In this document: piece by piece, positions 1-64,000 of the stretch
Layout: every line of letters starts with the position of its first letter
How positions within the stretch are numbered: position 1 is the first letter of the stretch
DNA from: an uncultured archaeon
GTDB taxonomy: Archaea > Thermoproteota > Bathyarchaeia > Bathyarchaeales > Bathycorpusculaceae
Reading direction: 5' to 3'
Assembly (NCBI GenBank): GCA_963782915.1
Contig: CAWALK010000012.1
Location: 64,001 to 128,000 of the forward strand
Length of the DNA stretch: 64,000 bases
Notes under the pieces: model-generated
The model's input: only the letters and a program-made list of their open reading frames with translations
The model's database searches: none
Told to the model about the DNA's origin: nothing
Position numbers and translations under genes: made by a program

Positions 1-118
1 TACAACCTCTCGACCATAATAATATCCGAGCCGCCAATGCTTATTGCCCAAAATCCTAGCAGCGACACAGAACAGTTTCAATTTATTCAGAATATGCTGT
101 TATAGCAATCATGTGGCC

Positions 119-159
119 TGTTCCTGCAGCGGAACACCCTGTTCCTCGAGGAGAGCTAA
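119..159 (+). promoter_or_regulatory. Putative operator: TGTTCC-N6-GGAACA palindrome + third TGTTCC + GGAGAGCTAA (copy 1)
   Basis: 32/41 nt identical to 41928-41968; ends 39 nt before ATG 198. Confidence 0.6.
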
Positions 160-197
160 TAGACACTTAATCCTACAGACTTTTGCTGGGTAGAAGT

Positions 198-1637
198 ATG
201 ACAAAACGTTTGACCGTCTTATTTCTCGTTTGTCTGCTGTTAATAAGTGCAGTTCCTTTTATAGAAAATAGCGCTGCTTCAAGAGCGATTGTTGTTCCCG
301 ATAATTATCCCTCAATTACCATGGCTATTGCCAACGCCGCAGACGGCGACGTGATATACATTAGAAGTGGATTCTACAACGAGACTATATTGGAGATAAA
401 CAGGGCAGTCACGATAAAGGGAGAAGACGTCAAAAACACCATAGTCAAATTGACCCCGCCTCTGAGGAATTACACTTGTATTATGGGCCATGTTCATTGG
501 GAGCCCTCTGACGCCATAAAGATTAACGCTGACAACGTCAAAATATCCGATTTGACAATCTCTTCCGCAGGCAGCATCTCGGGCAACGGAGACGGAATAG
601 AGTTAGTAAGCAACATCATAAACGTCACAATGAGCGCCCGCCTAACTGGCAATAAGATAACCGTCGCGAGGAACACCATAAACGCGGACGACTGGAGAGT
701 GACTGGCTCCGACCTTACACTTGCACAAAACACGATCAGCCCCCGCGGCAAAGAGGTTCATAGTGATGGGAACAACTGTAACATCACTGAAAACGCCATA
801 AACGGTACGCTCTGGCTCACAGGTTCCTCGAACAGGGTAATCGGCAACTCCTACGAAGCCCTGTTCAGCCCACAAGGAGATTCAAACGTCATCAGCCACA
901 ACTCAGGCCCAATCAGTCTGGGAAACTCTGCTTATTCCTGCTCCAACAACATCATTTCAGGCAACCTCATCAAAGGGCCCTCTGTGTGGGGAATATGGAT
1001 AGGCGCACACTGCAACAACAACCTCTTTATCGACAACTACATCGCAGACGAAGGCTATGACCCAATAGGAGGCGCATTTAACACCGCCATAAACTTCGGC
1101 GGCGACAACAGCATAGGAACTAACAACACCTTCTACCACAACGCCTTTGTAAACAACCAAGCTAACGTCAAATTCAACAATGGAATGGTAATCAGCGGAA
1201 ACAACTGGGATAACGGCATCCAGGGCAACTATTGGAGTGACTACAACGGCTCAGATACTGACGGCGACGGCGTAGGCGATATACCCTACATAATCAACTC
1301 CGCAAACAGCGACGGCCATCCACTAATTACCCAACCATTCAATATGCCCACCATAAACGTGCCCCCACCAATCTATGATTCGCCAATAACGATACCCGAC
1401 GCATTGCTTACTCAACCTTCCACCCCAACACCGACAACTAATCCAACACAATTAGCCACAAACAATAAGCCAGCAACACAATCAACCACACCTAATAATC
1501 CAGCCTCTCAACAAACGATTCCAGAATTCGCCACCGCATTGGTTTTGCTTTTGGCGGCAATAGCCCTGGTTGTTGTAATAATTGCGTTAAGGCTGAAAAA
1601 ACCTATACCCAAAGGCGGGTTACAACCAACATACTAA
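198..1637 (+). CDS. Secreted NosD/CASH-type right-handed beta-helix surface protein with PEF-CTERM-like anchor
   Basis: Signal peptide; VPDNYPSI start; Asn/Gly/Ile repeats; GNYWSDY..D.DGDGVGD.PY motif; Pro/Thr linker; IPEF + TM + basic tail. Confidence 0.85.
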   Translation: MTKRLTVLFLVCLLLISAVPFIENSAASRAIVVPDNYPSITMAIANAADGDVIYIRSGFYNETILEINRAVTIKGEDVKNTIVKLTPPLRNYTCIMGHVHWEPSDAIKINADNVKISDLTISSAGSISGNGDGIELVSNIINVTMSARLTGNKITVARNTINADDWRVTGSDLTLAQNTISPRGKEVHSDGNNCNITENAINGTLWLTGSSNRVIGNSYEALFSPQGDSNVISHNSGPISLGNSAYSCSNNIISGNLIKGPSVWGIWIGAHCNNNLFIDNYIADEGYDPIGGAFNTAINFGGDNSIGTNNTFYHNAFVNNQANVKFNNGMVISGNNWDNGIQGNYWSDYNGSDTDGDGVGDIPYIINSANSDGHPLITQPFNMPTINVPPPIYDSPITIPDALLTQPSTPTPTTNPTQLATNNKPATQSTTPNNPASQQTIPEFATALVLLLAAIALVVVIIALRLKKPIPKGGLQPTY

Positions 1638-1725
1638 CCTTAATGGGTATCCTCCTCACCAGCAAAGCCTCTGCCTCGCGACATCGCACAACTTACCTTA
1701 ATAGCGTAAGATTTTAGATTACGAG

Positions 1726-2265
1726 TCATAGTTTGCTCCCGATTAGAAGAATCACAAAAATTGCGCTCACATGCAAAACATATACTATGACTGCGAATTT
1801 TTTAGTCGCCATTTTTTTCACTGAAGTCATCAGTATAATGCCGATTTCTGTGGGAAGCGGAGAAGCAATAAGAATACCAGCGACCGCCATAAGTAGATAT
1901 GACCTCAACAAAGCGGGTATCCGTCTACTAAGTGCCTGAACGATAGTTTCTTTTGAGAGTTTTTGTACTTCATCGCTAAAACTGAATTTTACAAAAAAGA
2001 AGATCCCCATGTCACTGATAAGAGCGCCAACTGAAGCAATAATTCCCGCCAAGAACAAGTTTTGTTCTTTAGCAAGAATAAGCAATATTGCCGTTCCAGC
2101 GGTAGAAGCGAATGAATAGGGGTACAGTAGACCTGCAAGAAAAGTCCCAAGATACCCTAAGTATACAAGAGCAATATGTAAGGGCTCATATAACAATCCA
2201 GAAAAAAGAAAATAAACAACAACGACGGTTATTACAAATAACGAAAGTTTAGGATATTTATACAC
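1726..2265 (-). CDS. Hypothetical integral membrane protein (about 5 TM, DedA/VTT-like topology)
   Basis: 179 aa hydrophobic ORF, GTG start. Confidence 0.6.
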   Translation of the reverse strand: MYKYPKLSLFVITVVVVYFLFSGLLYEPLHIALVYLGYLGTFLAGLLYPYSFASTAGTAILLILAKEQNLFLAGIIASVGALISDMGIFFFVKFSFSDEVQKLSKETIVQALSRRIPALLRSYLLMAVAGILIASPLPTEIGIILMTSVKKMATKKFAVIVYVLHVSAIFVILLIGSKL

Positions 2266-2469
2266 TAATTTCTTTACCTGTTCGAATATTCGTTATAAAA
2301 AGAGCATATCCTATCAACGAATCTATCCAATAAATAAGTTGCCATAATCGACCCTGTTCATGTTTAATGCGTTAGTATGAATTACACTAAAGATGAGTTA
2401 CAACTAAAACATCGCCACTAACTAGTGCCTTTCTGTTTGTTATAGTGCTCAGAATCAACTATCAAAGCG

Positions 2470-2835
2470 CTACTGTGTAGCGTTATGTTCTGGACCGAGA
2501 ACTTTCTGCCTTAACTCCCTAATCGCCAAAACAGGTCCCTCAACAACCACTTTACGAGTGATTAAAGCTCGGGTAGCCCCTAATTTGTTGTCTAAAATAT
2601 TTTGAAGCGTTTCTACTTTGCATGAAACCGTTACTGCTGCTTCTTGTTTGGATGGGAATTTCTCTACGGCTTCTACTTTGCCGCTGACTATTTTTATTCT
2701 GTAAGCCATGTTGGCGTCGGTGAAGTAGAATTGGATAACTTTGGTGTAGTTGCTGATGGTGGCGGTTTTTGCGTTAATTTTGTTAGTTACGTTTTTGATT
2801 GTTTGTTCAGCGTTTAGCAGATTGGTTTCCAGCAT
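2470..2835 (-). CDS. Stand-alone SCP2 sterol/lipid-binding domain protein
   Basis: QFYFTD..YRIKIVSGKV, AVTVSCKVETLQNIL..KL...RALITRKVVVEG pattern typical of SCP2. Confidence 0.7.
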   Translation of the reverse strand: MLETNLLNAEQTIKNVTNKINAKTATISNYTKVIQFYFTDANMAYRIKIVSGKVEAVEKFPSKQEAAVTVSCKVETLQNILDNKLGATRALITRKVVVEGPVLAIRELRQKVLGPEHNATQ

Positions 2836-3134
2836 TCCTGTGACCTCTGATTATAGTTGAATGATTGTTATTTTGGGTATTAGTCGTTTATGAATCGAAA
2901 ATATTGACTGCTAATCTTGCAAACGATCAAATAAAGAATCATTTTGTTCGAGTAAACCCTGTAGGCAGTTATAAAACATTGGCTGCTGGTTTAAGTATCC
3001 CCGATTAAGCGAGTTCTGGAATCGTTATTTGAGAGATTTCTTTAGTCAAGGTTTGTGAACTAAGTTTAGTCATGGAATCTATACAAAAAGTCTTTAATTC
3101 AAAGTTCACCCACGGCTCTATAGTGGCTGTTAAC

Positions 3135-3947
3135 ATGAAAAAATCCCTCACTTCAATCTTGATACTTGTGATGGTGGCATCAAGCATCATTATGGCACAG
3201 AATGCTTCGGCGCAAACAATGCCCAAACCATCTGTTCCTCAATTCAGCATCCAAGTGGTTGACCACTCCTACGATGTCCCAACAACATATTCCACCGACT
3301 CTTACACTGGGAAGCAGATCACAATTCCTGGTTACCACGTTGACGACATAAGAGTGGAGGGCAAGATCAAAAACCAACATTTCACTCCATACACGATACC
3401 TAATCCCAATTCAACTAACAGTAACTTGGACATCGAGTTCTATTATAATATAAGCTATAAGGGGCACTTCGGAACCGAATGGAGACAGCTTGATGGCAGT
3501 GAAGATGTAGATTTCTTAAAACAAAGCTATAGTTCTGAGTTCACAGATTTCAACATCAGTCGGAATGATGGTATAGACTTGCAAGACGGTAGTCAAATAG
3601 ATGTTCGAATTAAGGCGGTTATTGGTTTTGAGACTTGGGGGTTCGTTGCAGCGTGGCCTTACCGCATATTAAACGGTGAAGATAGCGGGTGGAGCAGCAC
3701 TCTAACAATAACCGTTAGCAAAAATGCAACCTCCGACAATATGTATGCATCCACGATTGACAGTTTGCCATACCCAACATTAACATCGCCCCAGTCGCTC
3801 TCAACTCCAACACCAACTTCCTCTGTATCTCCCACACCCACTGTTCCAGAATTTTCCATCTTAGCGGTCTTTGCTTTATTTGCTATTATACCTGTAATAA
3901 TAGTGATGTTTGTACGGAAGAAAGCTACGCTCAAGGTTTATAACTAG
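3135..3947 (+). CDS. Secreted surface protein with PEF-CTERM-like anchor
   Basis: MKK signal peptide; PKPSVPQF; Thr/Pro linker; VPEF + TM + RKK. Confidence 0.8.
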   Translation: MKKSLTSILILVMVASSIIMAQNASAQTMPKPSVPQFSIQVVDHSYDVPTTYSTDSYTGKQITIPGYHVDDIRVEGKIKNQHFTPYTIPNPNSTNSNLDIEFYYNISYKGHFGTEWRQLDGSEDVDFLKQSYSSEFTDFNISRNDGIDLQDGSQIDVRIKAVIGFETWGFVAAWPYRILNGEDSGWSSTLTITVSKNATSDNMYASTIDSLPYPTLTSPQSLSTPTPTSSVSPTPTVPEFSILAVFALFAIIPVIIVMFVRKKATLKVYN

Positions 3948-4140
3948 AGGTAATACTCGCGCTTAGAAATTGGCTACGTATAAGGCAGTGGAAGATTACT
4001 AAGCCCAAGAGGTAGTTACAATCAGTCTCTACCACAATTTTTGAGTACCTCCTTGAAAAACCAAGGACTCTGCCTTTCATCATATAAACAGAACTATTTC
4101 TTCAATTTAGATGAACAAAAAATGCCTTGAGAAGTTGACT

Positions 4141-4416
4141 CTACTCTTCAAAGCATTTTTGCTGCTCAATATGAAATTTCGCTGTGCAGGCTTCAGAGCA
4201 ACATTGCACTTTATGCCTTTTAGTCGTATGTTTATCTGGCACAAATAATGAATCGGAAGCGTGAGTTATCAAACCTCTTAACTGTTTTTTGCATGTTGGG
4301 CAAACTAGATTGCCGTCGCTGTCGAATTGCTCTTTTTCTACGATATTTTTAGCCGGAATTTCCTTTGCTGCTTTAGCAACTGTTAGTTTGCTTTTACCTT
4401 TCTCTGTTTTGGACAT
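4141..4416 (-). CDS. Small putative metal-binding protein (CPTC...CCSEAC, TRASH/YHS-like)
   Basis: 91 aa, ATG start, CxxC and CCSxxC motifs. Confidence 0.55.
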   Translation of the reverse strand: MSKTEKGKSKLTVAKAAKEIPAKNIVEKEQFDSDGNLVCPTCKKQLRGLITHASDSLFVPDKHTTKRHKVQCCSEACTAKFHIEQQKCFEE

Positions 4417-4539
4417 AGAAATTACACTGTACCCGTGTTGAACCCACTATAAGTGTATAGCAATCAATTAATAGAATTTCTAAGGGCATTTTTCATTTAC
4501 TTACCCTTTTTTTTCGTCGCAGTAAAACACCATTAACTT

Positions 4540-6238
4540 TTATTTTTTTTTGAAGTAAGCAAATAAACCTATAACAACTGCCAAAAGAACAATTAAGGTA
4601 ACCCCTGCTCCAACCCATACCGAATCGATGGGTGACCAACTTACATTTTGAGGCACGTTAAAGATTATTGAGATTTGATGCCTGCTAAAACCAGTCGTAA
4701 ACCAAACATAGTAGTTTGTCTCGTCTTGGCTGTAACCTTGATTCTCTGCTTTCTTATCATCGATAAAAATTATTGGCGCAGTTCCTTCATAAATTAGGTT
4801 TTTTGATAAAGTCATATTGCAAAAACCGGTGGAGTGGCTAGCGCCTGTTACTGTAAGATAAAGGTAGGCTGATGTTGTATTCCGGTCCATCGTTAAGTAA
4901 ACATTAGAAATCTCAGAACTGGAAACGTTACCACTTAAGGTAATATTGACTGTTTTCCCTTCATCGGTTAAAGCTTGCATAATAGTTGGCAGTGAAGACT
5001 GAGAAGCAGAACCGGGTAGTTGAAGTGCAGAAAACACGTCAGACCCAAAGTCAAAATACATGGCGTTTTCATCGATTGCAGAAGACTTAGAAGGAATAAT
5101 GTTTAAGTCATGAGCGGAAAGACTCGAGTCCCATATCCTATGCCCATTGTAGGAATTCAAAGCGCTAATACTGCCTCTAACATCGGCATAAACAGCCCCA
5201 TTGACGACAGTAGGGGGCGCCGCAAAAGCATCCCTACAATTCCAAAGTTTAGCGCCGTTAGAGGCTTTCACCGCTATCAACCCGCGCTCATTCGGTGAGA
5301 ACACGTAGACTACGCCGTTAATAGCCGTCGGCGAACACAACTCAGCATGCAACTCACCACCACTCTCTATGGTATAATTCCATAATTTGGCCCCTGTAGC
5401 AGCATTCAAAGCGTAAAGGTCTTTGTCGGCACAGAAGAAAACTGCTCCATTAAGGACTGTAGGAGTAGATACCCAATATCCAGTAGTATAATTCCAAAGA
5501 AAACGGCCACTGTTTGCATCCAATGCATTCATTGCGTAACTAGGAATGAATTCACCTTTTTCATTTGGGCCATTAAACATAGAACCGACATAAAGAATTC
5601 CATTGCTAACCGCCGGCAAAGTCGCTCCAAATTCGGAAGCTTCCCACATTTCAGTGCCGTCAGCTACGTTAAAGGCATAGAGGGTTTTGTCTTAAAACGC
5701 CAAAATTCACGTACACGGTTTTTTCATTTATAACGGGAGATGAAATTTCGCCCACTGCGGTGTAATTCCAAACTAAATCTCCAGTGGTAGCATTAAGCGC
5801 TTTTAGCGAATTTACATCATCATAGTGTATCCCTTCGCCTGCACTAAAGAAGACTATTCCATCGGCAACAACGCAAGACTCCATTATAAGTTGTGAGTCG
5901 TCTTTGTAATCCCAAATTACGTCGCCGTTTGAGGCGTTGAGGGCATAGAAATTACTCCACCAATCGGGATCAGTCGGAGGAGGGTTGATCCAGAATGGAT
6001 AACAGTTGATAAATGTAGTTGCGCCTACATAGACTACTCCATCGACGACTGTTGGAGCGGACCACTCGCGGTCATCGTACTCGGTGCCTACCGGATAACC
6101 GAACTGTTTTTGCCAAAGATACTTGGGAGTAAGTATAGTGCCTGACTCGCCAGAGGCTATGCCGATGAATGCAGATTGAGCCAGAACTGGTAAAATTAAA
6201 AGAATAAGAAGGATACCAAGGGCTAACTTATTTCTCAT
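4540..6238 (-). CDS. Membrane-anchored PQQ-like (BamB/AfsK-type) beta-propeller surface protein; +1 frameshift near 5693
   Basis: ORFs 5669-6238 and 4540-5649 join by removing one base (GGC GTT TTA A GAC AAA ACC CTC TAT GCC = GVL-DKTLYA); YALNA.TG..W repeats; signal peptide; C-terminal TM + KKK. Confidence 0.8.
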
Positions 6239-6271
6239 AATTAGGCGTTAGGAATTGTTTGCTTTAATAGT

Positions 6272-7304
6272 TTACTCATTTGTATTTTTTACAATTTTAA
6301 TTAATGCATCCCTTATGAAGGGTGGCAACTCGACAGCATCATAACCCTGCAGCTTTTTGTAGTTCCCAGTATTGCCTATGCAGTCTGTTATTTGGTTCCA
6401 GTTTTGAAAGTCAGTTGGTAGCAGGTTTTTCTTGTAGTCATCATCCATTTTCGCAGCCGCCAACAGGGAAGCCAACGCCGACGGATTATTCTGCAGTAGT
6501 TCCGTCAATTTTTCGGCAGTGATTTCTAAGCCTTTGATTTTGGAGACTTCAGCAGCCAACTTCTCAACTGGGAGATGCCGCTCTTTTAGCCTGTCGAGAA
6601 CGGAGCGGTTTGCCCAAAAAGGCTCCTGCCGAACCAGCGCCTCAGTAACAGCAAGCCGAGCACAGTAACCGACTATTTTCCCAAACTTCGACGCAGGACC
6701 ACCCAAAACGATAGGCGCCCCTTTGCCTGTAGAAGCTACGGTAACGCTGTCGGTTATTGAGCCCGTTGCGGAATCGCCACTATAGCGGCTTCTAACATCA
6801 AAATCGCGGAGCGCCGCCGACTTGGCTTCAGTGGCAGTAATCAATGCAGCAACCATGCAGCTTTCAAGTGGTGCCCCATCCACAAAAACGATGATGTTAA
6901 TGGTTCCTGTGATTTCCTGTACATCTATTTGCTTCGCCTGAGGATTCGCCGTGTTGGCATCCAGCGGTTGCAGCTACAGCGACAGTGTAAGCATCTGTTT
7001 TTTTGGTTACTAAACTAAAGTTGTGAACGTTTGCCGCTGTAACCATTGCAAGGTAATCTTGAGTTATGCCCAATTTGGCTGCGGAGGTTGTGATGAGTTC
7101 CATGGGGTCTATGTGGAGGGCTTTGTCACTGTACCCTTTAGGCACCCCAACATTGAGCACATACTTTACACGTTTGGCTCCGCCGTTAAAGAATGCTGAA
7201 CTAACAGTCGCCAACCCATCCGGCGAAGAAACAGCTAAAACGTTGTCTTTAACAATAAATTTAACGTTGCTTGCTAAGTCAAGCTCCTGATCCAAATTTG
7301 CCAA
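6272..7304 (-). CDS. cbiZ: Adenosylcobinamide amidohydrolase CbiZ with C-terminal CobZ-like domain; +1 frameshift near 6930
   Basis: SSAFFNGG, MVTAA, ATAG, then after the shift GTINII, TATEAKSAAL, ATGSITDS; tail SVLDRLKE..LPPFIRDAL resembles archaeal CobZ. Confidence 0.8.
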
Positions 7305-7314
7305 ACCCCATTGG

Positions 7315-7533
7315 CTACTTTTGGGGGGTACCAGAATTTAAGGTGATGGCTTTATTTGGGCACAAGTTAACGCATACGCCGCATTTGGTGCAGGTTACAA
7401 CTTCTATAACCTGAGGTTTACGGTTCTTGCCCTCTTCTAAAACGCCCTGTGGACAAACACCTATGCAGACTTGCCCCGTACATGGTGGACACTTTTTGGC
7501 GTCGATAGTTATTGGTGACTTTTGTTTGCCCAT
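7315..7533 (-). CDS. 4Fe-4S dicluster ferredoxin
   Basis: CPPCTGQVCIGVCP and CTKCGVCVNLCP. Confidence 0.9.
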   Translation of the reverse strand: MGKQKSPITIDAKKCPPCTGQVCIGVCPQGVLEEGKNRKPQVIEVVTCTKCGVCVNLCPNKAITLNSGTPQK

Positions 7534-7593
7534 GTGAAATCAACAATTAATTAAGCGCCAAGAATATATCTGTTGCGAGCAAAGGTAGTTGGC

Positions 7594-8478
7594 ATGCAAA
7601 TAGGCTTAGTCACATACAAACCTGAATTTGTAGAAGGCTATGATGTTCACGTTTACTTTAGCAAATGGGTTGATGGTCAAGCTTTTCCGGCTGCAGCAGG
7701 CATGCAGAATGATGTTACGGTTTTCTGTGATGCTAAATCCATCCGAGACGACCCGGGTATCGTTTCAGTTTCTAAGGGTGGCCCGGCACTGCGGCGGAAC
7801 AGTAAATCGAATTTGGCTTTTGATTTCGTTTGTCCCACTCACCCGGGGTACCGCCAGAAAGTCTTCGACTACCTCGACAGCGTATCTAAACAGGACATCC
7901 AAGGAGTTACATTAAACCTGTACCACTTTGCAGACCAAGACTACTGCACCTGCCCACGATGCACAGAACAACGGGAAAAGAGCGGTTTAAGCTGGACAGA
8001 GTGGCGTGCCCAAACCATAACCGAATTTCTAAAAGAAGCAAAAACCCACACAAAGGGCACGTTTGCGGTTGAAATGTTCCCCGACCCGGTGTTGGCTAAG
8101 GAACGCTTCGGCATAGACTTCAACGCCATCGCTGAACTGGTAGACTACTTCCATGTACCCTTGTCAAGTAGGGATTATTTGACTAATTATTGGGTAGACA
8201 CCATCGTCCGCGACTTTGTCTCATTCCTCAAGAAACCCGTAGTGGTTGAGTTAAGTGCGGAGATGCCGACTGACGAAAAGATGGATGCACTGCTAAAAAC
8301 AGTCGCCTATATTTCGCGGCATAACTTGATGGCGGTGTTGCTCCTTGTGCATGACTCTGAGAATGCTCGGCAAGTGGCACGGTTTGCAGTCCACAACGAA
8401 GGCTTCCGTGAATGGCTCAAAACCTATGAGTTCACAAAAATGGAAAAGATAGTAGATAATTGGGCTAAAATCTATTAA
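7594..8478 (+). CDS. Cytoplasmic GHL10/DUF187-like TIM-barrel protein with CxCxxC motif
   Basis: FVCPTHPGYR, DIQGVTLNLYHF, YCTCPRC, WTEWRAQTITEFL motifs; no signal peptide. Confidence 0.5.
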   Translation: MQIGLVTYKPEFVEGYDVHVYFSKWVDGQAFPAAAGMQNDVTVFCDAKSIRDDPGIVSVSKGGPALRRNSKSNLAFDFVCPTHPGYRQKVFDYLDSVSKQDIQGVTLNLYHFADQDYCTCPRCTEQREKSGLSWTEWRAQTITEFLKEAKTHTKGTFAVEMFPDPVLAKERFGIDFNAIAELVDYFHVPLSSRDYLTNYWVDTIVRDFVSFLKKPVVVELSAEMPTDEKMDALLKTVAYISRHNLMAVLLLVHDSENARQVARFAVHNEGFREWLKTYEFTKMEKIVDNWAKIY

Positions 8479-8479
8479 T

Positions 8480-9226
8480 TTAGCCTGTCTGCTTTTTGAT
8501 TCTACCGTTGGCTTTCTCTATTACACTGTAAATTATAGACTGCGAAGTGAAACCTAACGCAATCAATGCCAACAAACTCAGCACCAGCCATGGTAGCTTT
8601 GCAGTGAACTCAAACGGCGAGAACTCAATGTATACTAGCGAGAAAAACATCGTTAAGAAACTGGTGAAGAATCCCACGTTACGCAGCCAGTCGCCAACGC
8701 TCCATGGGTCCTTGATGCTGGGGAAGTAGGTGAGTGATTCTTTAGATTGCATGTCTTGGCGTATGTTTCGGCGAAACCCCACAATAGCGGCGAGTAAACC
8801 GATGAAAACTGCGGTTAAACCCGTTGCGACGCCGATTATAGCTTGAATTGAACTACTCATAGAAGTCGCGAATAGTGCAGCTGCCACCGTCAACGGAAAC
8901 ACGCAGGTGATCCCAACAAAGGCATAGAACACTTTGTTAGCCTGCGCCGAAACGGAAGGGTCTTTTTTGGATGGCATACTGGATTCCATGACCTGGACGG
9001 CTCGGATGGCTTCGTATCCGTCGTCTGAGAGTTTGTATAAGCCGCCTTGGTCGAGGTAGATTAGGGTGTCGAGTTTTTTGAGGTGGTGGTCGAGGTTGCC
9101 GTTACTTTCTATATGTAACGCGTTTTTTAGTTGGCTAAAATTCATCGGGTTATCTTGTAGAAAGCTGAGGATTTTTAGGCGGGTTGGGTGGGAGATTTTT
9201 TCGAAGAGTTCAGCGATTACTGACAC
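8480..9226 (-). CDS. ArsR-type winged-helix regulator with about 4 C-terminal TM helices
   Basis: ISHPTRLKIL..FSQLK..SNGNLDHHLKKL; hydrophobic C-terminal half. Confidence 0.8.
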   Translation of the reverse strand: MSVIAELFEKISHPTRLKILSFLQDNPMNFSQLKNALHIESNGNLDHHLKKLDTLIYLDQGGLYKLSDDGYEAIRAVQVMESSMPSKKDPSVSAQANKVFYAFVGITCVFPLTVAAALFATSMSSSIQAIIGVATGLTAVFIGLLAAIVGFRRNIRQDMQSKESLTYFPSIKDPWSVGDWLRNVGFFTSFLTMFFSLVYIEFSPFEFTAKLPWLVLSLLALIALGFTSQSIIYSVIEKANGRIKKQTG

Positions 9227-9330
9227 TTGAGTTCACCGTGAACCTCATTGGTGCACTCGATATTTAACCCCTGACTTGTTGACATAAAGTCAAGAAGGAA
9301 ACGGCGACAAAACAAACCGCAAAGGTGGGT

Positions 9331-10086
9331 TTAGGCGTTCTTTTTTAGGTTAGCTCGGTATTCTCGCAGCTTTGCCATATCTAAATCCGCAGACAAGATG
9401 CTGTCTTCGGGTGCATCCGTAACTTCACCCAATACTCCCCATGGAGCTATAATGGCGCTTCTGCCCCCTCGCACACTTGAACCTACGTTACCGACTTTTA
9501 ACACGAACACGCCATAGTTGCGAGCCATAGCTTCAGTTAAGGGGTGACCTTTGACGGTTGGATGCGTTCCCATCGCCGCAACGGGTAACGAAACGATTTC
9601 TGCACCTAACTCCGCAACTTGCTTAACCAAAACGGGGTCGAAACTGTCTGCGCAGACAATCATGCCCAACTTGCCCAGTTCGGTATCAACCACCAGCGGT
9701 GTGCAGCCTTTGGCTACGCCGGCTTTAACTTCACATTCGATAGGGTTAATTTTTTTGTATTTAGCGATTAAGGATCCGTTTTTCCAGAGTGTACTGGTGT
9801 TGTAGTATTTGCCGTTGTCTTCTTGGAGTACCGTGCCGCCTAGGAGGTAGATGTTGCCGATTAATGCGGAGATTTCCTGTAGGAAATCGAGGGTTTTATT
9901 GCAGGTTTCTTTTGAAATTTTTGGGGCGTCGGTGAATTCTGCCATGCAGTTGGGTACGGTGAAGTATTCGGGAAGGCTGATTAGGGCTGGTTTTTGTTTT
10001 GCCGCTTTGAGTACTGCGGTTTTGGCGGCTTTGAGGTTTTCTTCTAGTGTTAGGCGGATTTCCATGTGGAGTACGCTGACTTTCAA
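9331..10086 (-). CDS. Carbon-nitrogen hydrolase (nitrilase superfamily)
   Basis: Glu-Lys-Cys triad: LPEYF, YKKINP, IVCAD; GRSAIIAPWG; probable TTG start at 10086. Confidence 0.88.
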   Translation of the reverse strand: MKVSVLHMEIRLTLEENLKAAKTAVLKAAKQKPALISLPEYFTVPNCMAEFTDAPKISKETCNKTLDFLQEISALIGNIYLLGGTVLQEDNGKYYNTSTLWKNGSLIAKYKKINPIECEVKAGVAKGCTPLVVDTELGKLGMIVCADSFDPVLVKQVAELGAEIVSLPVAAMGTHPTVKGHPLTEAMARNYGVFVLKVGNVGSSVRGGRSAIIAPWGVLGEVTDAPEDSILSADLDMAKLREYRANLKKNA

Positions 10087-10363
10087 TGTGGGTCCCTGTT
10101 TGGTTGTGTTGTGTATTGGTTTTGGTTGATGGCTTTTCAAGTTTACTGTTTTTGGCTGTTTTTTCTCTTGGTAAGGGGGTGTGGTTGTGATGTGTTTGTG
10201 TTGGTTTGCCTGTTTTTTGGATAGTTTTCCGTCGGCAATTCCTGTTTGTTCAACTTCCCAGTTAGTTTTAGTACAATTGTTTAGGTTTTAATCGCTTTGG
10301 TATGCATACGGTTAACTTTATAAGAGACGCAGATGACAAACACTATAATATCGAGGGAAAGAA

Positions 10364-11347
10364 ATGGCCATTAACGAAACAGAAGTAGCCCAACTTACCC
10401 AACAAGCAAGAACACTAATCCACAAATGTGTCAAAAAGAACCTGGCCGACGGATTCCTCTTTTCCGCCGGAACAGACACACAAATAATCGCCTACGAAGC
10501 AGTAAAATACAAACCCGACATCCCCTGCCTAACCCTAGCATTCAAACATGGACAACCCAAAGACACCCAATACGTCAAAATGATGGTAGACTTCCTCCAC
10601 TTAAAACAAGAAACCTACCAGTTCGGCAAAGAAGACCTCATGAAGTTCTACCCCAAAGTCGTCGAAGCACTCAAAAAATATGACCCTATGGAAATCAGAA
10701 ACAGCCTCCCAGTCTACATAGGCTTAACATTACTCAAAGAGAAAGGCATCAAAACCGTCTTCACCGGCGACGCATTAGACGAACTTTTCGGTTACCCCTG
10801 GCAATTCCACCTAACAGAAGAACAATTCGCAGTTAAACAGCAAGAAATGTGGGCTGAAATGGGATTCTCATCCTTGCCCATGGCAAAATCGTTAGGCATG
10901 GAAATCAAGGCACCTTACCTTGAACCTGAATTCCAGGAATGGGCAAAGAAGGTCCCCATCAAATACAAGATTAACATGTATAACGGGGTAAAATACGGCA
11001 AATGGATTCTACGCAAAGCTTACGAAGACGTCATACCCAAAGAAGCCATCTGGAGACCCAAAGCACCACTCGAAGCAGGCACAGGAACCGAAACATTACG
11101 CACATACTTCAACGATACCTTCACACCAGAAGAATTCAAAGAAAAAGTCGCTAAAATCAAAGAAGAAGACGACGTAGAAATCGCCGATCAAGAGCAACTG
11201 CTTTACTACCAAACCTTCCGCAAACTCTATGGCAAACCCAAAGACGTGTTCCCCAAGATCCCAGGCGCAATCCAGTGTCCTAAATGCAAGAGTTGGCAAG
11301 TAACTAAGATTCAGTTCTGCAAGAAATGCGGAGCTTACCCCATCTAA
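10364..11347 (+). CDS. Asparagine-synthetase C-terminal (ATP-PPase)-like protein lacking a glutaminase domain, with C-terminal zinc ribbon
   Basis: FSAGTDT (variant of SGGxDS), TGDALDELFGY, KWILRKAYE, WRPK, CPKC..CKKC. Confidence 0.8.
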   Translation: MAINETEVAQLTQQARTLIHKCVKKNLADGFLFSAGTDTQIIAYEAVKYKPDIPCLTLAFKHGQPKDTQYVKMMVDFLHLKQETYQFGKEDLMKFYPKVVEALKKYDPMEIRNSLPVYIGLTLLKEKGIKTVFTGDALDELFGYPWQFHLTEEQFAVKQQEMWAEMGFSSLPMAKSLGMEIKAPYLEPEFQEWAKKVPIKYKINMYNGVKYGKWILRKAYEDVIPKEAIWRPKAPLEAGTGTETLRTYFNDTFTPEEFKEKVAKIKEEDDVEIADQEQLLYYQTFRKLYGKPKDVFPKIPGAIQCPKCKSWQVTKIQFCKKCGAYPI

Positions 11348-11569
11348 TCTTTTTCTTCTTTTGTCCATTTTTTAAGTTTAATATTTCATTTAGAACTAAA
11401 ATTCGACTGAAATACGGTCATTAACAGACTAACTGCCACTTATCTACGCCTTAAAAGATGAAGCAATGCTGATTGCATGCCCCATATTGATGGAGCAGTA
11501 GTGGCTTTTTGGGAAAAGACTTAATTCTTTAACTGATTAATTCTCCAATCGAACAAGAGAGGGTACTGC

Positions 11570-12613
11570 TTGGCTAATCTTTCACAACTCAAATTTGCAA
11601 TGGCAACATCCATCTTCCTATCCACATTCATATTCGGCCTGTTAATCTTCGCCATAGTTTACTTCCTGCAATTAGACGCCTTCACTGGGCTTCTGATTGC
11701 CGTAGGCGGCTCAGCGCTTTTCATCCTATTCCAGTACGCTGTGGGGCCAGTCATCGTTGCCGCAACAACCCGCCTGCATTACCTGCAGCCTGGCGAGAAC
11801 CCATGGCTTGAAAAAACCGTCAAAGAATTAGCCGACAAAGTAGGTCTACCCATGCCTAAACTGGCAACAGTGCCCAGTAATACACCCAACGCTTTCACTT
11901 TCGGCAGAAGCACCAGCGGCGCCACATTAGCCGTCCATGAAGGGCTACTAAGGCAACTAAACGAAGCCGAAGTCAAAGGCGTCATAGCTCACGAGTTGGG
12001 CCATGTTAAACACAAAGACTACATCGTAATGACTGTGCTCTCAGCTCTACCATTAATTGCATACTACATTGCGCAAGTAACGCTTTATGCAGGCGCATTC
12101 AGCGGCGGCAGAAGAAACAACAAAGATAATTCAGGTGCCATCTTGCTGGTTATTGGCGTCATTGCTTTTGCAATTTACATTGCAACCTTCGCAATCGTCA
12201 TGCGCCTAAGCAGACTGCGCGAGCATTATGCTGACGCTTTCTCAGCTTACGCTACTGGGTCGCCAAGAGCATTGGAAAGTGCCTTAGCAAAAATCACCTA
12301 CGGCTTATCCATCTCTCCCAAAGCCCCTGAAGGAGTCAGAGCTTTCTACATCGAAGACCCTGGAATGGCAAAACAGGAAATTTCCCAGATAATGGACAAG
12401 AAAAGCGAATATGACCTTGACCATGACGGTGTCTTAGATGAGCGTGAGTTAGAGTTGGCGATGGAGAAAGAGGCCAAATCCAGATGGGTACAGATGAACA
12501 GTGTCTTTGCAACCCACCCAGCCACCTTCAAACGCATCATGCTTCTAAGGGAAATAGAGCAAGAAATGGACACGGGCAAGTACAGCAACGACCAAATGTA
12601 CAGCCACGTCTAA
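11570..12613 (+). CDS. htpX: Zinc metalloprotease HtpX (M48)
   Basis: PNAFTFG, AHELGH, SRLREHYAD, ATHP; TM helices. Confidence 0.9.
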   Translation: MANLSQLKFAMATSIFLSTFIFGLLIFAIVYFLQLDAFTGLLIAVGGSALFILFQYAVGPVIVAATTRLHYLQPGENPWLEKTVKELADKVGLPMPKLATVPSNTPNAFTFGRSTSGATLAVHEGLLRQLNEAEVKGVIAHELGHVKHKDYIVMTVLSALPLIAYYIAQVTLYAGAFSGGRRNNKDNSGAILLVIGVIAFAIYIATFAIVMRLSRLREHYADAFSAYATGSPRALESALAKITYGLSISPKAPEGVRAFYIEDPGMAKQEISQIMDKKSEYDLDHDGVLDERELELAMEKEAKSRWVQMNSVFATHPATFKRIMLLREIEQEMDTGKYSNDQMYSHV

Positions 12614-12707
12614 CCCTTTTTTTAGGGAAAATTTTTCCATTTTGATGCGAAGACTAATATTTCCCAAACAGCGATTTATAGTAAAACCAAAAAAGGGCAT
12701 CATAAAA

Positions 12708-12914
12708 ATGGTAAATTATTGTCCTGAATGCGGCGGAGAAATCCAATACATCTCTTTGACAAAGCATTATGTATGCAAGAGCTGCGGTTTATCCTGTACA
12801 GGCCAAGAACTAAACGATTTACATGACAAGAACAGACCAGCCGACGAAACCGCAGAAGAAGCCAGACAAGCCCGCCGAAAAGAATACCTTAAATGGTATC
12901 TTAGCAAAAAATAG
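12708..12914 (+). CDS. Small zinc-ribbon protein
   Basis: CPECGG...CKSCG; 68 aa. Confidence 0.7.
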   Translation: MVNYCPECGGEIQYISLTKHYVCKSCGLSCTGQELNDLHDKNRPADETAEEARQARRKEYLKWYLSKK

Positions 12915-13024
12915 GTCCGCTACTATCAGCGGAAAGATATTTTCTTAGCTTTGACTCTGAACCCTAATTTTTGGGAAGGCTAATTAAACCAAACCACCCA
13001 TCCACTACCCTAAGGGGACATGCC

Positions 13025-13837
13025 TTGACTGTAGAAGTAGAAATCATCTGCATCGGCAACGAGTTACTTATAGGCAAAATCCAAAACACAAACGCACACT
13101 GGCTAGCCACGCAAACCACAAATTTAGGTGCAAACGTAAAAAGAATAACCGTCATCCAAGATATCATCGAAGAAATCGCGGATTGCATCAACGAAGTAAA
13201 AGCCCGAAAACCCCAATTTATAATCACCACAGGCGGCTTAGGTCCCACCTTCGATGACAAAACCTTCCAAGGCATCGCCAAAGCCCTAAACCAAAAACTC
13301 GCAGTTAACCCCGAAGCGCTCGAAATGGTTAAGGCGAAATGTATTGAATATTTCAAGAAAAGAGGCATAACTACTGAAGTTGAGATGACGCCGCCAAGAG
13401 TTAAAATGGCTGTTTTCCCAGAAAACACCGAACCCGTCATCAATCCAGTTGGCACTGCACCAGGGTTACGCGTCGATTTAGGCTGCACTGTCCTGTTTGC
13501 CTTGCCAGGTGTACCCATGGAGATGGAAGCAATCTTTACTCAAACCATAGCACCCCTCATCAAGCAAGCTGTAGGCACAGGAGTTTTTTGTCAAAGAAGC
13601 CTCTTCGTAGAAGGCATTGGTGAAGCAATTTTCGCTCCCCTAATCGATAAGGTGATGAGTGAAAACTTGGGAGTCTATATCAAGTCTCATCCATTGCGTT
13701 CTGAGGGTAAACCACGCGGTGAGCTTCACTTAACAATTGTTTCTACTCCTGAGCAAAAGCCTGATGAGTTGCTTCTTAGAGCAGCAAAGCAACTGTCTGC
13801 CTTAATTGAGGCGAACGGTGGAACTGTTCAATCATAA
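13025..13837 (+). CDS. cinA: CinA N-terminal / molybdopterin-binding-domain protein
   Basis: IGNELLIG..NTNA.WL, TTGGLGPTFDDKT, NPVGTAPG, LPGVPMEM. Confidence 0.85.
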   Translation: MTVEVEIICIGNELLIGKIQNTNAHWLATQTTNLGANVKRITVIQDIIEEIADCINEVKARKPQFIITTGGLGPTFDDKTFQGIAKALNQKLAVNPEALEMVKAKCIEYFKKRGITTEVEMTPPRVKMAVFPENTEPVINPVGTAPGLRVDLGCTVLFALPGVPMEMEAIFTQTIAPLIKQAVGTGVFCQRSLFVEGIGEAIFAPLIDKVMSENLGVYIKSHPLRSEGKPRGELHLTIVSTPEQKPDELLLRAAKQLSALIEANGGTVQS

Positions 13838-13917
13838 CTTGATAGGTCCATATTTGGGAATAACCATTTAAAGTATCAAGTCTATTGGGGAAAGCATTCG
13901 GCTGGCTATCCCTGCAA

Positions 13918-15006
13918 ATGAAGAGTGTCTACCTCAAGGCTCTATGCCTAACAGTGCTGCTAGTTATAGTGTTCTCGTTAGTGCCTATTGGCAGAACACA
14001 GGGTGGAGCGCAGGATACGGAGCTTTCTTTTCTGGTACAGAATCACCCAGACGGCGATAAAACCTACGAACTCAACGTAACTATACCCTACAGCCTCTAC
14101 CAATACTACAATCAGCAAAGCCATTTCCTGTTTTCACCCAACGATTTCCCAAAATTCATCACACCCTACACACTCAAACCCATAGCCGACAGACTATGGC
14201 AGATATACAATAACACAGAAGACTTCACTAACGGCGTCTTGATGCTTGTTCACCAAATAACCTACGAAGAAATCGCCGCCAGCAAATATCCAATTGAAAC
14301 GTTGGCTGACGGCAAAGGTGACTGCGACTTATTCGTTTACATTGCCGCTTCGATTTTGGAAGCAGGCGGTGTCCCAGTTGTTTTGCTCTATTACAAGGAT
14401 AAATTGCATATGGAGTTAGCTGTTGATTTGGGCGCTCAACCCGAGGATGCACGATTCCAGGTTTATAGCGTTGACAGCAATAACGTTACCTACTATATCG
14501 CTGAATCTACTGGAGGCAAATGGAGGCAGGGCTGGCGTGTCGGGGAATGCCCAACTGACTACCAAAACGCAACTTCTCAGGTGATAGTGCCTACGAATAT
14601 GGAGCAATCTTCGATTGGGCAAGTAGCCGCAAACCTAAGAGAACTCGACCCCAGCACCTTAACCTTGCATCTTTCTACCCCGTTGATGCTGCAGAATAGC
14701 GAGTTAATTATCACTGGTCAGGTTCTTCCTCAGACACCAAACGAGAATGTCACGCTCAGGGGTCGAACCAACAGTGGCGGCTGGTATGACATAGGAACTG
14801 TCGCTACTGGGTCCGATGGAAGTTTCAGTTATAATTGGCTACCCAGTCAGGGCGGCTTTATTGAGGTTCAGGCTAGCTGGGTGGGGAATCGTCAACTTAA
14901 TGGGGCTTCGAGTGCGTTGGGTAATGTGATTCTTGCGCCGTTTTTTGTGGTTATGCTTGTTTTTATAGGTGTTTTGCTTGCAGTTTTTGTTGGTCTTGTG
15001 CTGTAG
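13918..15006 (+). CDS. Membrane-anchored transglutaminase-like cysteine protein with Ig-like domain
   Basis: Signal peptide; YPIETL..GKGDCD, HMELAV, YIAESTG triad; T.SDGSFSYNW Ig domain; C-terminal TM. Confidence 0.7.
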   Translation: MKSVYLKALCLTVLLVIVFSLVPIGRTQGGAQDTELSFLVQNHPDGDKTYELNVTIPYSLYQYYNQQSHFLFSPNDFPKFITPYTLKPIADRLWQIYNNTEDFTNGVLMLVHQITYEEIAASKYPIETLADGKGDCDLFVYIAASILEAGGVPVVLLYYKDKLHMELAVDLGAQPEDARFQVYSVDSNNVTYYIAESTGGKWRQGWRVGECPTDYQNATSQVIVPTNMEQSSIGQVAANLRELDPSTLTLHLSTPLMLQNSELIITGQVLPQTPNENVTLRGRTNSGGWYDIGTVATGSDGSFSYNWLPSQGGFIEVQASWVGNRQLNGASSALGNVILAPFFVVMLVFIGVLLAVFVGLVL

Positions 15007-15137
15007 TGATTAGTGCGCAGAAAACACAAGGCTTCCCCTCCTGCTATCCCAATGCCTGAACCTGTTATGCCCCAGAATCCACCCTAATCAAAACTTATTC
15101 TTGCGATTCTATGTTAGAGCCTTTCGTCTGTTTTTTC

Positions 15138-15224
15138 TGTATAGGGGATAGGGGTCTAGGCAGAGCAACAGCAGCCTACTCTATTTATCCTTTAAATAAG
15201 GGAGGGGGAGGTCTCTCTGAGCAG
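15138..15224 (+). repeat. Dispersed TATA/G-string repeat, two tandem copies (15138-15170, 15189-15224)
   Basis: TATAGGGGATAGGGG..GCAGAGCAACA and CCTTTAAATAAGGGAGGGGGAGGTC..GAGCAG. Confidence 0.75.
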
Positions 15225-15291
15225 ATAGGTCACGAAGCTATAGCATAGCGTTAATTCTATAAGATTAATTGTTATTCAAAAAATAAAAAAG

Positions 15292-17850
15292 CTAAAAATT
15301 AAGCTCCCAGTTTCCCTTCTTAACCAACTTGTACACTTCAAACCAAACTATACTGCCAAAGCCTGCTACAAAGCAAATCAACAAATTCACTGGCGATATA
15401 GGTATGAACATGAAGAGACTGCTTAGCGGCGGCAAATAAATCACCAGCAGTAGGGCGACTATTGCAAGCACTAGAATTTGCCAGAACGCTCTGTTTGGTT
15501 TGCGTAATATACCTACGATAGATTGACTCCATGAGCGGTTTGTAGCTATCAATGCTATATTTGCTAACACTATCGTTGCGAACGCCATTGTGCGCGCTGT
15601 ATCCAAGCCTAAACCTGCTGAACTAGCGTAAAGGTAAACTGCAGTTACAAGTACCAATGAAACGGTACCTTGCAGACCGGCGATTATTGCGGCTTTCATA
15701 TTGAATAGTCTTGAAGTTATACTTCTGGGTTTTCGCTGCATGACATCTTTTTCTTCTGATTCAGCCTCGAAAGCAGTTGTACATGCTGGGTCGATGATGA
15801 ATTCTAGGAATACGATGTGTAGTGGCAGTAGGATTAGTGGCCAACCAAACAGCACTGGCAGGGCTGAGAGTCCAGCGATTGGAATGTGCACTGCGAAGAT
15901 GTAGGCTATTGCTTTTTTGAGGTTGTCAAAGATTCGGCGGCCCATCTTTACTCCGCCTACAATAGAGCTAAAGTCGTCGTCTAGGAGCACTAATGTTGAG
16001 GCTTCTCTGGCGACGTCTGTTCCTCTTGCACCCATTGCGATGCCGATGTTTGCTGATTTGAGTGCTGGTGCATCGTTTACGCCGTCTCCGGTCATGGCTA
16101 CTATTTCGCCGTTTGCTTTGAAGGCATCTACAATTCGTAGTTTCTGCTCAGGTACGACTCGTGCAAAGATGTTTACGTTCTTGATTCTCTCTTTAAGTTC
16201 TTCGTTGTTCATTTTTTCGAGTTCTGGCCCAGTTATGATGTTCTCGGGATTTCGTAAGCTTATTTGTCGGCCGATATTCTGTGCCGTCAGTGGATAGTCA
16301 CCGGTGATCATGACTACTCTTATGCCTGCGTTGTAGCATTCCTTAACTGCGTCTGAAACGTTCGGTCTTACTGGATCGACGAAGCCAATTAAGCCTATGA
16401 ACTTGAATGAGAAATCATGCTGCTCTTTTGGAAGTTGTCCTTCTGCCGTGCTAAAGGATGTTTTAGCAACGCCTAAGACGCGCAGACCCTCTCCAGCCAT
16501 TTTCTGTACATTTGCAGAGATTTCTTTTGCTTCCGCCTCTTTTAGGTGGCATAAGTCGATTATCGCTTCAGGTGCCCCCTTAGCTGCGATGATATAATCA
16601 GTGCCGTTTGGTGAACCCCAAACGTTTGACATGGCTAGCAGTTTTTGGGATAGGGGGTATTCTTGGATTAGTTGCCAGTCAGAATGGACATGTTCGGTTT
16701 TTGCGAATTCACCTTCTACGAAGTTTGTGATGGCTTTTTCCATGGGGTCGAAGGGGTCTTTTTTGCATGCTAGCACACTGAATTCTACTAGCTCGTGGCA
16801 GCAGTCTGGTGGATTCTTGAGTGCTGAGTCGATTGTGTACATTTTGTTGTCTGTGCATAGTTTGGATACGGACATTTTGTTGAGTGTTAATGTACCTGTC
16901 TTGTCAACGCACAAGACTGTTGCTGATCCAAGATTCTCTATTGCGTGAGGCTGTCTTGTCAGCACATTCTTTTTAGACATGCGCCAAGCGCCGAGTGCTA
17001 AGAAGATTGTTAGCACAACTGGGAACTCTTCAGGCAGCATTGCCATAGCAAGGGTTACACCTGCCAGTATTCCTTCTATCCAGTCAAACCGTGTTAAACC
17101 ATAAACAATTATGACCAAGGCACAAAGTGATAGCCCGAAGATGGCAAAGTTGCGGACAAGCTTTGATACTTCAACTTTTAGTTTGGTATCATCGCGTTCA
17201 ACTTTTTGGAGAACTACGCCTATTTTGCCCATTTCAGATTTAGCGCCAGTAGATTTGACTAATGCAATGGCCTGGCCTTGCGTTACTAGTGTTCCCGAGT
17301 AGATGTATGGTTGGTCGTCTCCGCCTGGTCGCCAAGTTTGCTCTTCTAGTTTGCCAATGGCTTTTCGGACTGGAACTGATTCGCCTGTTAGAAGTGATTC
17401 ATCAACCATTAAATTGTTAGATGACAGTAATAGCGCGTCTGCTGGTACGCGGTCGCCTTCTGCTAGAATCATGATGTCGCCAGGCACGACTTCGCGGCCT
17501 GGGACCCGAATTTGTTTGCCGTCTCGTATTACTAGCGCTCGGGGGCTTGATAAATTCTTTAAGGCATCAAGGGCATTCTCTGTTTTTCTTTCCTGGAAAA
17601 TAGTTATGCCCATGACTACGAAAACAAAGCTTAGTAGAACTAAGCCTTCTGTCACTTCGCCTAGGATGAAGTATATGCTGCCGCTTGCGACGAGTAGGAG
17701 GAAAATTGGTTCCTTAATTACGCTTAATGCAATTTGAAAAACGCTTCGCTTCTTAGATGAGGGCAATTCATTGTACCCGTCGCTCTCCAATTTCTCTTGG
17801 GCTTCGTTGGAAGTAATTCCAGTTAAGGCATCAACGTCAATGTTATGCAT
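15292..17850 (-). CDS. Cation-translocating P-type ATPase (P2A, Ca2+-ATPase-like)
   Basis: TGES, LPEEFP, DKTGTLT, KGAPE, TGDGVNDAPALK. Confidence 0.92.
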   Translation of the reverse strand: MHNIDVDALTGITSNEAQEKLESDGYNELPSSKKRSVFQIALSVIKEPIFLLLVASGSIYFILGEVTEGLVLLSFVFVVMGITIFQERKTENALDALKNLSSPRALVIRDGKQIRVPGREVVPGDIMILAEGDRVPADALLLSSNNLMVDESLLTGESVPVRKAIGKLEEQTWRPGGDDQPYIYSGTLVTQGQAIALVKSTGAKSEMGKIGVVLQKVERDDTKLKVEVSKLVRNFAIFGLSLCALVIIVYGLTRFDWIEGILAGVTLAMAMLPEEFPVVLTIFLALGAWRMSKKNVLTRQPHAIENLGSATVLCVDKTGTLTLNKMSVSKLCTDNKMYTIDSALKNPPDCCHELVEFSVLACKKDPFDPMEKAITNFVEGEFAKTEHVHSDWQLIQEYPLSQKLLAMSNVWGSPNGTDYIIAAKGAPEAIIDLCHLKEAEAKEISANVQKMAGEGLRVLGVAKTSFSTAEGQLPKEQHDFSFKFIGLIGFVDPVRPNVSDAVKECYNAGIRVVMITGDYPLTAQNIGRQISLRNPENIITGPELEKMNNEELKERIKNVNIFARVVPEQKLRIVDAFKANGEIVAMTGDGVNDAPALKSANIGIAMGARGTDVAREASTLVLLDDDFSSIVGGVKMGRRIFDNLKKAIAYIFAVHIPIAGLSALPVLFGWPLILLPLHIVFLEFIIDPACTTAFEAESEEKDVMQRKPRSITSRLFNMKAAIIAGLQGTVSLVLVTAVYLYASSAGLGLDTARTMAFATIVLANIALIATNRSWSQSIVGILRKPNRAFWQILVLAIVALLLVIYLPPLSSLFMFIPISPVNLLICFVAGFGSIVWFEVYKLVKKGNWELNF

Positions 17851-18002
17851 ATACACCGTTCCTTTTTGCGGTATGGCGACAAACCCTATTGCCATTTAAT
17901 CGAGTTGAAGCCATCCACTTTTCATTGGTAACAGCGTACTTGAGAAGCGAAAATACTTAAAGGGCTTTTGTCACTGATATTTTTTCTCAGTGGTGAAAAA
18001 AA

Positions 18003-18812
18003 GTGAAAAGCGTTGAGCTACAAAAGGCACTTGAATCAATGGGCTTAACTGAATATGAGGCTAAAGCATACATTAGCCTAATCCAAATTGGTACCTCAAA
18101 CGCAGGTAACCTCAGTAAACTTACGGAGATACCACATTCAAAAATCTACGAAGTCCTTATTCGTCTCGAAAAAAAGAAACTAATTGAAGTCCAAAAAGGT
18201 AGACCGCTATTTTTCAAAGCAATAAAACCCTCCACTGCCATAGAAGGAATTGAAACCGAACTAAAAGACAACCTGCAGAATGAACTTTCCCAAAAAAAAA
18301 TTGACTTAGAAAGGCTCTATGAAAAAAAAATAGGACAAATATCCAAAGCTCACGGTGTGCTCGGCGAGTTGGATAATTTTTATGAGAAGAATGCAGCTAT
18401 CGAACCTTCTGAAGAATTCATTTGGACGATTCGAGGAAAAGAAAATTTGAATGGCCAAGCTAAAGAGATCATTCAAAGTGCGTCGGCAGAGGTGCGGTTG
18501 ATGATGCCGCTTGACGATTTCTCTGAGTTGTTATCGGCAATTAAGACTGCATCTTCAAGAGATGTTAAAGTTCAACTAGTAATTCATGAGTTAACTACGA
18601 GTGTGCGGAAGCTCAAAGACACCGTTGAGATTTTCTATGACAGGTCACCTTTGCCCACAAATTGCGGAATGATTTTGGCAGATGCCAAAAGGGGTATGTT
18701 TATTTCAGAAAATTCCACGATTGGATTTAAAGCATCCAGTAGGAGTGTTTTGATGGTTCTTGCCCAATTCTATCAGCATGAAGTTGAGGAATCGACAAGA
18801 ATAAAACTGTAG
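18003..18812 (+). CDS. TrmB family transcriptional regulator
   Basis: GLTEYEAKAY..IPHSKIYEVL..L; GRPLFFKA; WTIRGKEN. Confidence 0.88.
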   Translation: MKSVELQKALESMGLTEYEAKAYISLIQIGTSNAGNLSKLTEIPHSKIYEVLIRLEKKKLIEVQKGRPLFFKAIKPSTAIEGIETELKDNLQNELSQKKIDLERLYEKKIGQISKAHGVLGELDNFYEKNAAIEPSEEFIWTIRGKENLNGQAKEIIQSASAEVRLMMPLDDFSELLSAIKTASSRDVKVQLVIHELTTSVRKLKDTVEIFYDRSPLPTNCGMILADAKRGMFISENSTIGFKASSRSVLMVLAQFYQHEVEESTRIKL

Positions 18813-18837
18813 TCAGGGCATAATTCCACCCCCTAAA

Positions 18838-18869
18838 TATAAATAAGGGAGGGAGGTCACTCAGAGCAG
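18838..18869 (+). repeat. Dispersed TATA/G-string repeat copy
   Basis: TATAAATAAGGGAGGGAGGTCACTCAGAGCAG. Confidence 0.75.
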
Positions 18870-19069
18870 GTGGAGGCTTTCAACATAGCAGCCGTCCTGT
18901 TTGTGGTTTATTGCACAAGCAACCTGCAATCCAGTTAAAACGTAGAATCCAAAACGCAATCTTTAACCCGACTTATTGGTGGTTGTTGTGTATAGGGGAT
19001 TTTCGGCAACAACTACCTTACAAAAATAGAAAACCAACAAAAAAAAATAAAATAAGAAAGGAAAAAAAA

Positions 19070-20249
19070 TTATTCTTTCTTGGCACACTCAAGAGCTTTC
19101 TTGAGTATCTCTGCCTTGTCGCATCTTTCCCATGGGAATTCGACGTCGTCTCGACCGAAGTGGCCGAAGCATGCGGTTTTCTTGTAGATTGGTCTTAGCA
19201 GGTTGAGTGTGTCGATGATTCCGCGTGGTCTCATGTCAAAGTTGGCTTTGACGAGTTCGAGTATTTGCTCATCTGGGAGCTTGCCTGTCTCGTATGTGTT
19301 AACTAAGCACTGAGATTGGCTGTGCGACACCGATGGCGTAGCTGATTTGGACTTCGCATTGCTCTGCTAAGCCTGAAGCAACTACGTTTTTGGCGATGTA
19401 ACGTGCCATGTAGCAGCCGCTGCGGTCAACTTTTGAGGGGTCTTTGCCGCTGAAGCATCCGCCGCCGTGGCTTCCAACTCCGCCGTATGTGTCAACGATG
19501 ATTTTTCTGCCTGTTAAGCCGGAGTCTGCGAGGGTTCCGCCGATGACGAATCTGCCTGTGCCGTTAATGACATAATTTACGTCTTCTGATAACAGGTTTG
19601 CTGGGATAACGTATTTGATTACTTTTTCGATGATTTGCTTCTTTAGAACTGCATCTTCGACTGATCCGTTGTTTTGTGCGGCAATAACTACTGCTTTGAC
19701 GCATTTTGGTTTGCCGTTTTCGTATTCAACGGTGACTTGGGATTTGCAGTCTGGACGTAGATATGGCATAGTGCCGTTGTGGCGGAGTTCTGCTAATCTT
19801 TTTACTAGTCTGTGAGATAGCAGAATTGGCAGTGGCATGAGTTCTTTGGTTTCATTGCTTGCGAAACCGAAAACCATACCTTGGTCGCCAGCGCCCTGTT
19901 CTTTGCCGTTAGTTGCGTCAACACCCATGGCGATGTCTGGGGACTGCTCAGTTAAGGAAACAAGGATACCGCAGGTTTCCCAGTCTAAGCCGTCTTTGGC
20001 ATTGTCGAAACCGATTTCTTTTAGTGTATTTCGTACGATGCTTGGGATGTTTACGTATGCACAGGTTGTGATTTGGCCTGTAATCATAACTGTTCCCTGC
20101 ATTACGAGGGTTTCGCAGTCAACGTGTGCTTTGGTGTCGTGGGAGAATATGGCGTCTAGGACGCTGTCAGAGATTTGGTCTGCAACTTTGTCTGGGTGAC
20201 CTTCTCCGACTGATTCGGATGTGAACAAATATTTTCCGTTTCTTCTCAT
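19070..20249 (-). CDS. metK: Bacterial/eukaryal-type S-adenosylmethionine synthetase; +1 frameshift near 19303
   Basis: [50 protein letters not shown], after the shift [16 protein letters not shown]. Confidence 0.93.
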
Positions 20250-20406
20250 TTCAGTTCTCTCTTCCGTTCGGTAAGTTGTGCTTAGCTTACTTGCCGTTTT
20301 TCTTATATGGTTTTCTGCATAAAATATTCCAATCGGAATATTGGTTGTTGGGTTAATTCTTGTTTTCCAATACTGTTTTAAGGATAAATGGGCACACAAA
20401 CAAGTG

Positions 20407-20791
20407 ATGGCTATGAAAAAAGCAGTTGTAAGCCCAGATGCGCCTAAACCCATTGGACCCTACAGTCAAGCTGTGCAAGCAGGCAATTATCTCTATGTTT
20501 CGGGGCAACTTGCTATCGACCCCAAAGAGGGCAAGCTCGTTGCCGCAGACATCGCAGTGCAAACACGTCAGGTGATGGAGAACCTCAAAGCAATCCTGAC
20601 AAGCCGCCAACTACAGCCTAAAAGACATCGTCCAAACCACAGTTTACCTCTCATCCATGACGCATTTCGAAGGCTTCAACCGTGAATACGCCAAATACTT
20701 CACTGCAGACTACCCAGCACGCGCCACAGTCGCCTGCGAACTAAAAACAGGTGCACTCCTAGAAGTTTCAGCAGTAGCCTACAAAGAGTAG
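20407..20791 (+). CDS. ridA: RidA/YjgF family enamine deaminase; +1 frameshift near 20601
   Basis: [16 protein letters not shown]; after the shift [25 protein letters not shown]. Confidence 0.88.
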
Positions 20792-20852
20792 CAGCTTTTG
20801 CTTCGATAAGTTATAAGTATCTAGCCAACGCTAAATATCAACAGGCATAACC

Positions 20853-21479
20853 ATGGCGGCATCGTTGAAAAAATTTATGCAGCAGCTTTCAGGGAAAAAA
20901 GGTCCTGGACCCTCGATGTCTTTCACGATTTTCCATGTATTCTATGCTTTGCAGCTTATGGCACAGAAGCCGATTGGAAGGAACAAGTTGGCTGAGCAAC
21001 TTAATGTTGGCGACGGCGCAATACGAACAATAATTAGCAGGTTGCGGGAGGCTGGTTTGATTGAAACCTCTAAAGCAGGCTGCAATTTAACGGAAAAAGG
21101 CAGGGATGTTTGGTGCCAGTTTGAAATGATTTTTCCCAAAGAAACCGAATTACCCAAATCCGAATTAAACCCCTGCGAATTCAACCATGCATTCTTAGTA
21201 AAGAACTGCGCCCAAAAAGTCCAGTCAGGCATCGACCAAAGAGACGCAGCAATAATTGCGGGAGCACGCACCGCTTTAGTCATTGTTTATCGCAATGGCC
21301 ACTTATGCATCGAATCCATCAGCGACGACATAGAAAAACAGTATCCAAAAGCCGCAAAACAACTTTTGGAGCAGCTTGAGCCCAAAGAAAACGATGCCAT
21401 CGTTGTGGCCGGGGCTGAATCGGCTTTGAAGGCCAAGCGTGGCGCTTTTGCCGCCAGCTGGTCACTCATCAGCGCCTAA
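20853..21479 (+). CDS. Archaeal winged-helix protein (DUF4443/DUF2111-like)
   Basis: IGRNKLAEQLNVGDGAIRTII..L; GIDQRDAAIIAGA. Confidence 0.7.
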   Translation: MAASLKKFMQQLSGKKGPGPSMSFTIFHVFYALQLMAQKPIGRNKLAEQLNVGDGAIRTIISRLREAGLIETSKAGCNLTEKGRDVWCQFEMIFPKETELPKSELNPCEFNHAFLVKNCAQKVQSGIDQRDAAIIAGARTALVIVYRNGHLCIESISDDIEKQYPKAAKQLLEQLEPKENDAIVVAGAESALKAKRGAFAASWSLISA

Positions 21480-21483
21480 AAGT

Positions 21484-22245
21484 TTAGGTTGTGTATTTTT
21501 CGCCTTGGTTGAGGATGCGCTCTAAGACGGTGTTGATGTTTACCATGCCCTCGTTGGTTTTTGACGAAACGGGCATTAAGAGGAATTTCATGCCGAGTTT
21601 GTCGATGGCTTGCATCATGTTGCGGCTAAACAGGCGTTTGGTGCCTTCGAGTTTGGTTTCGATAGCGTCTTCGAGTTCACGTGGATTAGCTGACCATGAC
21701 GCGATTGATTGTACGTCTTTTTTTGGGAGCAAATCAGTTTTTGAAAGCACGTGCAGTTGTGGTTGGAAGAAGCGGTTGTAAACTGCTGCTGAGAGGAACA
21801 TGTTGGAGACGTAGTTAAGTGGGTTAATTGAGAAGACTGAGTCGAAGAGGTAGAGGATGGCTTTGGGTTCTTTTGTTAATTCGTTAACGATGTATGGGCC
21901 GGAAGCGCGGAAAGCAAACAGCTCCATTTGTCCAGGGGTGTCAACTATGGTGAAGTCTGCGTGGGCTTCTTCGATGTCGCGGGTTAAGTTTTCTATTTCG
22001 TCAGCGATTAAATCGGCTGCCATAATTAAGGCGCCGTTGGGGCCTAACCCGTATTTTTCCATGATGTCGCCAACGTCTACGTAGTTGCGTACGTCAACGT
22101 CTGGTTGATAAGGCAATTTGAGTGCTCCCGGGTCGAGGTTGACGACTGCAACGTCTTGTTTGCTCATTTTTAGCCATTCAGCAAACGCGGCTGTGAAAAG
22201 TGACTTGCCGCTGCCGGCGGTTCCGATAACAAATGTCATTGGCAT
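21484..22245 (-). CDS. GPN-loop GTPase
   Basis: GTAGSGKS, NLDPG, GLGPNGA, DTPGQMELF. Confidence 0.92.
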   Translation of the reverse strand: MPMTFVIGTAGSGKSLFTAAFAEWLKMSKQDVAVVNLDPGALKLPYQPDVDVRNYVDVGDIMEKYGLGPNGALIMAADLIADEIENLTRDIEEAHADFTIVDTPGQMELFAFRASGPYIVNELTKEPKAILYLFDSVFSINPLNYVSNMFLSAAVYNRFFQPQLHVLSKTDLLPKKDVQSIASWSANPRELEDAIETKLEGTKRLFSRNMMQAIDKLGMKFLLMPVSSKTNEGMVNINTVLERILNQGEKYTT

Positions 22246-22364
22246 GAATAATATCTCCGTTTAGCTTGAGCACCGATAATGGTAATGAACCTTTCTACCC
22301 AACAAAAAGGCTCGCTTGCGATTTCAGCTCTATCCCCTTTAGGGCTCAACAAGTGTTGCAGTCT

Positions 22365-22595
22365 CTAACTCTCGAATTTTCTAAAATGTGTATACCCCTC
22401 TTCCTTCAGTGAAGCCAAAAGACCTTCACGTTCAGAATCAGGAAGCATCGGACAGATCCCAAACTGGACATCACCTTTTTCATATTGCTCGTCAGTTGTC
22501 TCATCAGACACACAGAGTTTATTTCCGTCAACCAAAAGAATGCATTTCTCATCCTTGTTAAAGTCACAGCATATTTTTCTTCCGAGCTTGCCCAA
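22365..22595 (-). CDS. Small Cys-rich hypothetical protein
   Basis: 76 aa, TTG start, five Cys, co-oriented 62 nt downstream of a SPASM rSAM. Confidence 0.5.
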   Translation of the reverse strand: MGKLGRKICCDFNKDEKCILLVDGNKLCVSDETTDEQYEKGDVQFGICPMLPDSEREGLLASLKEEGYTHFRKFES

Positions 22596-22657
22596 AGTTA
22601 CAGACCTTCAGAGAATGTATAGTTAACAAATAGAAAATACCCCAAAGAGGGGTTGGT

Positions 22658-23770
22658 TTATTGTTTTTTGAGTTGTGCGAATGCTTCTTTCTGCATTGCC
22701 TCAAAAGCCTTAGGGTCTTCACGGAGGACCTTGGGGATATAGGCGCATGCTGGATCTGAAGCGAATAAGTCGCCAGTGTAGTATTCAGCGCGTGTTCTGC
22801 ATCCACCGCAGATTTCTCGGTACTCGCATACTCCGCATCTGCCTTTGAGGTTGCTTTTGTCGCGTAGTTTAAGATGGAACTCGCTTTTCTGCAGGTCTGC
22901 CCATGCTTGGCGTAGTTTCGTTTCTTTGACGTTGCCAATGCGGTAGCCTTCGTGGAAGCCGCAGCTGCGGTAGTCGCCGTTTTCGGTGATGCCGATATAG
23001 TTGCCGCCGATGGTGCATCTGCCCAAGTAGCCTTCGTTGAACCAGTCCCAGAAGTCCACGGTGTTCTTCTGTTTCACTATGCGTGCATAGAAGGGCGCGT
23101 AAACATTGACTTTGACTTTGCCGTATAGTCTGCGTTGGATTTCGTAGATTTCGTTGAATGCAACCTCATACTGTTCGGGGGTTGGTGCGATTTCTTCCAT
23201 GTGTTCGCCTGCTCTGCCGACTGGTACAAGGTTATGGTAGACGACTGAGCGTGCATGGTACTGTTCTGCAAGGGCTGCAGTATGTGGCATTTGATGAATG
23301 TTAAACTTAGTCATGGTTGTAACTAAGCAGTCGAGTAATCCGACGCTGCTAAGCTTCTGCATAGCGTAGAGGGCTTTGTCGTAGCCGCCTTTTCGGCGTA
23401 TTTTATCGTTTGTGTCTGGTTCTCCATCGATGCTGATGGCTGTTTTAACATTATACTTTGTTAGTTTGTTGAAGCGTTCTTCATCCCAAGCGTAGCCGCT
23501 TGTGATTAAACTGACGTTTAAGCCGTGCTCTTTTTCTGCGTATTCGATGATTTCCCAGATGTCTGGGCGAATCAATGGCTCTCCGCCGCTGATTCCGAAC
23601 CATTGTGAGCCGAACTCTGCTATTTCATCAACCATATGCTTAGCTTGTTCGGTGCTTAATTCTTGGTCTTTAGCGTAATCTTTTGTGTAACTGCAATAGG
23701 TGCAAGTGCCAACACAGTTGCGGGTACATCGCCAAACAACCATAAACAAGGGGGTTGTCGTCGGATTCAT
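22658..23770 (-). CDS. Radical SAM/SPASM protein (NirJ/AhbD/PqqE-like)
   Basis: CVGTCTYC, SGGEPL, CTIG..C, CGVCEYREICGGCR..DPAC. Confidence 0.9.
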   Translation of the reverse strand: MNPTTTPLFMVVWRCTRNCVGTCTYCSYTKDYAKDQELSTEQAKHMVDEIAEFGSQWFGISGGEPLIRPDIWEIIEYAEKEHGLNVSLITSGYAWDEERFNKLTKYNVKTAISIDGEPDTNDKIRRKGGYDKALYAMQKLSSVGLLDCLVTTMTKFNIHQMPHTAALAEQYHARSVVYHNLVPVGRAGEHMEEIAPTPEQYEVAFNEIYEIQRRLYGKVKVNVYAPFYARIVKQKNTVDFWDWFNEGYLGRCTIGGNYIGITENGDYRSCGFHEGYRIGNVKETKLRQAWADLQKSEFHLKLRDKSNLKGRCGVCEYREICGGCRTRAEYYTGDLFASDPACAYIPKVLREDPKAFEAMQKEAFAQLKKQ

Positions 23771-23885
23771 TTAATTCACAGTTGACAATAGATTTGCCCA
23801 CTCGATATAAAATTTACTCTACTAAACCGTTTTTCTGCTTCTTTATACAAAGAGCTGTAGCCAACCAAGCAAACCCATTTAGAAT

Positions 23886-24341
23886 CTACTCAGCCGCTAC
23901 ATTGGGGGCTTTACGTCTGCTCTGCAGAAAACCCTCCACAGCAAAAACAGCCATCGCCAACCCCGTAATCAACGTCAAGAGCAAAAAGAAAACTTTGAAC
24001 TCATCCGTCTCAACCCCAAAATGAATAAACAAAATCACCAACTCAACCGCCAAAATCCCTAAGAAAATCAGCGCGTAAATCCACATTTTGGGAAACACAT
24101 TGCGACCAAGCCAAATACTGCCCTTTAAGGGTGCTTTCTTTTTGACGGTGTATTCGCCGTACTCGTTTTTAGCTAAGTAACCCGCGTCTTCGAGCTTCTG
24201 CAGGTGCCTGTATGCTACGCTTGGGCTGCTCAAGTTGGCGCCTTTCATTACATCTCGGGGTCCAACTGGTTTGCCCTTTTTTGCAGCGTAGAGGTACACG
24301 TTTAGGGTTATTCCTTCAAGTTCTTGGTCTGCGGTGGTCAT
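23886..24341 (-). CDS. Membrane-anchored winged-helix regulator (2 TM); paralog of 45491-45937
   Basis: GKPVGPRDVMKGANLSSPSVAYRHLQKL + two TM helices. Confidence 0.75.
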   Translation of the reverse strand: MTTADQELEGITLNVYLYAAKKGKPVGPRDVMKGANLSSPSVAYRHLQKLEDAGYLAKNEYGEYTVKKKAPLKGSIWLGRNVFPKMWIYALIFLGILAVELVILFIHFGVETDEFKVFFLLLTLITGLAMAVFAVEGFLQSRRKAPNVAAE

Positions 24342-24535
24342 GTTTGGTTCTCGCGGCTTTAGGATTGTTTAGTGTTTTAGCTGTATTAGCTTTGCCCAAA
24401 ATAGTATTGGAATTGGACCGATTTTTGTTTATCAACCAAACGCGGCAGGCAACTTTTTGTGTAATTTACCCTTTCTTTTTTATTTTCTTTTTCTGTGCCC
24501 TCGAGTTTTTACTCTAAAAATCTGTGTTTAGGCAT

Positions 24536-24587
24536 CCAAAACAGCCCAAAACAGCTAAAACCGCATGTTCCCGAAAAAGTTTAATAA
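24536..24587 (+). promoter_or_regulatory. Putative rnfD promoter: phased CCAAAACAGC repeats + BRE (CGAAAAA) + TATA (TTTAATAA)
   Basis: CCAAAACAGC-CCAAAACAGC-TAAAACCGC at 24536-24564; TATA 24580-24587; ATG 24633. Confidence 0.5.
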
Positions 24588-24632
24588 GTCAGCGCTACGA
24601 AATAGCTGATCATTTGAGAAGGTAATAATAAC

Positions 24633-25743
24633 ATGAGTAACGAAACCTCAAATGAACTAGTTGTAAATCCAGCACCACACGTACATGGCACAATGACTAA
24701 GAATCGCATGATGCAATACACATTCTTTGCAATTCTAGCTACAATCGTTGTTTCCGCAGCACTTTGGTCTCAAGTCACAACCCCCTCAGGATGGAACTTA
24801 GGCTTAACAGTTGCTATCTGTGCACTCATATCAACCGGCATCGCCGTCGTATTAGACTTCCTCATCGGCAGAGTAGCCTCTGACAGCGAAGTCAACACTT
24901 GGTCCGCAGCAGTCTTCGGCTTAATCGTCACAGCCTGTTATACCCTCGGTATTCCCTCAATGGCATCAAGAAGTTGGAACCCCCGCTGAAGCACCCCTTG
25001 CATTCTTCTACGTCGCACTAATCTCCGTTATCGGTATGGTCGTTTTCAAGAAAGTTATGAGCTTAGCAGGCAGAAAACTCGTAAACCCCGCAGCAGCAGC
25101 CAAATTTCTCGTTCTACTACCAACCATCGGTACAACCCTCATTGCAGTTGACCACCTGAACACTGGACTGCTGGGCGTTCCCGCACTAGCGCGTGGAATC
25201 GGCTCATCAACCATCGTTGGTGGCAACGGTTTAGCAGCATTCGGTTCCTACCTACAAGGATGCTACGGCTTACCCACAGCATCAAGCTCAGCCAGTATCG
25301 AATCAATCATGCTTCTCACGAAATTCCACGGATGGACCGCCGGCGCATGCAGCATCGCAGTTATCATCGCAGGCATTGCATTATTCGCATTAGGACGCAA
25401 ATACTTCAAATGGAAAATCACCGCAAGCTACCTCATCGCAATGGCAGTCTTATCATTGATATTCTCAGTTGCATTCGGCGACGCAGACTTAACCACAAGA
25501 TTACTCTTCGAACTCTTCGTCGGCAGCTCAATATTCATGGCGTTCTTCATGGCAACTGATCCAGCGACAACACCATTCAGCGGAATCGGACAAATCATCT
25601 TCGGCGTCGGACTCGCAGTTTTGACCATCGTGATACAAACCTTTATGGGTTTCTTCGGCGGCTCTTTGCTAGCATTGTTGATCATGAACCTAACAGTTCC
25701 ACTTATTGACAAAATACGTATCAACAAACCCTTTGGGAGATGA
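24633..25743 (+). CDS. rnfD: RnfD/NqrB-family membrane subunit; +1 frameshift near 24969
   Basis: PAPHVH, SAAVFGLI, after the shift GRKLVNPAAA, AFFMATDPATTP, LLIMNLTVPLID. Confidence 0.85.
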
Positions 25744-27038
25744 ATATAATGGCAAACTTTGTACATATACCAGAACAAAAAGAAGTCGCAAGAAAAACAC
25801 CCATTGAAGTCTTCCCAGACCCCAAAATCGCAGTCGTCTTAACCAACCAGCAATCGGGAGCAACAAACCTCCCACTGGTTAAAGTCGGCGACACCGTAGC
25901 CATCGGTCAAAAAATTGCAGACTCCAAAGAACGCGTATCAGCACCAGTCCACAGCCCAATATCCGGAAAAGTCATCAAAATCGAAAACGCCTACAACAGC
26001 TGCTTTGAAGCACCAACCGAAGCCATCTACATCGAAAACGACGGCAAAAAAACCAAAGACACAAGCATCAAACCCATCACAGAAGCACAATTAGCCACAA
26101 CCAAAAACGAAGACTTACTGAAAATCATCCGTGAAGCAGGCATCATCGGCATGGGCGGCGCAGGCTTCCCAACCAGCATCAAACTCGCAGTACCCGCAGA
26201 CAAAAAAATCAAGTACCTACTCGTAAACGGCGCAGAAGGAGAACCATACGACACAGCAGACGAACGCATAATGGTCGAAAAAACCGCAAACTTAGTCCGC
26301 GGTGTCCGCGTTGTACGCAAATTGCTCGGTAACCCAAAAGTCATCGTTGTAACAAAAGAAAGCAAAGTTGAAGCAGTACCAAAACTCAAAGAAGCATTCG
26401 CAAAAGAACCAGACACAGAAGTCCGCGCATTACACTTAACCTACCAGCAAGGCGACGCAGCCATGATGCAAAAAGCAGTCTTAGGCTACGAAACCCCCGC
26501 AGGTAAACGCAGCTACGAAATGGGCACCATCGTACAAAACGTCGCAACCATCAACGCCATCGCAAACGCAGTCTTCGAAGGTGAACCACTCATAACCAGA
26601 GTAACCACCCTCAACGGCGACCTCGCAAAACCAAAGAACCTACTAGTGAAAATCGGCACCCCAATCAGCGAAATCCTCAACGCAAACAGCATTAACGTCT
26701 CAGACATCGGCTCAGTCGTAGTCGGCGGAGTCATGATGGGCACAGCACTACAAACCCCAGATGCACCAATCACAAAACGAACCTCAAGCATAATCTACTT
26801 CGCAAAAAGCAAAGCAAAGAAAGGCCAAAAACCAACTGCATGCATACACTGCGGAAGATGCGTCGACGCATGTCCAGCACGTCTCCAACCAGTAGCAATC
26901 TACAATGCTGTCATAAAAGGCGACTTTGAGAAAGCTGAGAAACTTTGGGCAAAAGACTGCATTATGTGCGGAACATGCTCATACGTCTGTCCAGCCAGAG
27001 TACCGCTCGCATCTAACATAAAGATGGCACGCCAATAA
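25740..27038 (+). CDS. rnfC: RnfC/RsxC NADH-FMN-2x[4Fe-4S] subunit
   Basis: VKVGD.V..GQ, HSPISG, GIIGMGGAGFPT, NGAEGEPY, GGVMMG, CIHCGRCVDACP, CIMCGTCSYVCP; ATGA overlap with rnfD. Confidence 0.92.
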   Translation: MNIMANFVHIPEQKEVARKTPIEVFPDPKIAVVLTNQQSGATNLPLVKVGDTVAIGQKIADSKERVSAPVHSPISGKVIKIENAYNSCFEAPTEAIYIENDGKKTKDTSIKPITEAQLATTKNEDLLKIIREAGIIGMGGAGFPTSIKLAVPADKKIKYLLVNGAEGEPYDTADERIMVEKTANLVRGVRVVRKLLGNPKVIVVTKESKVEAVPKLKEAFAKEPDTEVRALHLTYQQGDAAMMQKAVLGYETPAGKRSYEMGTIVQNVATINAIANAVFEGEPLITRVTTLNGDLAKPKNLLVKIGTPISEILNANSINVSDIGSVVVGGVMMGTALQTPDAPITKRTSSIIYFAKSKAKKGQKPTACIHCGRCVDACPARLQPVAIYNAVIKGDFEKAEKLWAKDCIMCGTCSYVCPARVPLASNIKMARQ

Positions 27039-27228
27039 GGCAAAAATTCCCTTCCTTTTATCTTTTCTTTGTTATTAAACCCCAATTTGATCTCCTCACA
27101 ATTGATATTTTCGAATAATTTTGCTCTTCTATTTGTTCGATTTTATAAATAAAGAACGGTCTGTCAAGCTTTCAAGCATTAAGCTTATAAATATGCCACC
27201 ATGTAAAGTAAAAGACAAGGGATAAAAA

Positions 27229-27882
27229 TTGGCAGAAAATAAATTTAAATTATCTGACATATTCGGCGGCATTATCATACCGATTATTCTTGTGCTACTC
27301 ATCTATGTCTTTGCGGTCTATCTTAACGTTGGCGGAGAGTTCCATCTTCTTGGCGATCAGAACATCGTTGCTATTATTCTTGTCTCAGGCTTTGCTCAAA
27401 TGATTATTCTTGGTATCCCATTGGTTTTAGGCTTGCTTTGGAATAAATGGGCCGGCGGAGCAGCAGGCTTCGTTATGGGTGGTCTCTATTACGTGGCAAG
27501 TGCAGGTCAGTATACAGCAAGTTATGCAACATATTCTCAGGGGCTTGTCAATTACAACTTCTTTGGCGACATTAGCATGCTTTTCTATCTGGTTAACGCG
27601 GTCATCATCGGCTACATGGCAGGCGCAATTAACAACGGATCCATGAACTTTAAACGAATGCTCCTGGCAGGTTTAACTGCTGCTATGGTTACAGCTGTTA
27701 TCCAAGCGTACATGAACTATTACGTCTCGCTTCCAGTAGCTAGAGGTATGGCTCAGGCGGCTTGGTTAGATGTGCCAAACGCGATATTGGTGAACTTTGT
27801 ACCAAGTATTGCTTTAGGTGTAATCGTTCCGATTCTTGCTAAAGTAATGACCTGGTATGGAATTTATCCGCAGAAACACTAA
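27229..27882 (+). CDS. 6-TM membrane protein, ECF S-component-like (copy 1)
   Basis: 217 aa; LGLLWNKWAGGAAGF..G and NAVIIGYMAG helices resemble S-components. Confidence 0.6.
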   Translation: MAENKFKLSDIFGGIIIPIILVLLIYVFAVYLNVGGEFHLLGDQNIVAIILVSGFAQMIILGIPLVLGLLWNKWAGGAAGFVMGGLYYVASAGQYTASYATYSQGLVNYNFFGDISMLFYLVNAVIIGYMAGAINNGSMNFKRMLLAGLTAAMVTAVIQAYMNYYVSLPVARGMAQAAWLDVPNAILVNFVPSIALGVIVPILAKVMTWYGIYPQKH

Positions 27883-28268
27883 AACCTCTCTTCCCCCCAT
27901 TCTTTTCTTATTTAATCAATTTTTTTTGTCTTCGCCATAGTAAGTTCTCTTATTTCAAATTATTTTCTGATACTGAATTTTAGACAGGAAATTTTTAATT
28001 TTCACAATCTTAATAATATCTAAATTCAGTTAGTGCTCTACCCTTGCCTCAGTAGGCTAGGCCATAATGGTGGAAAAAATTCAATAGACACTTGCATAGC
28101 GCAGATTGTGGCTATGGTAGACATTGATTTAACAGGCTACCCAGAACTAATGGCTCCTCTTGAGCGTTTGTTTCGTCTGATTTAGTGCCAAAATTCTTAG
28201 ATACCTGGCTTTCAAGCATTAAAGCTTATAAACTTGCCCCCATGTAAAATAGAAGCAAGGGATAAAAA

Positions 28269-28922
28269 TTGGCAGAAAATAAAATAAAGATATCTGATAT
28301 ATTCGGCGGCATTATCATACCGATTATTCTTGTGCTACTCATCTATGTCTTTGCGGTCTATCTTAACGTTGGCGGAGAGTTCCATCTTCTTGGCGATCAG
28401 AACATCGTTGCTATTATTCTTGTCTCAGGCTTTGCTCAAATGATTATTCTTGGTATCCCATTGGTTTTAGGCTTGCTTTGGAATAAATGGGCCGGCGGAG
28501 CAGCAGGCTTCGTTATGGGTGGTCTCTATTACGTGGCAAGTGCAGGTCAGTATACAGCAAGTTATGCAACATATTCTCAGGGGCTTGTCAATTACAACTT
28601 CTTTGGCGACATTAGCATGCTTTTCTATCTGGTTAACGCGGTCATCATCGGCTACATGGCAGGCGCACTCAACAATGGCTCAATGAATTTCAAACGTATG
28701 CTAGGCGCAGGTTTAACTGCTGCTATGGTTACAGCTGTTATCCAAGCGTACATGAACTATTACGTCTCGCTTCCAGTAGCTAGAGGTATGGCTCAGGCGG
28801 CTTGGTTAGATGTGCCAAACGCGATATTGGTGAACTTTGTACCAAGTATTGCTTTAGGTGTAATCGTTCCGATTCTTGCTAAAGTAATGACCTGGTATGG
28901 AATTTATCCGCAGAAACACTAA
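28269..28922 (+). CDS. 6-TM membrane protein, ECF S-component-like (copy 2)
   Basis: Four aa differences from copy 1. Confidence 0.6.
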   Translation: MAENKIKISDIFGGIIIPIILVLLIYVFAVYLNVGGEFHLLGDQNIVAIILVSGFAQMIILGIPLVLGLLWNKWAGGAAGFVMGGLYYVASAGQYTASYATYSQGLVNYNFFGDISMLFYLVNAVIIGYMAGALNNGSMNFKRMLGAGLTAAMVTAVIQAYMNYYVSLPVARGMAQAAWLDVPNAILVNFVPSIALGVIVPILAKVMTWYGIYPQKH

Positions 28923-29002
28923 AACCTCTCTTCCTCTTTCTTTTTTGTTAAACAAAAAATAAGTCGCTTTTATAAAATAAAATAGACATTTTAGAAAAAA
29001 AA

Positions 29003-30310
29003 TTATGCTTTAGCTTGGCTAGGTGCAAATTCCCAAGCTATGTTGCCTTTCCAAAGTTCGCCCTTCTTAGTTAAACGAACTTCCTTGTCGTCAGTTTCAA
29101 GTAAGCCCTCAGCTTTTAGTTTTTCAATTTGCTTCGGGAACACTTTTTCGGGTGTGGTGTTGAATTTCTCCATGAATTCTTTCTTGCTAACTGGCAACCT
29201 GAGATATAAGCGGCTCATTGTACGTCGCATCATGTCATCAGTTGTGGATTCAGATAATCTGGATATGGGCAGTTTACCTGACTTGACGGTTTCCATGTAG
29301 ACGTTGATATCTTCAAGGTTTGAGTAGCTGAACTTCTGGAGGTAACCCATGAAGCAGCCTGCACCGGTGGTTAGGATGCCTCCCCATGGCCAGCCGTTGA
29401 GGCAGTTCTCACGCATGTGCCATTCTACTCGACTGTAGCGGTCGTGACCGACTGCACTGTAGCCTGCTTTAGTGAGCATTTCATGTGCTTTCATGAACAT
29501 TTGTTTTTCGAATTCAGTGTTGCCCTGTGGAGGTGATTGACCGTTCTTAATCATCTTTTCAAGGATGGTTCCGGGGTCAATGTGAAGTGAATAGCAGTCG
29601 ACTTCTGCGTCTAACTCGATAGTTTTCTTTAATGTTGCTTCCCAGCTTTCCATTGTTTGGCCTGGTAAGTTGTACATGATGTCGGCACAGACAACTAAGC
29701 CAAGACTACGGGCGTATTTGATGGCTGCCTCTACGTCTGCTGCGCTGTCTGGTAAACAGAGTGCTTTACGTAGGTTGTCATCAAAAGTTTGTGCGCCCAT
29801 GTCCATTTGGTAGACACCATATTCGGCTAGTTTCTTAATTTTAGGCAGCGCAAGTGTTTTTGATGAACCTGTGACTTTAATGAAGTATTCTTTGCTAGTG
29901 TTAAAGTTCGCTTTGCAGAAATCGATTAAATCAATTATTTGTTCTGCGCTAAGAACACTTGGGGTTCCTCCGCCTAGAACGATTTCGTCGAAGTAACTGG
30001 TCTTCACGTATTTTGTTTTCGCATACATCGCTAACTCTTTTTTGAGTAATGCGAGGTATGGTTCAATTTGGACTTTGCTAGATGCAGTGGTTGGGAAATA
30101 GCAAAACGCACATTTTGAGTCACACACGGAAACCCATGGCTGCAACTCCATCAATCGGCCCGAAGTGTTTTCGGTGTTTAGGAATTGCATGAATGATTCA
30201 TAAGTTTCAGCTTTTATGTCTGGGTAATCTCGGTAAGTGTACGGCGGCCAGTTTTCCCGTGTTTCATAAACTTCTGACTTGCCTTTTGCAGTTGCAGAGG
30301 TTTTTGTCAT
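29003..30310 (-). CDS. HemN-like (class C) radical SAM protein
   Basis: CDSKCAFC, GGGTPS, GAQTFDD, DIMYNLPGQT, GAGC, HemN_C-like VRLTKKG. Confidence 0.85.
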   Translation of the reverse strand: MTKTSATAKGKSEVYETRENWPPYTYRDYPDIKAETYESFMQFLNTENTSGRLMELQPWVSVCDSKCAFCYFPTTASSKVQIEPYLALLKKELAMYAKTKYVKTSYFDEIVLGGGTPSVLSAEQIIDLIDFCKANFNTSKEYFIKVTGSSKTLALPKIKKLAEYGVYQMDMGAQTFDDNLRKALCLPDSAADVEAAIKYARSLGLVVCADIMYNLPGQTMESWEATLKKTIELDAEVDCYSLHIDPGTILEKMIKNGQSPPQGNTEFEKQMFMKAHEMLTKAGYSAVGHDRYSRVEWHMRENCLNGWPWGGILTTGAGCFMGYLQKFSYSNLEDINVYMETVKSGKLPISRLSESTTDDMMRRTMSRLYLRLPVSKKEFMEKFNTTPEKVFPKQIEKLKAEGLLETDDKEVRLTKKGELWKGNIAWEFAPSQAKA

Positions 30311-30409
30311 TGAAATATATCCCCTTGATTGTACGTTAAAACCGTCTGGTAACGTAATAAAGTTTCCGCAAAAACGTTTAACACAAGAAAGGGGCGAAAA
30401 ATTTGCTGT

Positions 30410-31817
30410 TTATCGATGAAGCGCCGACATTACACGCCAGAGGTTGTAGTTTATGGCGGTTCGGGTCATGATTTTGCTGTACAGGTTGCCTTTGAGGTAG
30501 CCTTTGTTTGCTTGTCTTAGGATGTAGGCTGGGCTGTAGAATTTGTTGTAGAACTGGCGTCGCATCTGCTGCTATCTCTTTGGCTGGCAGGTTGGGGTCC
30601 TCATAGATGGGGTTCATTGTGTTGTATGTTTTCCAATCCTGAGACATAGGCCAACCTTTCTGGACAACGATTTCGCGTAAATGTGTGCCTGGGTAGGGTG
30701 TTGCGTGGCAGAGCCAAACATCATCTGGCTTTAGGTTTCCCGCAAAATCCAGAGTTTCTTTCAGGGTTTCGCGGGTTTCGCCTGGATAACCAAGTATGAC
30801 TGAGACGGTGACGAACATGCCTGCATCTTTTGCCCATTTGATGGCATTCTGTATTTGTTCGTTAGTGACACCTTTCTTGAGGATAGCACGCATGCTAGCG
30901 CAGCCCGCTTCGACACCGAACATGGTTTCGTCACAATGAGCCTTCGCCATAATGTCGAGGGTTTCTTTGTTAACTACGTCTGCGCGGGTACCGCATCCCC
31001 AGTGCAGCTTAAGCTTGCGCTCTATCATGCCGTTGCAGATTTCTATGACGCGTTTGCGGTCAAAGGTGAATGTGTCGTCTTGGAAGGCGATGCCTTCTGC
31101 GCCGAACTCGTTTTGCAGCCATTCCAGCTCGTCTAGGACGTTTTTGGGGCTGCGTGCACGGAATTTTTGGCCGAACATTTGGCTGGCTACACAGAAGCTA
31201 CAGGCGTAGGGGCAGCCTCTGCTGGTGATGACTGGAAGTAGTTTTCTGTTTGAAACCCAGTATTTTGTAAGGTCTAAGAATTTGTAGCCTGGCTTGGGTA
31301 ATGCGTCGAGGTCTTGAATGAAGGGGCGCATTGGATTCTGAATGATTTCGCCGTCTTTGCGGAAAGTTATGCCTTTAATGTCTGCGAGTTTTTGGCCTGT
31401 TTCGGGTCGTTTGGCGAGTTCGAGGAGGGTTTCTTCGCCTTCGCCTCTTACAATTATGTCCACGGATTTATCGTTAGCTAAAACTTCTTTGTCGCAAAAC
31501 GTTGCATGTGGACCGCCCATGACTACGGTGGCTTCTGGGCAGACTTCTTTGGCGACTTGGCAAACTTTGAATGCTGATTCAATGGTTGGTGTCATGGAGC
31601 CTGTGCCGATGAGGGCTGGCTGAAAAGCTGATAATTCTGCTTTGAGTTGGTCGTGGCTGATGTTGTTGACTGGGCAATCGATGATTTTAACTTCGAACCC
31701 GTTCTGATCCAACACAGCTGCCATGTAGGCTAATCCGAGTGGTGGGAACTGTGGGTGGTGACCGATGTCTACTGGGAGTGGCGGATTTACTAGGGCTACT
31801 TTTTTGTTTGTGGTCAT
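30410..31817 (-). CDS. B12-binding radical SAM protein; +1 frameshift near 30570 in the C-terminal tail
   Basis: PPLGLAY, GGPHAT, GEGEET, SRGCPYACSFC, DDTF; corrected tail FYNKFYSPAY..GNLYSKIMTR matches paralog 38301. Confidence 0.9.
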
Positions 31818-32087
31818 ATGGTCTACACGCACATGTGCTGGAGTGATAATGTTGGGTATAGCTTAACGGACGCTGTTTTTCCTTATGAAGTTTTAGCTAA
31901 CTTTGAGGGTTTATGGATTTTGGGGTTTTGACCTGACTTGGGCTTATCAGGTTTTGTTTTTCTAGTAGTAGTTGAAGGCAGAAACCCGTTATACCCTTCT
32001 TCTTCCAGCGGCTTGTAGTTTGCAGTCTATTTTTGTTTTTGCGTTTGGTGGGCGTTGCAGGTTGGTTGTGGAGACTTGTGCAAGTTG

Positions 32088-34320
32088 TTATCTTTTCATG
32101 AAGACTTTTAGCAGGAGTACAGCCGCCAACAAAACGAGAATAACGATGACTATGATGACTGCGAAAACCCAGATAGGCCATGTTGTAGTCGGCGGCTGGG
32201 TTTCAACTGCTGGACCGAAAGCGTAGATGATGTGGTCGTAGGAGCCGACGTATAGGGTGTCGTGGCTGAGGGCTGGAGAAGAAACCACTTTATCTCCCGT
32301 TTGGTAACTCCAACGGAGCATCCCAGTTAGAGCGTTCACTGCGTAGACTTTGCCGTCGTAGGAACCAAATATCACCGCCCAATTCGTTACCACAGGTGAA
32401 GACGCAACCTCACCATTCGTTGTATACTTCCAGACGAGTTCTCCGTTGGTAGCATTCAATGCGTAGAGGCTCCTGTCTGCTGAGCCCACATAGACATATC
32501 CTTTGGCAAGGGCCCCTGTAGACGAAACAGCGCCGCCCGTAGTGTATTTCCAGAGTAATTCGCCGTTCTGTGTGTTTAGGGCGTAGATGTTGTGGTCGTA
32601 TGAGCCAATGTAGAGTACGCTGTCTTGGATTGCTGGTGAACTGACAACGTAGCCGCCTGTCGTGTACTTCCATAGTAAGTCGCCGTTTGTGGCGTCTAGC
32701 GCGTAGATGTTGCCGTCGTTTGAGCCTATGTAGACTGCGCCGTCTGCGTATGCTGGTGAGGAGAGGGTGATTTGGTCGTCTGTGGTGTACTTCCAGATTA
32801 AGTCGCCGTTAGAAGCGTTTAGTGCGTAGATGCTGTTATCTTCTGATCCCACATAGACTACGCCGTTAACTACTGTAGGCGAGGAGACAACTGCATAGCC
32901 TGTTTGGTAGCTCCACAGATAACTCCCCGTCATGGCGTTTAGGGCGTAGATTTTGCCGTTATATCCACCCACGTAAAGCCTGCCCTCCGTTACCGCGGCT
33001 GAAGAGAACATAATCATGTCGCCCGTATCATAGCTCCAGACGACAGTATTGTGCAGTTCCCAATCGTAGCCCACCATACCCGTGGAGGCGTTCAGGCAGT
33101 AGATTTTCCCATCATGCGACCCCACATACAGCAGCCCATACATGATTGTGGGCGAGGCGTCGATTTGGCCGCCTGTAGCAAAACTCCACAGCAACCTCCC
33201 ATCCGCAGCGTTGAGTGCGTAGAGTTTGCCATCCCACGACCCAACAAAAACCCTACCCGCTGAAACTTCGGGACGAGAAATAATTTGATCACCCGTAGTG
33301 TAACTCCAAATCTGGTTGCCGTCTTGGAGGCTAAGCGCGTAAACTTTCATATCATTAGAACCAATGAACACAACTCCATCGGCAATGTTGGGCGAAGAAG
33401 CTATGCCCGCGCCAGTTATGTAACTCCAAACTTTATCCCCTGACGAGGCATTCAATGCGTAAACCTGATTATCCAGAGAACCAAAAACCACCAAGCCCTC
33501 CGAAACCGCAGGAGAAGAATAAACCCCGTTGCCTGTTGTGTATTTCCATTTCAGAGCTGCCACTGGCTGTATCGAGTGCATAGAGGTTGCCGTCTGAGGA
33601 ACCAACATAAACAGTGCCGTCTGCTACGGCAGGGGTAGAGACGATCTCGTTACCCGTTGTGTAGCTCCATGCCAGTGAGCCTGTGGTTGCGTTTAGGGCG
33701 TAAAGTTTGTGGTCAAGTGACCCCACATAGACGTTGCCGCCGCTGACGGTTGTGGAGGAGAGCATAATTTTATCGCCTGTTTGGTAACTCCAGAGTACTG
33801 CACCTGTTTGGAGTGAGAGGGCGTAGACTTTGCTGTCCTCCGAACCGAAGTAAACCACGCCGTCAACTATTGTTGGGTCGGAGTCAACATAGTAACCCGT
33901 GGCGAAACTCCAAAGTTTGGCGCCCGTTGCAGCATTAAACGCATAGAGGTTGCGATCTTCAGAACCGACGCAGACAATGCCATCTGAGACTGCGGGTTTT
34001 GAGATTATTATGCCGCCTGTTTCTGAAGTCCAGAATATACTGCCTGTTTGGGCATAAAATGCATAGAGCTTATGGTCATAAGAGCCAACATAAATTATCC
34101 CACCGACCGCTGTTGGCGAGCCAACTTGTCCGCCCGTATTGAATCTCCACAGCGTTTGATTTGTCATCGGCGCAACCGCATCCGTGTTGCCTGTATGTGT
34201 GGCGTCTCGGTGGAACATTGGCCACTCATCGTTAGAACTAGGCTGCCCAAACACCACTGAAGGCACCAGAAACAGCAACATAAGTGCGAAGCAGACTATT
34301 GCCTTGTTAACTTTGTCCAC
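32088..34320 (-). CDS. Membrane-anchored double PQQ-like beta-propeller; +1 frameshift near 33558
   Basis: WPMFHRD..HTG, about 16 SSP.V..G.VYVGS.D..YALNA..G..W repeats; signal peptide; C-terminal TM. Confidence 0.85.
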
Positions 34321-34407
34321 CCAGAATAGAATGGTGTTTCAACACTAAAGATTTTTTCGCTAAAACAAAAAAAATATTTAAAAGAAGAATTACTAGGAAA
34401 AAGTAGT

Positions 34408-35508
34408 TTACTTCTTCTCTTTCTTTTGCATCTCAGCCCAAGCCTTAGGAATATAGCCACAGGCTGGGTCAGCCTCAGTAATGTCGCCAGTGTAGGCGTA
34501 CGCTCGGTTTCTGCATCCACCACAAACATCAAGATATTCGCAGACTCCGCATTTGCCTTTGACGACTTTGCGGTCTTGGAATCTGTTGTAGTATTTTGAG
34601 GCTTTGACTTCTTCCCATGCTTGGGTTAAGGGTTTGCTGCGGATGTTGCCTAGCATCATGGGTTCGTTGGGTTGGAGGTCAGTGTAGAAGCAGGGGATTA
34701 AGTCGCCGTTTTCGGTTACGCTTAGGTAGCCGCCGAATGCGAAGTAAGTGCATTTGCCGTGGAACTCTTTCTCGTACCATTCGTTGAATTCTTTTTCTGG
34801 AAGGCGCTGTTTGACGACGCGTGCGAAGAATGGGCAGTGTACGTGGACTTCGAATTTGCCTCTGTATTTCTCGGTGATGTCCCAGATGTGGTTGAGTACC
34901 TCTTCGTACTGTTCGGGGGTGGGTTCTAGTTCCATGGTGGTTTTGGCTCTGCCGCTGGGCACAAGCGCGTTGTACCAGACAAAGTTAGCGTGGTACTTTT
35001 CTGCGAGTTCGGCGACGTGGTCGAGGTGTTTTAGGTTAACTGTTGTTATGGCGCAGGCTAAGCCGTTTAGGATTTTGCCTTCGGCGAGTTTTTCGATGGC
35101 TGCAAGGGCTTTTTTGTAGCTGCCTTTGCCGCGGAGTTCATCGTTGATTTCTTCAGGGCCATCAATGCTTACTGATGACCAAATTTGGTTCTTGACTAAG
35201 TTATCGTAGATTTTGCCGTCAACAAATGCGCCGTTGGTTAAAATGCACACGTTGAGGCCTTTACTTTTTGCGTAGGTGGCGATTTCAAAGATGTCTGGTC
35301 GTGTGAGGGGTTCGCCGCCTTTTAAGCCGAACCATTTTACACCGAATTTGTGCACTTCATCAACGAGGTGGAAGGCTTCTTGCGTTGTCATTTCTCTTGG
35401 GGCATGCTGTCCTGTGGCGTCTACGTTGCAGTATTTGCATCGTGCGTTACAGGCGCCGGTGGCACGCCAAGAAGTCATAAGAAGTGGACCTTTATGTTCA
35501 TCAGTCAA
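34408..35508 (-). CDS. Radical SAM/SPASM protein, paralog of 22658-23770
   Basis: CNARCKYC, GGEPL, CTY..PC, CGVCEYLDVCGGCR..DPAC. Confidence 0.9.
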   Translation of the reverse strand: MTDEHKGPLLMTSWRATGACNARCKYCNVDATGQHAPREMTTQEAFHLVDEVHKFGVKWFGLKGGEPLTRPDIFEIATYAKSKGLNVCILTNGAFVDGKIYDNLVKNQIWSSVSIDGPEEINDELRGKGSYKKALAAIEKLAEGKILNGLACAITTVNLKHLDHVAELAEKYHANFVWYNALVPSGRAKTTMELEPTPEQYEEVLNHIWDITEKYRGKFEVHVHCPFFARVVKQRLPEKEFNEWYEKEFHGKCTYFAFGGYLSVTENGDLIPCFYTDLQPNEPMMLGNIRSKPLTQAWEEVKASKYYNRFQDRKVVKGKCGVCEYLDVCGGCRNRAYAYTGDITEADPACGYIPKAWAEMQKKEKK

Positions 35509-35770
35509 ACTAGAATCCTCTCTCGGTTCCGTTTTTCATTGTTGACTTTAAGGGTTGTTTTCGCCCTAAAATAGTTTACTTGTTGCTTGGCTGTTTTGGT
35601 TTTCTCTTCTTTTTCGCAAGTTTCGCCATCAAGAATTAGAAAAATCTGTGTTTTGTTAGGTTTTGAGTAAACTTTATAGTACAATATGGGTCTGTGTATG
35701 ACTTGGGGCAAGGAATCGACGTATCTCTTGATCAGAATCCAAACTTCGCCCAAAACCTCTGGGGGTAATT

Positions 35771-38299
35771 ATAATTAACAAAAAAATCCTGGTAACCATT
35801 GCTTTAGTTTTCTTGATGTTTTCTTCAGTATTTGCTTCTCTTTCTGTCCATGTATTTGCTCAAGCCGCTGGCAGCGAGAATGAGTATGAGTGGACGCAGC
35901 TTCAAGGCGACTCTTCCACTACTCGCTTCTCCGCGGGGCCTGCTCCAGATACTTCTAACGTACTGTGGAAAGCGAACATAACAGGCATACAGCCCTACCT
36001 ATCGGCGTTTAACGGCAAAATATACGTCGCCAGCACCACCACCGTCTATGCGCTGAACCAAAACGGCAATATTGTTTGGCAAACAAACTTCCCAAACGCC
36101 ACAACCTGGCCAATCGCATACAAAATCGACAATTCTCATATGATTATAGAAAATTATTGCTTTGACCCCGAGACTGGTGCTCTGCTCTGGTTAAGCCCCG
36201 TTTTTAACGCTTACACGGGAATCTTCAACTCTAACGTTTACAGCCCAGAAGAGCAAATGTTCTACGTTAAAGTTGATAGCTACATTGAAGCTTGGAGCTT
36301 CGCCAATCCCAGCCAGCCACCTACAATGATCTGGCGCACCTACATCAGAGGCGGCGGAATAACAGGCATCGGAACAACCTATGGCGACGGAAAAGTCTTC
36401 ACAGGCTCATTCGAGAACATCCAATATGCATTAGACGCCAAAACCGGCAAAACCCTCTGGACAACCAACACCAAAGGCCCCATGGTTTTCACAGGCGCCT
36501 ACGCAGACGGCCTCTACTTCAAAGGCGGAAGCGACGACAACACCATGTACGCTTTTAACGCATCGACAGGCAAAATCGTCTGGACCTACACCCCCGAAAC
36601 AAACGGTTACTTCGTCACGGGCTGTGCAGTCGCCTACGGCATGGTTTACGAGATGAACAAAGACGGTTACCTCTACGCTTTCAACATGTATACCGGCGAC
36701 TTGATGTGGAAATACAAGGGTCCCAACGACTCGTTAATGTGGCCTGGAATGCCCACGGTTGCAGACGGCAAAATCTACTTAACTACAGGCGAATCCGCAC
36801 AATACAACGGACCGGCCGGCACCTCAGAATTTTCTTGCCTAAACGCTTACACCGGACAACAAATTTGGAAACTATCAGACATGGAAGCCCTGCCTCCACG
36901 GGAATCAGCTATCGTGGCTTATGGCACCCTATACATTATCCCCGGCGACGTCACAACCTCAGTCGACACCATTTCAGGCAACGAATACGCCACTGACCAG
37001 CAAGTCTTGGCGATAAAGGATATATCCCCTGATGGAACTCCGACCAAAGTCTCCACTAACTGGAAACAGTGGCGAAATGACCCAACCCACTCCTCAACCG
37101 CATCTGTTGGGCCCGCAAGTTTGAACGTTGCATGGAAGTTTGAAACGGGTGGCTCTGTTATTTCTTCGCCGAGTGTCTCTGATGACATAGTCTATGTGGG
37201 TTCAACGGATGGCTACATCTATGCGTTAGGTGCTTGGGGCGGTAACTTGATTTGGAAATTTAAGACCGATGCACCGGTCGAATCCTCCGTTGCAGTTGCT
37301 AATGGTTATGTGTATACGGGCGGCGATGACGGTTACGTGTACTGCCTCAACCCCTGCACAGGCGCGCAGGTGTGGAAGACGTTTGTTAACGGTAACCAGG
37401 AGTTCACTTTCGGGAACTTGGTTCTGAAATCTTCCCCAGCTGTTGTGGATAAAACAGTTTACATCGGCTCCCTCGATGGCTACCTTTACGCTTTAGATGC
37501 GGATACTGGGAACATTAAATGGAAAACCCCAGCACAAGGACCCATCGAATCATCCCCCGCCGTAGCAGATGGCGCAGTATATTTCACGGCAGAAGAACCT
37601 ACCACTGGTGTTGTCTATAAGCTCGATGCAGCAACTGGCCAAGTGCTCTGGAACTTCAGCATCGCCTATCGCCCATCATTCACGGGCGGAAACCAAATGC
37701 TCGGTTCACCCAGCGTTGCGGAGGGTAAAGTGTTTGCGTCCTCAAACTGGGGCGACTACTACGCTCTTGACACCCAAACAGGCGCAGAAATATGGCACTT
37801 CTACGACACCACCGCCACCGAATTCATCGTATCCTCCCCAATTTGGGTTGACGGCAAAGTCTACTTAATCGACAAATTCGACTTAGCATGCGTAGACGGC
37901 ACCACAGGCAGCGCCATATGGAGCAAATACACAGGCGACGAACTCTACGTTTCACCCTCCTACGCAGACGGCAAAGTCTACATGGTTACCAGTCAACGCC
38001 ACATATTCGTACTCGACGTAGCCAACGGCGGAGTCATAATCGCCAACGCCACCACCGACTCAAGCAGCTGGTCTTCACCCACCATCGCTAACGACAGATT
38101 ATACATCGGCTGCAACGACTGGAACGTCTACTGCTTCGCAGAAACAATCACTCCCCAAACCACCACCACAACAGCAACTCCCGCCCCAACCAGCGGCTCC
38201 GAAGCACCATCAATAATCTACCTTATCGTAATGATAATCGCTATAGTCGCAGTCGCAGCAGTATTGACTTACAGAATAAAAACAGCTAAATTGCAATAG
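35771..38299 (+). CDS. Membrane-anchored double PQQ-like beta-propeller (start probably upstream of TTG 35813)
   Basis: WTQLQGD and WKQWRND..HS domain starts, propeller repeats, Thr linker, TM; in-frame INKKILV signal n-region at 35771-35812. Confidence 0.85.
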   Translation: MINKKILVTIALVFLMFSSVFASLSVHVFAQAAGSENEYEWTQLQGDSSTTRFSAGPAPDTSNVLWKANITGIQPYLSAFNGKIYVASTTTVYALNQNGNIVWQTNFPNATTWPIAYKIDNSHMIIENYCFDPETGALLWLSPVFNAYTGIFNSNVYSPEEQMFYVKVDSYIEAWSFANPSQPPTMIWRTYIRGGGITGIGTTYGDGKVFTGSFENIQYALDAKTGKTLWTTNTKGPMVFTGAYADGLYFKGGSDDNTMYAFNASTGKIVWTYTPETNGYFVTGCAVAYGMVYEMNKDGYLYAFNMYTGDLMWKYKGPNDSLMWPGMPTVADGKIYLTTGESAQYNGPAGTSEFSCLNAYTGQQIWKLSDMEALPPRESAIVAYGTLYIIPGDVTTSVDTISGNEYATDQQVLAIKDISPDGTPTKVSTNWKQWRNDPTHSSTASVGPASLNVAWKFETGGSVISSPSVSDDIVYVGSTDGYIYALGAWGGNLIWKFKTDAPVESSVAVANGYVYTGGDDGYVYCLNPCTGAQVWKTFVNGNQEFTFGNLVLKSSPAVVDKTVYIGSLDGYLYALDADTGNIKWKTPAQGPIESSPAVADGAVYFTAEEPTTGVVYKLDAATGQVLWNFSIAYRPSFTGGNQMLGSPSVAEGKVFASSNWGDYYALDTQTGAEIWHFYDTTATEFIVSSPIWVDGKVYLIDKFDLACVDGTTGSAIWSKYTGDELYVSPSYADGKVYMVTSQRHIFVLDVANGGVIIANATTDSSSWSSPTIANDRLYIGCNDWNVYCFAETITPQTTTTTATPAPTSGSEAPSIIYLIVMIIAIVAVAAVLTYRIKTAKLQ

Positions 38300-38300
38300 C

Positions 38301-39776
38301 TTAAGCTTGGGCTTCCTGCTCTTTAGTGGAAGTACTATAGCCGCCGGCGCTCTTCTTTGCGCCCCTCACTTTACTTAATCTTCTAAAAGTCCACATGGCT
38401 GCTTTATTATTCCAAACCAGATGGTTCAGCGCTGCCCGTGCCATGATTTGGCTGTAGAAATCTCCTTTGAGTTTTTTGCGCAGGAAATAGCCTGTGGTGA
38501 AGTAGTGGTCGAAGAATTCCTTCTTGACCTCTTCGAGTCTCTCGAGTGGGAGGAGTGTGTTTGTGAAGATTTGGGTTTCTTCGCGGTACTGGTTCCAAGT
38601 CGAGGGTACTTCTAAGCCGAGTTCTTTGATGAAGCTGGCTAATTCGGTGCCTGGGTATGGGACTGCTTCGCACATGTAGACGTAGTCGGGTTTGGTTTTG
38701 TGGAGGAAATCGATGGTTTGCTGCAGCATCTCGGGGGTTTCAGTGGGGTAACCGATGACCAGTGAGACGGCGACGGATAAGCCTGCTTCTTTAGCCCATT
38801 TGATGGCTTGCGCGTTTAATTCGACGGTGGTGCCTTTGCGCATGAGTTTGAGCATTTCTGGGCTGCCTGATTCGACGCCGAAATGGATAAGCTGGCAGTT
38901 AGTAGCCTTCAACTTCGCCAAAAGCTCTTTTGAGACGCGGTCGACTCTGGTTCTGCAATCCCATGGAAGGTCTACTTTGCGTTTCTGCATCTCATCACAG
39001 ATAGCAAAAGCACGCTTCAAATCAAAAGTAAACGTATCATCATAGAAAGCAAACGCGCCCGCATGGTACTCATCCCTTAACCATTCCAGTTCATCCACAA
39101 CTTTACTTGGGCTCCGTCCGCGGAAGCCGTGACCGCACATTTTCCTTGCTAAACAGAACGTGCATGCGGATGGGCAGCCTCGGCTGGTGATGATGGGCAT
39201 GTAGTTTACGCCGAAGAGTTTGTACATGTTTGTGTCGAAGTGGTGATGGGCTGGGTGGGGTAGTGAGTCGATGTCTGTCATGAAGGGGCGGTCGGGTGTT
39301 TGGATGATTTGGTTGTTGTTTTTGTATGTGATGCCTTGGACTTGGCTGAGGTTTTTGAGGTTACCCTCCGAAACCATTTTTGCCAATTCGAGCATGGTTT
39401 GTTCGCCTTCACCGCGAACTACGATGTCAAGGTTGCCGCTTTCATTGATTGCTTCTTGGTCAAGCACGGTTACGTGGGGTCCACCCATCAGCGTCAAAGC
39501 TTTGGGCACTGCGGCTTTGGCTGTTTTCAAAACATCAAGTGCTGGCAGATAAGTAACAGTAGCCGAGGTAACGCCGATAATGTCGGGGTTTAAACTTCGG
39601 AATTTCTCTTCCAACGTTTTCTGGTCTGGCTTGGTGATTTGGCAATCAACCACATCAACCTTGTAACCTTCCTGTTCGAGAACTGCTGCCAAGTAGCCGA
39701 TGCCAAGCGGCAGAAAGATAGATTGTGAAGCTTCTGGCGGATATGGTGGATTTACAAGTGCTACGTGGGCTTTCAC
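38301..39776 (-). CDS. B12-binding radical SAM protein
   Basis: LPLGIGYL, GGPHVT, GEGEQT, SRGCPSACTFC, DDTF, GVESG. Confidence 0.9.
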   Translation of the reverse strand: MKAHVALVNPPYPPEASQSIFLPLGIGYLAAVLEQEGYKVDVVDCQITKPDQKTLEEKFRSLNPDIIGVTSATVTYLPALDVLKTAKAAVPKALTLMGGPHVTVLDQEAINESGNLDIVVRGEGEQTMLELAKMVSEGNLKNLSQVQGITYKNNNQIIQTPDRPFMTDIDSLPHPAHHHFDTNMYKLFGVNYMPIITSRGCPSACTFCLARKMCGHGFRGRSPSKVVDELEWLRDEYHAGAFAFYDDTFTFDLKRAFAICDEMQKRKVDLPWDCRTRVDRVSKELLAKLKATNCQLIHFGVESGSPEMLKLMRKGTTVELNAQAIKWAKEAGLSVAVSLVIGYPTETPEMLQQTIDFLHKTKPDYVYMCEAVPYPGTELASFIKELGLEVPSTWNQYREETQIFTNTLLPLERLEEVKKEFFDHYFTTGYFLRKKLKGDFYSQIMARAALNHLVWNNKAAMWTFRRLSKVRGAKKSAGGYSTSTKEQEAQA

Positions 39777-39935
39777 GTTGGTACCCCAAGATTTACTGAA
39801 AAACACGGTCTGCGAAGCTATTATGTTTTACGTAAATTGCCATCGGTATGCGCTTTGTGGTTGCAAAAACGGAAGGTTTTTTATTTTAACCACCCAACTA
39901 GCGATCTATCTATCATTGTCTTGGAGTAAAGTGGC

Positions 39936-41483
39936 TTGTCAGCGGACTTAGCAATCATAAATGCAAACATAAAAACCATGAACCCCAACCAACCCACCGC
40001 ACAAGCAGTAGCCATAACCAAAAACAGAATCACCAAAGTCGGCTCCAACCAAGACATAGAACCCCTAATCGGCGAGTCCACCACGGTCATGGACCTAGAA
40101 GGTAAAACTGTTCTGCCTGGATTAATTGATACCCACATCCACGTCGCCGATTATGGGCGATGTCTCATGTGGCTCGACCTTTCGAGCGCAAAATCCATCG
40201 CAGAACTCCAACAACTCATCAAAGAAAAAGCAAAAACCCTGTTTTCTGGTCAATGGATTATTGGGCAAGGCTGGAACGAAACCCGCTTCAAAGAACAGCG
40301 AGTGCCCTCAGCCGAGGATTTGGATGAGGCTTCACCCAACAACCCAGTTATCCTCTACCGCGAAGCAGCCATGATTTGCGCAGCCAACACAAAAGCAATC
40401 GAGCTAGCAAAAGTAACTGAACAAACCTCTGCACCCCAAGGCGGCGCAATAGACAAAACCGCAAGCGGCAAACCCATGGGCATTTTCCGCGACACCGCCG
40501 CCAATCTCATTTGGCAAGCCGTGCCCGAACCCACCGAGGACGAGTTGCTGGCGGCAACGGCGCAGGCATGCCAAAAAATCTTCCAAGCAGGCATAACCAG
40601 CCTCAACTGGCTCGTTATCTCGGAGGGCGAACTCTCGATAATCCAGCGGCTGCACGAGCAGGACAGGTTGCTTTTCAGAGTTAACGTGGTGGTTCCAGAG
40701 GCGTTGCTGGAGAAAGTCGTTGCTTTAAAGTCAAAAGACCGTGACGTGCTGCGGGTTGGGGGCGCCTTCATCGTCGTCGACGGCTACTTAGACTCCAAAG
40801 AAGCCGCATTGCAGAAACCCTACAGTGACGACCCAAGCAACTGCGGCAAAATGCTTCTCACACAAGAGGCATTGGCTAATTCGGTTCAGAGAGCAATTGC
40901 CTTTGGTGTTCAACCAGTCATCCACGCTATGGGCGACAAAGCCATCGATACAACACTAACAGTGATCGAGCAAACCAAAAAAACGGACATTCGCTTCCGA
41001 ATCGAACAGGCTGCAGTCCTAGATAAATTATTAATCAAGCGCCTCAAAAAACAAGATGTCGTCGTTTCCATCCAGCCTAAAGTTATTTCAACGGAATTCA
41101 CGGTTTGGTCAGCTAATCAGCGCCTTGGCAACCGCGCACGACTGCTACATCCACTCAAAACCCTCCTTGATGAAGGCGTTAGGGTTGCGGCTGGTTCAGA
41201 TTGTCCTATGGAGCCGTTGAGTGCACTGTTGGGTGTTCAGGAAATGGTGACAAGGCAAAGCTATCCCGAGCAACGACTCAGTGTTGACGAAGCAATTCGT
41301 CTGTACACTTTGGATGCCGCTTACTGTTCGGGTGAAGAGAACATTAAGGGTTCCATTGAAGAGGGCAAACTAGCCGACCTAACAATCCTTTCTAAGGACC
41401 TTGCATCGGTTGAGCCTGGAAAAATCAGTCAAGTAGCCGTAGATTTTGTTGTATTAAACGGCAAAGTGCTAGTCGTTACCTAG
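39936..41483 (+). CDS. Amidohydrolase 3 (YtcJ-like) with altered metal ligands
   Basis: PGLIDTHIH, HAMGD, RIEQ (usually RIEH), GSDCP, GSIEEGKLAD. Confidence 0.85.
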   Translation: MSADLAIINANIKTMNPNQPTAQAVAITKNRITKVGSNQDIEPLIGESTTVMDLEGKTVLPGLIDTHIHVADYGRCLMWLDLSSAKSIAELQQLIKEKAKTLFSGQWIIGQGWNETRFKEQRVPSAEDLDEASPNNPVILYREAAMICAANTKAIELAKVTEQTSAPQGGAIDKTASGKPMGIFRDTAANLIWQAVPEPTEDELLAATAQACQKIFQAGITSLNWLVISEGELSIIQRLHEQDRLLFRVNVVVPEALLEKVVALKSKDRDVLRVGGAFIVVDGYLDSKEAALQKPYSDDPSNCGKMLLTQEALANSVQRAIAFGVQPVIHAMGDKAIDTTLTVIEQTKKTDIRFRIEQAAVLDKLLIKRLKKQDVVVSIQPKVISTEFTVWSANQRLGNRARLLHPLKTLLDEGVRVAAGSDCPMEPLSALLGVQEMVTRQSYPEQRLSVDEAIRLYTLDAAYCSGEENIKGSIEEGKLADLTILSKDLASVEPGKISQVAVDFVVLNGKVLVVT

Positions 41484-41649
41484 ATAGCAAAGTGGCAGTA
41501 AGTCTATTGCTGGGCTTGATTTGGGAAGAGTGTGTTATCGCCAAACCCTTGAACAATGGGCGTACCTGTGAGGTTGGGTTAAGCTGCAAAAATATTTAGT
41601 CACTATACCCAAACTGAAATCTGACTTATGAGTCCGACTGGATGCTTAT

Positions 41650-41682
41650 TATAGGGGATAGGGGGTAGCTGGCAGAGCAACA
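41650..41682 (+). repeat. Dispersed TATA/G-string repeat copy
   Basis: TATAGGGGATAGGGGGTAGCTGGCAGAGCAACA, matches 15138-15170. Confidence 0.75.
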
Positions 41683-41875
41683 AATCCCCGACTCAAGTAA
41701 AGGTGGGAAATCGGTCTTCTCTGCTGAGAAGTCGTTTGGTTCCAACATAATTTTTGCTAACCAGTCTGCGGCAAATGCGCACTCAAAACAAGCTACACCC
41801 AACAATCCTCAAAACAAACAGCTACCACTCCAACGAATGCAGCTTCTTAAGCTTTCCTGACCAGCACTTGTGCAG

Positions 41876-41912
41876 CCTATAAATAAGGGAGGGGGTAGGT
41901 CACAGAGAGCAA
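41876..41912 (+). repeat. Dispersed TATA/G-string repeat copy
   Basis: CCTATAAATAAGGGAGGGGGTAGGTCACAGAGAGCAA. Confidence 0.75.
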
Positions 41913-41927
41913 ACCTGTCTTTTGGTG

Positions 41928-41968
41928 TGTTCCAGTTGAGGAACACTTTGTTCCATGGGGAGAGCTAA
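41928..41968 (+). promoter_or_regulatory. Putative operator TGTTCC-N6-GGAACA motif (copy 2)
   Basis: Matches 119-159; ends 37 nt before GTG 42005. Confidence 0.6.
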
Positions 41969-42004
41969 AGGTCATCATGGCAAGATGTTATATGTGGTTA
42001 AACG

Positions 42005-42688
42005 GTGAACCAAAAAATTGTAGCCTCTATCCTCTTCGTTATTCTTGTGGCCTTAACTGTTTCAGTGGGAACCCAAAATGTCGCTGCTCAATCAGGCGGA
42101 ATCCCCTATTCAAGTGGGCTGTATCTAATCTCGCCATTAAACACCACCTACACCTCTAACATGTTAACACTCAATGTTTACTTCGATATGGGCATACAAA
42201 CCAAACTAAACTACAGCCTTGACGGCGGCGAACACAGCGGCGACATTCCCTTAACGTACCTTAACAACAGCGAAATAATGTATATCTCAAACTATCAGGG
42301 CATAGTGCCACTCTCACAGCTCTCCGATGGCTCACACGCCCTAACAATAACCGTGGATGCGGAACTCAACGATTTCCATGGAGCAAACCCGCCTGGTGCA
42401 CCATTCAAAGCAACTAACGCTGAAGGCACCAACTTTTCAGCGATTTGGATTCATACAATCTATTTCACGATAGATACATCAAAAGCAACTCAGAATCCAA
42501 CGGTTTCAGCTACTCCAACTCCAACTTTGATAGAGTCGACAAACCAAACCACCACAACACCAACGATGCAGGCGCCTGCAGAGGAACCCCAACAGTTAAC
42601 CTCATTATTACCCATCATAGCGGTTGCCGCAGTCGTTGCCTACATAGCCGTAATCGCTGTACTCATTACAAGAAAAAAATGGAACTAA
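42005..42688 (+). CDS. Secreted, C-terminally anchored Ig-like surface protein
   Basis: Signal peptide; ISPLNTTY, YSLDG, LSDGSH, YFTID; Thr/Pro linker; TM + RKK. Confidence 0.75.
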   Translation: MNQKIVASILFVILVALTVSVGTQNVAAQSGGIPYSSGLYLISPLNTTYTSNMLTLNVYFDMGIQTKLNYSLDGGEHSGDIPLTYLNNSEIMYISNYQGIVPLSQLSDGSHALTITVDAELNDFHGANPPGAPFKATNAEGTNFSAIWIHTIYFTIDTSKATQNPTVSATPTPTLIESTNQTTTTPTMQAPAEEPQQLTSLLPIIAVAAVVAYIAVIAVLITRKKWN

Positions 42689-42702
42689 TAAAAGTTTGAA
42701 CT

Positions 42703-44160
42703 TTACTTTTTTAGAAGCATACCAAGCATCCGTACCGTTCTACGCGGATTACGAATAGCCCTACCAACCTTATGCCTCGTCAACGTACGATTAATCGCGT
42801 TAGCCCTCATACATAACTCGCTTATTTCTTGGGCGGAGAACTCAGGCGTCTCAACCAACGGCTCCGTAGCAGCCAACGCATAATCACAAAAACCCTCACG
42901 TATGTATCCGCCTGCTTTTGCCTGTTCATAGAATGCGGTGCCATAAAGCGGCATAGCGATGCTAAACACAAAGCTTTCAGCCCCTAAACTTTTGAGTTTG
43001 TATGCGTAACGGATGGTTTCTTCGATGTCAGCTTTAGTTTCGCCGATTAAACCCATGACAAAGAAGCAACCGACTTTAATGCCGACTTTCTTGGCGGCTA
43101 CAATTGCTTCTTCAACCTTTTTCAAATCCAGATTCTTTTTAGCTACATCACTGACAATCCGCTGAACGCCCGATTCTGGGGCAACACGGATTTTTTTGCA
43201 ACCCGACCGCTTCATTTTCCATAACAGTTCCTCATCCAACGTGTCTGCTCTGACTCCGTTAGGAGTAAACCAATCAAAATGCAGGTCCCTCTCAACGATT
43301 AAGTCACAGATTTGCGCCATCCGCTGCTTATCCCATGTCATGTTATCGTCTGCGAAATCGATTTGTTTTATGCCATAGGTTTTGATGACGTGCTCAACTT
43401 CGTCAACCACATTCTTGGGGCTTCTGGGACGCCACTGTTTCCCCCAGACAATGCAATGTGTGCAGAAAACGCAGTTGAAGGGGCAGCCTCTGCTTGTGAT
43501 GACGATGGTGTAGGGTTTGGTTATTTCGCCACGGAGCGGGTTCTGTTTGACTGCTTCTGCATAAACCGTCATTGGTAACAGGTGCCGAGCCGGAAGAGGC
43601 AAGGTATCTAAGTCCTGAATAACTGCACGTTTGCCCGTGAGGATTACTTTGCCGTTTTCCCAGAAACCTAACCCGTCGATACCAAGGAAACTGGTTTTTT
43701 TCTGCTCCAAGACCTCAACTAATTCGGCAATGGTGTTTTCAGGTTCGCCGACAACCACAAAATCCGCCTCAGAATCTTCAAGGCAACTCTCTGGTCTTGA
43801 GGATGGATGCAGCCCAAACAGCACCACAACAATGTCTTTGTTAACCTTTTTTGCTATGGATACCACTTCAAACGCTGTTTTAGACCATCCTGAAAACGGA
43901 ATCTCCACCACAACAACTTCAGGTTTCCAATCCGTGATTCGCTGTGCAATCACGTCTGCGCTTAACCCCACTCGATACTTGGTTGCATCGAGCTCGAGGA
44001 GGTTTTCCCAGCCTTCTGTCGGAGAATCAATTATGGTAACTTGATGCGCTTTTTTCTCTAGAACCGCTGCGACTGATGCCATTGCGATTGGCGGAAAAAC
44101 GTTGGGTTTTCCCCATGCTTTAGGTTGAATTCGTGGTGGATTGATGAGGCAAACACGCAT
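42703..44160 (-). CDS. B12-binding radical SAM protein
   Basis: LINPP, GLHPS, GEPE, SRGCPFNCVFC, DDNM, APESG. Confidence 0.88.
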   Translation of the reverse strand: MRVCLINPPRIQPKAWGKPNVFPPIAMASVAAVLEKKAHQVTIIDSPTEGWENLLELDATKYRVGLSADVIAQRITDWKPEVVVVEIPFSGWSKTAFEVVSIAKKVNKDIVVVLFGLHPSSRPESCLEDSEADFVVVGEPENTIAELVEVLEQKKTSFLGIDGLGFWENGKVILTGKRAVIQDLDTLPLPARHLLPMTVYAEAVKQNPLRGEITKPYTIVITSRGCPFNCVFCTHCIVWGKQWRPRSPKNVVDEVEHVIKTYGIKQIDFADDNMTWDKQRMAQICDLIVERDLHFDWFTPNGVRADTLDEELLWKMKRSGCKKIRVAPESGVQRIVSDVAKKNLDLKKVEEAIVAAKKVGIKVGCFFVMGLIGETKADIEETIRYAYKLKSLGAESFVFSIAMPLYGTAFYEQAKAGGYIREGFCDYALAATEPLVETPEFSAQEISELCMRANAINRTLTRHKVGRAIRNPRRTVRMLGMLLKK

Positions 44161-44211
44161 GCAACGCACTTCTCTGCACAACTACGCTGATTCTTTGATT
44201 AATACTTTGCA

Positions 44212-45270
44212 CTAAATCGGTATAAACCAGAATACCCGTACCAAGACGAGAACGGCAACACAGAGAAGCCCCCACAAAATGATGGTTACGTCGCGTATCC
44301 GCAGCGCCCCTACTATTTTGTCGCCAGTTAACGGTTCCTGAGCATCTCCGAGGATATACTGGCCGGGTTTCTCTAGTTGGATGCGCAATGCGCCGGCGAC
44401 GGCTGCCATGGGCCAACCGTGGTTGCGGCTTGGGGTTTTTTTGTGGTCCCGTCGTGCCATTTTCCAAGCATTCTTTGCGTCCATTCGAAGGATTGCTGCT
44501 GCAACAATCATTAGCAAAGCCGTTAATCTTGTCGGAATAAAATTTACAAAGTTGTCCAGGTTAGCGCTGAACCAACCTGTGTTGATGTGTTCTTTTGTTT
44601 TGAACCCCACCATGCCGTCCAAGGTGTTGATGGCTCGGAAGGCGATTGCTCCTGTGACGCCAAACAGGGCAAAAGACATCATGGGTGAGAGTTTGAAGTC
44701 GATGAGGTTCTCGGACATGGATTCGATTACTGCACTGCCCATTTGTGCTCCGTTAAGGTTTCTTGAGTCTCGCCGTGAGAAATGAGCGTACTTTTTTGCT
44801 TCGGCGACATCTTGGGCGTCGATGGCTTTTGCTACAGATTTAGCCCAGTCTGTTTCAAGTTTGATGCAGATGGTCATTTTGAGCAGTATGATGCCGATGA
44901 CCGCGTAGATGAGTATGTTGAGGGCAAATGGCAGATAGGTGTAGATTGCCCATAACCCAAAGAATGTTGGCAACGCAAAGGCTGCAATCACCGTTAAACC
45001 AAGCAATACCCCGAGGAACTTTTCGATTCTGGAGTTTGGATTCTTGAAATAGGGCTCGATTTTTTTGGTAAAATTCCCCATGACCACGGTTGGATGCAGC
45101 TTAAACACCCATCTGTCAGGATAATTCGGTGAAGGATCGCCTAAAATTAAGTCCAACACTATAGCAAGAACAAGCATCGCTATTGCGACTGCTATGTTTA
45201 GGGTGTTTTGTCCCAGCCAAGAGTACAGGTCGAGCATTGCTTCGATACTTGGATGCTCACTTAATATCAA
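44212..45270 (-). CDS. cbiB: Adenosylcobinamide-phosphate synthase CbiB
   Basis: LDLILGDP..HP, ESMSEN..D, FRAINTLDGMVG, PTRL, TPSRNHGWPMAAVAGAL. Confidence 0.9.
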   Translation of the reverse strand: MILSEHPSIEAMLDLYSWLGQNTLNIAVAIAMLVLAIVLDLILGDPSPNYPDRWVFKLHPTVVMGNFTKKIEPYFKNPNSRIEKFLGVLLGLTVIAAFALPTFFGLWAIYTYLPFALNILIYAVIGIILLKMTICIKLETDWAKSVAKAIDAQDVAEAKKYAHFSRRDSRNLNGAQMGSAVIESMSENLIDFKLSPMMSFALFGVTGAIAFRAINTLDGMVGFKTKEHINTGWFSANLDNFVNFIPTRLTALLMIVAAAILRMDAKNAWKMARRDHKKTPSRNHGWPMAAVAGALRIQLEKPGQYILGDAQEPLTGDKIVGALRIRDVTIILWGLLCVAVLVLVRVFWFIPI

Positions 45271-45304
45271 TTACGGTTAACACGTTAAAAGAAGCCGCTT
45301 GTGT

Positions 45305-45389
45305 GTCACCGACCTATCCCCCATCTATTTATAGTGACATGGAGGCGTCGTTTGCTGCTTTGCCAACCTATCCCCTCCCTTATATATAG
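45305..45389 (-). repeat. Dispersed TATA/G-string repeat, two tandem copies on the minus strand
   Basis: Reverse complements read CTATATATAAGGGAGGGGATAGGTTGGCAAAGCAGCAA and CTATAAATAGATGGGGGATAGGTCGG. Confidence 0.7.
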
Positions 45390-45490
45390 ATTCAAGGGCA
45401 GGTTCAACCCGCTTAACCCAAACAAAACTTTGCTCTACACACGGATTTTCGGTTTGTTTTTTAAGCTCAAACACCGCTATACCTCAATAG

Positions 45491-45937
45491 GTGCCAAGCT
45501 TGGAGCAACAAGAAGAACTCAACGCTACACTATTCCACACATACCTCTACCTAGTTAAAGCAGGCAAACCCGTCGGACCAAGAGACCTAATGCGTGGTGC
45601 TAACCTGAGCAGCCCAAGCGTTGCATACCGCAACCTACAGCGGCTTATTGACTTGGGCTATGTAGCTAAGGACGACTATGGCAACTACTTCGTCAAAAAG
45701 AAAGTTAACTTACGTGGCTACGTTTGGATTGGTAAAACGCTTGTTCCACGCTTCGCAATCTTCGGCTTAGTTTTCATCGGTGTGCTGTTGGCTGAAATCG
45801 CAGTTTTGATTCCCCATCTACTCGCAAATTCCCCTGTTGAGGAATCATTTTGGCTACTGACCATAGTAACGATTGTTGCAGCGGCAATTTTTCTAGTTGA
45901 AGGCTTAAGATTTAGAAAGAAAACAAAAATTAGCTGA
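45491..45937 (+). CDS. Membrane-anchored winged-helix regulator (2 TM); paralog of 23886-24341
   Basis: GKPVGPRDLMRGANLSSPSVAYRNLQRL + two TM. Confidence 0.75.
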   Translation: MPSLEQQEELNATLFHTYLYLVKAGKPVGPRDLMRGANLSSPSVAYRNLQRLIDLGYVAKDDYGNYFVKKKVNLRGYVWIGKTLVPRFAIFGLVFIGVLLAEIAVLIPHLLANSPVEESFWLLTIVTIVAAAIFLVEGLRFRKKTKIS

Positions 45938-45944
45938 GAGGCCT

Positions 45945-47330
45945 TTAGTTTCTTCTCAGCTTCAGTTTAATGGTAGCGATCAAGTTTACGCCGACAACCA
46001 ACGCCGTGGATATTTTGAAGCGTCTACGTTTATCCATAAAGTATGCTCTGCGGAGGTAGTAGTGGTGGAATGCGCCTTCTCGAAGTTTGCCAAGGTCCTT
46101 CATGCTTAGTTGGGGTGTTTCAAAGATGGGCCGTGTCGTGTCGTATTTGTCGAAGTCGGTGACTCGCAGCCAACCATTAGCCTTCACCTGATCATACAGC
46201 GGCGTTCCCGGAAAAGGTGTTGCGACATTGTAGAATCCGATGGCGTCAGGAGCAACTTTCTCAATGAACTTGATTGTATCCCACGCGCTCTTTTTGGTTT
46301 CTCCCGGGAAACCTAAGATGACGTTTGGAACAGGCTTCAAACCTACCTCGCGAACTAACCCGAGGGTTTTAGCGGTTAATTCTGGTGTGATGCCTTTTTT
46401 CATTGCTTCCAACACTTCTTTGGTGCCTGATTCAACGCCAAACCAAACTGAGACGCAACCGGCATCCTTCATGGTTATGAGTAGGTCTTTGGTTAGCATG
46501 TCTACGCGTGTGCCGCAGTTCCATTCGATTTTTAAGCCGCGTTTTTTGATTTCTCTGCAGACTTCTTCAACTCGGGGTTTGTCAACTGTGAAGGCGTCGT
46601 CGCAGAAGGTGAATTTTGTTTTGCCGTAGGTTTTGTATAGAAATTCTAGTTCGTCAACTACGTTTTGGGCGCTTCGCATACGGTATTGGCGTCCATGCAT
46701 GCGAACTGTGCAGCAGAATTCACACCAGTACACGCAGCCTCGACTCATGGCAAGGTAGAGTACGTCTTCGTATTGGGTGAATTTCTCCATAGGCCAAAGA
46801 TGCCTTGCTGGAAATGGTAGGCTGTCGAGGTCTTCGATGTATGGGCTGTCCTCGTTGCGGACGATTTTGCCATCCAATCGGTAAGTGATGCCTAAAACGT
46901 CTTTGCAGCTTTTTTCAGCTTCAATACGCTGCACCAACTCCAAAATTGTGGCTTCGCCTTCTCTTCGAACAACAATATCCAGTTCGGGGCACTCTTCAAG
47001 GGCATGATCATCCCAGAAGGTAACGTGTGGGCCACCCGCGAAAGTTATGCAGTTAGGAAGGATTTCTCGTGCAGCTTTGATTAATTTTAAGCCTGATTTG
47101 TAAGTAAGCGTGGAGGAAGTAACCCCAACGATGTCGGGTTTGCGTTTTTCTATTTCTTTTTTGTAATCTTCAACACTCAGTTGGGATACTTGGCAGTCGA
47201 TGACGTCAACTTGATAGTTGTTTTTTTCTAAAACGGCAGCTAAATACCCTAATCCTAGCAGTGCAAAGGGCCAGTGCATGACGGCGCCGGCTGGTGCGGC
47301 TGGGTTAACTAAGGTTATGTGGGGTTTCAT
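45945..47330 (-). CDS. B12-binding radical SAM protein
   Basis: LLGLGYL, GGPHVT, EGEAT, SRGCVYWCEFC, DDAF, GVESG. Confidence 0.9.
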   Translation of the reverse strand: MKPHITLVNPAAPAGAVMHWPFALLGLGYLAAVLEKNNYQVDVIDCQVSQLSVEDYKKEIEKRKPDIVGVTSSTLTYKSGLKLIKAAREILPNCITFAGGPHVTFWDDHALEECPELDIVVRREGEATILELVQRIEAEKSCKDVLGITYRLDGKIVRNEDSPYIEDLDSLPFPARHLWPMEKFTQYEDVLYLAMSRGCVYWCEFCCTVRMHGRQYRMRSAQNVVDELEFLYKTYGKTKFTFCDDAFTVDKPRVEEVCREIKKRGLKIEWNCGTRVDMLTKDLLITMKDAGCVSVWFGVESGTKEVLEAMKKGITPELTAKTLGLVREVGLKPVPNVILGFPGETKKSAWDTIKFIEKVAPDAIGFYNVATPFPGTPLYDQVKANGWLRVTDFDKYDTTRPIFETPQLSMKDLGKLREGAFHHYYLRRAYFMDKRRRFKISTALVVGVNLIATIKLKLRRN

Positions 47331-47478
47331 TTCTGCTTCACGCTTTGAGGTTTTGTCTGTTTGAAGGGATTTGAGGCTTAAAACGTTTCGCATTTTCCCA
47401 TATCTGCCCCATTCAGGGAATTGTTTGATGGTTAGTCCTCGCATTGGACGGCTGAGTGTTTTTCTCAAAACTATTTAA

Positions 47479-48336
47479 ATGGATAAAAGCAGTTTAATGC
47501 AATGCAACTTCGGAGGATACGAGGCATTGATAGATCAAACACTCAAAGACCAAATTCATAAAGCCAACATAGAAGTCCATCGAAGCGAAGCAAAATACTA
47601 CGAAGCCATACACCCCGAAGTCTACAGCAGAAAAGAGCAAAAAAGGGTTTGGCGTCAACTCAAAGCCATAGACCAGCAAATAACAGATAATCAGAAAATT
47701 GCCCTTGACGTCGGAGCAGGCACCGGCAACCTCACGGGCAAACTCCTCGAAATGGGTTACCACGTTACTGCGACGGATATTTCGCCTGAAATGTGTGCCG
47801 TACTCAAAAAGAAATATGCCGCATACATCCCGGACAAGCTGAAGATAATTAATTCCCCAATAGAAGACTTAACTTTTAGCAAAGGCAAATTCGATTTAAT
47901 AACCAGCTATTCTGTGCTTCATCATTTACCCGATTATGTGTCTGCATTGCATACGCTCTGTGGTTTCCTCAAGAAGGGCGGAGTAGTATACATAGATCAT
48001 GAGGCTTCACCTTACTATTGGGTGAGCGAGAGGGGTATGCTTGCAAGCTTAATCAAAGGTTTCACGTTCCACTCAAACCCCCTATTGAACAGTTTATATT
48101 TCCAAATCATAGGCCTAAGAATCCCAACAATCGATTATACCCTGTCTGATTATTGGTTTAAAAAAGAACACGCCCTAAACCACCAAGCGTTAAGCCAAGT
48201 TTTCAAGCAAGAAGGTTTCCAAACCTACAAAAGAACCGACCATTACTTAACGGGCAGTTGGCTTCCAAATCCGCTATCATACATTTATCGGCTTGTGTGT
48301 AGGCCAGAAATGAGTTTATGGGTAGCAAAAAAGTAG
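47479..48336 (+). CDS. Class I SAM-dependent methyltransferase
   Basis: LDVGAGTG, DIS..M, FDLIT.YSVLHH, LKKGG. Confidence 0.85.
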   Translation: MDKSSLMQCNFGGYEALIDQTLKDQIHKANIEVHRSEAKYYEAIHPEVYSRKEQKRVWRQLKAIDQQITDNQKIALDVGAGTGNLTGKLLEMGYHVTATDISPEMCAVLKKKYAAYIPDKLKIINSPIEDLTFSKGKFDLITSYSVLHHLPDYVSALHTLCGFLKKGGVVYIDHEASPYYWVSERGMLASLIKGFTFHSNPLLNSLYFQIIGLRIPTIDYTLSDYWFKKEHALNHQALSQVFKQEGFQTYKRTDHYLTGSWLPNPLSYIYRLVCRPEMSLWVAKK

Positions 48337-49377
48337 CTATGCGTCTAAAGTTTTCTTTACTGGATTGCCCAGCCAATATTTAGGCATAGATTGATGCTCC
48401 AGCAATGAAGGGAACAAGTTTAGCGGCCAAGAAGGTATCATCGGTGATAAGAAAAGGTAAGGTTTCTCCATGCCGTTGATTTTGCTGATTTGCTCCGAAA
48501 CCTCAAACATTTTACTGAAATCTTCCAATGCAACAGCCACATACAAATCGTAATCGCCGAGTAATCTTATGATTACGATTAAGTTGGGTATTCGGAGTAG
48601 TTGCGTATAAATTTCTGTTAGTTTGCTTCGGTTTGAAACTTTAATGTATAAATCCGCCAGGGCTGTATAGCCGAGCTTGTTTAAATCCAAAGTTATCGTA
48701 GAACGTGTCAAGAGGGTTTGTCGTAATTTTCTGTATCTTTGAATAACCGTTTTTGTGGACAAACCGAGTTGTTCGGCTACTTGCCTAAAGGGTATTCGCG
48801 AGTTCTGGGAAACGATTATAGCTATTTTCCTATCAAACTCGTCGAGTTCCATGGGCGATTGATCTATATTGCTTAAGGCTGGTCTGTGGTTTTTGTTTTT
48901 ACTTGGGGGAAGGGGTTTTATGACTAAGTTTGTTGGGAATTCTACGTTTACTGCCTCTGCCCAAATCAGGGTATCTACGTGCTTAATTTCTGTGTTTGAT
49001 TCCAGATCCTCAACGATTTCGGAGAGCTTATTCAAATCGCTCAACGCCACTTTGGCATAAAAATTGTATTTTCCCAAATGTGTAACAACTTGAGCAACCT
49101 GTTGCTTGCTCTCGAGGTATTCAGCTACTGCTTTCTCGTTTTCGCTCTCAGTTATTATACCTAAATCGATGATATGGCGGTAGCCCAAACGGTGAGGATT
49201 AACGATTGTGACTTCGCCGTTTATTACTCCCTCTCGCCATAATTTTTTGTAGCGCATCCTAACTGCGCCAACAGTTATTTTGCATTCTTTGGCTATATCT
49301 GTAAAGCTGGTTCGAGATTCCTCTAAGAGCATACGTATGATGGTGGCGTCGATTTCGTCGATTTTTGGTGTATTCAC
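48337..49377 (-). CDS. Tandem double Lrp/AsnC regulator
   Basis: Two IDE.D..I..L..SR.SF..IA HTH units, each followed by a RAM-like domain. Confidence 0.85.
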   Translation of the reverse strand: MNTPKIDEIDATIIRMLLEESRTSFTDIAKECKITVGAVRMRYKKLWREGVINGEVTIVNPHRLGYRHIIDLGIITESENEKAVAEYLESKQQVAQVVTHLGKYNFYAKVALSDLNKLSEIVEDLESNTEIKHVDTLIWAEAVNVEFPTNLVIKPLPPSKNKNHRPALSNIDQSPMELDEFDRKIAIIVSQNSRIPFRQVAEQLGLSTKTVIQRYRKLRQTLLTRSTITLDLNKLGYTALADLYIKVSNRSKLTEIYTQLLRIPNLIVIIRLLGDYDLYVAVALEDFSKMFEVSEQISKINGMEKPYLFLSPMIPSWPLNLFPSLLEHQSMPKYWLGNPVKKTLDA

Positions 49378-49627
49378 TGGTTATCCTTGAGCCTGAATTT
49401 TTGTATTTGCTAGTAGATGCTTGCTAATTAAGCTTCTGAGTAATAATTTGAATATTACTATCATTATTTTTACTGTTTTTGCATAATTGATTGATAAAAA
49501 AAGCGAAATGTTGCGTCACAAAAAATTCCTTTTGTATTTCACTTCAAATTTTACTTTAATTGAATTTGTTGTAATTTTGAAGTTTCTTCTATGAGCAGTT
49601 TCTTCTTGTGCTGCTAGGGGAAAAAAT

Positions 49628-50650
49628 TTATGTTTCTCCAAATACAGGTTGCTCTGCAGCATCTGTAAGGAGCATTTCTGAAAACAGGTTCAAGGGCCAA
49701 GCAGGAAACATCGGAGTTAAAATCGTCTCAGGTTTCTCTATCCCGTCTATTCTATTAATTTGAGTTGCTACCTCAAACATTTTAGTGAAATCTTCCAGTG
49801 CAATTGCAACGTATAGATCATAGACGCTAAGCAACCTCAAAATCACGATGATGTTGGGGATTTCAAGCAGTTGATTGTAGATTTCAGTCATTTTTCCCCG
49901 GTTTGAAACTTTTATGTAAAGATTCGCTAAAGCAGAGTAACCTAATCTGTTTAGATCTAATGTTATGCATGAATATGTTAGTAGTGGGCCTCTTAGTTTC
50001 TTGTATCTTTGAATAACTGTTTTTGTGGAGACACCGACTTGTTGAGCTATTTGTCTGAATGGTGTTCTGGAATTCTTTGAGACTATATGCGCAATTTTTC
50101 TGTCTATTTCGTCGATACGTATTGGCGATTGGTCTATATTGGCTAGGGCGGGGCGTTGGTTTTTAGTAAAGCCGTCATCCATTAGCGGTTTAATAGTTAA
50201 GTTCGTTGGGAACTCCACATTGACTCCTTCGGCCCAAATTATTGCGTCAACATGCTTAATTTTCTGATTTGATTCCAAGTCCTCAATAATCTGTGCTAAC
50301 CTGTTTAGGTCACGGAGAGCAACTCTCGTGTAGAACGTATAACTCCCTATATGAGTAAGCAAACAGGATAGGTATGGTTTAGTTTTAAGGTAATCTGCGG
50401 CTTCTTTTTCATTTTCACTATCTGCCGTAATTCCTAAGTCTATGATATGTCGGTAGCCTAGACAATGCGGATTAACGATGGTGACTTCGCCGTTTATGAT
50501 GCCTTGTCGCCATAGGCGTTTATAGCGCATCCTGACTGCACCGACGGTAATATGACATTGCTTAGAAATTTCCGTGAAGCTTGTTCTGGATTCAGCTAAA
50601 AGCATTTTCAAAATTTTTGCGTCAGTGCTGTCTATCTTAATGGTATCCAC
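49628..50650 (-). CDS. Tandem double Lrp/AsnC regulator (paralog of 48337-49377)
   Basis: Same architecture; long shared blocks (INGEVTIVNPH, VNVEFPTNL, WPLNLF). Confidence 0.85.
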   Translation of the reverse strand: MDTIKIDSTDAKILKMLLAESRTSFTEISKQCHITVGAVRMRYKRLWRQGIINGEVTIVNPHCLGYRHIIDLGITADSENEKEAADYLKTKPYLSCLLTHIGSYTFYTRVALRDLNRLAQIIEDLESNQKIKHVDAIIWAEGVNVEFPTNLTIKPLMDDGFTKNQRPALANIDQSPIRIDEIDRKIAHIVSKNSRTPFRQIAQQVGVSTKTVIQRYKKLRGPLLTYSCITLDLNRLGYSALANLYIKVSNRGKMTEIYNQLLEIPNIIVILRLLSVYDLYVAIALEDFTKMFEVATQINRIDGIEKPETILTPMFPAWPLNLFSEMLLTDAAEQPVFGET

Positions 50651-50903
50651 GTTAACCCTGCCTTGAAAGAATGTATGTTCAACTGAACAGTTATTTATTA
50701 AGTTTCGTTGAGAGCAGTATTACAATTATTAATAATGCCCACGCTTACCTAATAAAATTGAACGGCGACCTCTGGACGCTTATCAACTTGAGGAATACTG
50801 TCTGGCTAGTTTTCACAAAACCCTCTTATGAGCACGTATTCCGTTAAAGCTATAAAGCTCGCATGTCATCAAACCCTAAAACAAGCATCAGAGGCAACCC
50901 GCC

Positions 50904-52334
50904 ATGCCCACAAAACCCAAAAACAAACCTTCTGAGCCCAAAGTCGCCAAATCCAACACCATCCTACTAATGACTACTGCACCGCCCGAGAAGGACACAT
51001 GGTACCATGGCAAACGTTTGCCTCCCATCGGATTAATGTACGTTGCCTCAGCGCTTGAAAAAGCCGGGTTCACGGTACAAATGCTTGACAATTACCTCAT
51101 GAACAAACCAGCCCAAGAAGTAAAACAGTTAATTGCAAACCTCAACCCAATGATGGTCGGCATAACCTGCGGTTCAGCGACTTTTGCACGCTGTGTAGAA
51201 ACCGCCAAAACCATCAAAGAAACCAAACCCGACTGCACCGTAGTAGTGGGCGGTTGGCATGCATCCTATTTACCCGAAACGCTCCTGGCACATCCAGAGA
51301 TCGATTATGTTGTAATGGGTGAAGGTGAACGGGCAATCACTCAGCTGGCAAAGGCACTGGTAAACGACGACTTAACCCAAGCCTCAGCTGTCGCGGGCGT
51401 CGCCTGCAGAGGCAACAGCGGCAACATCATAAATCCGCCTGTGTTCATCGAGAACATGGATGAAATCCCCTATCCAGCAAGACACCTCTTACCTCTTGAA
51501 CAGTACGACCGAACAATCGAATTCCTAAACGCCAAACCCGCAGACGTAATGAGCATCTCACGCGGCTGCGTTTTCAACTGCGGCTTCTGCGAAACCCGCA
51601 AACTCTGGGGTAACATCTGCCGTGGCTTCACTCCACAACGAGTTATAGGTGAAATAGAAGACCTCATGAGCCGCTTTGGCACCAAAGGCATCTACTTCAT
51701 CAACGACAACTTTACACTCCGAAAAGAGAAAACCAAAGAACTCTGCAACCTCATGATTGAGAAAAACCTCAACTTAGAATGGGTCTGCGACACACGTGTT
51801 GACTTAGTCGATGACGAGTTGCTGGCTTTGATGAGTAAAGCTGGCTGCAAAGTAATCTGGTTCGGCGTCGAATCCGGCTCAGAAAAGGTTTTGGCACGTA
51901 TCGGCAGAAACACTAAACCTGAACAGGTCGAAACAGCATTCAAACTTTGCGAGAAACACGGCATAAAAACCGCCTGCTCCTTCATGCTCGGCTTACCAGA
52001 CGAAACACTCGCCGACATGGAAATCTCTTTAAAATTCGCCAAAAAACTCAACCCAGACTACTGCATGTTCAACATATTCATCGCATACCCAGACAGCAAA
52101 CTCTACAACGAAATGTTACAATCAGGCAAATACACCCAACTCGACGATTATCTTCTCAGCGTCAAAACCGATGAGTACGATTTTGAATCCCTAAAAGCAG
52201 TCCAATGGCGCTTCTTCAAAAGCTTCCACATGACGCCACGCCAAATCATCAAGCGCGCCAAACGTGAAGGTGTACTGACTTTTGCCAAACGCAGACTCAC
52301 GGGCGGTGTTCGTAAAGCAAACGGAACGGCTTAG
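50904..52334 (+). CDS. B12-binding radical SAM protein
   Basis: PPIGLMY, GGWHAS, GEGE, SRGCVFNCGFC, NDNF, GVESG. Confidence 0.9.
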   Translation: MPTKPKNKPSEPKVAKSNTILLMTTAPPEKDTWYHGKRLPPIGLMYVASALEKAGFTVQMLDNYLMNKPAQEVKQLIANLNPMMVGITCGSATFARCVETAKTIKETKPDCTVVVGGWHASYLPETLLAHPEIDYVVMGEGERAITQLAKALVNDDLTQASAVAGVACRGNSGNIINPPVFIENMDEIPYPARHLLPLEQYDRTIEFLNAKPADVMSISRGCVFNCGFCETRKLWGNICRGFTPQRVIGEIEDLMSRFGTKGIYFINDNFTLRKEKTKELCNLMIEKNLNLEWVCDTRVDLVDDELLALMSKAGCKVIWFGVESGSEKVLARIGRNTKPEQVETAFKLCEKHGIKTACSFMLGLPDETLADMEISLKFAKKLNPDYCMFNIFIAYPDSKLYNEMLQSGKYTQLDDYLLSVKTDEYDFESLKAVQWRFFKSFHMTPRQIIKRAKREGVLTFAKRRLTGGVRKANGTA

Positions 52335-52344
52335 GTGAAGCGGT

Positions 52345-53433
52345 TTGGATAAGCGGAGGCTTGGAAGAACAAACCTTCAAGTCTCACAGGTAGGTTTTGG
52401 CGGTACATGGATTTCTGAGTTGCAGCCGGATTTGGCGATTGCCGTTGTTCGGCTTGCTTTTGAATTGGGGATTACCTATTTTGACACTGCTCCACTGGAT
52501 GGCGATAGTGAAGTTAAAATCGGGGTAGCTTTGGAGGATGTTAGGGATGAATGTGTTTTTGCGACTAAGACTGGGTCGAGGACTAAGCGGGAGTCGCTTG
52601 TAGATGTTCAAAACAGTTTAAAACGGTTGCGAACCGACCATTTGGATATCATTCAGTTGCATGGGATCGATGACGAGAAGACTCTGGCCAAAGCTATGGG
52701 TGCTGATGGGTCATTGCAGACGTGTAAGGAAGCCCGAAAAGAAGGTTTAGCAGATTTTGTGGGTATCACTGGGCATAAACCTCGGGTTTTAGCAAAAGCC
52801 ATCCAGACAGGCGAATTTGACACAGTATTGGTTCCACTCAACCTTGTTACCCGTCAAGCCCTCGAAGAACTACTGCCTGTTGCTAAATCGCTCGATGTGG
52901 GTGTAGTTGCCATGAAACCATTGTCTGCAAAGACTTCCAACTTGATAACCTGCCTCTATCAACCATCCCTCTCGTTGGTTTCACAAGAGCCTGAACTTAA
53001 AGCGCTCCTCGGAGAAACAAGCGACGAACAAGTTACCAATGCCCTGCGATACGTACTTGGACAGGATGTAGCTGCTGTGATTCCCGGCTTGCGGGCTATT
53101 CATGAAGTGGAAGTGGCAGCTAACATCGGCGACGAATACAGAGGATTCACAGCCCAAGAGCAGCAGCGTTTCACCTTTGACTTAGGCAGCACTTATTGCC
53201 GTGATTGCGGTGAATGCAAGGGGTGCCCAGAAAACGTTAACATCGCAGCGATCCTGCGTTTTTCTTGTTTCTATGAAAGCTTTGGGCTCAAAGAATGGGC
53301 AAAAAAACTCTACAGTGGACTTGAGGTTAAAGCTGACAAATGCAGTGGGTGTAGAGAATGCGAATCCAAATGTCCCTATAAACTGCCAATCACAGAGCTG
53401 CTACAGAAATCCCAGATGAATCTTGCGCGTTAG
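52345..53433 (+). CDS. Aldo/keto reductase with C-terminal 4Fe-4S dicluster
   Basis: RRLGRT, FDTA, ATK, QLH, CRDCGEC..CP, CSGCRECESKCP. Confidence 0.88.
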   Translation: MDKRRLGRTNLQVSQVGFGGTWISELQPDLAIAVVRLAFELGITYFDTAPLDGDSEVKIGVALEDVRDECVFATKTGSRTKRESLVDVQNSLKRLRTDHLDIIQLHGIDDEKTLAKAMGADGSLQTCKEARKEGLADFVGITGHKPRVLAKAIQTGEFDTVLVPLNLVTRQALEELLPVAKSLDVGVVAMKPLSAKTSNLITCLYQPSLSLVSQEPELKALLGETSDEQVTNALRYVLGQDVAAVIPGLRAIHEVEVAANIGDEYRGFTAQEQQRFTFDLGSTYCRDCGECKGCPENVNIAAILRFSCFYESFGLKEWAKKLYSGLEVKADKCSGCRECESKCPYKLPITELLQKSQMNLAR

Positions 53434-53468
53434 TTCTTACTAAAATTTAAGGCTAAAACTGTTTTGTG

Positions 53469-53503
53469 CCTTTAAATAAGGGAGGGGAGGTAGTTGCTGA
53501 GCT
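53469..53503 (+). repeat. Dispersed TATA/G-string repeat copy
   Basis: CCTTTAAATAAGGGAGGGGAGGTAGTTGCTGAGCT. Confidence 0.75.
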
Positions 53504-53518
53504 GGTCATGTGGTTTGC

Positions 53519-54640
53519 TTATTGAAGCTGCTTAGCCATCACTTTCTTAATTGTTTCGACAAGTGTTTTGTTGTCTTTGGCTGAGCGGACGGTTATGCGG
53601 ATGTAGCTGTCATCCATGCCCATAAAGGTGCAGCAGTCGCGGACTAAGATGCGTTCTTTGGCGAGTAGTTCTTTGAGCATGGTTGAGGTTAATTTGCGGT
53701 TTAAGATTTTTACGAGCAGGAAGTTGGTTGTTGATGGATAAACTTGGAAGCCTTCGATTGTGGCTAAGTCTTTGGCGAGTTCTGCTCGGTTTTTGGTGAT
53801 TGTTTCTTTTGTGCTAGCTATGAATTCGGTGTCGCTAAACGCTGCTAATGTGGTGGTGTTTACTAAGCCGTTGATGCTCCATGGTTGACGCACCGTCTCC
53901 AGCTTATCAATCAAGTTAGTCGCAGCAATAGCGTAGCCAAAGCGTAAGCCTGCTAAACCGTAGAATTTGGTAACTGACCGGATAACAAAGAGGTTCTCGT
54001 AGTCTTTGACCATGCCGGCAACGGTGTTTTTGTCACCTTCCTCTGCAAATTCGATGTAGTTTTCGTCTATGCTAAAGATGATGTCGCGTTTTTGGCAGAA
54101 CTCCACGAGGTCCATGACTTCTTCTTTGGTGTATAGTCTGCCTGAGGGGCTGTGTGGGTTGCAGATGCACATGATTTTTGTGTCATCGGTTACTGCAGCC
54201 TTGATTTTCTCGTGATCCATCGAGAAATCTGGTGGTAGCTGGACGAAAGTGACTTCTCCGCCGACTCGCAGTGACGCTTTCTCGTATTCGGAGAAGGATG
54301 GCACTGGAATTACTGCTTTGAAAACTTGAGGCAATGCCTCAGTTATCATGTAGATGAGTTCGATTGAGCCGTTGCCGAGCAGAATGTTTTCTGCTTTCAC
54401 GCCGTGACCAACGTATTTGGCTATGGCTGATTTGAATTCAACTGGGTTTGGGTCAGGATAGAATTTGATTAATCGGGCATTTTGTTTGACGGATTCCACG
54501 GCTTTCGGTGGAGGTCCCATGAAGTTGATGGGTCCGCTGAATTCAAGCACTTCTTCAAGTGGAATGCTATGTTTTCTGCTGAAACCCCAAATATCGCCAC
54601 CATGACTAACGAATCTGCGTTTTTTACATGTGCTTGACAT
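53519..54640 (-). CDS. cobD: L-threonine-O-3-phosphate decarboxylase (HisC-like PLP enzyme)
   Basis: HGG..., FS..IN..GPP, YPDP, GNGS.ELI, CNP..PSG, RSVTKFYGLAGLRFGY, RDC.TF.GM. Confidence 0.85.
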   Translation of the reverse strand: MSSTCKKRRFVSHGGDIWGFSRKHSIPLEEVLEFSGPINFMGPPPKAVESVKQNARLIKFYPDPNPVEFKSAIAKYVGHGVKAENILLGNGSIELIYMITEALPQVFKAVIPVPSFSEYEKASLRVGGEVTFVQLPPDFSMDHEKIKAAVTDDTKIMCICNPHSPSGRLYTKEEVMDLVEFCQKRDIIFSIDENYIEFAEEGDKNTVAGMVKDYENLFVIRSVTKFYGLAGLRFGYAIAATNLIDKLETVRQPWSINGLVNTTTLAAFSDTEFIASTKETITKNRAELAKDLATIEGFQVYPSTTNFLLVKILNRKLTSTMLKELLAKERILVRDCCTFMGMDDSYIRITVRSAKDNKTLVETIKKVMAKQLQ

Positions 54641-55178
54641 TTCCCTCTTCCTCCATCAACCGTGCAATTTCTTTTTCTACTTGCAAGTCAGCCTTATAGT
54701 GTGCATTATACAAGTTGACGACTTTGTATAACCAGTACACTCCGCCGACACCTAACGTCACAATTGTAATCAGTACATATGTTGTTTGCGGTATTGTTTG
54801 GGTCATGAAGACTCGCTCGGGCAGGGCAGCGGCGAGATAAGCGTCTTCCGCTTTCTCATGTGTGGCTAGGTCTTTGGTTATGAGGTAGATGATGATGAAT
54901 GCTGGGATGATTAGGATGACGCTTGCAGCCCATAATTTGGCATTGCGTTGCTTGAAAGGCTGGTTCGGTGCTGGTGGCTCTTTGCCCTTACTTCTCATAT
55001 ACTCAGCCAGTTTCCGCTCAATTTCCGCCTCTTTCTGAAGATGCCTGTTTCTACCGTCAACCAATCGGTGAAACATCGGAAAAAAAGCCAAACCAAAAGT
55101 AACGATGGCGCCAAGAAACCACATGGAAAACCATATTTTACGGTCAACAGATGCCTTGGTGTTCATTGTGGTTTGCAT
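54624..55178 (-). CDS. Membrane protein with duplicated DUF4234-like motif, overlapping the cobD start
   Basis: IVTFGLAF.P and IVTLGVGGVYWLYK..N.H repeats. Confidence 0.6.
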   Translation of the reverse strand: MQTTMNTKASVDRKIWFSMWFLGAIVTFGLAFFPMFHRLVDGRNRHLQKEAEIERKLAEYMRSKGKEPPAPNQPFKQRNAKLWAASVILIIPAFIIIYLITKDLATHEKAEDAYLAAALPERVFMTQTIPQTTYVLITIVTLGVGGVYWLYKVVNLYNAHYKADLQVEKEIARLMEEEGNVKHM

Positions 55179-55261
55179 TAAGTTCAAACTTTCCCGTTCA
55201 ATTGCTTACAAGGTTGGGGGAGCCAAACTTTATAAGGTCTTCCATTGGAGGTTTACATAAA

Positions 55262-55960
55262 ATGAGCCGACGTCAAATGGTGCTATCCATTATAATTCCC
55301 GTCTATAACGAGGAATTGACGATAGGCAACATTATCGACCGCACCACAGTGGCGGCGAAAAAACTTGGTTTGCCCTTTGAGATTATTGTGGTTAATGACT
55401 TATCTTATGACAAGTCCCTTGAGGTTGCTTGCCGACGCAAGGTTAGGGTGTTGAGTTTAAAGGAGCATTTGGGCAAAGGCTATGCGTTGCGGGCGGGGTT
55501 TGCTCAGGTCAGAGGCGACATAGTCGTCACGATTGACTCGGATGGGTCGCATTGGCCAGAAGAACTCAACGAAGTTTTAGCGCCCGTACTCTCAGGCAAA
55601 GCCGACATGGTCATCGGTTCACGATACATGAACCATAAACGGGTGGAAGCACGTAAACTAAACAAATTCGGCGTTCGCATATTCAACTACCTCATCCAAA
55701 TGTTCACGGGCGTCGCCATAACCGATTCCCAATCAGGCTACAGAGCCATGAAACGCGAAGTCCTATCCAAGCAAAAGCTAAAGTCAGGCGAGTACGAGAT
55801 AGAATCTGAAATGCTCGTTAAAACCGCTAAAGCTGGCTTCCGAGTAGCTGAGGTTCCCATCACATTTGAGCAACGCACCTACGGCCATTCAGGCGTAGAC
55901 CCAATGGTTGATGGCTCAAAAATTTTGCTATCGATAGTCATGGCGTACTTGAAGGCGTAA
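55262..55960 (+). CDS. GT2 glycosyltransferase (DPM1-like)
   Basis: SIIIPVYNEE, GKGYAL, DSDG, VIGSR, DSQSGYRA. Confidence 0.9.
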   Translation: MSRRQMVLSIIIPVYNEELTIGNIIDRTTVAAKKLGLPFEIIVVNDLSYDKSLEVACRRKVRVLSLKEHLGKGYALRAGFAQVRGDIVVTIDSDGSHWPEELNEVLAPVLSGKADMVIGSRYMNHKRVEARKLNKFGVRIFNYLIQMFTGVAITDSQSGYRAMKREVLSKQKLKSGEYEIESEMLVKTAKAGFRVAEVPITFEQRTYGHSGVDPMVDGSKILLSIVMAYLKA

Positions 55961-55964
55961 AGCG

Positions 55965-56954
55965 ATGGCCCTCGACGCTTGTCCCAAAGTCTCAATCATA
56001 GTAGCGTCCTATAACAGCGCTGACACCATCGGGGAATGCCTCAAATCTATTCTGGCCTTGGATTACCCAGCGGGTTACATTGAAGTTATCGTTATGGACG
56101 GCGTCAGTAAGGATGCCACAGTTAAAATCGCTGGGCAGTTCCCCATCAAAGTTGTTTCTATCCAGCTTAATGCGCCAGCCGCTTACAATTATGCCCAGAA
56201 AATCGCTGTTCACCCTATCTTAGGTTTTATCGATGCAGACGCCAAAGTGGAACGGGATTGGCTAAAGAAGCTTGTACCTCATCTCAGCGAACCCCAAGTG
56301 GCAGGCGTCAGCGGCAGCATCGAAACCTGGAACCAAGATAATCAGTGGGCTCGGAGCATCGGTTATGAACTAAAAAACCGATACCGCCGAATCGGCAAAT
56401 ACACCGGGCGCATCGCCACCATGAATTTGTTGCTAAAGAAAGCGGTGGTTGAAGAGGCGGGTGGTTGGGATGAAAAGCTGCCCAGCCAATACGACACGGA
56501 TTTTGGGTTCCGAATGGCGTCCAAAGGCTATAAAATCGCCTATGAACCATCAGCGGTTTGTTACCATTTCAATCGCCCAACTTTGAAGGCGTATTATCGC
56601 CAGCAACTGCAGTATGGCAAGAACACGCTCAAGCTGTACTTTAAGCATGGGCACTTGGCTAAGGGCGACGAGATTACCGATGTGGGTATGAATATTCAGC
56701 CCTTATTGCTGTTGACGGTTGTTGGGTTGTTTATTGTGGGCATTATTCCTTTGTTGAGGCTGCTTTGGGTCGGTTCAGCGCTGATTTTATTGGGAATGTT
56801 TGTTTACTTTGTCTATTCCGCAGCTAAAATATCCGCCAAATTCCGTGACTGGTCCGCAATGCGACTGGTCGTACTCTATTATGTGCGCTCTGCCGCATGG
56901 TTCGTCGGCGCAGTCACCACCACGTTGCGTTATCTAACAAGGAGAAACAACTGA
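55965..56954 (+). CDS. GT2 glycosyltransferase with C-terminal TM helices
   Basis: VSIIV..YN, FIDAD, GGWDE, RQQLQYG. Confidence 0.88.
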   Translation: MALDACPKVSIIVASYNSADTIGECLKSILALDYPAGYIEVIVMDGVSKDATVKIAGQFPIKVVSIQLNAPAAYNYAQKIAVHPILGFIDADAKVERDWLKKLVPHLSEPQVAGVSGSIETWNQDNQWARSIGYELKNRYRRIGKYTGRIATMNLLLKKAVVEEAGGWDEKLPSQYDTDFGFRMASKGYKIAYEPSAVCYHFNRPTLKAYYRQQLQYGKNTLKLYFKHGHLAKGDEITDVGMNIQPLLLLTVVGLFIVGIIPLLRLLWVGSALILLGMFVYFVYSAAKISAKFRDWSAMRLVVLYYVRSAAWFVGAVTTTLRYLTRRNN

Positions 56955-58147
56955 TGACCAAAGTCTGCTTCGTCTCACCCGAATACTGGCCGCTAACAGG
57001 CGGCACAGGCAGCTACGTCTACTACCTCAGCAACGAACTCCTCAAAAACGGCTACAACATCCACGTTGTAACCGGCAGCAACCAAACCCAAGACATCCAC
57101 GTAAACCCCCAACTCGACGTCTCCTTCCTAAAAAGCCCCAAAATGCCCGCCGTCAAATCATTCATCCTCGCAGGCAACAGCAACCGTAAACTCCAAAGTA
57201 TCAAAAAAACCGCCAAAATAGACATCATGCATCCCCAGTTGCCGCTTACACCTAACTTTGCGGTTCCCCCCAACTACGGCAAAACGCTTGTCTGCACCGT
57301 CCACTCCACATGGAAGGGCGAAGCAGAAGCCATCAGAGGCGAACCCTTTATGCGGTTAAACGCTAATGAGAAAGTCCTCGTCAGCTTAAACCCGATGCTG
57401 CGTTTCTTTGAGGAAAGCATGATTCATCGAGCCCGAAAAGTTATAGCTGTTAGCGAATTCACCAAGTACGAACTCACAAAATACTACAAAATCCCCGCTC
57501 GCAAAATCAAGGTTATTCACAACGGCGTCGATATCCACAAATTCCAGCCCGCCGCTGACAAACGTAAAATCAAAGCAGAATTGGGCTTCAACCCTGACGA
57601 CATCGCCATAGTTTCTGTTGGGCGACTCTATGCACGCAAGGGCCTCTTTACGTTGATCGAGAGCATGCCTGCCGTCGTCAAGCGATTCCCCAACGCCAAA
57701 TTCATCATATCCGGCAAGGGGCAGAGCGACGAAATGAATAAACTTATCGCTCACGCCACAAAACTGGGCGTAATTAACAACATAGTCTTCACTGGCTATT
57801 ACCCCGACAAGAAACTGCCCAAACTCTACCAAGCTGCCGACGTATTTGCCTTCTCAACCTTCTATGAGCATCATCCCTTTGCCGTATTGGAGGCGCTCTC
57901 AACAGGGTTGCCCGTGGTGACGACCACCGTTGGGGGGATTCCAGAGACGATTGAGAGTGGCAAGAACGGATTCTTGGTCAAGCCTTTCGATGAGAAAGCC
58001 TTCGCGGACAGAATCCTCTACTTACTAGAGCACAGAGCCTTTGCATCTGAGATGGGTGCAGCCGCAAGGAAAACCGTTGTTGAGCAACTGGACTGGCGCA
58101 TAGTAGTTAAGGATGCAATGAAAGTCTACGATCAAGCTCTCAGTTAA
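56954..58147 (+). CDS. GT4 glycosyltransferase
   Basis: GG...YVYYL, IHNGVD, VGRL..RKG, E.HPFAVLEALSTG.P; TGATG overlap. Confidence 0.9.
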   Translation: MTKVCFVSPEYWPLTGGTGSYVYYLSNELLKNGYNIHVVTGSNQTQDIHVNPQLDVSFLKSPKMPAVKSFILAGNSNRKLQSIKKTAKIDIMHPQLPLTPNFAVPPNYGKTLVCTVHSTWKGEAEAIRGEPFMRLNANEKVLVSLNPMLRFFEESMIHRARKVIAVSEFTKYELTKYYKIPARKIKVIHNGVDIHKFQPAADKRKIKAELGFNPDDIAIVSVGRLYARKGLFTLIESMPAVVKRFPNAKFIISGKGQSDEMNKLIAHATKLGVINNIVFTGYYPDKKLPKLYQAADVFAFSTFYEHHPFAVLEALSTGLPVVTTTVGGIPETIESGKNGFLVKPFDEKAFADRILYLLEHRAFASEMGAAARKTVVEQLDWRIVVKDAMKVYDQALS

Positions 58148-58211
58148 CCAACGATACTCACCTGTTTGTCAATCTTTAAAAGAGAAACCACCTACCTTTA
58201 CTTTGATTAAA

Positions 58212-58505
58212 ATGCAGACCATAGAGAAGCTAAAAGCGACTTTGGCTTCACATAAAGAGGAACTAGAAAATAACTATAAAGTAAAAGAAATTGGAATCTT
58301 CGGTTCCTACGTCAGACATGAACAGAACAAAAACAGCGACGTAGACGTTTTAGTTACCTTTACTGAAACACCCGACCTCTTCCAGTTTGTAGAACTTGAA
58401 AATTACTTAAGTGACCTTTTAGGGGTTAAAGTTGACCTCGTCATGAAGGAAGGAATTAAACCTCGCCTCAAAGAGAGGATTCTTAGCGAGGCAGTCTACG
58501 TTTGA
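58212..58505 (+). CDS. mntA: MNT minimal nucleotidyltransferase antitoxin
   Basis: IFGSYVRHEQNKNSDVD (GSX10DXD). Confidence 0.88.
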   Translation: MQTIEKLKATLASHKEELENNYKVKEIGIFGSYVRHEQNKNSDVDVLVTFTETPDLFQFVELENYLSDLLGVKVDLVMKEGIKPRLKERILSEAVYV

Positions 58506-58843
58506 GGGACTTCCAAGTCTACATAGAAGACATAATCGACGCCATCGACAGTATCGAAACCTACACTAAAGACTTAACCTACACTGACTTTGTCAGCGAT
58601 AAAAAAACCGTTGATGCGGTAATTAGGAATTTTGAGATCATCGGTGAAGCAACAAAGCAATTACCGCTGTCAGCAAGGCAAGGGTGCCCTAATGTACCTT
58701 GGAGAGAGATGGCGGGGATGCGCGACAAATTAATCCATGGATACTTTGGCGTTCAACTAGATGTTGTTTGGAAAACCATTAAAGAGCGCCTGCCTACAGT
58801 GCGACTTTTGATGGTTGAAGTTTTGGCAAAAATGAAAGAGTAG
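58502..58843 (+). CDS. hepT: HEPN (DUF86) RNase toxin
   Basis: EIIGEA, RDKLIHGY (RX4HXY); 4 nt overlap with MNT. Confidence 0.88.
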   Translation: MRDFQVYIEDIIDAIDSIETYTKDLTYTDFVSDKKTVDAVIRNFEIIGEATKQLPLSARQGCPNVPWREMAGMRDKLIHGYFGVQLDVVWKTIKERLPTVRLLMVEVLAKMKE

Positions 58844-58850
58844 CAAATCT

Positions 58851-59804
58851 CTAAGCTATCTGCGTTGGTTCTTTTCGGTAGGTTTGAGTTACCCTCTGGA
58901 ACAGGTGCACGATGTCAAGCGAGCAGAAGAAGAATTTTGTCAGGTATTCGTGTTGGTAGATCATCATTTGGGCTTTTACGGGTAGGTCGATTCTGGGTGG
59001 TTCAAAGCGGTGCTCGACTTCTTTGACGGGTAAGCCTTCGACTTGGATTGCGTCGCCTTCGAATCCGGTTTTGTCTGCGATATATTTGAGGTAAGTCTGT
59101 TTCCAATCCAGCATCATTACTTTGGCGGCGGTGATGTCTACTGCAAGGGCGTCGTTGCCTGTTAGGAACAGGTCCATTTTGACGGGTTTGCCCTTTGTGG
59201 GTCCGTTGCCTTCGATGCCTATGCGTGCATCCATGATTGTGAGCGCCGGTTTGAAAAGAGTGTATAAGCGGTAGAAGACTTCTGGCAGGTAAGGATGTAG
59301 GTAGATGCGTCGGTTGCTGGGTATGCATCCGAACAAGTTTTTGATGGCGCCGCTGTAAGCCATGAATTCATGCGTCTTCATCAAAGGCAGGTCGACGACG
59401 GCGTCGGCGTCTATGATGGTTTTGGGTAGGTATAGCCGTTTTAGTGGCGAATTGGTTTGGAATTTGACTTCGACCACTTTGTCTTCAGAGAGGTTGATGA
59501 CTTCTCCGCCTGCCGCTTTAACAGCATCCTGAACGCCAGTTTTCTCAAACGCTGTCCAGCAGGGATAGTTAAAACCGTTAGATTCGCCCACGACGACTTC
59601 GCTGTTGCCATCGCGGAGTAACTCGACGACTTGGCGCATGACTTCGGGACAGGTAACTACACCCGGTAAGTATTCGGGATGGCTGAGGTTGGGTTTAATG
59701 TAAATCCGCTTTTTCCCACGAAGCCCCGCTTTAGCAACCGCCTCTTTAATGATGCCGCTAATGTCCTCTTCGGCACGATAAATCTTAACCGCATTAGCTG
59801 CCAT
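58851..59804 (-). CDS. DUF362 family protein
   Basis: IKPNL, T.PEV, LPLMKTH, GAIKNLFG, GNGP, DALAVD. Confidence 0.85.
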   Translation of the reverse strand: MAANAVKIYRAEEDISGIIKEAVAKAGLRGKKRIYIKPNLSHPEYLPGVVTCPEVMRQVVELLRDGNSEVVVGESNGFNYPCWTAFEKTGVQDAVKAAGGEVINLSEDKVVEVKFQTNSPLKRLYLPKTIIDADAVVDLPLMKTHEFMAYSGAIKNLFGCIPSNRRIYLHPYLPEVFYRLYTLFKPALTIMDARIGIEGNGPTKGKPVKMDLFLTGNDALAVDITAAKVMMLDWKQTYLKYIADKTGFEGDAIQVEGLPVKEVEHRFEPPRIDLPVKAQMMIYQHEYLTKFFFCSLDIVHLFQRVTQTYRKEPTQIA

Positions 59805-61236
59805 TGGCGATTTTCACTCCATTAAGACAGCCGGGATCACCGTTTAAGGTGTCACCGTTATGGTAAGCAGCAGAGCGTGCTCGGCATCCGCCGCAAATGA
59901 ACTTGTAATCGCATTTACTGCAGGAGCCTTTGAGGTTGGCTCGGTTGCGGAAAGCATTGAAAAGTGGCGCATTAAGCCAGATGTCTTTGAATGTACGTTC
60001 TTTGAGGCTGCCCACATTTTCGGGTAAGAAAACGCAGGGGCGAACGTCGCCTTGTGGTGAAATTGCGCAGTAGAGTCTGCCTGCTCCGCATCCGCCGATG
60101 AATTCGCCTAGTGGGACGGCTTTTTTGGTGACTTTGACTGTTTGCATGTGGGCTAATGCCATGGTGACTTCGCCGGTACCTGAATCACCCTGACATTGAG
60201 CTGCTACACGCGCCAATTGGGGTGCCGTGGCGAGGATGGTGGTTTTGCACCCCGACGACATACGGTTAAGGAGGTACCTCATGACTTCCTCTCGTTCCTG
60301 TGGTGAGAGGTCTTGGTCCGCGTGGGCTTTGCCGCGTCCAGCGGGGATGAAGTTGAAGTAGGTGAAGCGTTCAACGTGGAGCTGCTCAGCCAAATCGATG
60401 ATTGCCGGGAGTTCCGCCATGTTGTTTTTGCCCACGGTGGTGGCTATGCAGGCGCATATGTCTGCGTCAATGCAGTTTTTCAGCCCTGCCACAGCTTTGT
60501 CATATGCTCCGGGAACGCCTCGGAACTCATCATGGGTTTTAGCTGTTGCCCCATCGATGCTGATGTCAACATAGTTAACGCCTGATTCTTTGAGTTTAAC
60601 TGCGTTTTCTTTGGTTAGTAGGGTGCCGTTTGAGGCTAGTGAAATGTAGAGACCTTTGTCTGAGGCATACCGTGCGACTTGGAAGAAGTCCTTTCGGGTA
60701 ATGGGTTCGCCTCCGCTAAACGCCAACGCCGTAACGTGAGCCTCCGCTAGTTGGTCAACGACTGCTAACGCTTGTTCGGTGGTTAACTCGTCGGCATCTG
60801 GTTCGCCGCTGTTGGAGTAGCAGTGTTTGCAGCGGAGATTGCATTTGTGTGTGAAATCCCAAACTATAAGAAACGGCGCTACAAGTGACATGGGTTTTTT
60901 GATGCCATAATGCTCGAAAGATTCAACTAAGTTGAGGACCGCATTGCGTGCATATCGGTCTGTAAGTAGCTTCTCGACTTTTGCCCGCTTGAAACCCAAC
61001 GCTCGCCGTAGGAACTCGATCCAGAAGGCGATGATCTGCGAGTACAAACCGCTGCATTTATCGCAGTGCCGATCGGTTTTGCCGCCATAGTCATCCAACG
61101 CAGCCTCCAACACAGTTCGGCCGCAAGCAGGACACTTTTTGAGGGAAAGCTGGAGCATCTTTTTGGTCATTGGCATAGAGACGATGCTGTTCCAGAATGT
61201 ATCGTAGCTGAGGATGCTCATTGCGGGTTTCTCCAA
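59794..61236 (-). CDS. Radical SAM/SPASM protein with N-terminal Cys-pair extension (possibly GMGT-synthase-like)
   Basis: CPAC..CDKC, APFLIVWDFTHKCNLRCKHCY, FIGGCGAGRLYC..PC, CSKCDYKFICGGCRAR. Confidence 0.88.
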   Translation of the reverse strand: MEKPAMSILSYDTFWNSIVSMPMTKKMLQLSLKKCPACGRTVLEAALDDYGGKTDRHCDKCSGLYSQIIAFWIEFLRRALGFKRAKVEKLLTDRYARNAVLNLVESFEHYGIKKPMSLVAPFLIVWDFTHKCNLRCKHCYSNSGEPDADELTTEQALAVVDQLAEAHVTALAFSGGEPITRKDFFQVARYASDKGLYISLASNGTLLTKENAVKLKESGVNYVDISIDGATAKTHDEFRGVPGAYDKAVAGLKNCIDADICACIATTVGKNNMAELPAIIDLAEQLHVERFTYFNFIPAGRGKAHADQDLSPQEREEVMRYLLNRMSSGCKTTILATAPQLARVAAQCQGDSGTGEVTMALAHMQTVKVTKKAVPLGEFIGGCGAGRLYCAISPQGDVRPCVFLPENVGSLKERTFKDIWLNAPLFNAFRNRANLKGSCSKCDYKFICGGCRARSAAYHNGDTLNGDPGCLNGVKIANGS

Positions 61237-61332
61237 GCGGTCTGATACCTAAATGGAGATGTGCCCGATGTAAAGATTTCTCTAAACGCTTGGAGTCTGC
61301 TTGATGTTTTGAAAAGTGCTGGCTTGATATTT

Positions 61333-61764
61333 TTAGCCTATTCCAAGCTGCCTCATCATACCTACAGCATCGTAGAATAATCGTTCTTCTTGGATTTCGC
61401 CGCCTTTCCAATGCGCTACCGTGCAGAACTCTAACTTAGCAGTTTTATGTGTCGGTTGGATGGTTTGACCATTGGGCATCTTCATAGGTCCAATCATTGT
61501 TGCGGTCCAATCCGCCACCGAACAGGTGTAGTCGCCTTGCCCAAACAAGATTTTGTAGGGGTTGTTGACGAGTTTGTTGTCGAAGGTTTTGAAGAATTCG
61601 ACTGATTCTTTAAAATGGGCTTCGCGGCCTCTGGTGGGTTCCGGTTGTCCGGGCCAGTAGACGGCGACGTTTTCTGCATGGCGTTTCTTGAAGGTATCCC
61701 ATTCTTGGTCGTTCCATGAGTCGTCAAGAGTTTTCATTAATTCGAGGTTTGGATTTGTGCTCAT
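61333..61764 (-). CDS. SnoaL/NTF2-like ester cyclase family protein
   Basis: DDSWN, PTRGREAH, FGQGD, GTM-like ATMIGP, I.PT.K, EERLFYD..GMM.QLG. Confidence 0.85.
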   Translation of the reverse strand: MSTNPNLELMKTLDDSWNDQEWDTFKKRHAENVAVYWPGQPEPTRGREAHFKESVEFFKTFDNKLVNNPYKILFGQGDYTCSVADWTATMIGPMKMPNGQTIQPTHKTAKLEFCTVAHWKGGEIQEERLFYDAVGMMRQLGIG

Positions 61765-62218
61765 AAAAATCACTGGCAAAGCTGAGACTGGGGAAGCTAT
61801 AAAAAAGTATGCTGGTATCCAGTTGCAGATACGATTTTACGATGGCAGTCTTGAATATTGGATTGGCGTTTTGTTGGTTGTCTTGTTTTTCTACAGTATG
61901 TTGTTGCTGAAAACCGCCTATACACAACAACAACCAGCAGACGTTGCAGGCGTTTGCGTTTTAGCTTCAGCCTCTGGGTTGGGTTGCGGGTTGTTGAGGC
62001 GTTTTCTAGAAGCAGGGCAGGCGGAAATTTTTAATCTACTGATAGAGCGGGCTGTAAGCGGTTGAGAGGTAGCGTGTCCCAAGGTAGCCTGAAGTTGAAA
62101 ACCAAACCGCTGCAAACGTGCAATAAGAATAAGCTACACTTAACAAGCGTTGTTTATTCACGGCAAATACTCAATGAATGCAAACAGCCCCAACAACGCT
62201 AAGACCACAAGCGTCTAT

Positions 62219-62256
62219 CCTATAAATAAGGGAGGGGGTACCTCGGCAGAGCAGCA
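62219..62256 (+). repeat. Dispersed TATA/G-string repeat copy
   Basis: CCTATAAATAAGGGAGGGGGTACCTCGGCAGAGCAGCA. Confidence 0.75.
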
Positions 62257-62322
62257 AAGAGCCACTTCAACATATGCACAGACTACCGTAAACCCATAAG
62301 CGCTTCTGGTTAGCAAATGCCT

Positions 62323-62616
62323 CTATTCAGTGTTCTCTACAGGTTGAGCTTCAGCCGCTGTATTCAAAACCTGCTCAATCAGGTATTCACTGAGGTCAGT
62401 GACGCATTGACCGAAGTTTTTGGCGTGTTTAGTCAAGCGGCAATTAAAAACATGCAGTTCTATGGCTTTTCCCATGGCTGATGCATCTGGGATAACTAAA
62501 ATTTCGGTTCCGCATCGGCAATGGATAACTGGTAGAGTCTGGGTTTTGGTGTCATGGCTCGGTGGGTTATGCGTTTTGTGGTTTGGTTCTTTAAAATTTT
62601 GTTCTACTTCAACCAA
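62323..62616 (-). CDS. Small Cys/His metal-binding hypothetical protein (paralog 1)
   Basis: LPVIHCRCG.EILV.PDA.AMGKAI..HV..CR.TKH.KN...C. Confidence 0.7.
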   Translation of the reverse strand: MVEVEQNFKEPNHKTHNPPSHDTKTQTLPVIHCRCGTEILVIPDASAMGKAIELHVFNCRLTKHAKNFGQCVTDLSEYLIEQVLNTAAEAQPVENTE

Positions 62617-62725
62617 GCTCCTACTAGACTAGTCGCTTAATGCTTGATTGGATATACGGTTTTGTTGTAGGTGCATGGCAGCAACAATGCTATATTAATG
62701 GGTGCAAGAAATTGATGGTTTCTTT

Positions 62726-62968
62726 CTAAAGTTCAGTTTCGGCACTGAAATCTAGAACTTGCCTAATTAAAAACTCACTCAAACTCGCGATGCATTTTGT
62801 AACGTTTTTTGAGTGTTTAGTTATGCGGCAGCCTTCAACATGGGCATCTATAGCTTTACCCATAGCTTTAGCGTCAGGAAGAACAAGAATTTCAGCTCCA
62901 CACCTGCAATGGATAACTGGCAAACTCGAGGACTCAACAACAAATTGATACGGGTCTTGAGTTACCAT
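62726..62968 (-). CDS. Small Cys/His metal-binding hypothetical protein (paralog 2)
   Basis: Same conserved core as 62323-62616. Confidence 0.7.
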   Translation of the reverse strand: MVTQDPYQFVVESSSLPVIHCRCGAEILVLPDAKAMGKAIDAHVEGCRITKHSKNVTKCIASLSEFLIRQVLDFSAETEL

Positions 62969-63133
62969 TTTAGAATGACTTTTAATTCAATCACGCTCCT
63001 TAACAAGGACGTTGCTTTCTTGAATATTAATATAGGGTATGACTGCTCAGTATGATAAGTCTGTACAACAGTACCACTATTTAGAAAGGTGTAAAGGTCC
63101 TCTCAAACGGCAAGTATGCAAGCCGCTAAATGT

Positions 63134-63754
63134 TTAACGCTTCACTGTCTTCATGAAATCTTCTGCGACTTCAAAATCCTTCGTCGTATTCACGTTTAAT
63201 ACAACTTGGGTTTCCTCGGTGATTATCGCTGCTGTCTCAATCTTGCCCTCACCCAAAACTTTGGCGCCATTAATAACGTTCACACCTGAAACCGCGTACC
63301 AGACACCCTTATACTCATCCGTGGAGGAAATGGATAAGCCTAAATCTTGTCTGGTCTTAATCGGTACAAACACCGCCAAAAAATCTTTTCCGCAAACCTC
63401 AAACTCGCCAACTACCCGATCCAAAATCGGACCTGTAATGGCGGGAACATCAGATGGCATCGTTAAAACTGGACCCATCCAACCCAATTTAGTAATCGCC
63501 TGCTTCAAATCGTCATGGTAACCTTTAGCGTCTGTACGCACAAAATTCCAACCCATGCTTCTGCAATGCTCTTCCGTTTTGGGTGTATTGGAGCTGGTGA
63601 TGACGTAGAATTCGCTGACTTTTTTGGCGTTCAACACGGCTTCTGCTACCCAATCCAGCAGGGGCTTCCCTAGAAACGGCAACATCGGCTTCTCGGTGGG
63701 CAAACCCATTCGGCTGCCTCTGCCGCCAGCCATAATCAAAGCGGGAACCATCAT
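63134..63754 (-). CDS. cobY: GTP:adenosylcobinamide-phosphate guanylyltransferase
   Basis: IMAGGRGSRM..EKP, GY..DL, PSDVP, GVNVI, LNVNT..D; ATGA overlap with cobS. Confidence 0.88.
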   Translation of the reverse strand: MMVPALIMAGGRGSRMGLPTEKPMLPFLGKPLLDWVAEAVLNAKKVSEFYVITSSNTPKTEEHCRSMGWNFVRTDAKGYHDDLKQAITKLGWMGPVLTMPSDVPAITGPILDRVVGEFEVCGKDFLAVFVPIKTRQDLGLSISSTDEYKGVWYAVSGVNVINGAKVLGEGKIETAAIITEETQVVLNVNTTKDFEVAEDFMKTVKR

Positions 63755-64000
63755 AGCGCCATCACCATCAACACCACTGCAAACAGGATTAGTGCAACAG
63801 CTCTTGCAACTTCGTTGGTTGCCCCAATCATATCTCCGCTAACTCCACCGAACACTTTGTTTGAGACATTATTCATCACAAACGCCACTGGAATACTAAC
63901 AAACACCAAAGCTACTGCAACCAGAGCCAAGAGTGGGGAAGCAGTGAAATAAACCACTGGGAAAACAATCAACGCAGAAAGCACATACGCCACATAATTT
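63751..64000 (-). CDS. cobS: Cobalamin synthase CobS (3' part; truncated by window edge)
   Basis: FGGVSGDMIGA.NE C-terminal signature, TM helices. Confidence 0.85.
   Translation of the reverse strand, partial: NYVAYVLSALIVFPVVYFTASPLLALVAVALVFVSIPVAFVMNNVSNKVFGGVSGDMIGATNEVARAVALILFAVVLMVMAL

Follow-up and report, generated by a model that had tools for sequence, protein, structure and literature searches.

An intergenic cassette of ~55 bp, in which a TATA box is followed by a G-string, is present in at least 229 copies in a 3.28-Mb genome of Bathyarchaeia type, including nine copies in the window, the whole 64,000-nt stretch of DNA that was analyzed. We tentatively read the cassette as a promoter module, portable and self-contained, that would serve non-coding transcription and not the neighboring genes, and that appears to have multiplied as a repeat, at least partly as cargo between ISH3-type ends. 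This is the reading we favor, with confidence somewhat short of even. Bathyarchaeia are an abundant group with almost no cultured members, and we know of no experimental information on their transcription signals.

Cassettes and associated units in the window

AAATAAGGGAGGG, with at most one mismatch, occurs six times in the window (at 15194, 18841, 41881, 53474, and 62224 on the plus strand and at 45373 on the minus strand) against 0.08 expected, and none of 100 shuffles reached six. Reading the sequence confirms each of the nine copies listed in the original prediction, among them two TATAGGGGATAGGGG variants (~15140 and ~41650) and a degenerate minus-strand copy at 45331. As it also claimed, all are intergenic, and none is preceded by a purine-rich BRE. 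A strict scan for a TATA hexamer followed by a G-string catches seven of the nine; the two TATAGGGG variants do not fit its hexamer rule and were confirmed only by eye. The features are as follows.

15130..15176, plus strand: cassette, TATAGGGG-ATAGGGG variant, with GCAGAGCAAC at 15160-15169; first of a head-to-tail pair (read by eye)
15180..15232, plus strand: cassette (TTTAAATA + GGGAGGGGGAGG) facing the 3′ end of a P-type ATPase gene (15292-17895, minus strand) (scan and reading)
18826..18875, plus strand: cassette with a C-run on its upstream side (scan and reading)
18876..19045, plus strand: CA-rich non-coding unit with a terminal hairpin (GGTTGTTGTG...CAACAAC), directly 3′ of the cassette and abutting the metK 3′ end (nhmmer 18848-19039, folds)
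31954..32084, minus strand: second non-coding unit, partial, model positions 13-143 (nhmmer)
41640..41686, plus strand: cassette, TATAGGGGATAGGGGG variant with GGCAGAGCAAC (by eye)
41862..41915, plus strand: cassette (GCAGCC-TATAAATA-AGGGAGGGGGTAGG...GAGAGCAAAC), 125 nt 5′ of an ORF start at 42005 (scan and reading)
45298..45338, minus strand: degenerate cassette (TATAAATAGATGGGGGATAGG), 61 nt 5′ of the cobD start (scan and reading)
45349..45400, minus strand: cassette (TATATATA-AGGGAGGGGATAGG...GGCAAAGCAGC) 5′ of cobD, same strand (scan and reading)
53458..53510, plus strand: cassette filling most of the 85-nt gap of a convergent gene pair and facing the 3′ end of an aminotransferase gene (scan and reading)
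61873..62041, minus strand: third non-coding unit, with an IS-type end (AATCTACTG) at 62033-62041; overlaps a spurious ORF, 61688-62065 (nhmmer)
62205..62258, plus strand: cassette (CTATAAATA-AGGGAGGGGGTACC...GGCAGAGCAGC) facing a small ORF, 62323-62616, on the minus strand (scan and reading)

The C-run upstream of the cassette at 18826..18875 implies a weaker, minus-strand mirror copy that shares its TATA. Four loci had been described as pointing into the 3′ end of an opposing gene. This fails for cobD (44212-45270, minus strand), where the copies at 45386 and 45331 lie 5′ of the gene on the same strand, and it needs amendment at metK, where a 200-nt repeat unit follows the 18838 copy and separates it from the true end of the gene (~19070). 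The copy at 53471 faces the 3′ end of the aminotransferase gene (53519-54640, minus strand), which had not been named.

Family size and host

The strict scan finds 229 occurrences in the genome, while a mirror control (TATA followed by a C-string) finds 11. The family is thus confirmed to be far above chance genome-wide and much larger than originally described. TAAATAAGGGAGGG, with 68 copies, is the most frequent 14-mer of the genome other than homopolymers. The SSU rRNA of the host scores best with the archaeal model. Loci with the 21-mer core are confined to Bathyarchaeia MAGs, with 19 in eight assemblies, apart from four in one MAG labelled Methanocella.

Cassette anatomy and promoter geometry

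The cassette consists of an upstream TGCA motif, a TATA box, the G-string, and either GAGCAAC or TGAGG at a fixed 26-27 nt. A TWTAWATA box of ~8 bp is present in every strict copy by definition of the scan. Measured from the start of the TATA hexamer, AGAGCAAC lies at 26-27 nt in 103 of the 132 cassettes with that motif and TGAGGTAGG at 27 nt in 36 of 45. This spacing is constant although the intervening sequence varies between cassettes; it could come from descent rather than selection. It places a pyrimidine-purine step at about the distance of an archaeal start site from its TATA box.

By its sequence, the cassette is built like a complete archaeal core promoter, save for the absent A-rich BRE and the G-run after the TATA box. 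No purine- or A-rich BRE is found directly 5′ of the cassette TATA, where the sequence reads ..GAGCC, ..TATCC, or ..CAGTC, and the BRE position on the other strand holds a C-run. In this genome, promoters of tRNA and rRNA carry GAAA-type A-rich BREs and no G-string. Between the TATA box and the putative start, the cassette is rich in G+C, an unusual composition where DNA has to melt.

Cassettes are modular and mosaic in composition. Adjoining cassettes (<300 nt apart) form 42 co-oriented pairs and no opposite ones, with a spacing peak at 50-59 nt. Palindromes are short and subtype-specific (e.g., TACCTCTGAGGTA, by eye), and the cassette itself contains no REP-type imperfect palindrome or stable hairpin, the hairpin belonging to the separate unit described below.

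In the conservation profile, the G-string is the best-conserved part of the cassette, a result that is partly circular because the scan required it. G-runs also recur (GGGAGGGGG, GGGGATAGGGG, GAGGTAGGTAGG), and together with the regular 50-59-nt arrays they would suit a site that acts at the DNA level: the G-string, possibly a two-tetrad G-quadruplex beside a TBP site, would make each array a platform for a nucleoid, Orc1/Cdc6-like, or regulatory protein. However, no protein partner was found, the scan definition inflates the conservation on which the proposal leans, and neither strand polarity along contig C12 nor polarity by replichore is seen there by eye. The number of TFB genes (5, 2, 2, 5, and 3 in G000, G065, G070, G061, and G074) does not track cassette presence either. 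Such a role is improbable; the narrower suggestion of a nucleoid or segregation protein site, made in the original prediction, is neither supported nor excluded.

Position relative to genes

With gene calls from a crude, self-made ORF caller, 223 of the 229 cassettes are intergenic. Their strand is random with respect to flanking genes genome-wide (114 co-oriented versus 109 convergent), and 57 of the 223 lie between convergent genes, compared with ~38 expected from the summed length of such regions. None of 123 cassettes has a co-oriented gene starting within 60 nt. Among the 18 located 55-150 nt 5′ of a start, eight are separated from it by a canonical A-rich BRE and TATA (by eye).

That cassettes are ordinary promoters of adjacent protein-coding genes, as their TATA box and the window copies upstream of co-oriented genes (41878 and 45331) might suggest, is therefore contradicted by the position statistics and is very improbable. 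The downstream genes that have their own BRE and TATA, and the tRNA and rRNA promoters without a G-string, also speak against it. A TTTTAAC box lies between the degenerate cassette at 45298..45338 and the cobD start codon.

The opposite strand may instead be the functional one, with the C-run and TTATTTATAG forming a 3′-end or terminator module for the upstream gene, or a reverse promoter that uses the C-run as its BRE. In 18 of 105 cassettes, at most a few bases separate the GAGCAAC end from the stop codon of the other-strand gene, and the same aminotransferase stop is followed by a cassette in this genome, G065, and L048. Cassettes adjoin the stop codons of 18 convergent genes and nine co-oriented ones; this bias and the aminotransferase copy in two species would fit a 3′-end function on the other strand. 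However, the bias is just 18 versus 9 (binomial p = 0.12), the module lacks any run of five or more T, and the conserved TGCA is only ~13 nt from the TATA box, too near for a start site. Genes starting within 60 nt on that side number four of 106. The linkage to the non-coding unit and the wobble changes in its hairpin favor the G strand, leaving an opposite-strand function with little probability.

A non-coding unit linked to cassettes

A second repeat, present in 173 copies, is a CA-rich non-coding unit of ~200 nt that ends in a hairpin. A cassette lies directly upstream of 56 of the 173 units in the same orientation and of one in the opposite orientation; counted from the other side, 67 of the 229 cassettes are followed by a unit. 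The same arrangement is found in another species, G007.

No reading frame is kept in the unit on either strand. When the hairpin core is read on the cassette strand, one-sided changes comprise five G-U or U-G and no A-C pairs. No oligo-T terminator was found 3′ of the unit in the proposed direction. Rfam 15 covariance models give no match at the gathering score over the window, none at E ≤ 1 over 18700-19100, and none at E ≤ 0.1 over L123, L026, and L025.

Mobile elements and cassettes

A 1.13-kb insertion sequence (IS) is situated inside a cassette TATA box in all three of its copies. Its 226-aa ORF matches the transposase profile NCBIfam NF033541 with E = 4.5e-36 (positions 2-181 of 298) and a second ORF of 127 aa matches with E = 1e-12 (positions 232-296); both matches are under the 225-bit cut-off because the transposase gene is split. 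The ends read CAGTAGATC...GATCTACTG, and the copies in contigs C15 and C23 are flanked by a TTAT/ATAA duplication; the C20 copy has an eroded left end. Assignment to the ISH3 family is based on the ISH3-type DDE transposase, the CRGT termini, and a direct repeat within the 4-5 bp of that family. No description of an IS specific for a TATA/G-string cassette was found in the literature searched.

A 377-bp insert in contig C17 has ends like those of the IS (CAGTAGATCAAAAAA...TGATCTTTG), is flanked by a TTAA duplication, and holds a cassette. It is missing from contig C2, where the flanks are 96% identical, which makes it the one clean case of presence and absence, and that of a composite element. 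Units bounded by CAGTAGATC-type ends are also found at C12:238975-239158 and C23:146395-146634. The original prediction had considered that the repeats might be MITE ends. The mobile-element ends found are a different motif, CAGTAGATCAAAA, and the elements either enter the cassette TATA or carry a cassette inside; this proposal is not supported.

Solitary cassettes have neither terminal inverted repeats nor a target duplication, only a weak TTGTTG...CAACAA symmetry. In near-duplicate contigs, nine of nine cassette loci are filled in both copies, giving no sign of recent movement of solo cassettes.

Distribution among relatives

Cassettes are patchily distributed among the species of a single genus. 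Counts of WATAAGGGAGGGG are 100 here and 0-2 in every one of 40 relatives; for this core motif, 24 congeners likewise have 0-2 copies apiece. With the slightly wider WATARGGGRGGGG, three further congeners (G065, G070, and G050) give 95, 52, and 17 copies, respectively, and two (G061 and G074) give none. Cassettes are depleted at sites of conserved synteny: 2 of 16 cassettes of G065 are syntenic with this genome, the corresponding figure for control intergenic sites being 71 of 153 (Fisher p = 0.015). At the window locus at 53471, a cassette is present in G065 and L048 and absent in G061, G074, L044, and L045, with flanks too diverged between species for the edges to be defined.

Proposed function and spread

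From these patterns, we infer that the cassette initiates transcription, in which direction it does so, and how solitary cassettes have spread. The cassette would fire non-coding transcription in the TATA-to-G direction. In roughly one quarter to one third of cases, the product would be a 170-200-nt CA-rich RNA with a conserved terminal hairpin (the unit), and the remaining cassettes would yield transcripts that are short or antisense. Within one Bathyarchaeia genus, the family appears to have been amplified as repeated DNA in a few species, and at least part of this spread would have occurred on a small non-autonomous element, with the cassette as cargo and with ends shared with the ISH3-family IS. 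That IS in turn lands preferentially in the cassette TATA box.

A bolder version, which we regard as unlikely, would make the cassette a new class of archaeal promoter that dispenses with the BRE and in which a G-rich element 3′ of the TATA box fixes direction. The mobile module would then form head-to-tail batteries driving CA-rich small RNAs, with the ISH3 transposon homing to the TATA box as a safe haven. The G-rich downstream element might be likened to the eukaryotic downstream TFIIB element.

Alternatively, the cassette may be a non-transcribed selfish or structural intergenic repeat, a mosaic of the REP/BIME or BOX kind, whose TATA likeness is unused for initiation. Being harmless between genes, copies would persist there and would act at most as recombination sites or IS landing pads. 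The random orientation to flanking genes, the abutment to gene 3′ ends at >60 nt from starts, the modular composition, the missing BRE, and the patchy, synteny-depleted distribution would all be expected of such a repeat, and IS targeting is known for bacterial REP sequences (PMC1525189). However, the strict 26-27-nt spacing across sequence-diverse subtypes, the 42:0 head-to-tail arrays, and the 56:1 coupling to the unit in one orientation exceed the needs of a neutral repeat and so count against it, as does the lack of a REP-like palindrome. A silent repeat is possible, if doubtful.

The four interpretations offered originally are partly supported overall. An undescribed REP-like element and a portable promoter for antisense or small RNAs fit best, since cassettes are strictly intergenic, free in orientation to genes, lineage-specific, promoter-like in geometry, and often 5′ of a non-coding unit.

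Relation to known systems

The class I intergenic repeats of halovirus HF2 are 58 bp long and carry promoters, as shown with reporters (Russ, Pfeiffer, Dyall-Smith 2021, PMC8707807). Both these repeats and the cassettes are archaeal, intergenic, ~55-58 bp long, and present at many sites with an AT-rich promoter-like core. In contrast, the HF2 repeats belong to a virus genome and are conserved in position among related viruses, while the cassettes are chromosomal, with 229 or more copies that do not precede genes. The cassettes also differ in being BRE-less, in having a G-string, and in a promoter activity that is predicted, whereas that of HF2 was demonstrated by reporter (PMC8707807).

Putative mobile promoters and promoter reuse have been described in prokaryotes (Nijveen, Matus-Garcia, van Passel 2012, PMC3575422), and Correia elements, ERICs, and REPINs are named there as promoter-bearing repeats. 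Like the cassettes, mobile promoters are highly similar, promoter-like intergenic sequences at unrelated loci that some relatives share. However, they are bacterial and defined as lying 5′ of non-homologous genes, a position that the cassettes avoid in their archaeal host (PMC3575422).

Bacterial REP/BIME elements are known targets of insertion sequences (Tobes and Pareja 2006, PMC1525189). Like the cassettes, they are extragenic, abundant, modular or mosaic, often at gene 3′ ends, and specific insertion sites of an IS. The mosaic BOX repeats of pneumococci are a further comparable case. The cassette differs from REP/BIME in having no palindromic hairpin, a core of TATA and G-run, strict strand asymmetry, and head-to-tail order.

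ISH3-family elements have CRGT termini, a 4-5-bp direct repeat, and a length of 1225-1500 bp (De Palmenaer, Siguier, Mahillon 2008, PMC2266710). The 1.13-kb IS resembles them in its CAGT termini, 4-bp AT-rich duplication, and ISH3-like transposase but is slightly shorter and has its transposase in two ORFs (PMC2266710). It is a neighbor and user of the cassette, distinct from the cassette itself.

If the cassettes fire, they would represent hundreds of additional BRE-less promoters for non-coding or antisense RNA as well as a means of moving promoters, and the long-standing question of what sets the direction of archaeal promoters would become directly testable. If they are silent, they would constitute the first case seen in this group of REP/BIME-like mosaic repeats that have a dedicated IS and could be used as markers of genome rearrangement and for strain typing.

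Gene callers need caution in such genomes because the CA/GT-rich units yield long false ORFs, as in the window at 61688-62065 and 18911-19198.

Copy Number and Anatomy of the Cassette

The cassette is an intergenic repeat of about 55 bp that combines a TATA box, a G-string, and a start-like motif (GAGCAAC or TGAGG). All nine copies originally listed at six loci of the window are borne out on reading the sequence. The 13-mer AAATAAGGGAGGG occurs at six window sites with at most one mismatch versus 0.08 expected, and at 114 sites genome-wide at one mismatch, while TAAATAAGGGAGGG, with 68 copies, is the commonest non-homopolymer 14-mer of the genome. A profile built from cassette copies yields 205 matches in all, with clear members even at E-values of 1–10. 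Under a strict rule (13 nt with at least eight G and no C after a TATA-like hexamer), the genome harbors 229 cassettes, as opposed to only 11 when C is substituted for G; with looser criteria the count rises to 354.

Conservation extends over approximately 50–55 nt, in the order of a weak TGCA..GT, the TATA box, the G-string, a variable stretch of 8–10 nt, and the start-like motif. The anchored copies (228) are grouped by their downstream motif as follows.

Downstream motifs of the 228 anchored cassette copies
AGAGCAAC: 104 copies
GAGGTAGGTAG: 78 copies
GAGAAAAAA: 5 copies
Other: 41 copies

The distance from the TATA hexamer is 26–27 nt to AGAGCAAC in 103 of the 132 copies having this motif and 27 nt to TGAGGTAGG in 36 of 45, these spacing counts following a matching order other than that of the grouping, hence the different group sizes. 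The sequence between the TATA box and the start-like motif varies by subtype. The copies had been described as often paired, and 42 neighboring pairs no more than 300 nt apart are indeed found, all on the same strand and none on opposite strands; the spacing of adjacent cassettes peaks at 50–59 nt and at 170–199 nt. At window 18826–18850, a C-run and a G-run lie on either side of one TATA stretch (CCACCCCCTAAATATAAATAAGGGAGGG), as two back-to-back cassettes on opposite strands with a common TATA box. A like arrangement is present at C22:319505 (contig 22 of the host assembly).

Position Relative to Genes

On the basis of our own crude ORF-based gene call, 223 of the 229 cassettes are intergenic, as had been claimed for the window. 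Ahead of the cassette stands a co-oriented gene in 114 cases and a convergent one in 109. By region type, 110 cassettes are tandem, 56 divergent, and 57 convergent; about 126, 59, and 38, respectively, would be expected from the length of intergenic sequence alone. The proposed orientation into the 3′ end of an oppositely oriented gene holds for the P-type ATPase and metK but fails for cobD, where the copies are upstream of the 5′ end on the same strand.

Distances to start and stop codons were taken from a stricter gene set. No cassette (0/123) lies less than 60 nt from a co-oriented start codon; one is found at 60–80 nt, two at 80–100 nt, and 14 at 100–150 nt. In eight of the 18 cassettes at 55–150 nt, an ordinary A-rich BRE and TATA box are seen by eye in the interval up to the start codon, the cassette lying immediately beyond the gene's own promoter. 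The stop codon of a convergent gene is at the downstream end of 18 of 105 cassettes, and 9 of 119 closely follow the stop of a co-oriented gene. The promoters of 40 tRNA genes and the 16S rRNA gene are conventional, with a GAAA-type BRE and TTTAAAT or TTTATAT, and none of them harbors a G-string. Given this and the empty interval before start codons, the cassette is therefore neither the organism's generic promoter nor that of the adjacent genes.

A Linked Non-Coding Unit

A second repeat, referred to here as the unit, spans approximately 200 nt and has 173 profile matches genome-wide, including three in the window:

18876–19045, plus strand, unit copy
31954–32084, minus strand, unit copy
61873–62041, minus strand, unit copy

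On the cassette strand the unit is CA-rich, starting with CTGCTTGCGG..CTCCACAACCAGCCTGCAACC and ending in a hairpin (GGTTGTTGTTGTG..loop..CAACAACAAC) that is followed by GAAAAA. A strict cassette lies directly 5′ of 56 units in the same orientation and of a single unit in the opposite one. The combination of cassette and unit also occurs by the orthologous gene in another species (genome G007). In 91 of 147 cases, the upstream neighbor has the same orientation as the unit (p = 0.005).

The unit and other CA-rich tracts were considered as genes and rejected: their longest open frames are spread over all three frames of both strands, and stops are rare in CA- or GT-rich sequence. Since no reading frame is conserved in the unit on either strand, the long ORFs are ascribed to composition. 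Spurious ORFs of this origin are located at window 61688–62065 and 18911–19198. A small membrane protein on the GT-rich strand was likewise rejected, because indels disrupt the frame between copies (by eye).

Rfam gives no match over the window at gathering score, over window 18700–19100 at E ≤ 1, or over the three loci L123, L026, and L025 at E ≤ 0.1. A first RNAalifold run on the whole unit gave no consensus structure; with an improved alignment of 42 units, a 9-bp hairpin is the sole predicted structure. Its pairs hardly vary, so that covariation is nearly nil (term −0.26), and folding of single sequences gives weak scores (z = −1.73 for the cassette strand and −0.51 for the other). Within the seven core pairs, read on the cassette strand, the one-sided changes are five G-U/U-G and zero A-C, and this strand is for that reason weakly favored as the functional one. 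Units adjoin gene 3′ ends on either side and stay about 50 nt or further away from gene starts.

Association with an Insertion Sequence

A 377-bp segment at C17:25567–25945 is cleanly absent from C2, the flanks being 96% identical. It starts with CAGTAGATCAAAAAA, ends with TGATCTTTG(ATA), and has TTAA on both flanks. Inside are part of a unit and a CA-rich stretch, as well as a cassette and the hairpin. The same ends are found in a 1.13-kb insertion sequence (IS) with three copies of 96–99% identity (loci L123–L125):

C15:305348–306478, IS copy
C23:82970–84099, IS copy
C20:263008–264163, IS copy, left end eroded

The transposase is split into ORFs of 226 and 127 aa, which match the ISH3-family transposase model with E-values of 4.5e-36 and 1e-12, respectively. 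The CAGT termini and the 4-bp duplication (ATAA/TTAT) agree with the family description in an excerpt of PMC2266710. An IS630/Tc1-type partner, considered on reading the duplication as TA, was rejected in view of the 4-bp duplication, the ISH3-like transposase, and the failure to find a DDE_3 domain. The mariner model matches nowhere, controls included, and is uninformative here.

All three IS copies break a cassette at one point of its TATA box, CCTTTAT(ATAA)-IS-(ATAA)GGGAGGGGG, in flanks that are otherwise unrelated. Among 291 loose matches to the IS ends, 11 have a G-string after 4 nt versus about one expected, approximately nine of which are convincing. On the basis of these two observations, the IS lands preferentially in the cassette TATA box. 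As the C17 segment shows, a cassette has been carried at least once within a small element with IS-type ends. That most units are MITEs is not demonstrable, both IS-type ends being convincing in only two pairs and the C17 insert. Solitary cassettes show no ends, duplications, or empty sites, and the nine cassette loci in duplicated contigs are all filled in both copies.

Distribution among Relatives

WATAAGGGAGGGG has 100 copies in the host and 0–2 per genome in 24 congeners and in 16 genomes from other genera of the order. The wider WATARGGGRGGGG is found in further congeners (95 copies in G065, 52 in G070, and 17 in G050) and is absent from G061 and G074, whose aminotransferase gene is as near to that of the host as is that of G065. 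Multiple copies of the unit are present in G005, G007, G008, and G024, and it was not found in 16 genomes from other families.

The cassette at window 53471 is missing in G061, G074, and the two closest metagenome contigs (L044 and L045, 90% protein identity), while G065 and metagenome contig L048 have a cassette after the same stop codon. Within 400 kb of G065, flanks syntenic in the host are found for 2 of 16 strict cassettes, whereas intergenic sites taken as controls have them in 71 of 153 cases (p = 0.015) or, with both flanks matched, for 2 of 11 versus 71 of 109 (p = 0.006).

A Putative Portable Promoter

The best single account of the cassette is a portable putative promoter for non-coding transcription, on the basis of its promoter geometry, strict head-to-tail order, and 56:1 coupling to the unit. 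The missing BRE and the G+C-rich stretch ahead of the putative start argue against a promoter, and the account has a strong competitor in a REP/BIME-like repeat that is not transcribed. A role near the 3′ ends of genes, with the opposite strand as the functional one, is also conceivable. With respect to the promoter account, TFB (TFIIB-like) gene numbers give no sign of an initiation factor dedicated to the cassettes: the host has five such genes (C22:43.5k, C11:29k, C18:239k, C20:139k, and C20:144k), G065 and G070 two each, G061 five, and G074 three, and these counts do not track the presence of cassettes.

The closest published likenesses, as described in excerpts of the respective sources, come from halovirus HF2, whose 58-bp intergenic repeats bear promoters (PMC8707807), and from bacteria, with the "putative mobile promoters" (PMC3575422) and the REP sequences that serve as IS targets (PMC1525189). 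Full-text literature searches found nothing on repeats of this kind in Bathyarchaeia.

Host Genome and Assembly

The host assembly comprises 3.28 Mb in 25 contigs with 45% G+C, the window corresponding to C12:64001–128000, and its 16S rRNA is best matched by the archaeal model (1479 bits). When each prokaryotic species is represented by a single genome, TAWATAAGGGAGGGGGTAGGT is found at 23 loci, four in one MAG labelled Methanocella and 19 in eight Bathyarchaeia MAGs; the most probable identity of the host is therefore a Bathyarchaeion. Some contigs of the assembly are near-duplicates at 86–98% identity, which are helpful for indel analysis and call for caution in copy counts. Many small contigs resemble parts of large ones (C5 and C22, 98%; C14 and C20, 94–96%; C2 and C17, 96%; C8 and C12, 97%). 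These may be either strain variants, with a second strain binned in, or recent segmental (paralogous) duplications.

The bacterial-type S-adenosylmethionine synthetase gene metK (window 19070–20453, minus strand) is split in two ORFs. The ORF at 19299–20453 stops within the C-terminal domain (profile positions 1–79 of 138), and the remainder (79–138) is in the ORF at 19070–19330; the split is due either to a frameshift or to misassembly around 19300–19330. The 13-mer search also caught a five-copy element, CTCAGCCCCAG...(A)AACTAAAAAAGGGAGGGAAAG..., that is no kin of the cassette (C5:27692, C12:250500, C15:85538, C22:224817, and C24:140558). GATC is far below expectation genome-wide, with 3817 occurrences versus about 12800 from length, and CGATCG and GCGATCGC are also scarce; the scarcity of GATC hints at GATC-directed restriction or methylation pressure.

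Follow-up and report, generated by a model that had tools for sequence, protein, structure and literature searches.

A possible tetraether-lipid tailoring island rich in radical SAM enzymes, with a putative private cobamide line, in Bathyarchaeia

Introduction

The hydrocarbon chains of archaeal tetraether lipids are modified by a set of characterised enzymes that includes Gmm, Cgm/Pgm, Ted, Grs, Gms and Tes. The modifications introduced comprise C-methylation, desaturation, ring formation and cross-linking. PMC11214058 counts 307 homologs of Gmm and 188 of Gms for Bathyarchaeota, with multiple Gmm2-clade copies in many genomes, and also defines the Gms architecture; bioRxiv 10.1101/2025.10.20.683597 shows a B12-binding radical SAM (rSAM) enzyme from a Bathyarchaeon to be a tetraether desaturase. 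We analysed a 64,000-nucleotide stretch of DNA (the window) from an uncultured member of the Bathyarchaeia. Coordinates are those of the window, with the strand as + or −, unless they carry a contig prefix (C1, C12 or C24).

Results

Radical SAM genes are concentrated in and around the window

The initial annotation had counted nine rSAM genes in about 39 kb and assigned them to domain classes. Pfam profile searches agreed, with PF04055 in exactly nine window proteins and the domain matches falling within about 30 nt of where the genes had been placed. All nine genes are intact (five B12-binding, three SPASM and one HemN-like) and every protein retains a single CX3CX2C motif. The host, a soil archaeon, has a 3.28 Mb genome sequence (93.5% complete) with 50 PF04055 matches, 46 of them above the cut-off, mapped onto 44 ORFs. 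The rSAM density was far above the genome-wide average: the 39 kb hold nine genes where 0.52 would be expected (Poisson P=5e-9; P=4e-7 once corrected for 84 windows). Three further rSAM genes lie just outside the window, two B12-rSAM genes upstream (C12:53516-56420) and a Tes-like gene (C12:130465-131937). With these, 12 of the approximately 44 genomic rSAM genes, about one-third, are found in 78.5 kb (1.05 expected, P=1.5e-9). The high density must be qualified in one respect, as much of it comes from a single paralog family expanded in place: pairwise identities among the class B copies are 29-63% and five copies form one clade in the tree. The island as a whole covers about 90 kb (contig C12, approximately 52-142 kb), has the window as its middle and holds seven of the 11 B12-rSAM-like genes of the genome.

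None of the nine window proteins reached a curated NCBIfam cut-off and the closest solved structures were remote, in line with their earlier description as uncharacterised. The class B proteins, each with PF02310 and PF04055, are B12_1 (30378-31832, −), B12_2 (38301-39806, −), B12_3 (42703-44181, −), B12_4 (45945-47468, −) and the divergent B12_5 (50904-52334, +). Their best NCBIfam models (BchE, HpnJ, ApyD, PhpK and Sden_1168) were all far short of the cut-offs. B12_1, co-directional with the HemN-like gene, was under every cut-off and was placed in the paralog clade; B12_3, co-directional with cbiB, matched Sden_1168 best (226 bits, cut-off 575) and groups with C24:126809 in the tree; B12_4 is nearest to the two upstream copies (49-50% identity). 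B12_5 is on a long branch and forms one operon with an aldo/keto reductase that carries a C-terminal Fe-S domain (52345-53433, +). The HemN-like class C gene (29003-30310, −; PF04055 and PF06969, HemN_C) is present in a single copy, with HutW (180 bits, cut-off 400), HemW (148 bits, cut-off 205) and HemN (130 bits, cut-off 325) as its best models. Two short SPASM proteins with PF04055 and PF13186, SPASM1 (22658-23770, −; 370 aa) and SPASM2 (34408-35508, −; 366 aa), share 44% identity; SPASM1 is AhbD/NirJ-like at a sub-cut-off score (TIGR04545, 207 bits, cut-off 500), and the nearest solved structure to SPASM2 is PqqE (56.7 bits).

Neighbouring genes and assembly frameshifts

All of the neighbours listed in the initial annotation are present. 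An Amidohydro_3 metal-dependent hydrolase (39936-41483, +; PF07969, 317 bits) belongs to a family that is common in the class (122 of 201 genomes). The class I SAM methyltransferase (47479-48336, +; PF08241) is UbiE/CpaM-like, sub-cut-off in NCBIfam and divergent from B12_4, and Pfam/NCBIfam searches gave a SnoaL protein at 61333. Two tandem double-Lrp/AsnC proteins (48337-50650, −), 69% identical to each other, scored 49 bits against the AhbA model (cut-off 140) and share one mapping position in each of four out of five same-genus genomes. Membrane-anchored winged-helix (wHTH) regulators are encoded at 23886-24341 (−), with weak HTH matches and two TM-like segments, and at 45491-45937 (+), the second being 49% identical to the first. 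Two PQQ-like beta-propeller proteins are also encoded. One is secreted (32088-34320, −; PF13570/PF13360) and occurs in some relatives only, many loci having no such gene between SPASM2 and B12_1; the other is an 828-aa surface protein with a C-terminal TM segment (35813-38299, +), divergent from SPASM2.

Four genes are split by frameshifts in this assembly, namely metK (~19299-19306), RnfD (~24965-25036), cbiZ and the secreted propeller gene (506-aa and 283-aa ORFs), and a RidA gene is probably split likewise. The frame is unbroken in relatives for RnfD (70 of 73 loci), cbiZ (10 of 10) and the propeller (55 of 55), and public contigs are one base shorter at 19304/19306 (three of four runs) and at 24965 (two of four runs). 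Assembly indels are thus the probable cause of the splits.

Cobamide genes, metK and the RnfD operon

Co-location of the rSAM genes with cobamide genes was borne out, and these cobamide genes are a second, divergent set of paralogs, separate from the general pathway. The cbiZ gene (adenosylcobinamide amidohydrolase; 6272-7304, −) is read as two ORFs, both with PF01955 matches, and adjoins an amidase-type CN-hydrolase and an Asn-synthase-like gene. Island-type cbiB (44212-45270, −; NF002281, 275 bits, cut-off 273) is a second, divergent paralog that shares 39% identity with the higher-scoring cbiB at C1:65639 (332 bits). At ≥57% identity this type occurs in 25 of 201 class genomes, only in the six genera that carry the island. 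The cobD gene (threonine-phosphate decarboxylase-like; 53519-54640, −; TIGR01140, 282 bits, cut-off 290.6), which shares 34% identity with a second cobD at C1:64497, the cobY-like nucleotidyltransferase gene (63134-63754, −; PF12804; NF045495, 96 bits, cut-off 250) and cobS1, whose 3' part (63751-64000, −) continues past the window end, likewise appear from comparisons within the genome to be second divergent paralogs (TIGR00317, cut-off 110: cobS1, 69.7 bits; cobS2, 152).

The metK gene and the RnfC/D pair had also been read as cosubstrate supply, and both readings need correction. The bacterial-type metK (19070-20453, −; TIGR01034, 466 bits, cut-off 309), whose true start is probably near 20249 and whose frame runs on to 19070 like the undivided ORF of complete genome G014, is the only SAM synthetase of the genome, in which neither an archaeal-type MAT (PF01941) nor a second metK was found; it is therefore housekeeping, and it was not seen adjoining the island in the other family (f7). 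The RnfD/NqrB-like membrane protein (24633-25743, +; PF03116, 110 bits), the sole copy in the genome, and RnfC (25740-27038, +; NADH/FMN domain and 2x[4Fe-4S]; TIGR01945, 413 bits, cut-off 246) had been proposed to deliver low-potential electrons. An Rnf complex was ruled out, since the genome has no RnfA/E (PF02508) and RnfC is mostly reduced to its ferredoxin end: of the 66 loci with an RnfC match, 24 have it nearly complete, most of the other 42 hold just the C-terminal 2x[4Fe-4S] part (approximately residues 355-432) with a few fragments, and in more distant genomes all five matches are to the C-terminal part only.

The conserved core of the operon is an RnfD-like protein, a ferredoxin domain and a membrane protein that resembles the vitamin-capture S component of ECF transporters. 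This 217-aa protein is encoded twice in the window (27229-27882 and 28269-28922, +; 98% identical) and once in relatives. It had no Pfam or NCBIfam match; Atlas gave ECF S component as its lead (0.87; model pLDDT 72.8), and the best ten VIA matches were nine ECF S components (Z 8.6-11.3) and one BtuM (Z 8.8). With such a predicted third gene, vitamin uptake and reduction are at least as likely a role for the operon as the delivery of low-potential electrons to rSAM enzymes. Genes for EcfT and for two ABC ATPases lie at C12:139951-142402.

Candidate lipid genes

SPASM3 (59794-61236, −; PF04055 and PF13186) has an AhbD-like core (TIGR04545, 301.6 bits, residues 123-471) preceded by a 120-aa N-terminal extension, an architecture that it shares with GMGT synthase (Gms) as published. 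The extension, predicted to be a helical domain (pLDDT 63-82), is kept in 430 database proteins and in 101 of 201 class genomes, and the SPASM3-type family occurs in 54 of 87 genera. SPASM3 is in an operon with a DUF362 gene (58851-59804, −; PF04015), next to which lie three glycosyltransferase genes (GT2, 55151-55960; GT2, 55965-56954; GT4, 56897-58147; all +) and a small membrane protein gene (54624-55187, −). At 1-4 kb past the window end, an SDR gene, a DGGGPS-like UbiA gene (UbiA2) and a Tes paralog follow in that order as one operon; the Tes paralog, 2.5 kb beyond the end, clears the Tes model NF045702 (460 bits, cut-off 450). This operon adjoins cobS1-cobY in complete genomes G014 and G003 and also in f7.

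In relatives that lack the island, a B12-rSAM gene is directly beside a Gms-like gene in two of six distant loci and absent from that position in the other four. The Gms-adjacent copies are 40-42% identical to the island paralogs and branch beside the island clade in a part of the tree that is poorly resolved.

Conservation and distribution of the island

For five genomes of the same genus, the stretches retrieved contain orthologs of all nine window rSAM genes (66-93% identity). Complete genomes G014, G003 and G115 have 12 of their 41, 14 of their 43 and 13 of their 39 rSAM matches inside 60-65 kb. Among 80 genome loci, collected with the HemN-like gene as anchor, the core order was SPASM2, B12_1, HemN-like gene / S-component-like gene, RnfC, RnfD / wHTH, SPASM1 (slashes mark divisions within the order), and most of 26 long metagenome loci had the same order. 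In f7, the family of one of the three complete relatives, gene order is shuffled and the gene set, cobamide genes included, is still together. Retained there are cbiZ, the B12-rSAM/aldo-keto reductase pair, the DUF362-SPASM3 pair and, with that pair and cobD, the small membrane protein and glycosyltransferase block; none of the f7 islands holds the double-Lrp/AsnC genes. Three f7 genomes have a co-directional run of SPASM2, Amidohydro_3, cbiB and B12-rSAM. Metagenome locus L208 packs cobT, cobS, cobY, cbiB, B12_4, the S-component-like gene, Amidohydro_3, SPASM2, the HemN-like gene and cobD into approximately 20 kb.

Among the genomes searched, those with the island belong to two families of Bathy-6-type Bathyarchaeia and to six genera within them. 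The HemN-like gene (27 of 201 class genomes), RnfD (24), the S-component-like gene (25), UbiA2 orthologs (25) and island-type cbiB are all confined to the same six of 87 genera, the lone exception being a HemN-like match at 33% identity in a seventh. As few as one or two evolutionary gains may lie behind these six genera, which makes the common distribution weak evidence that the genes share a function. Genomes with the island are also larger, and many other genes may show the same distribution.

Discussion

Our tentative preference, at somewhat less than even probability, is that the locus is an island for the tailoring of tetraether lipids, served by its own private cobamide line. The island would combine a locally duplicated, cobamide-dependent class B family (five copies in the window, seven in the island), one HemN-like class C enzyme and two short SPASM enzymes with a putative membrane-lipid block (SPASM3, DUF362, three glycosyltransferases, SDR, UbiA and a second Tes). 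The class B enzymes and their partners may carry out C-methylation, desaturation, ring formation or cross-linking of tetraether-lipid chains. Of the tailoring pathways proposed in the initial annotation, the lipid option is supported by Tes, UbiA, the Gms-like SPASM3 and the Gms-adjacent B12-rSAM. The candidate private line would consist of cbiZ, the island-specific second cbiB, cobD, cobY and cobS, and the operon of the RnfD-like protein, a ferredoxin or RnfC and the S-component-like protein; by capture, salvage and assembly of cobamide these genes could load the class B enzymes with cofactor. The clustering, its conservation, the domain families and the paralogy of the cobamide genes are observed; both the lipid substrate and this supply role we infer. 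For the HemN-like gene, SPASM1 and SPASM2, no link to lipids was found, and their interleaving with cbiB, cobD, cobY, cobS and cobT in f7 and L208 suits a corrinoid substrate just as well.

That substrate is the subject of a rather improbable alternative, in which the rSAM enzymes act on the side chains, linker or lower ligand of a cobamide or related tetrapyrrole, and cbiZ, cbiB, cobD, cobY and cobS disassemble and rebuild the nucleotide loop to give a second, lineage-specific corrinoid. The extra divergent cobamide genes alongside a canonical set, the confinement of the cbiB copy to island-bearing genera, the f7 run containing cbiB, the crowding in L208 and the amidase-type and Asn-synthase-like genes beside cbiZ would all fit. 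For all three rSAM classes, the named families that come closest have tetrapyrrole substrates (AhbD/NirJ, HemN/HutW and BchE), but these matches are generic and far under the cut-offs; BzaD models reach only 92-139 bits against a cut-off of 450, the genome has no ThiC/BzaF gene, and the AhbA/B-like double-Lrp genes lie outside the f7 islands. We know of no cobamide pathway with so many rSAM steps, and co-location with cobamide genes is expected even without a corrinoid substrate because class B enzymes need cobamide.

It is about equally unlikely that the class B enzymes belong to a number of unrelated pathways, one example being the attack on lignin-derived or methoxylated aromatics proposed for Bathy-6, and are together only through local duplication and shared regulation by cobamide availability. 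Their paralogy, their differing partners (aldo/keto reductase, methyltransferase, amidohydrolase and HemN-like protein) and an MtrH-type corrinoid methyltransferase in the island point this way. PMC11697101, which gives 7-20 B12-rSAM-type genes per Bathy-6 genome, ties such genes and PQQ-domain proteins to lignin, but as a proposal only; the island showed no genes for aromatic degradation, and the set, lipid genes included, survives extensive shuffling. Much less probable again is maturation of the neighbouring secreted propellers by the SPASM and class B enzymes, whether by direct modification, through a peptide-derived cofactor or as RiPP maturation. The 828-aa propeller gene stands divergently beside a short SPASM gene in both families (f1 and f7), but this adjacency can be chance, since the same source counts dozens of propeller genes per Bathy-6 genome, and many loci lack the second propeller gene. 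PqqE as nearest structure to SPASM2, RiPP methylase models (ApyD, TIGR03975) among the class B matches and the naming of one such gene as a possible PQQ synthase in PMC11697101 are set against PqqE model scores of 106-123 bits (cut-off 381) and a search for a conserved small ORF or precursor-like intergenic segment that found none, the conserved intergenic stretches being gene ends or a RidA gene.

Tetraether-lipid tailoring with a private cobamide line remains our preferred reading. The island enzymes may be kin to the proven lipid enzymes of archaea, as architecture, gene neighbourhood and the published counts of homologs suggest.

Radical SAM genes are concentrated in one region of the genome

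The radical SAM (rSAM) domain PF04055 was detected by Pfam in exactly nine proteins of the window, each where the initial annotation had placed it, and the domain classes claimed for them were confirmed: five genes encode an N-terminal B12-binding domain (B12_1 to B12_5, at 30378, 38301, 42703, 45945 and 50904), three a SPASM domain (SPASM1 to SPASM3, at 22658, 34408 and 59794) and one a HemN C-terminal domain (HemN-like, at 29003). The remaining genes that it had named were likewise recovered from the window by Pfam and NCBIfam profile searches. Each of the nine rSAM proteins has one CX3CX2C cluster motif. PF02310 lies ahead of the rSAM core in the five B12-binding proteins (E 7e-14 to 7e-25), which is the class B arrangement, and cobamide binding is predicted for them from sequence. 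No curated NCBIfam cut-off was reached by any of the nine proteins, and no named class B equivalog (BchE, HpnJ, HpnR, BzaD, PhpK, ApyD, QCMT and others) was found at its NCBIfam cut-off; the best class B models were BchE (259 bits, cut-off 481) and Sden_1168 (226 bits, cut-off 575). The nearest solved structures were remote (AprD4, OxsB and TokK; PqqE and SkfB; HemN and NocN). TIGR04190, which we had considered a possible model of the Grs family, was dropped since the model fell below its cut-off in both a Sulfolobus control and the source genome.

The window spans C12:64001-128000 of the source genome (3.28 Mb in 25 contigs, completeness 93.5%), which gave 50 PF04055 matches, 46 of them above cut-off, that mapped to 44 ORFs. 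The proposed excess of rSAM genes over the genome average was borne out, with nine genes per 39 kb versus 0.52 expected (Poisson P 5e-9; 4e-7 when corrected for window number). Two further B12-rSAM genes lie upstream of the window (C12:53516-56420) and one further rSAM gene downstream (C12:130465-131937), and 12 of the 44 rSAM ORFs are found in 78.5 kb versus 1.05 expected. Seven of the genome's 11 B12-rSAM-like genes sit in this region of about 90 kb on contig C12, hereafter the island. The class B copies are mutually 29-63% identical, and five of them group in a single clade (support 94/96): B12_1, B12_2, B12_4 and the upstream pair. Local paralog expansion accounts for part of the rSAM density. 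Rfam searches at gathering thresholds gave no match anywhere in the window, and hence no cobalamin or SAM riboswitch there. A family of small regulators, each with a winged helix followed by two membrane helices at its C-terminal end, is encoded at 23886-24341, 45491-45937, C18:111590, C18:204658, C12:194810 and C25:78136; two members adjoin island rSAM genes, another is some 7 kb away from the B12-rSAM gene at C18:103359, and they could be membrane-state sensors.

Conservation and distribution of the island

Orthologs of all nine rSAM genes were present, at 66-93% identity, in stretches from five genomes of the same genus, and the gene order of one of these (G014) from cobY to cbiZ is that of the window. 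Clustering was also seen in complete genomes: 12 of 41 rSAM matches at 274,969-339,971 in G014, 14 of 43 within about 62 kb spanning the origin in G003, and 13 of 39 at 422,556-482,402 in G115, a member of f7, the other family bearing the island. B12_4 homologs (E <= 1e-30) numbered 5-16 per genome in all 18 sampled same-genus genomes and 0-4 per genome among 12 genomes of the order's other families. With HemN-like as anchor, a genome scan gave close relatives only (80 orthologs, 75-92% identity). The core order that recurs around these 80 orthologs is SPASM2, in some a PQQ propeller, B12_1 and HemN-like; then a 217-aa membrane protein, RnfC and RnfD; then the winged-helix regulator and SPASM1. 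Several of the 80 loci are short, and matches were placed 71 times for B12_1, 70 for RnfD, 63 for RnfC, 62 each for SPASM2 and SPASM1, and 67 for the 217-aa protein, with a further 26 for the query representing its duplicate copy. The same core arrangement was found in most of 26 metagenome loci of at least 9 kb anchored on the 217-aa protein, the scan with the corresponding S-component-like alignment having given close relatives only (58-80% identity). Long matches to HemN-like that resembled an intein or insertion proved to be joined weak matches in the adjacent rSAM gene.

In genus g27 of family f7, HemN-like is about 60% identical and the gene order is thoroughly shuffled, with the gene set still together: mtrH, three copies of a 301-aa protein, cbiZ, a CN-hydrolase, an 828-aa propeller, SPASM1, HemN-like, B12/AKR, B12, cbiB, Amidohydro_3, SPASM2, three more B12 genes, RnfD and the 217-aa protein. 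Average rSAM density together with shuffled neighbours in relatives had been named as grounds for abandoning the proposed system; the density was not average, and the shuffling, which does occur in f7, left membership intact, which argues for selection on co-location and not against it. One metagenome locus (L208, about 20 kb) carries GT2b, GT2a, a small membrane protein, cobD, HemN-like, SPASM2, Amidohydro_3, the S-component-like gene, B12_4, cbiB, cobY, cobS and cobT; RnfD, RnfC and SPASM1 were not seen in it. In genome G000, a 12.7-kb contig (C13) repeats the small membrane protein, MNT/HepT, DUF362 and SPASM3 at 66-85% protein identity, and is either a second island copy or a co-binned related strain. 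Elsewhere in G000, three consecutive ORFs (L137:15977-20000, equal to C1:71977-76000) match parts of ProA/Hhe anti-phage helicase models (380, 68 and 284 bits), suggesting a large defence gene that is either broken or frameshifted.

Phyletic counts were taken from one set of 201 class genomes in 87 genera. HemN-like was found in 27 genomes, RnfD-like in 24, and the 217-aa membrane protein, orthologs of the island UbiA (UbiA2, at least 43% identity) and island-type cbiB (at least 57% identity) in 25 each. These five share six genera (g1, g14, g17, g18, g19 and g27), the sole exception being one HemN-like match, 33% identical, in a seventh genus. Since related genomes are non-independent, this common distribution may mean only one or two gains. 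Amidohydro_3 (122 genomes) and the SPASM3 family (101 genomes, 54 genera) are widespread.

Several genes are frameshifted in this assembly, namely cbiZ (6883-6897), metK (19299-19306), RidA (20600-20750), RnfD (24965-25036) and the PQQ propeller (33469-33608). In relatives, four of the five have an uninterrupted frame; for RidA, the split is deduced only from a half-length Pfam match. One base is absent from the public contigs at 19304/19306 and at 24965. This suggests that the five splits are assembly indel errors rather than pseudogenes, and that the genes are best treated as intact. The RidA/L-PSP gene itself (20341-20685, plus strand), which matches PF01042 over profile positions 3-61 of 121, has metK on one side and the DUF4443 gene on the other. 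Conserved DNA in that gap was considered as a leader RNA and rejected, as it is the opposite-strand RidA gene under a false N-terminal extension of metK.

A second set of cobamide assembly genes

The cobamide supply genes reported from the window are present, but they are not part of the general pathway; they form a second, divergent set. The island cbiB is 39% identical to the cbiB at C1:65639 (NF002281, 275 vs 332 bits) and the island cobD is 34% identical to the copy at C1:64497. The island cobS (cobS1) scores 69.7 bits (cut-off 110) versus 152 bits for cobS2, which adjoins the canonical cobT at C12:136-138 kb; cobT occurs only with cobS2 in the source genome. Against the NCBIfam cut-offs, the island copies score 275/273 (CbiB), 282/290.6 (CobD), 96/250 (CobY) and 69.7/110 (CobS1), and the Pfam domains are present. 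Two copies of cbiB are the rule in island-bearing genomes (11 of 11 in g1, 5 of 5 in g27), a single cbiB was found in each of the 28 cbiB-bearing genomes of other genera, and among the 201 class genomes the island type is restricted to island-bearing genera.

For the anaerobic dimethylbenzimidazole pathway (BzaA/B/F, C, D, E), PF01964 (ThiC/BzaF) had no match in the genome, and the BzaD model scored 92-139 bits versus a cut-off of 450. Two double-Lrp genes were compared with siroheme decarboxylase AhbA/B and scored 37-49 vs 140 bits (NF040708) and 30-44 vs 125 bits (NF040707), with Lrp/AsnC models outscoring both. These genes form a tandem at 48337-50650 whose copies share 69% identity; in each of four of the five same-genus genomes the pair maps to a single place. 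A 301-aa soluble protein (7573-8478; C12:61359-62306) is always near cbiZ, and its three f7 copies stand beside cbiZ at loci L121, L124 and L128; its family had no Pfam or NCBIfam match and may be a further cobamide-salvage component.

SAM synthetase and the RnfC/D operon

The MetK described as a source of SAM for the rSAM genes is of bacterial type (TIGR01034, 466 bits vs 309), but it is the genome's only SAM synthetase and so adds no supply: neither an archaeal-type MAT (PF01941) nor a second metK was found in the genome. No metK was present in the f7 stretches examined. The RnfC/D pair is also present, with RnfC passing TIGR01945 and an RnfD-like protein carrying PF03116, but it does not represent an Rnf complex. 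Only RnfC and one RnfD-like gene of the six subunits (RnfABCDEG) were found, RnfA/E (PF02508) had no match in the 93.5%-complete genome, and the RnfD-like gene occurs at the island locus only. RnfC is near full length in 24 of 66 loci with a match; most of the other 42 retain only residues ~355-432, the 2x[4Fe-4S] end, and a few are fragments. All five RnfC matches in more distant genomes (three from f7 and two from other genera of family f1) are short in the same way.

The third gene of the operon encodes the 217-aa membrane protein, in tandem copies 98% identical (27229-28922) and in one copy in several relatives examined. It had no family match in Pfam or NCBIfam; among named atlas clusters an ECF S component comes closest (0.87), which we take as a lead and no more. 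The structural model has a pLDDT of 72.8. In a VIA structure search nine of the ten best matches were ECF S components and the tenth was BtuM, an S-component-like cobalamin transporter with bound hydroxycobalamin in the matched structure, at Z values of 8.6-11.3 (PanT 11.3, ThiT 11.0, RibU 10.8, BioY 8.9, BtuM 8.8) that helical bundles may reach by chance; the best Foldseek E-value was 0.07, with none <= 0.001. Genes for EcfT and two ABC ATPases are located at C12:139951-142402. The orphan RnfC/D pair, the mostly ferredoxin-only RnfC and the S-component-like third gene together indicate a conserved unit that combines an RnfD-like membrane protein with a ferredoxin domain and a protein of the vitamin-capture-like type. 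This unit is proposed to serve cofactor uptake and reduction, and it may feed electrons to the rSAM enzymes. Contigs from two metatranscriptome runs of one study span 24.6-29.2 kb (RnfD, RnfC and the S-component-like gene) at >= 88% likeness, which reflects presence in an RNA library and not expression level.

Possible links to tetraether lipid synthesis

Past the window end, divergent from cobS1, lies an operon of a GalE-like SDR, a UbiA prenyltransferase (UbiA2) and an rSAM gene (Tes2). The best models for the island UbiA are DGGGP synthases, at 164-172 bits versus 180-243 bits for its C11:88189 counterpart. Tes2 (C12:130465-131937) passes the Tes model NF045702 (460 vs 450 bits) and has a Tes-type zinc ribbon (PF23545, 8.5e-17); the genome's main, canonical Tes is at C22:110549 (670.7 bits). 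The SDR-UbiA-Tes operon is also beside cobS1-cobY in G014 and G003, and in f7 it occurs together with cobS, cobY, cobD, the GT block and DUF362-SPASM3. An MNT/HepT toxin-antitoxin pair (58203-58843, plus strand) is inserted between the GT block and DUF362 and was found in one of five same-genus genomes (G014). On the minus strand at 62323-62968 are two small Cys-containing paralogs (97 and 80 aa, 57% identical) with a conserved block starting LPVIHCRCG; they had no family match and were not found in the five same-genus loci.

SPASM3 aligns with TIGR04545 at 301.6 bits, residues 123-471 spanning model positions 1-336; a score short of the AhbD cut-off of 500 is to be expected of a relative that is not AhbD itself. 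SPASM3 has the architecture of Gms, with an AhbD-like core in a protein of 480 aa (>= 400) and 122 residues before the core. The extension of about 120 aa is kept in 430 database proteins and across the class, the best 120 of the 430 matches to the N-terminal region all being at least 70% identical, and it was modelled as a separate six-helix domain (pLDDT 63-82). Foldseek of the SPASM3 model recovered generic SPASM enzymes only (PqqE, SuiB, SkfB and anSME); to our knowledge, no structure of Gms exists. In island-less relatives, two of six Gms-like loci have a co-directional B12-rSAM gene at a distance of 63-89 nt; it shares 40-42% identity with the island copies, and in the tree these Gms-adjacent genes branch beside the island clade. 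GMGT synthase is described, in the accessible text of PMC11214058, as a homolog of AhbD that is extended at its N-terminus by a lipid-binding domain of 100 aa (COG4001), and 188 Gms and 307 Gmm homologs are counted there in Bathyarchaeota, with several copies of the Gmm2 clade in many of the genomes. A Bathyarchaeon Gmm homolog has been shown, according to the accessible part of bioRxiv 10.1101/2025.10.20.683597, to be a tetraether desaturase. Assignment to Gms calls for E <= 1e-80 to Tg-Gms and for cross-linking activity, and assignment to Gmm/Cgm/Ted for E <= 1e-65 to Tg-Gmm with membership of a MoeK5-rooted clade. SPASM3 and the class B proteins are candidate members of the Gms and Gmm clades on architecture and neighbourhood rather than on alignment to the reference enzymes. 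An AttH/CrtC hydratase, the partner of Ted, was not found in the genome.

Interpretation of the island

The best-supported reading, held tentatively and at a little under an even chance, is that the island tailors tetraether lipids with its own cobamide capture and assembly line. A private cofactor economy, in which a distinct corrinoid is reserved for a swarm of class B rSAM enzymes that builds lineage-specific tetraether lipids, is a more speculative proposal and is judged unlikely. In such an economy the corrinoid would be made or remodelled by the island-specific second cbiZ, cbiB, cobD, cobY and cobS, acting with a vitamin-capture S component that is linked to an RnfD-ferredoxin reductase, and would be kept for the 7-8 class B enzymes; HemN-like and the short SPASM enzymes may themselves tailor it, and the class B swarm would yield modified lipids on the second DGGGPS/Tes core pathway.

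That the rSAM enzymes act on a corrinoid is a real rival, if a rather improbable one: the f7 run of SPASM2, Amidohydro_3, cbiB and B12 contains cbiB, and L208 packs cobT, cobS, cobY, cbiB, B12_4, the S-component-like gene, Amidohydro_3, SPASM2, HemN-like and cobD into about 20 kb, but the canonical anaerobic lower-ligand route is excluded, as ThiC/BzaF is absent and BzaD far under cut-off. That the island gathers cobamide-dependent enzymes of several unrelated pathways, one version being the lignin proposal of PMC11697101, is doubtful to a similar degree. Protein or peptide maturation is very unlikely; a conserved small RiPP-like ORF was sought in intergenic DNA and none was found.

Bathyarchaeia are among the most abundant archaea of soils, peat and sediments, and we know of no pure culture. 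Modified tetraether lipids serve as climate and environment proxies, and the source organisms and enzymes of many are only partly known. The island offers a compact, conserved candidate list (a Gms-like enzyme, 7-8 class B paralogs whose partners are defined, and second copies of Tes and DGGGPS) that is directly testable in existing Methanosarcina and Thermococcus expression systems. The arrangement, with cofactor-assembly paralogs kept physically with enzymes needing the cofactor, is unusual, and if a distinct cobamide is made, this bears on cobamide ecology in anoxic soils.

Comparison with known systems

Bathy-6 genomes are reported, in the accessible part of PMC11697101, to have 7-20 B12-dependent rSAM genes each, with COG0535 rSAM genes and PQQ-domain proteins also numerous, three loci that carry B12 genes, and salvage through cbiZ; the many B12-rSAM genes, PQQ-domain proteins and cbiZ are common to that description and the island. 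That part of the source is confined to counts; the island is not described there, nor are the Gms-like gene, the Tes/UbiA paralogs and the duplicated late-cobamide set, although Figures S7 and S10 of the paper may show gene positions. The island, the duplicated set and the Tes/UbiA paralogs were nowhere described in our literature search.

Archaeal cobinamide salvage and nucleotide-loop assembly (CbiZ, CbiB, CobD, CobY, CobS, CobT) involves the same enzyme families as the island, but the island members make up a second set that shares 34-39% identity with its counterparts in the genome; of this set, cbiB passes its model cut-off and cobS1, cobY and cobD do not. The island resembles Rnf/Na+-NQR in an RnfC passing TIGR01945 and an RnfD-like protein with PF03116, whereas its operon has no recognised RnfB or RnfG, the genome has no RnfA/E, RnfC is mostly reduced to its ferredoxin end in relatives and the third gene is ECF S-component-like.

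The archaeal GDGT-modification clusters, as described in the accessible parts of PMC11214058 and bioRxiv 10.1101/2025.10.20.683597, are gms-gmm-grs of Thermococcus guaymasensis, Tes, and Ted-Hgs of a Bathyarchaeon. The island shares with them a Gms-type SPASM enzyme with an AhbD-like core and an N-terminal extension of 100-120 aa, B12-binding rSAM paralogs adjoining the Gms-like gene and a Tes-family gene close by, kinship to the proven enzymes being judged here on architecture and neighbourhood. The genome lacks the AttH/CrtC hydratase, and HemN-like and the two short SPASM enzymes are without lipid precedent. The island differs further in having far more rSAM genes (12-14), in adding a second DGGGPS-like UbiA and a second Tes, and in interleaving cobamide-assembly paralogs and a vitamin-capture module with the rSAM genes.
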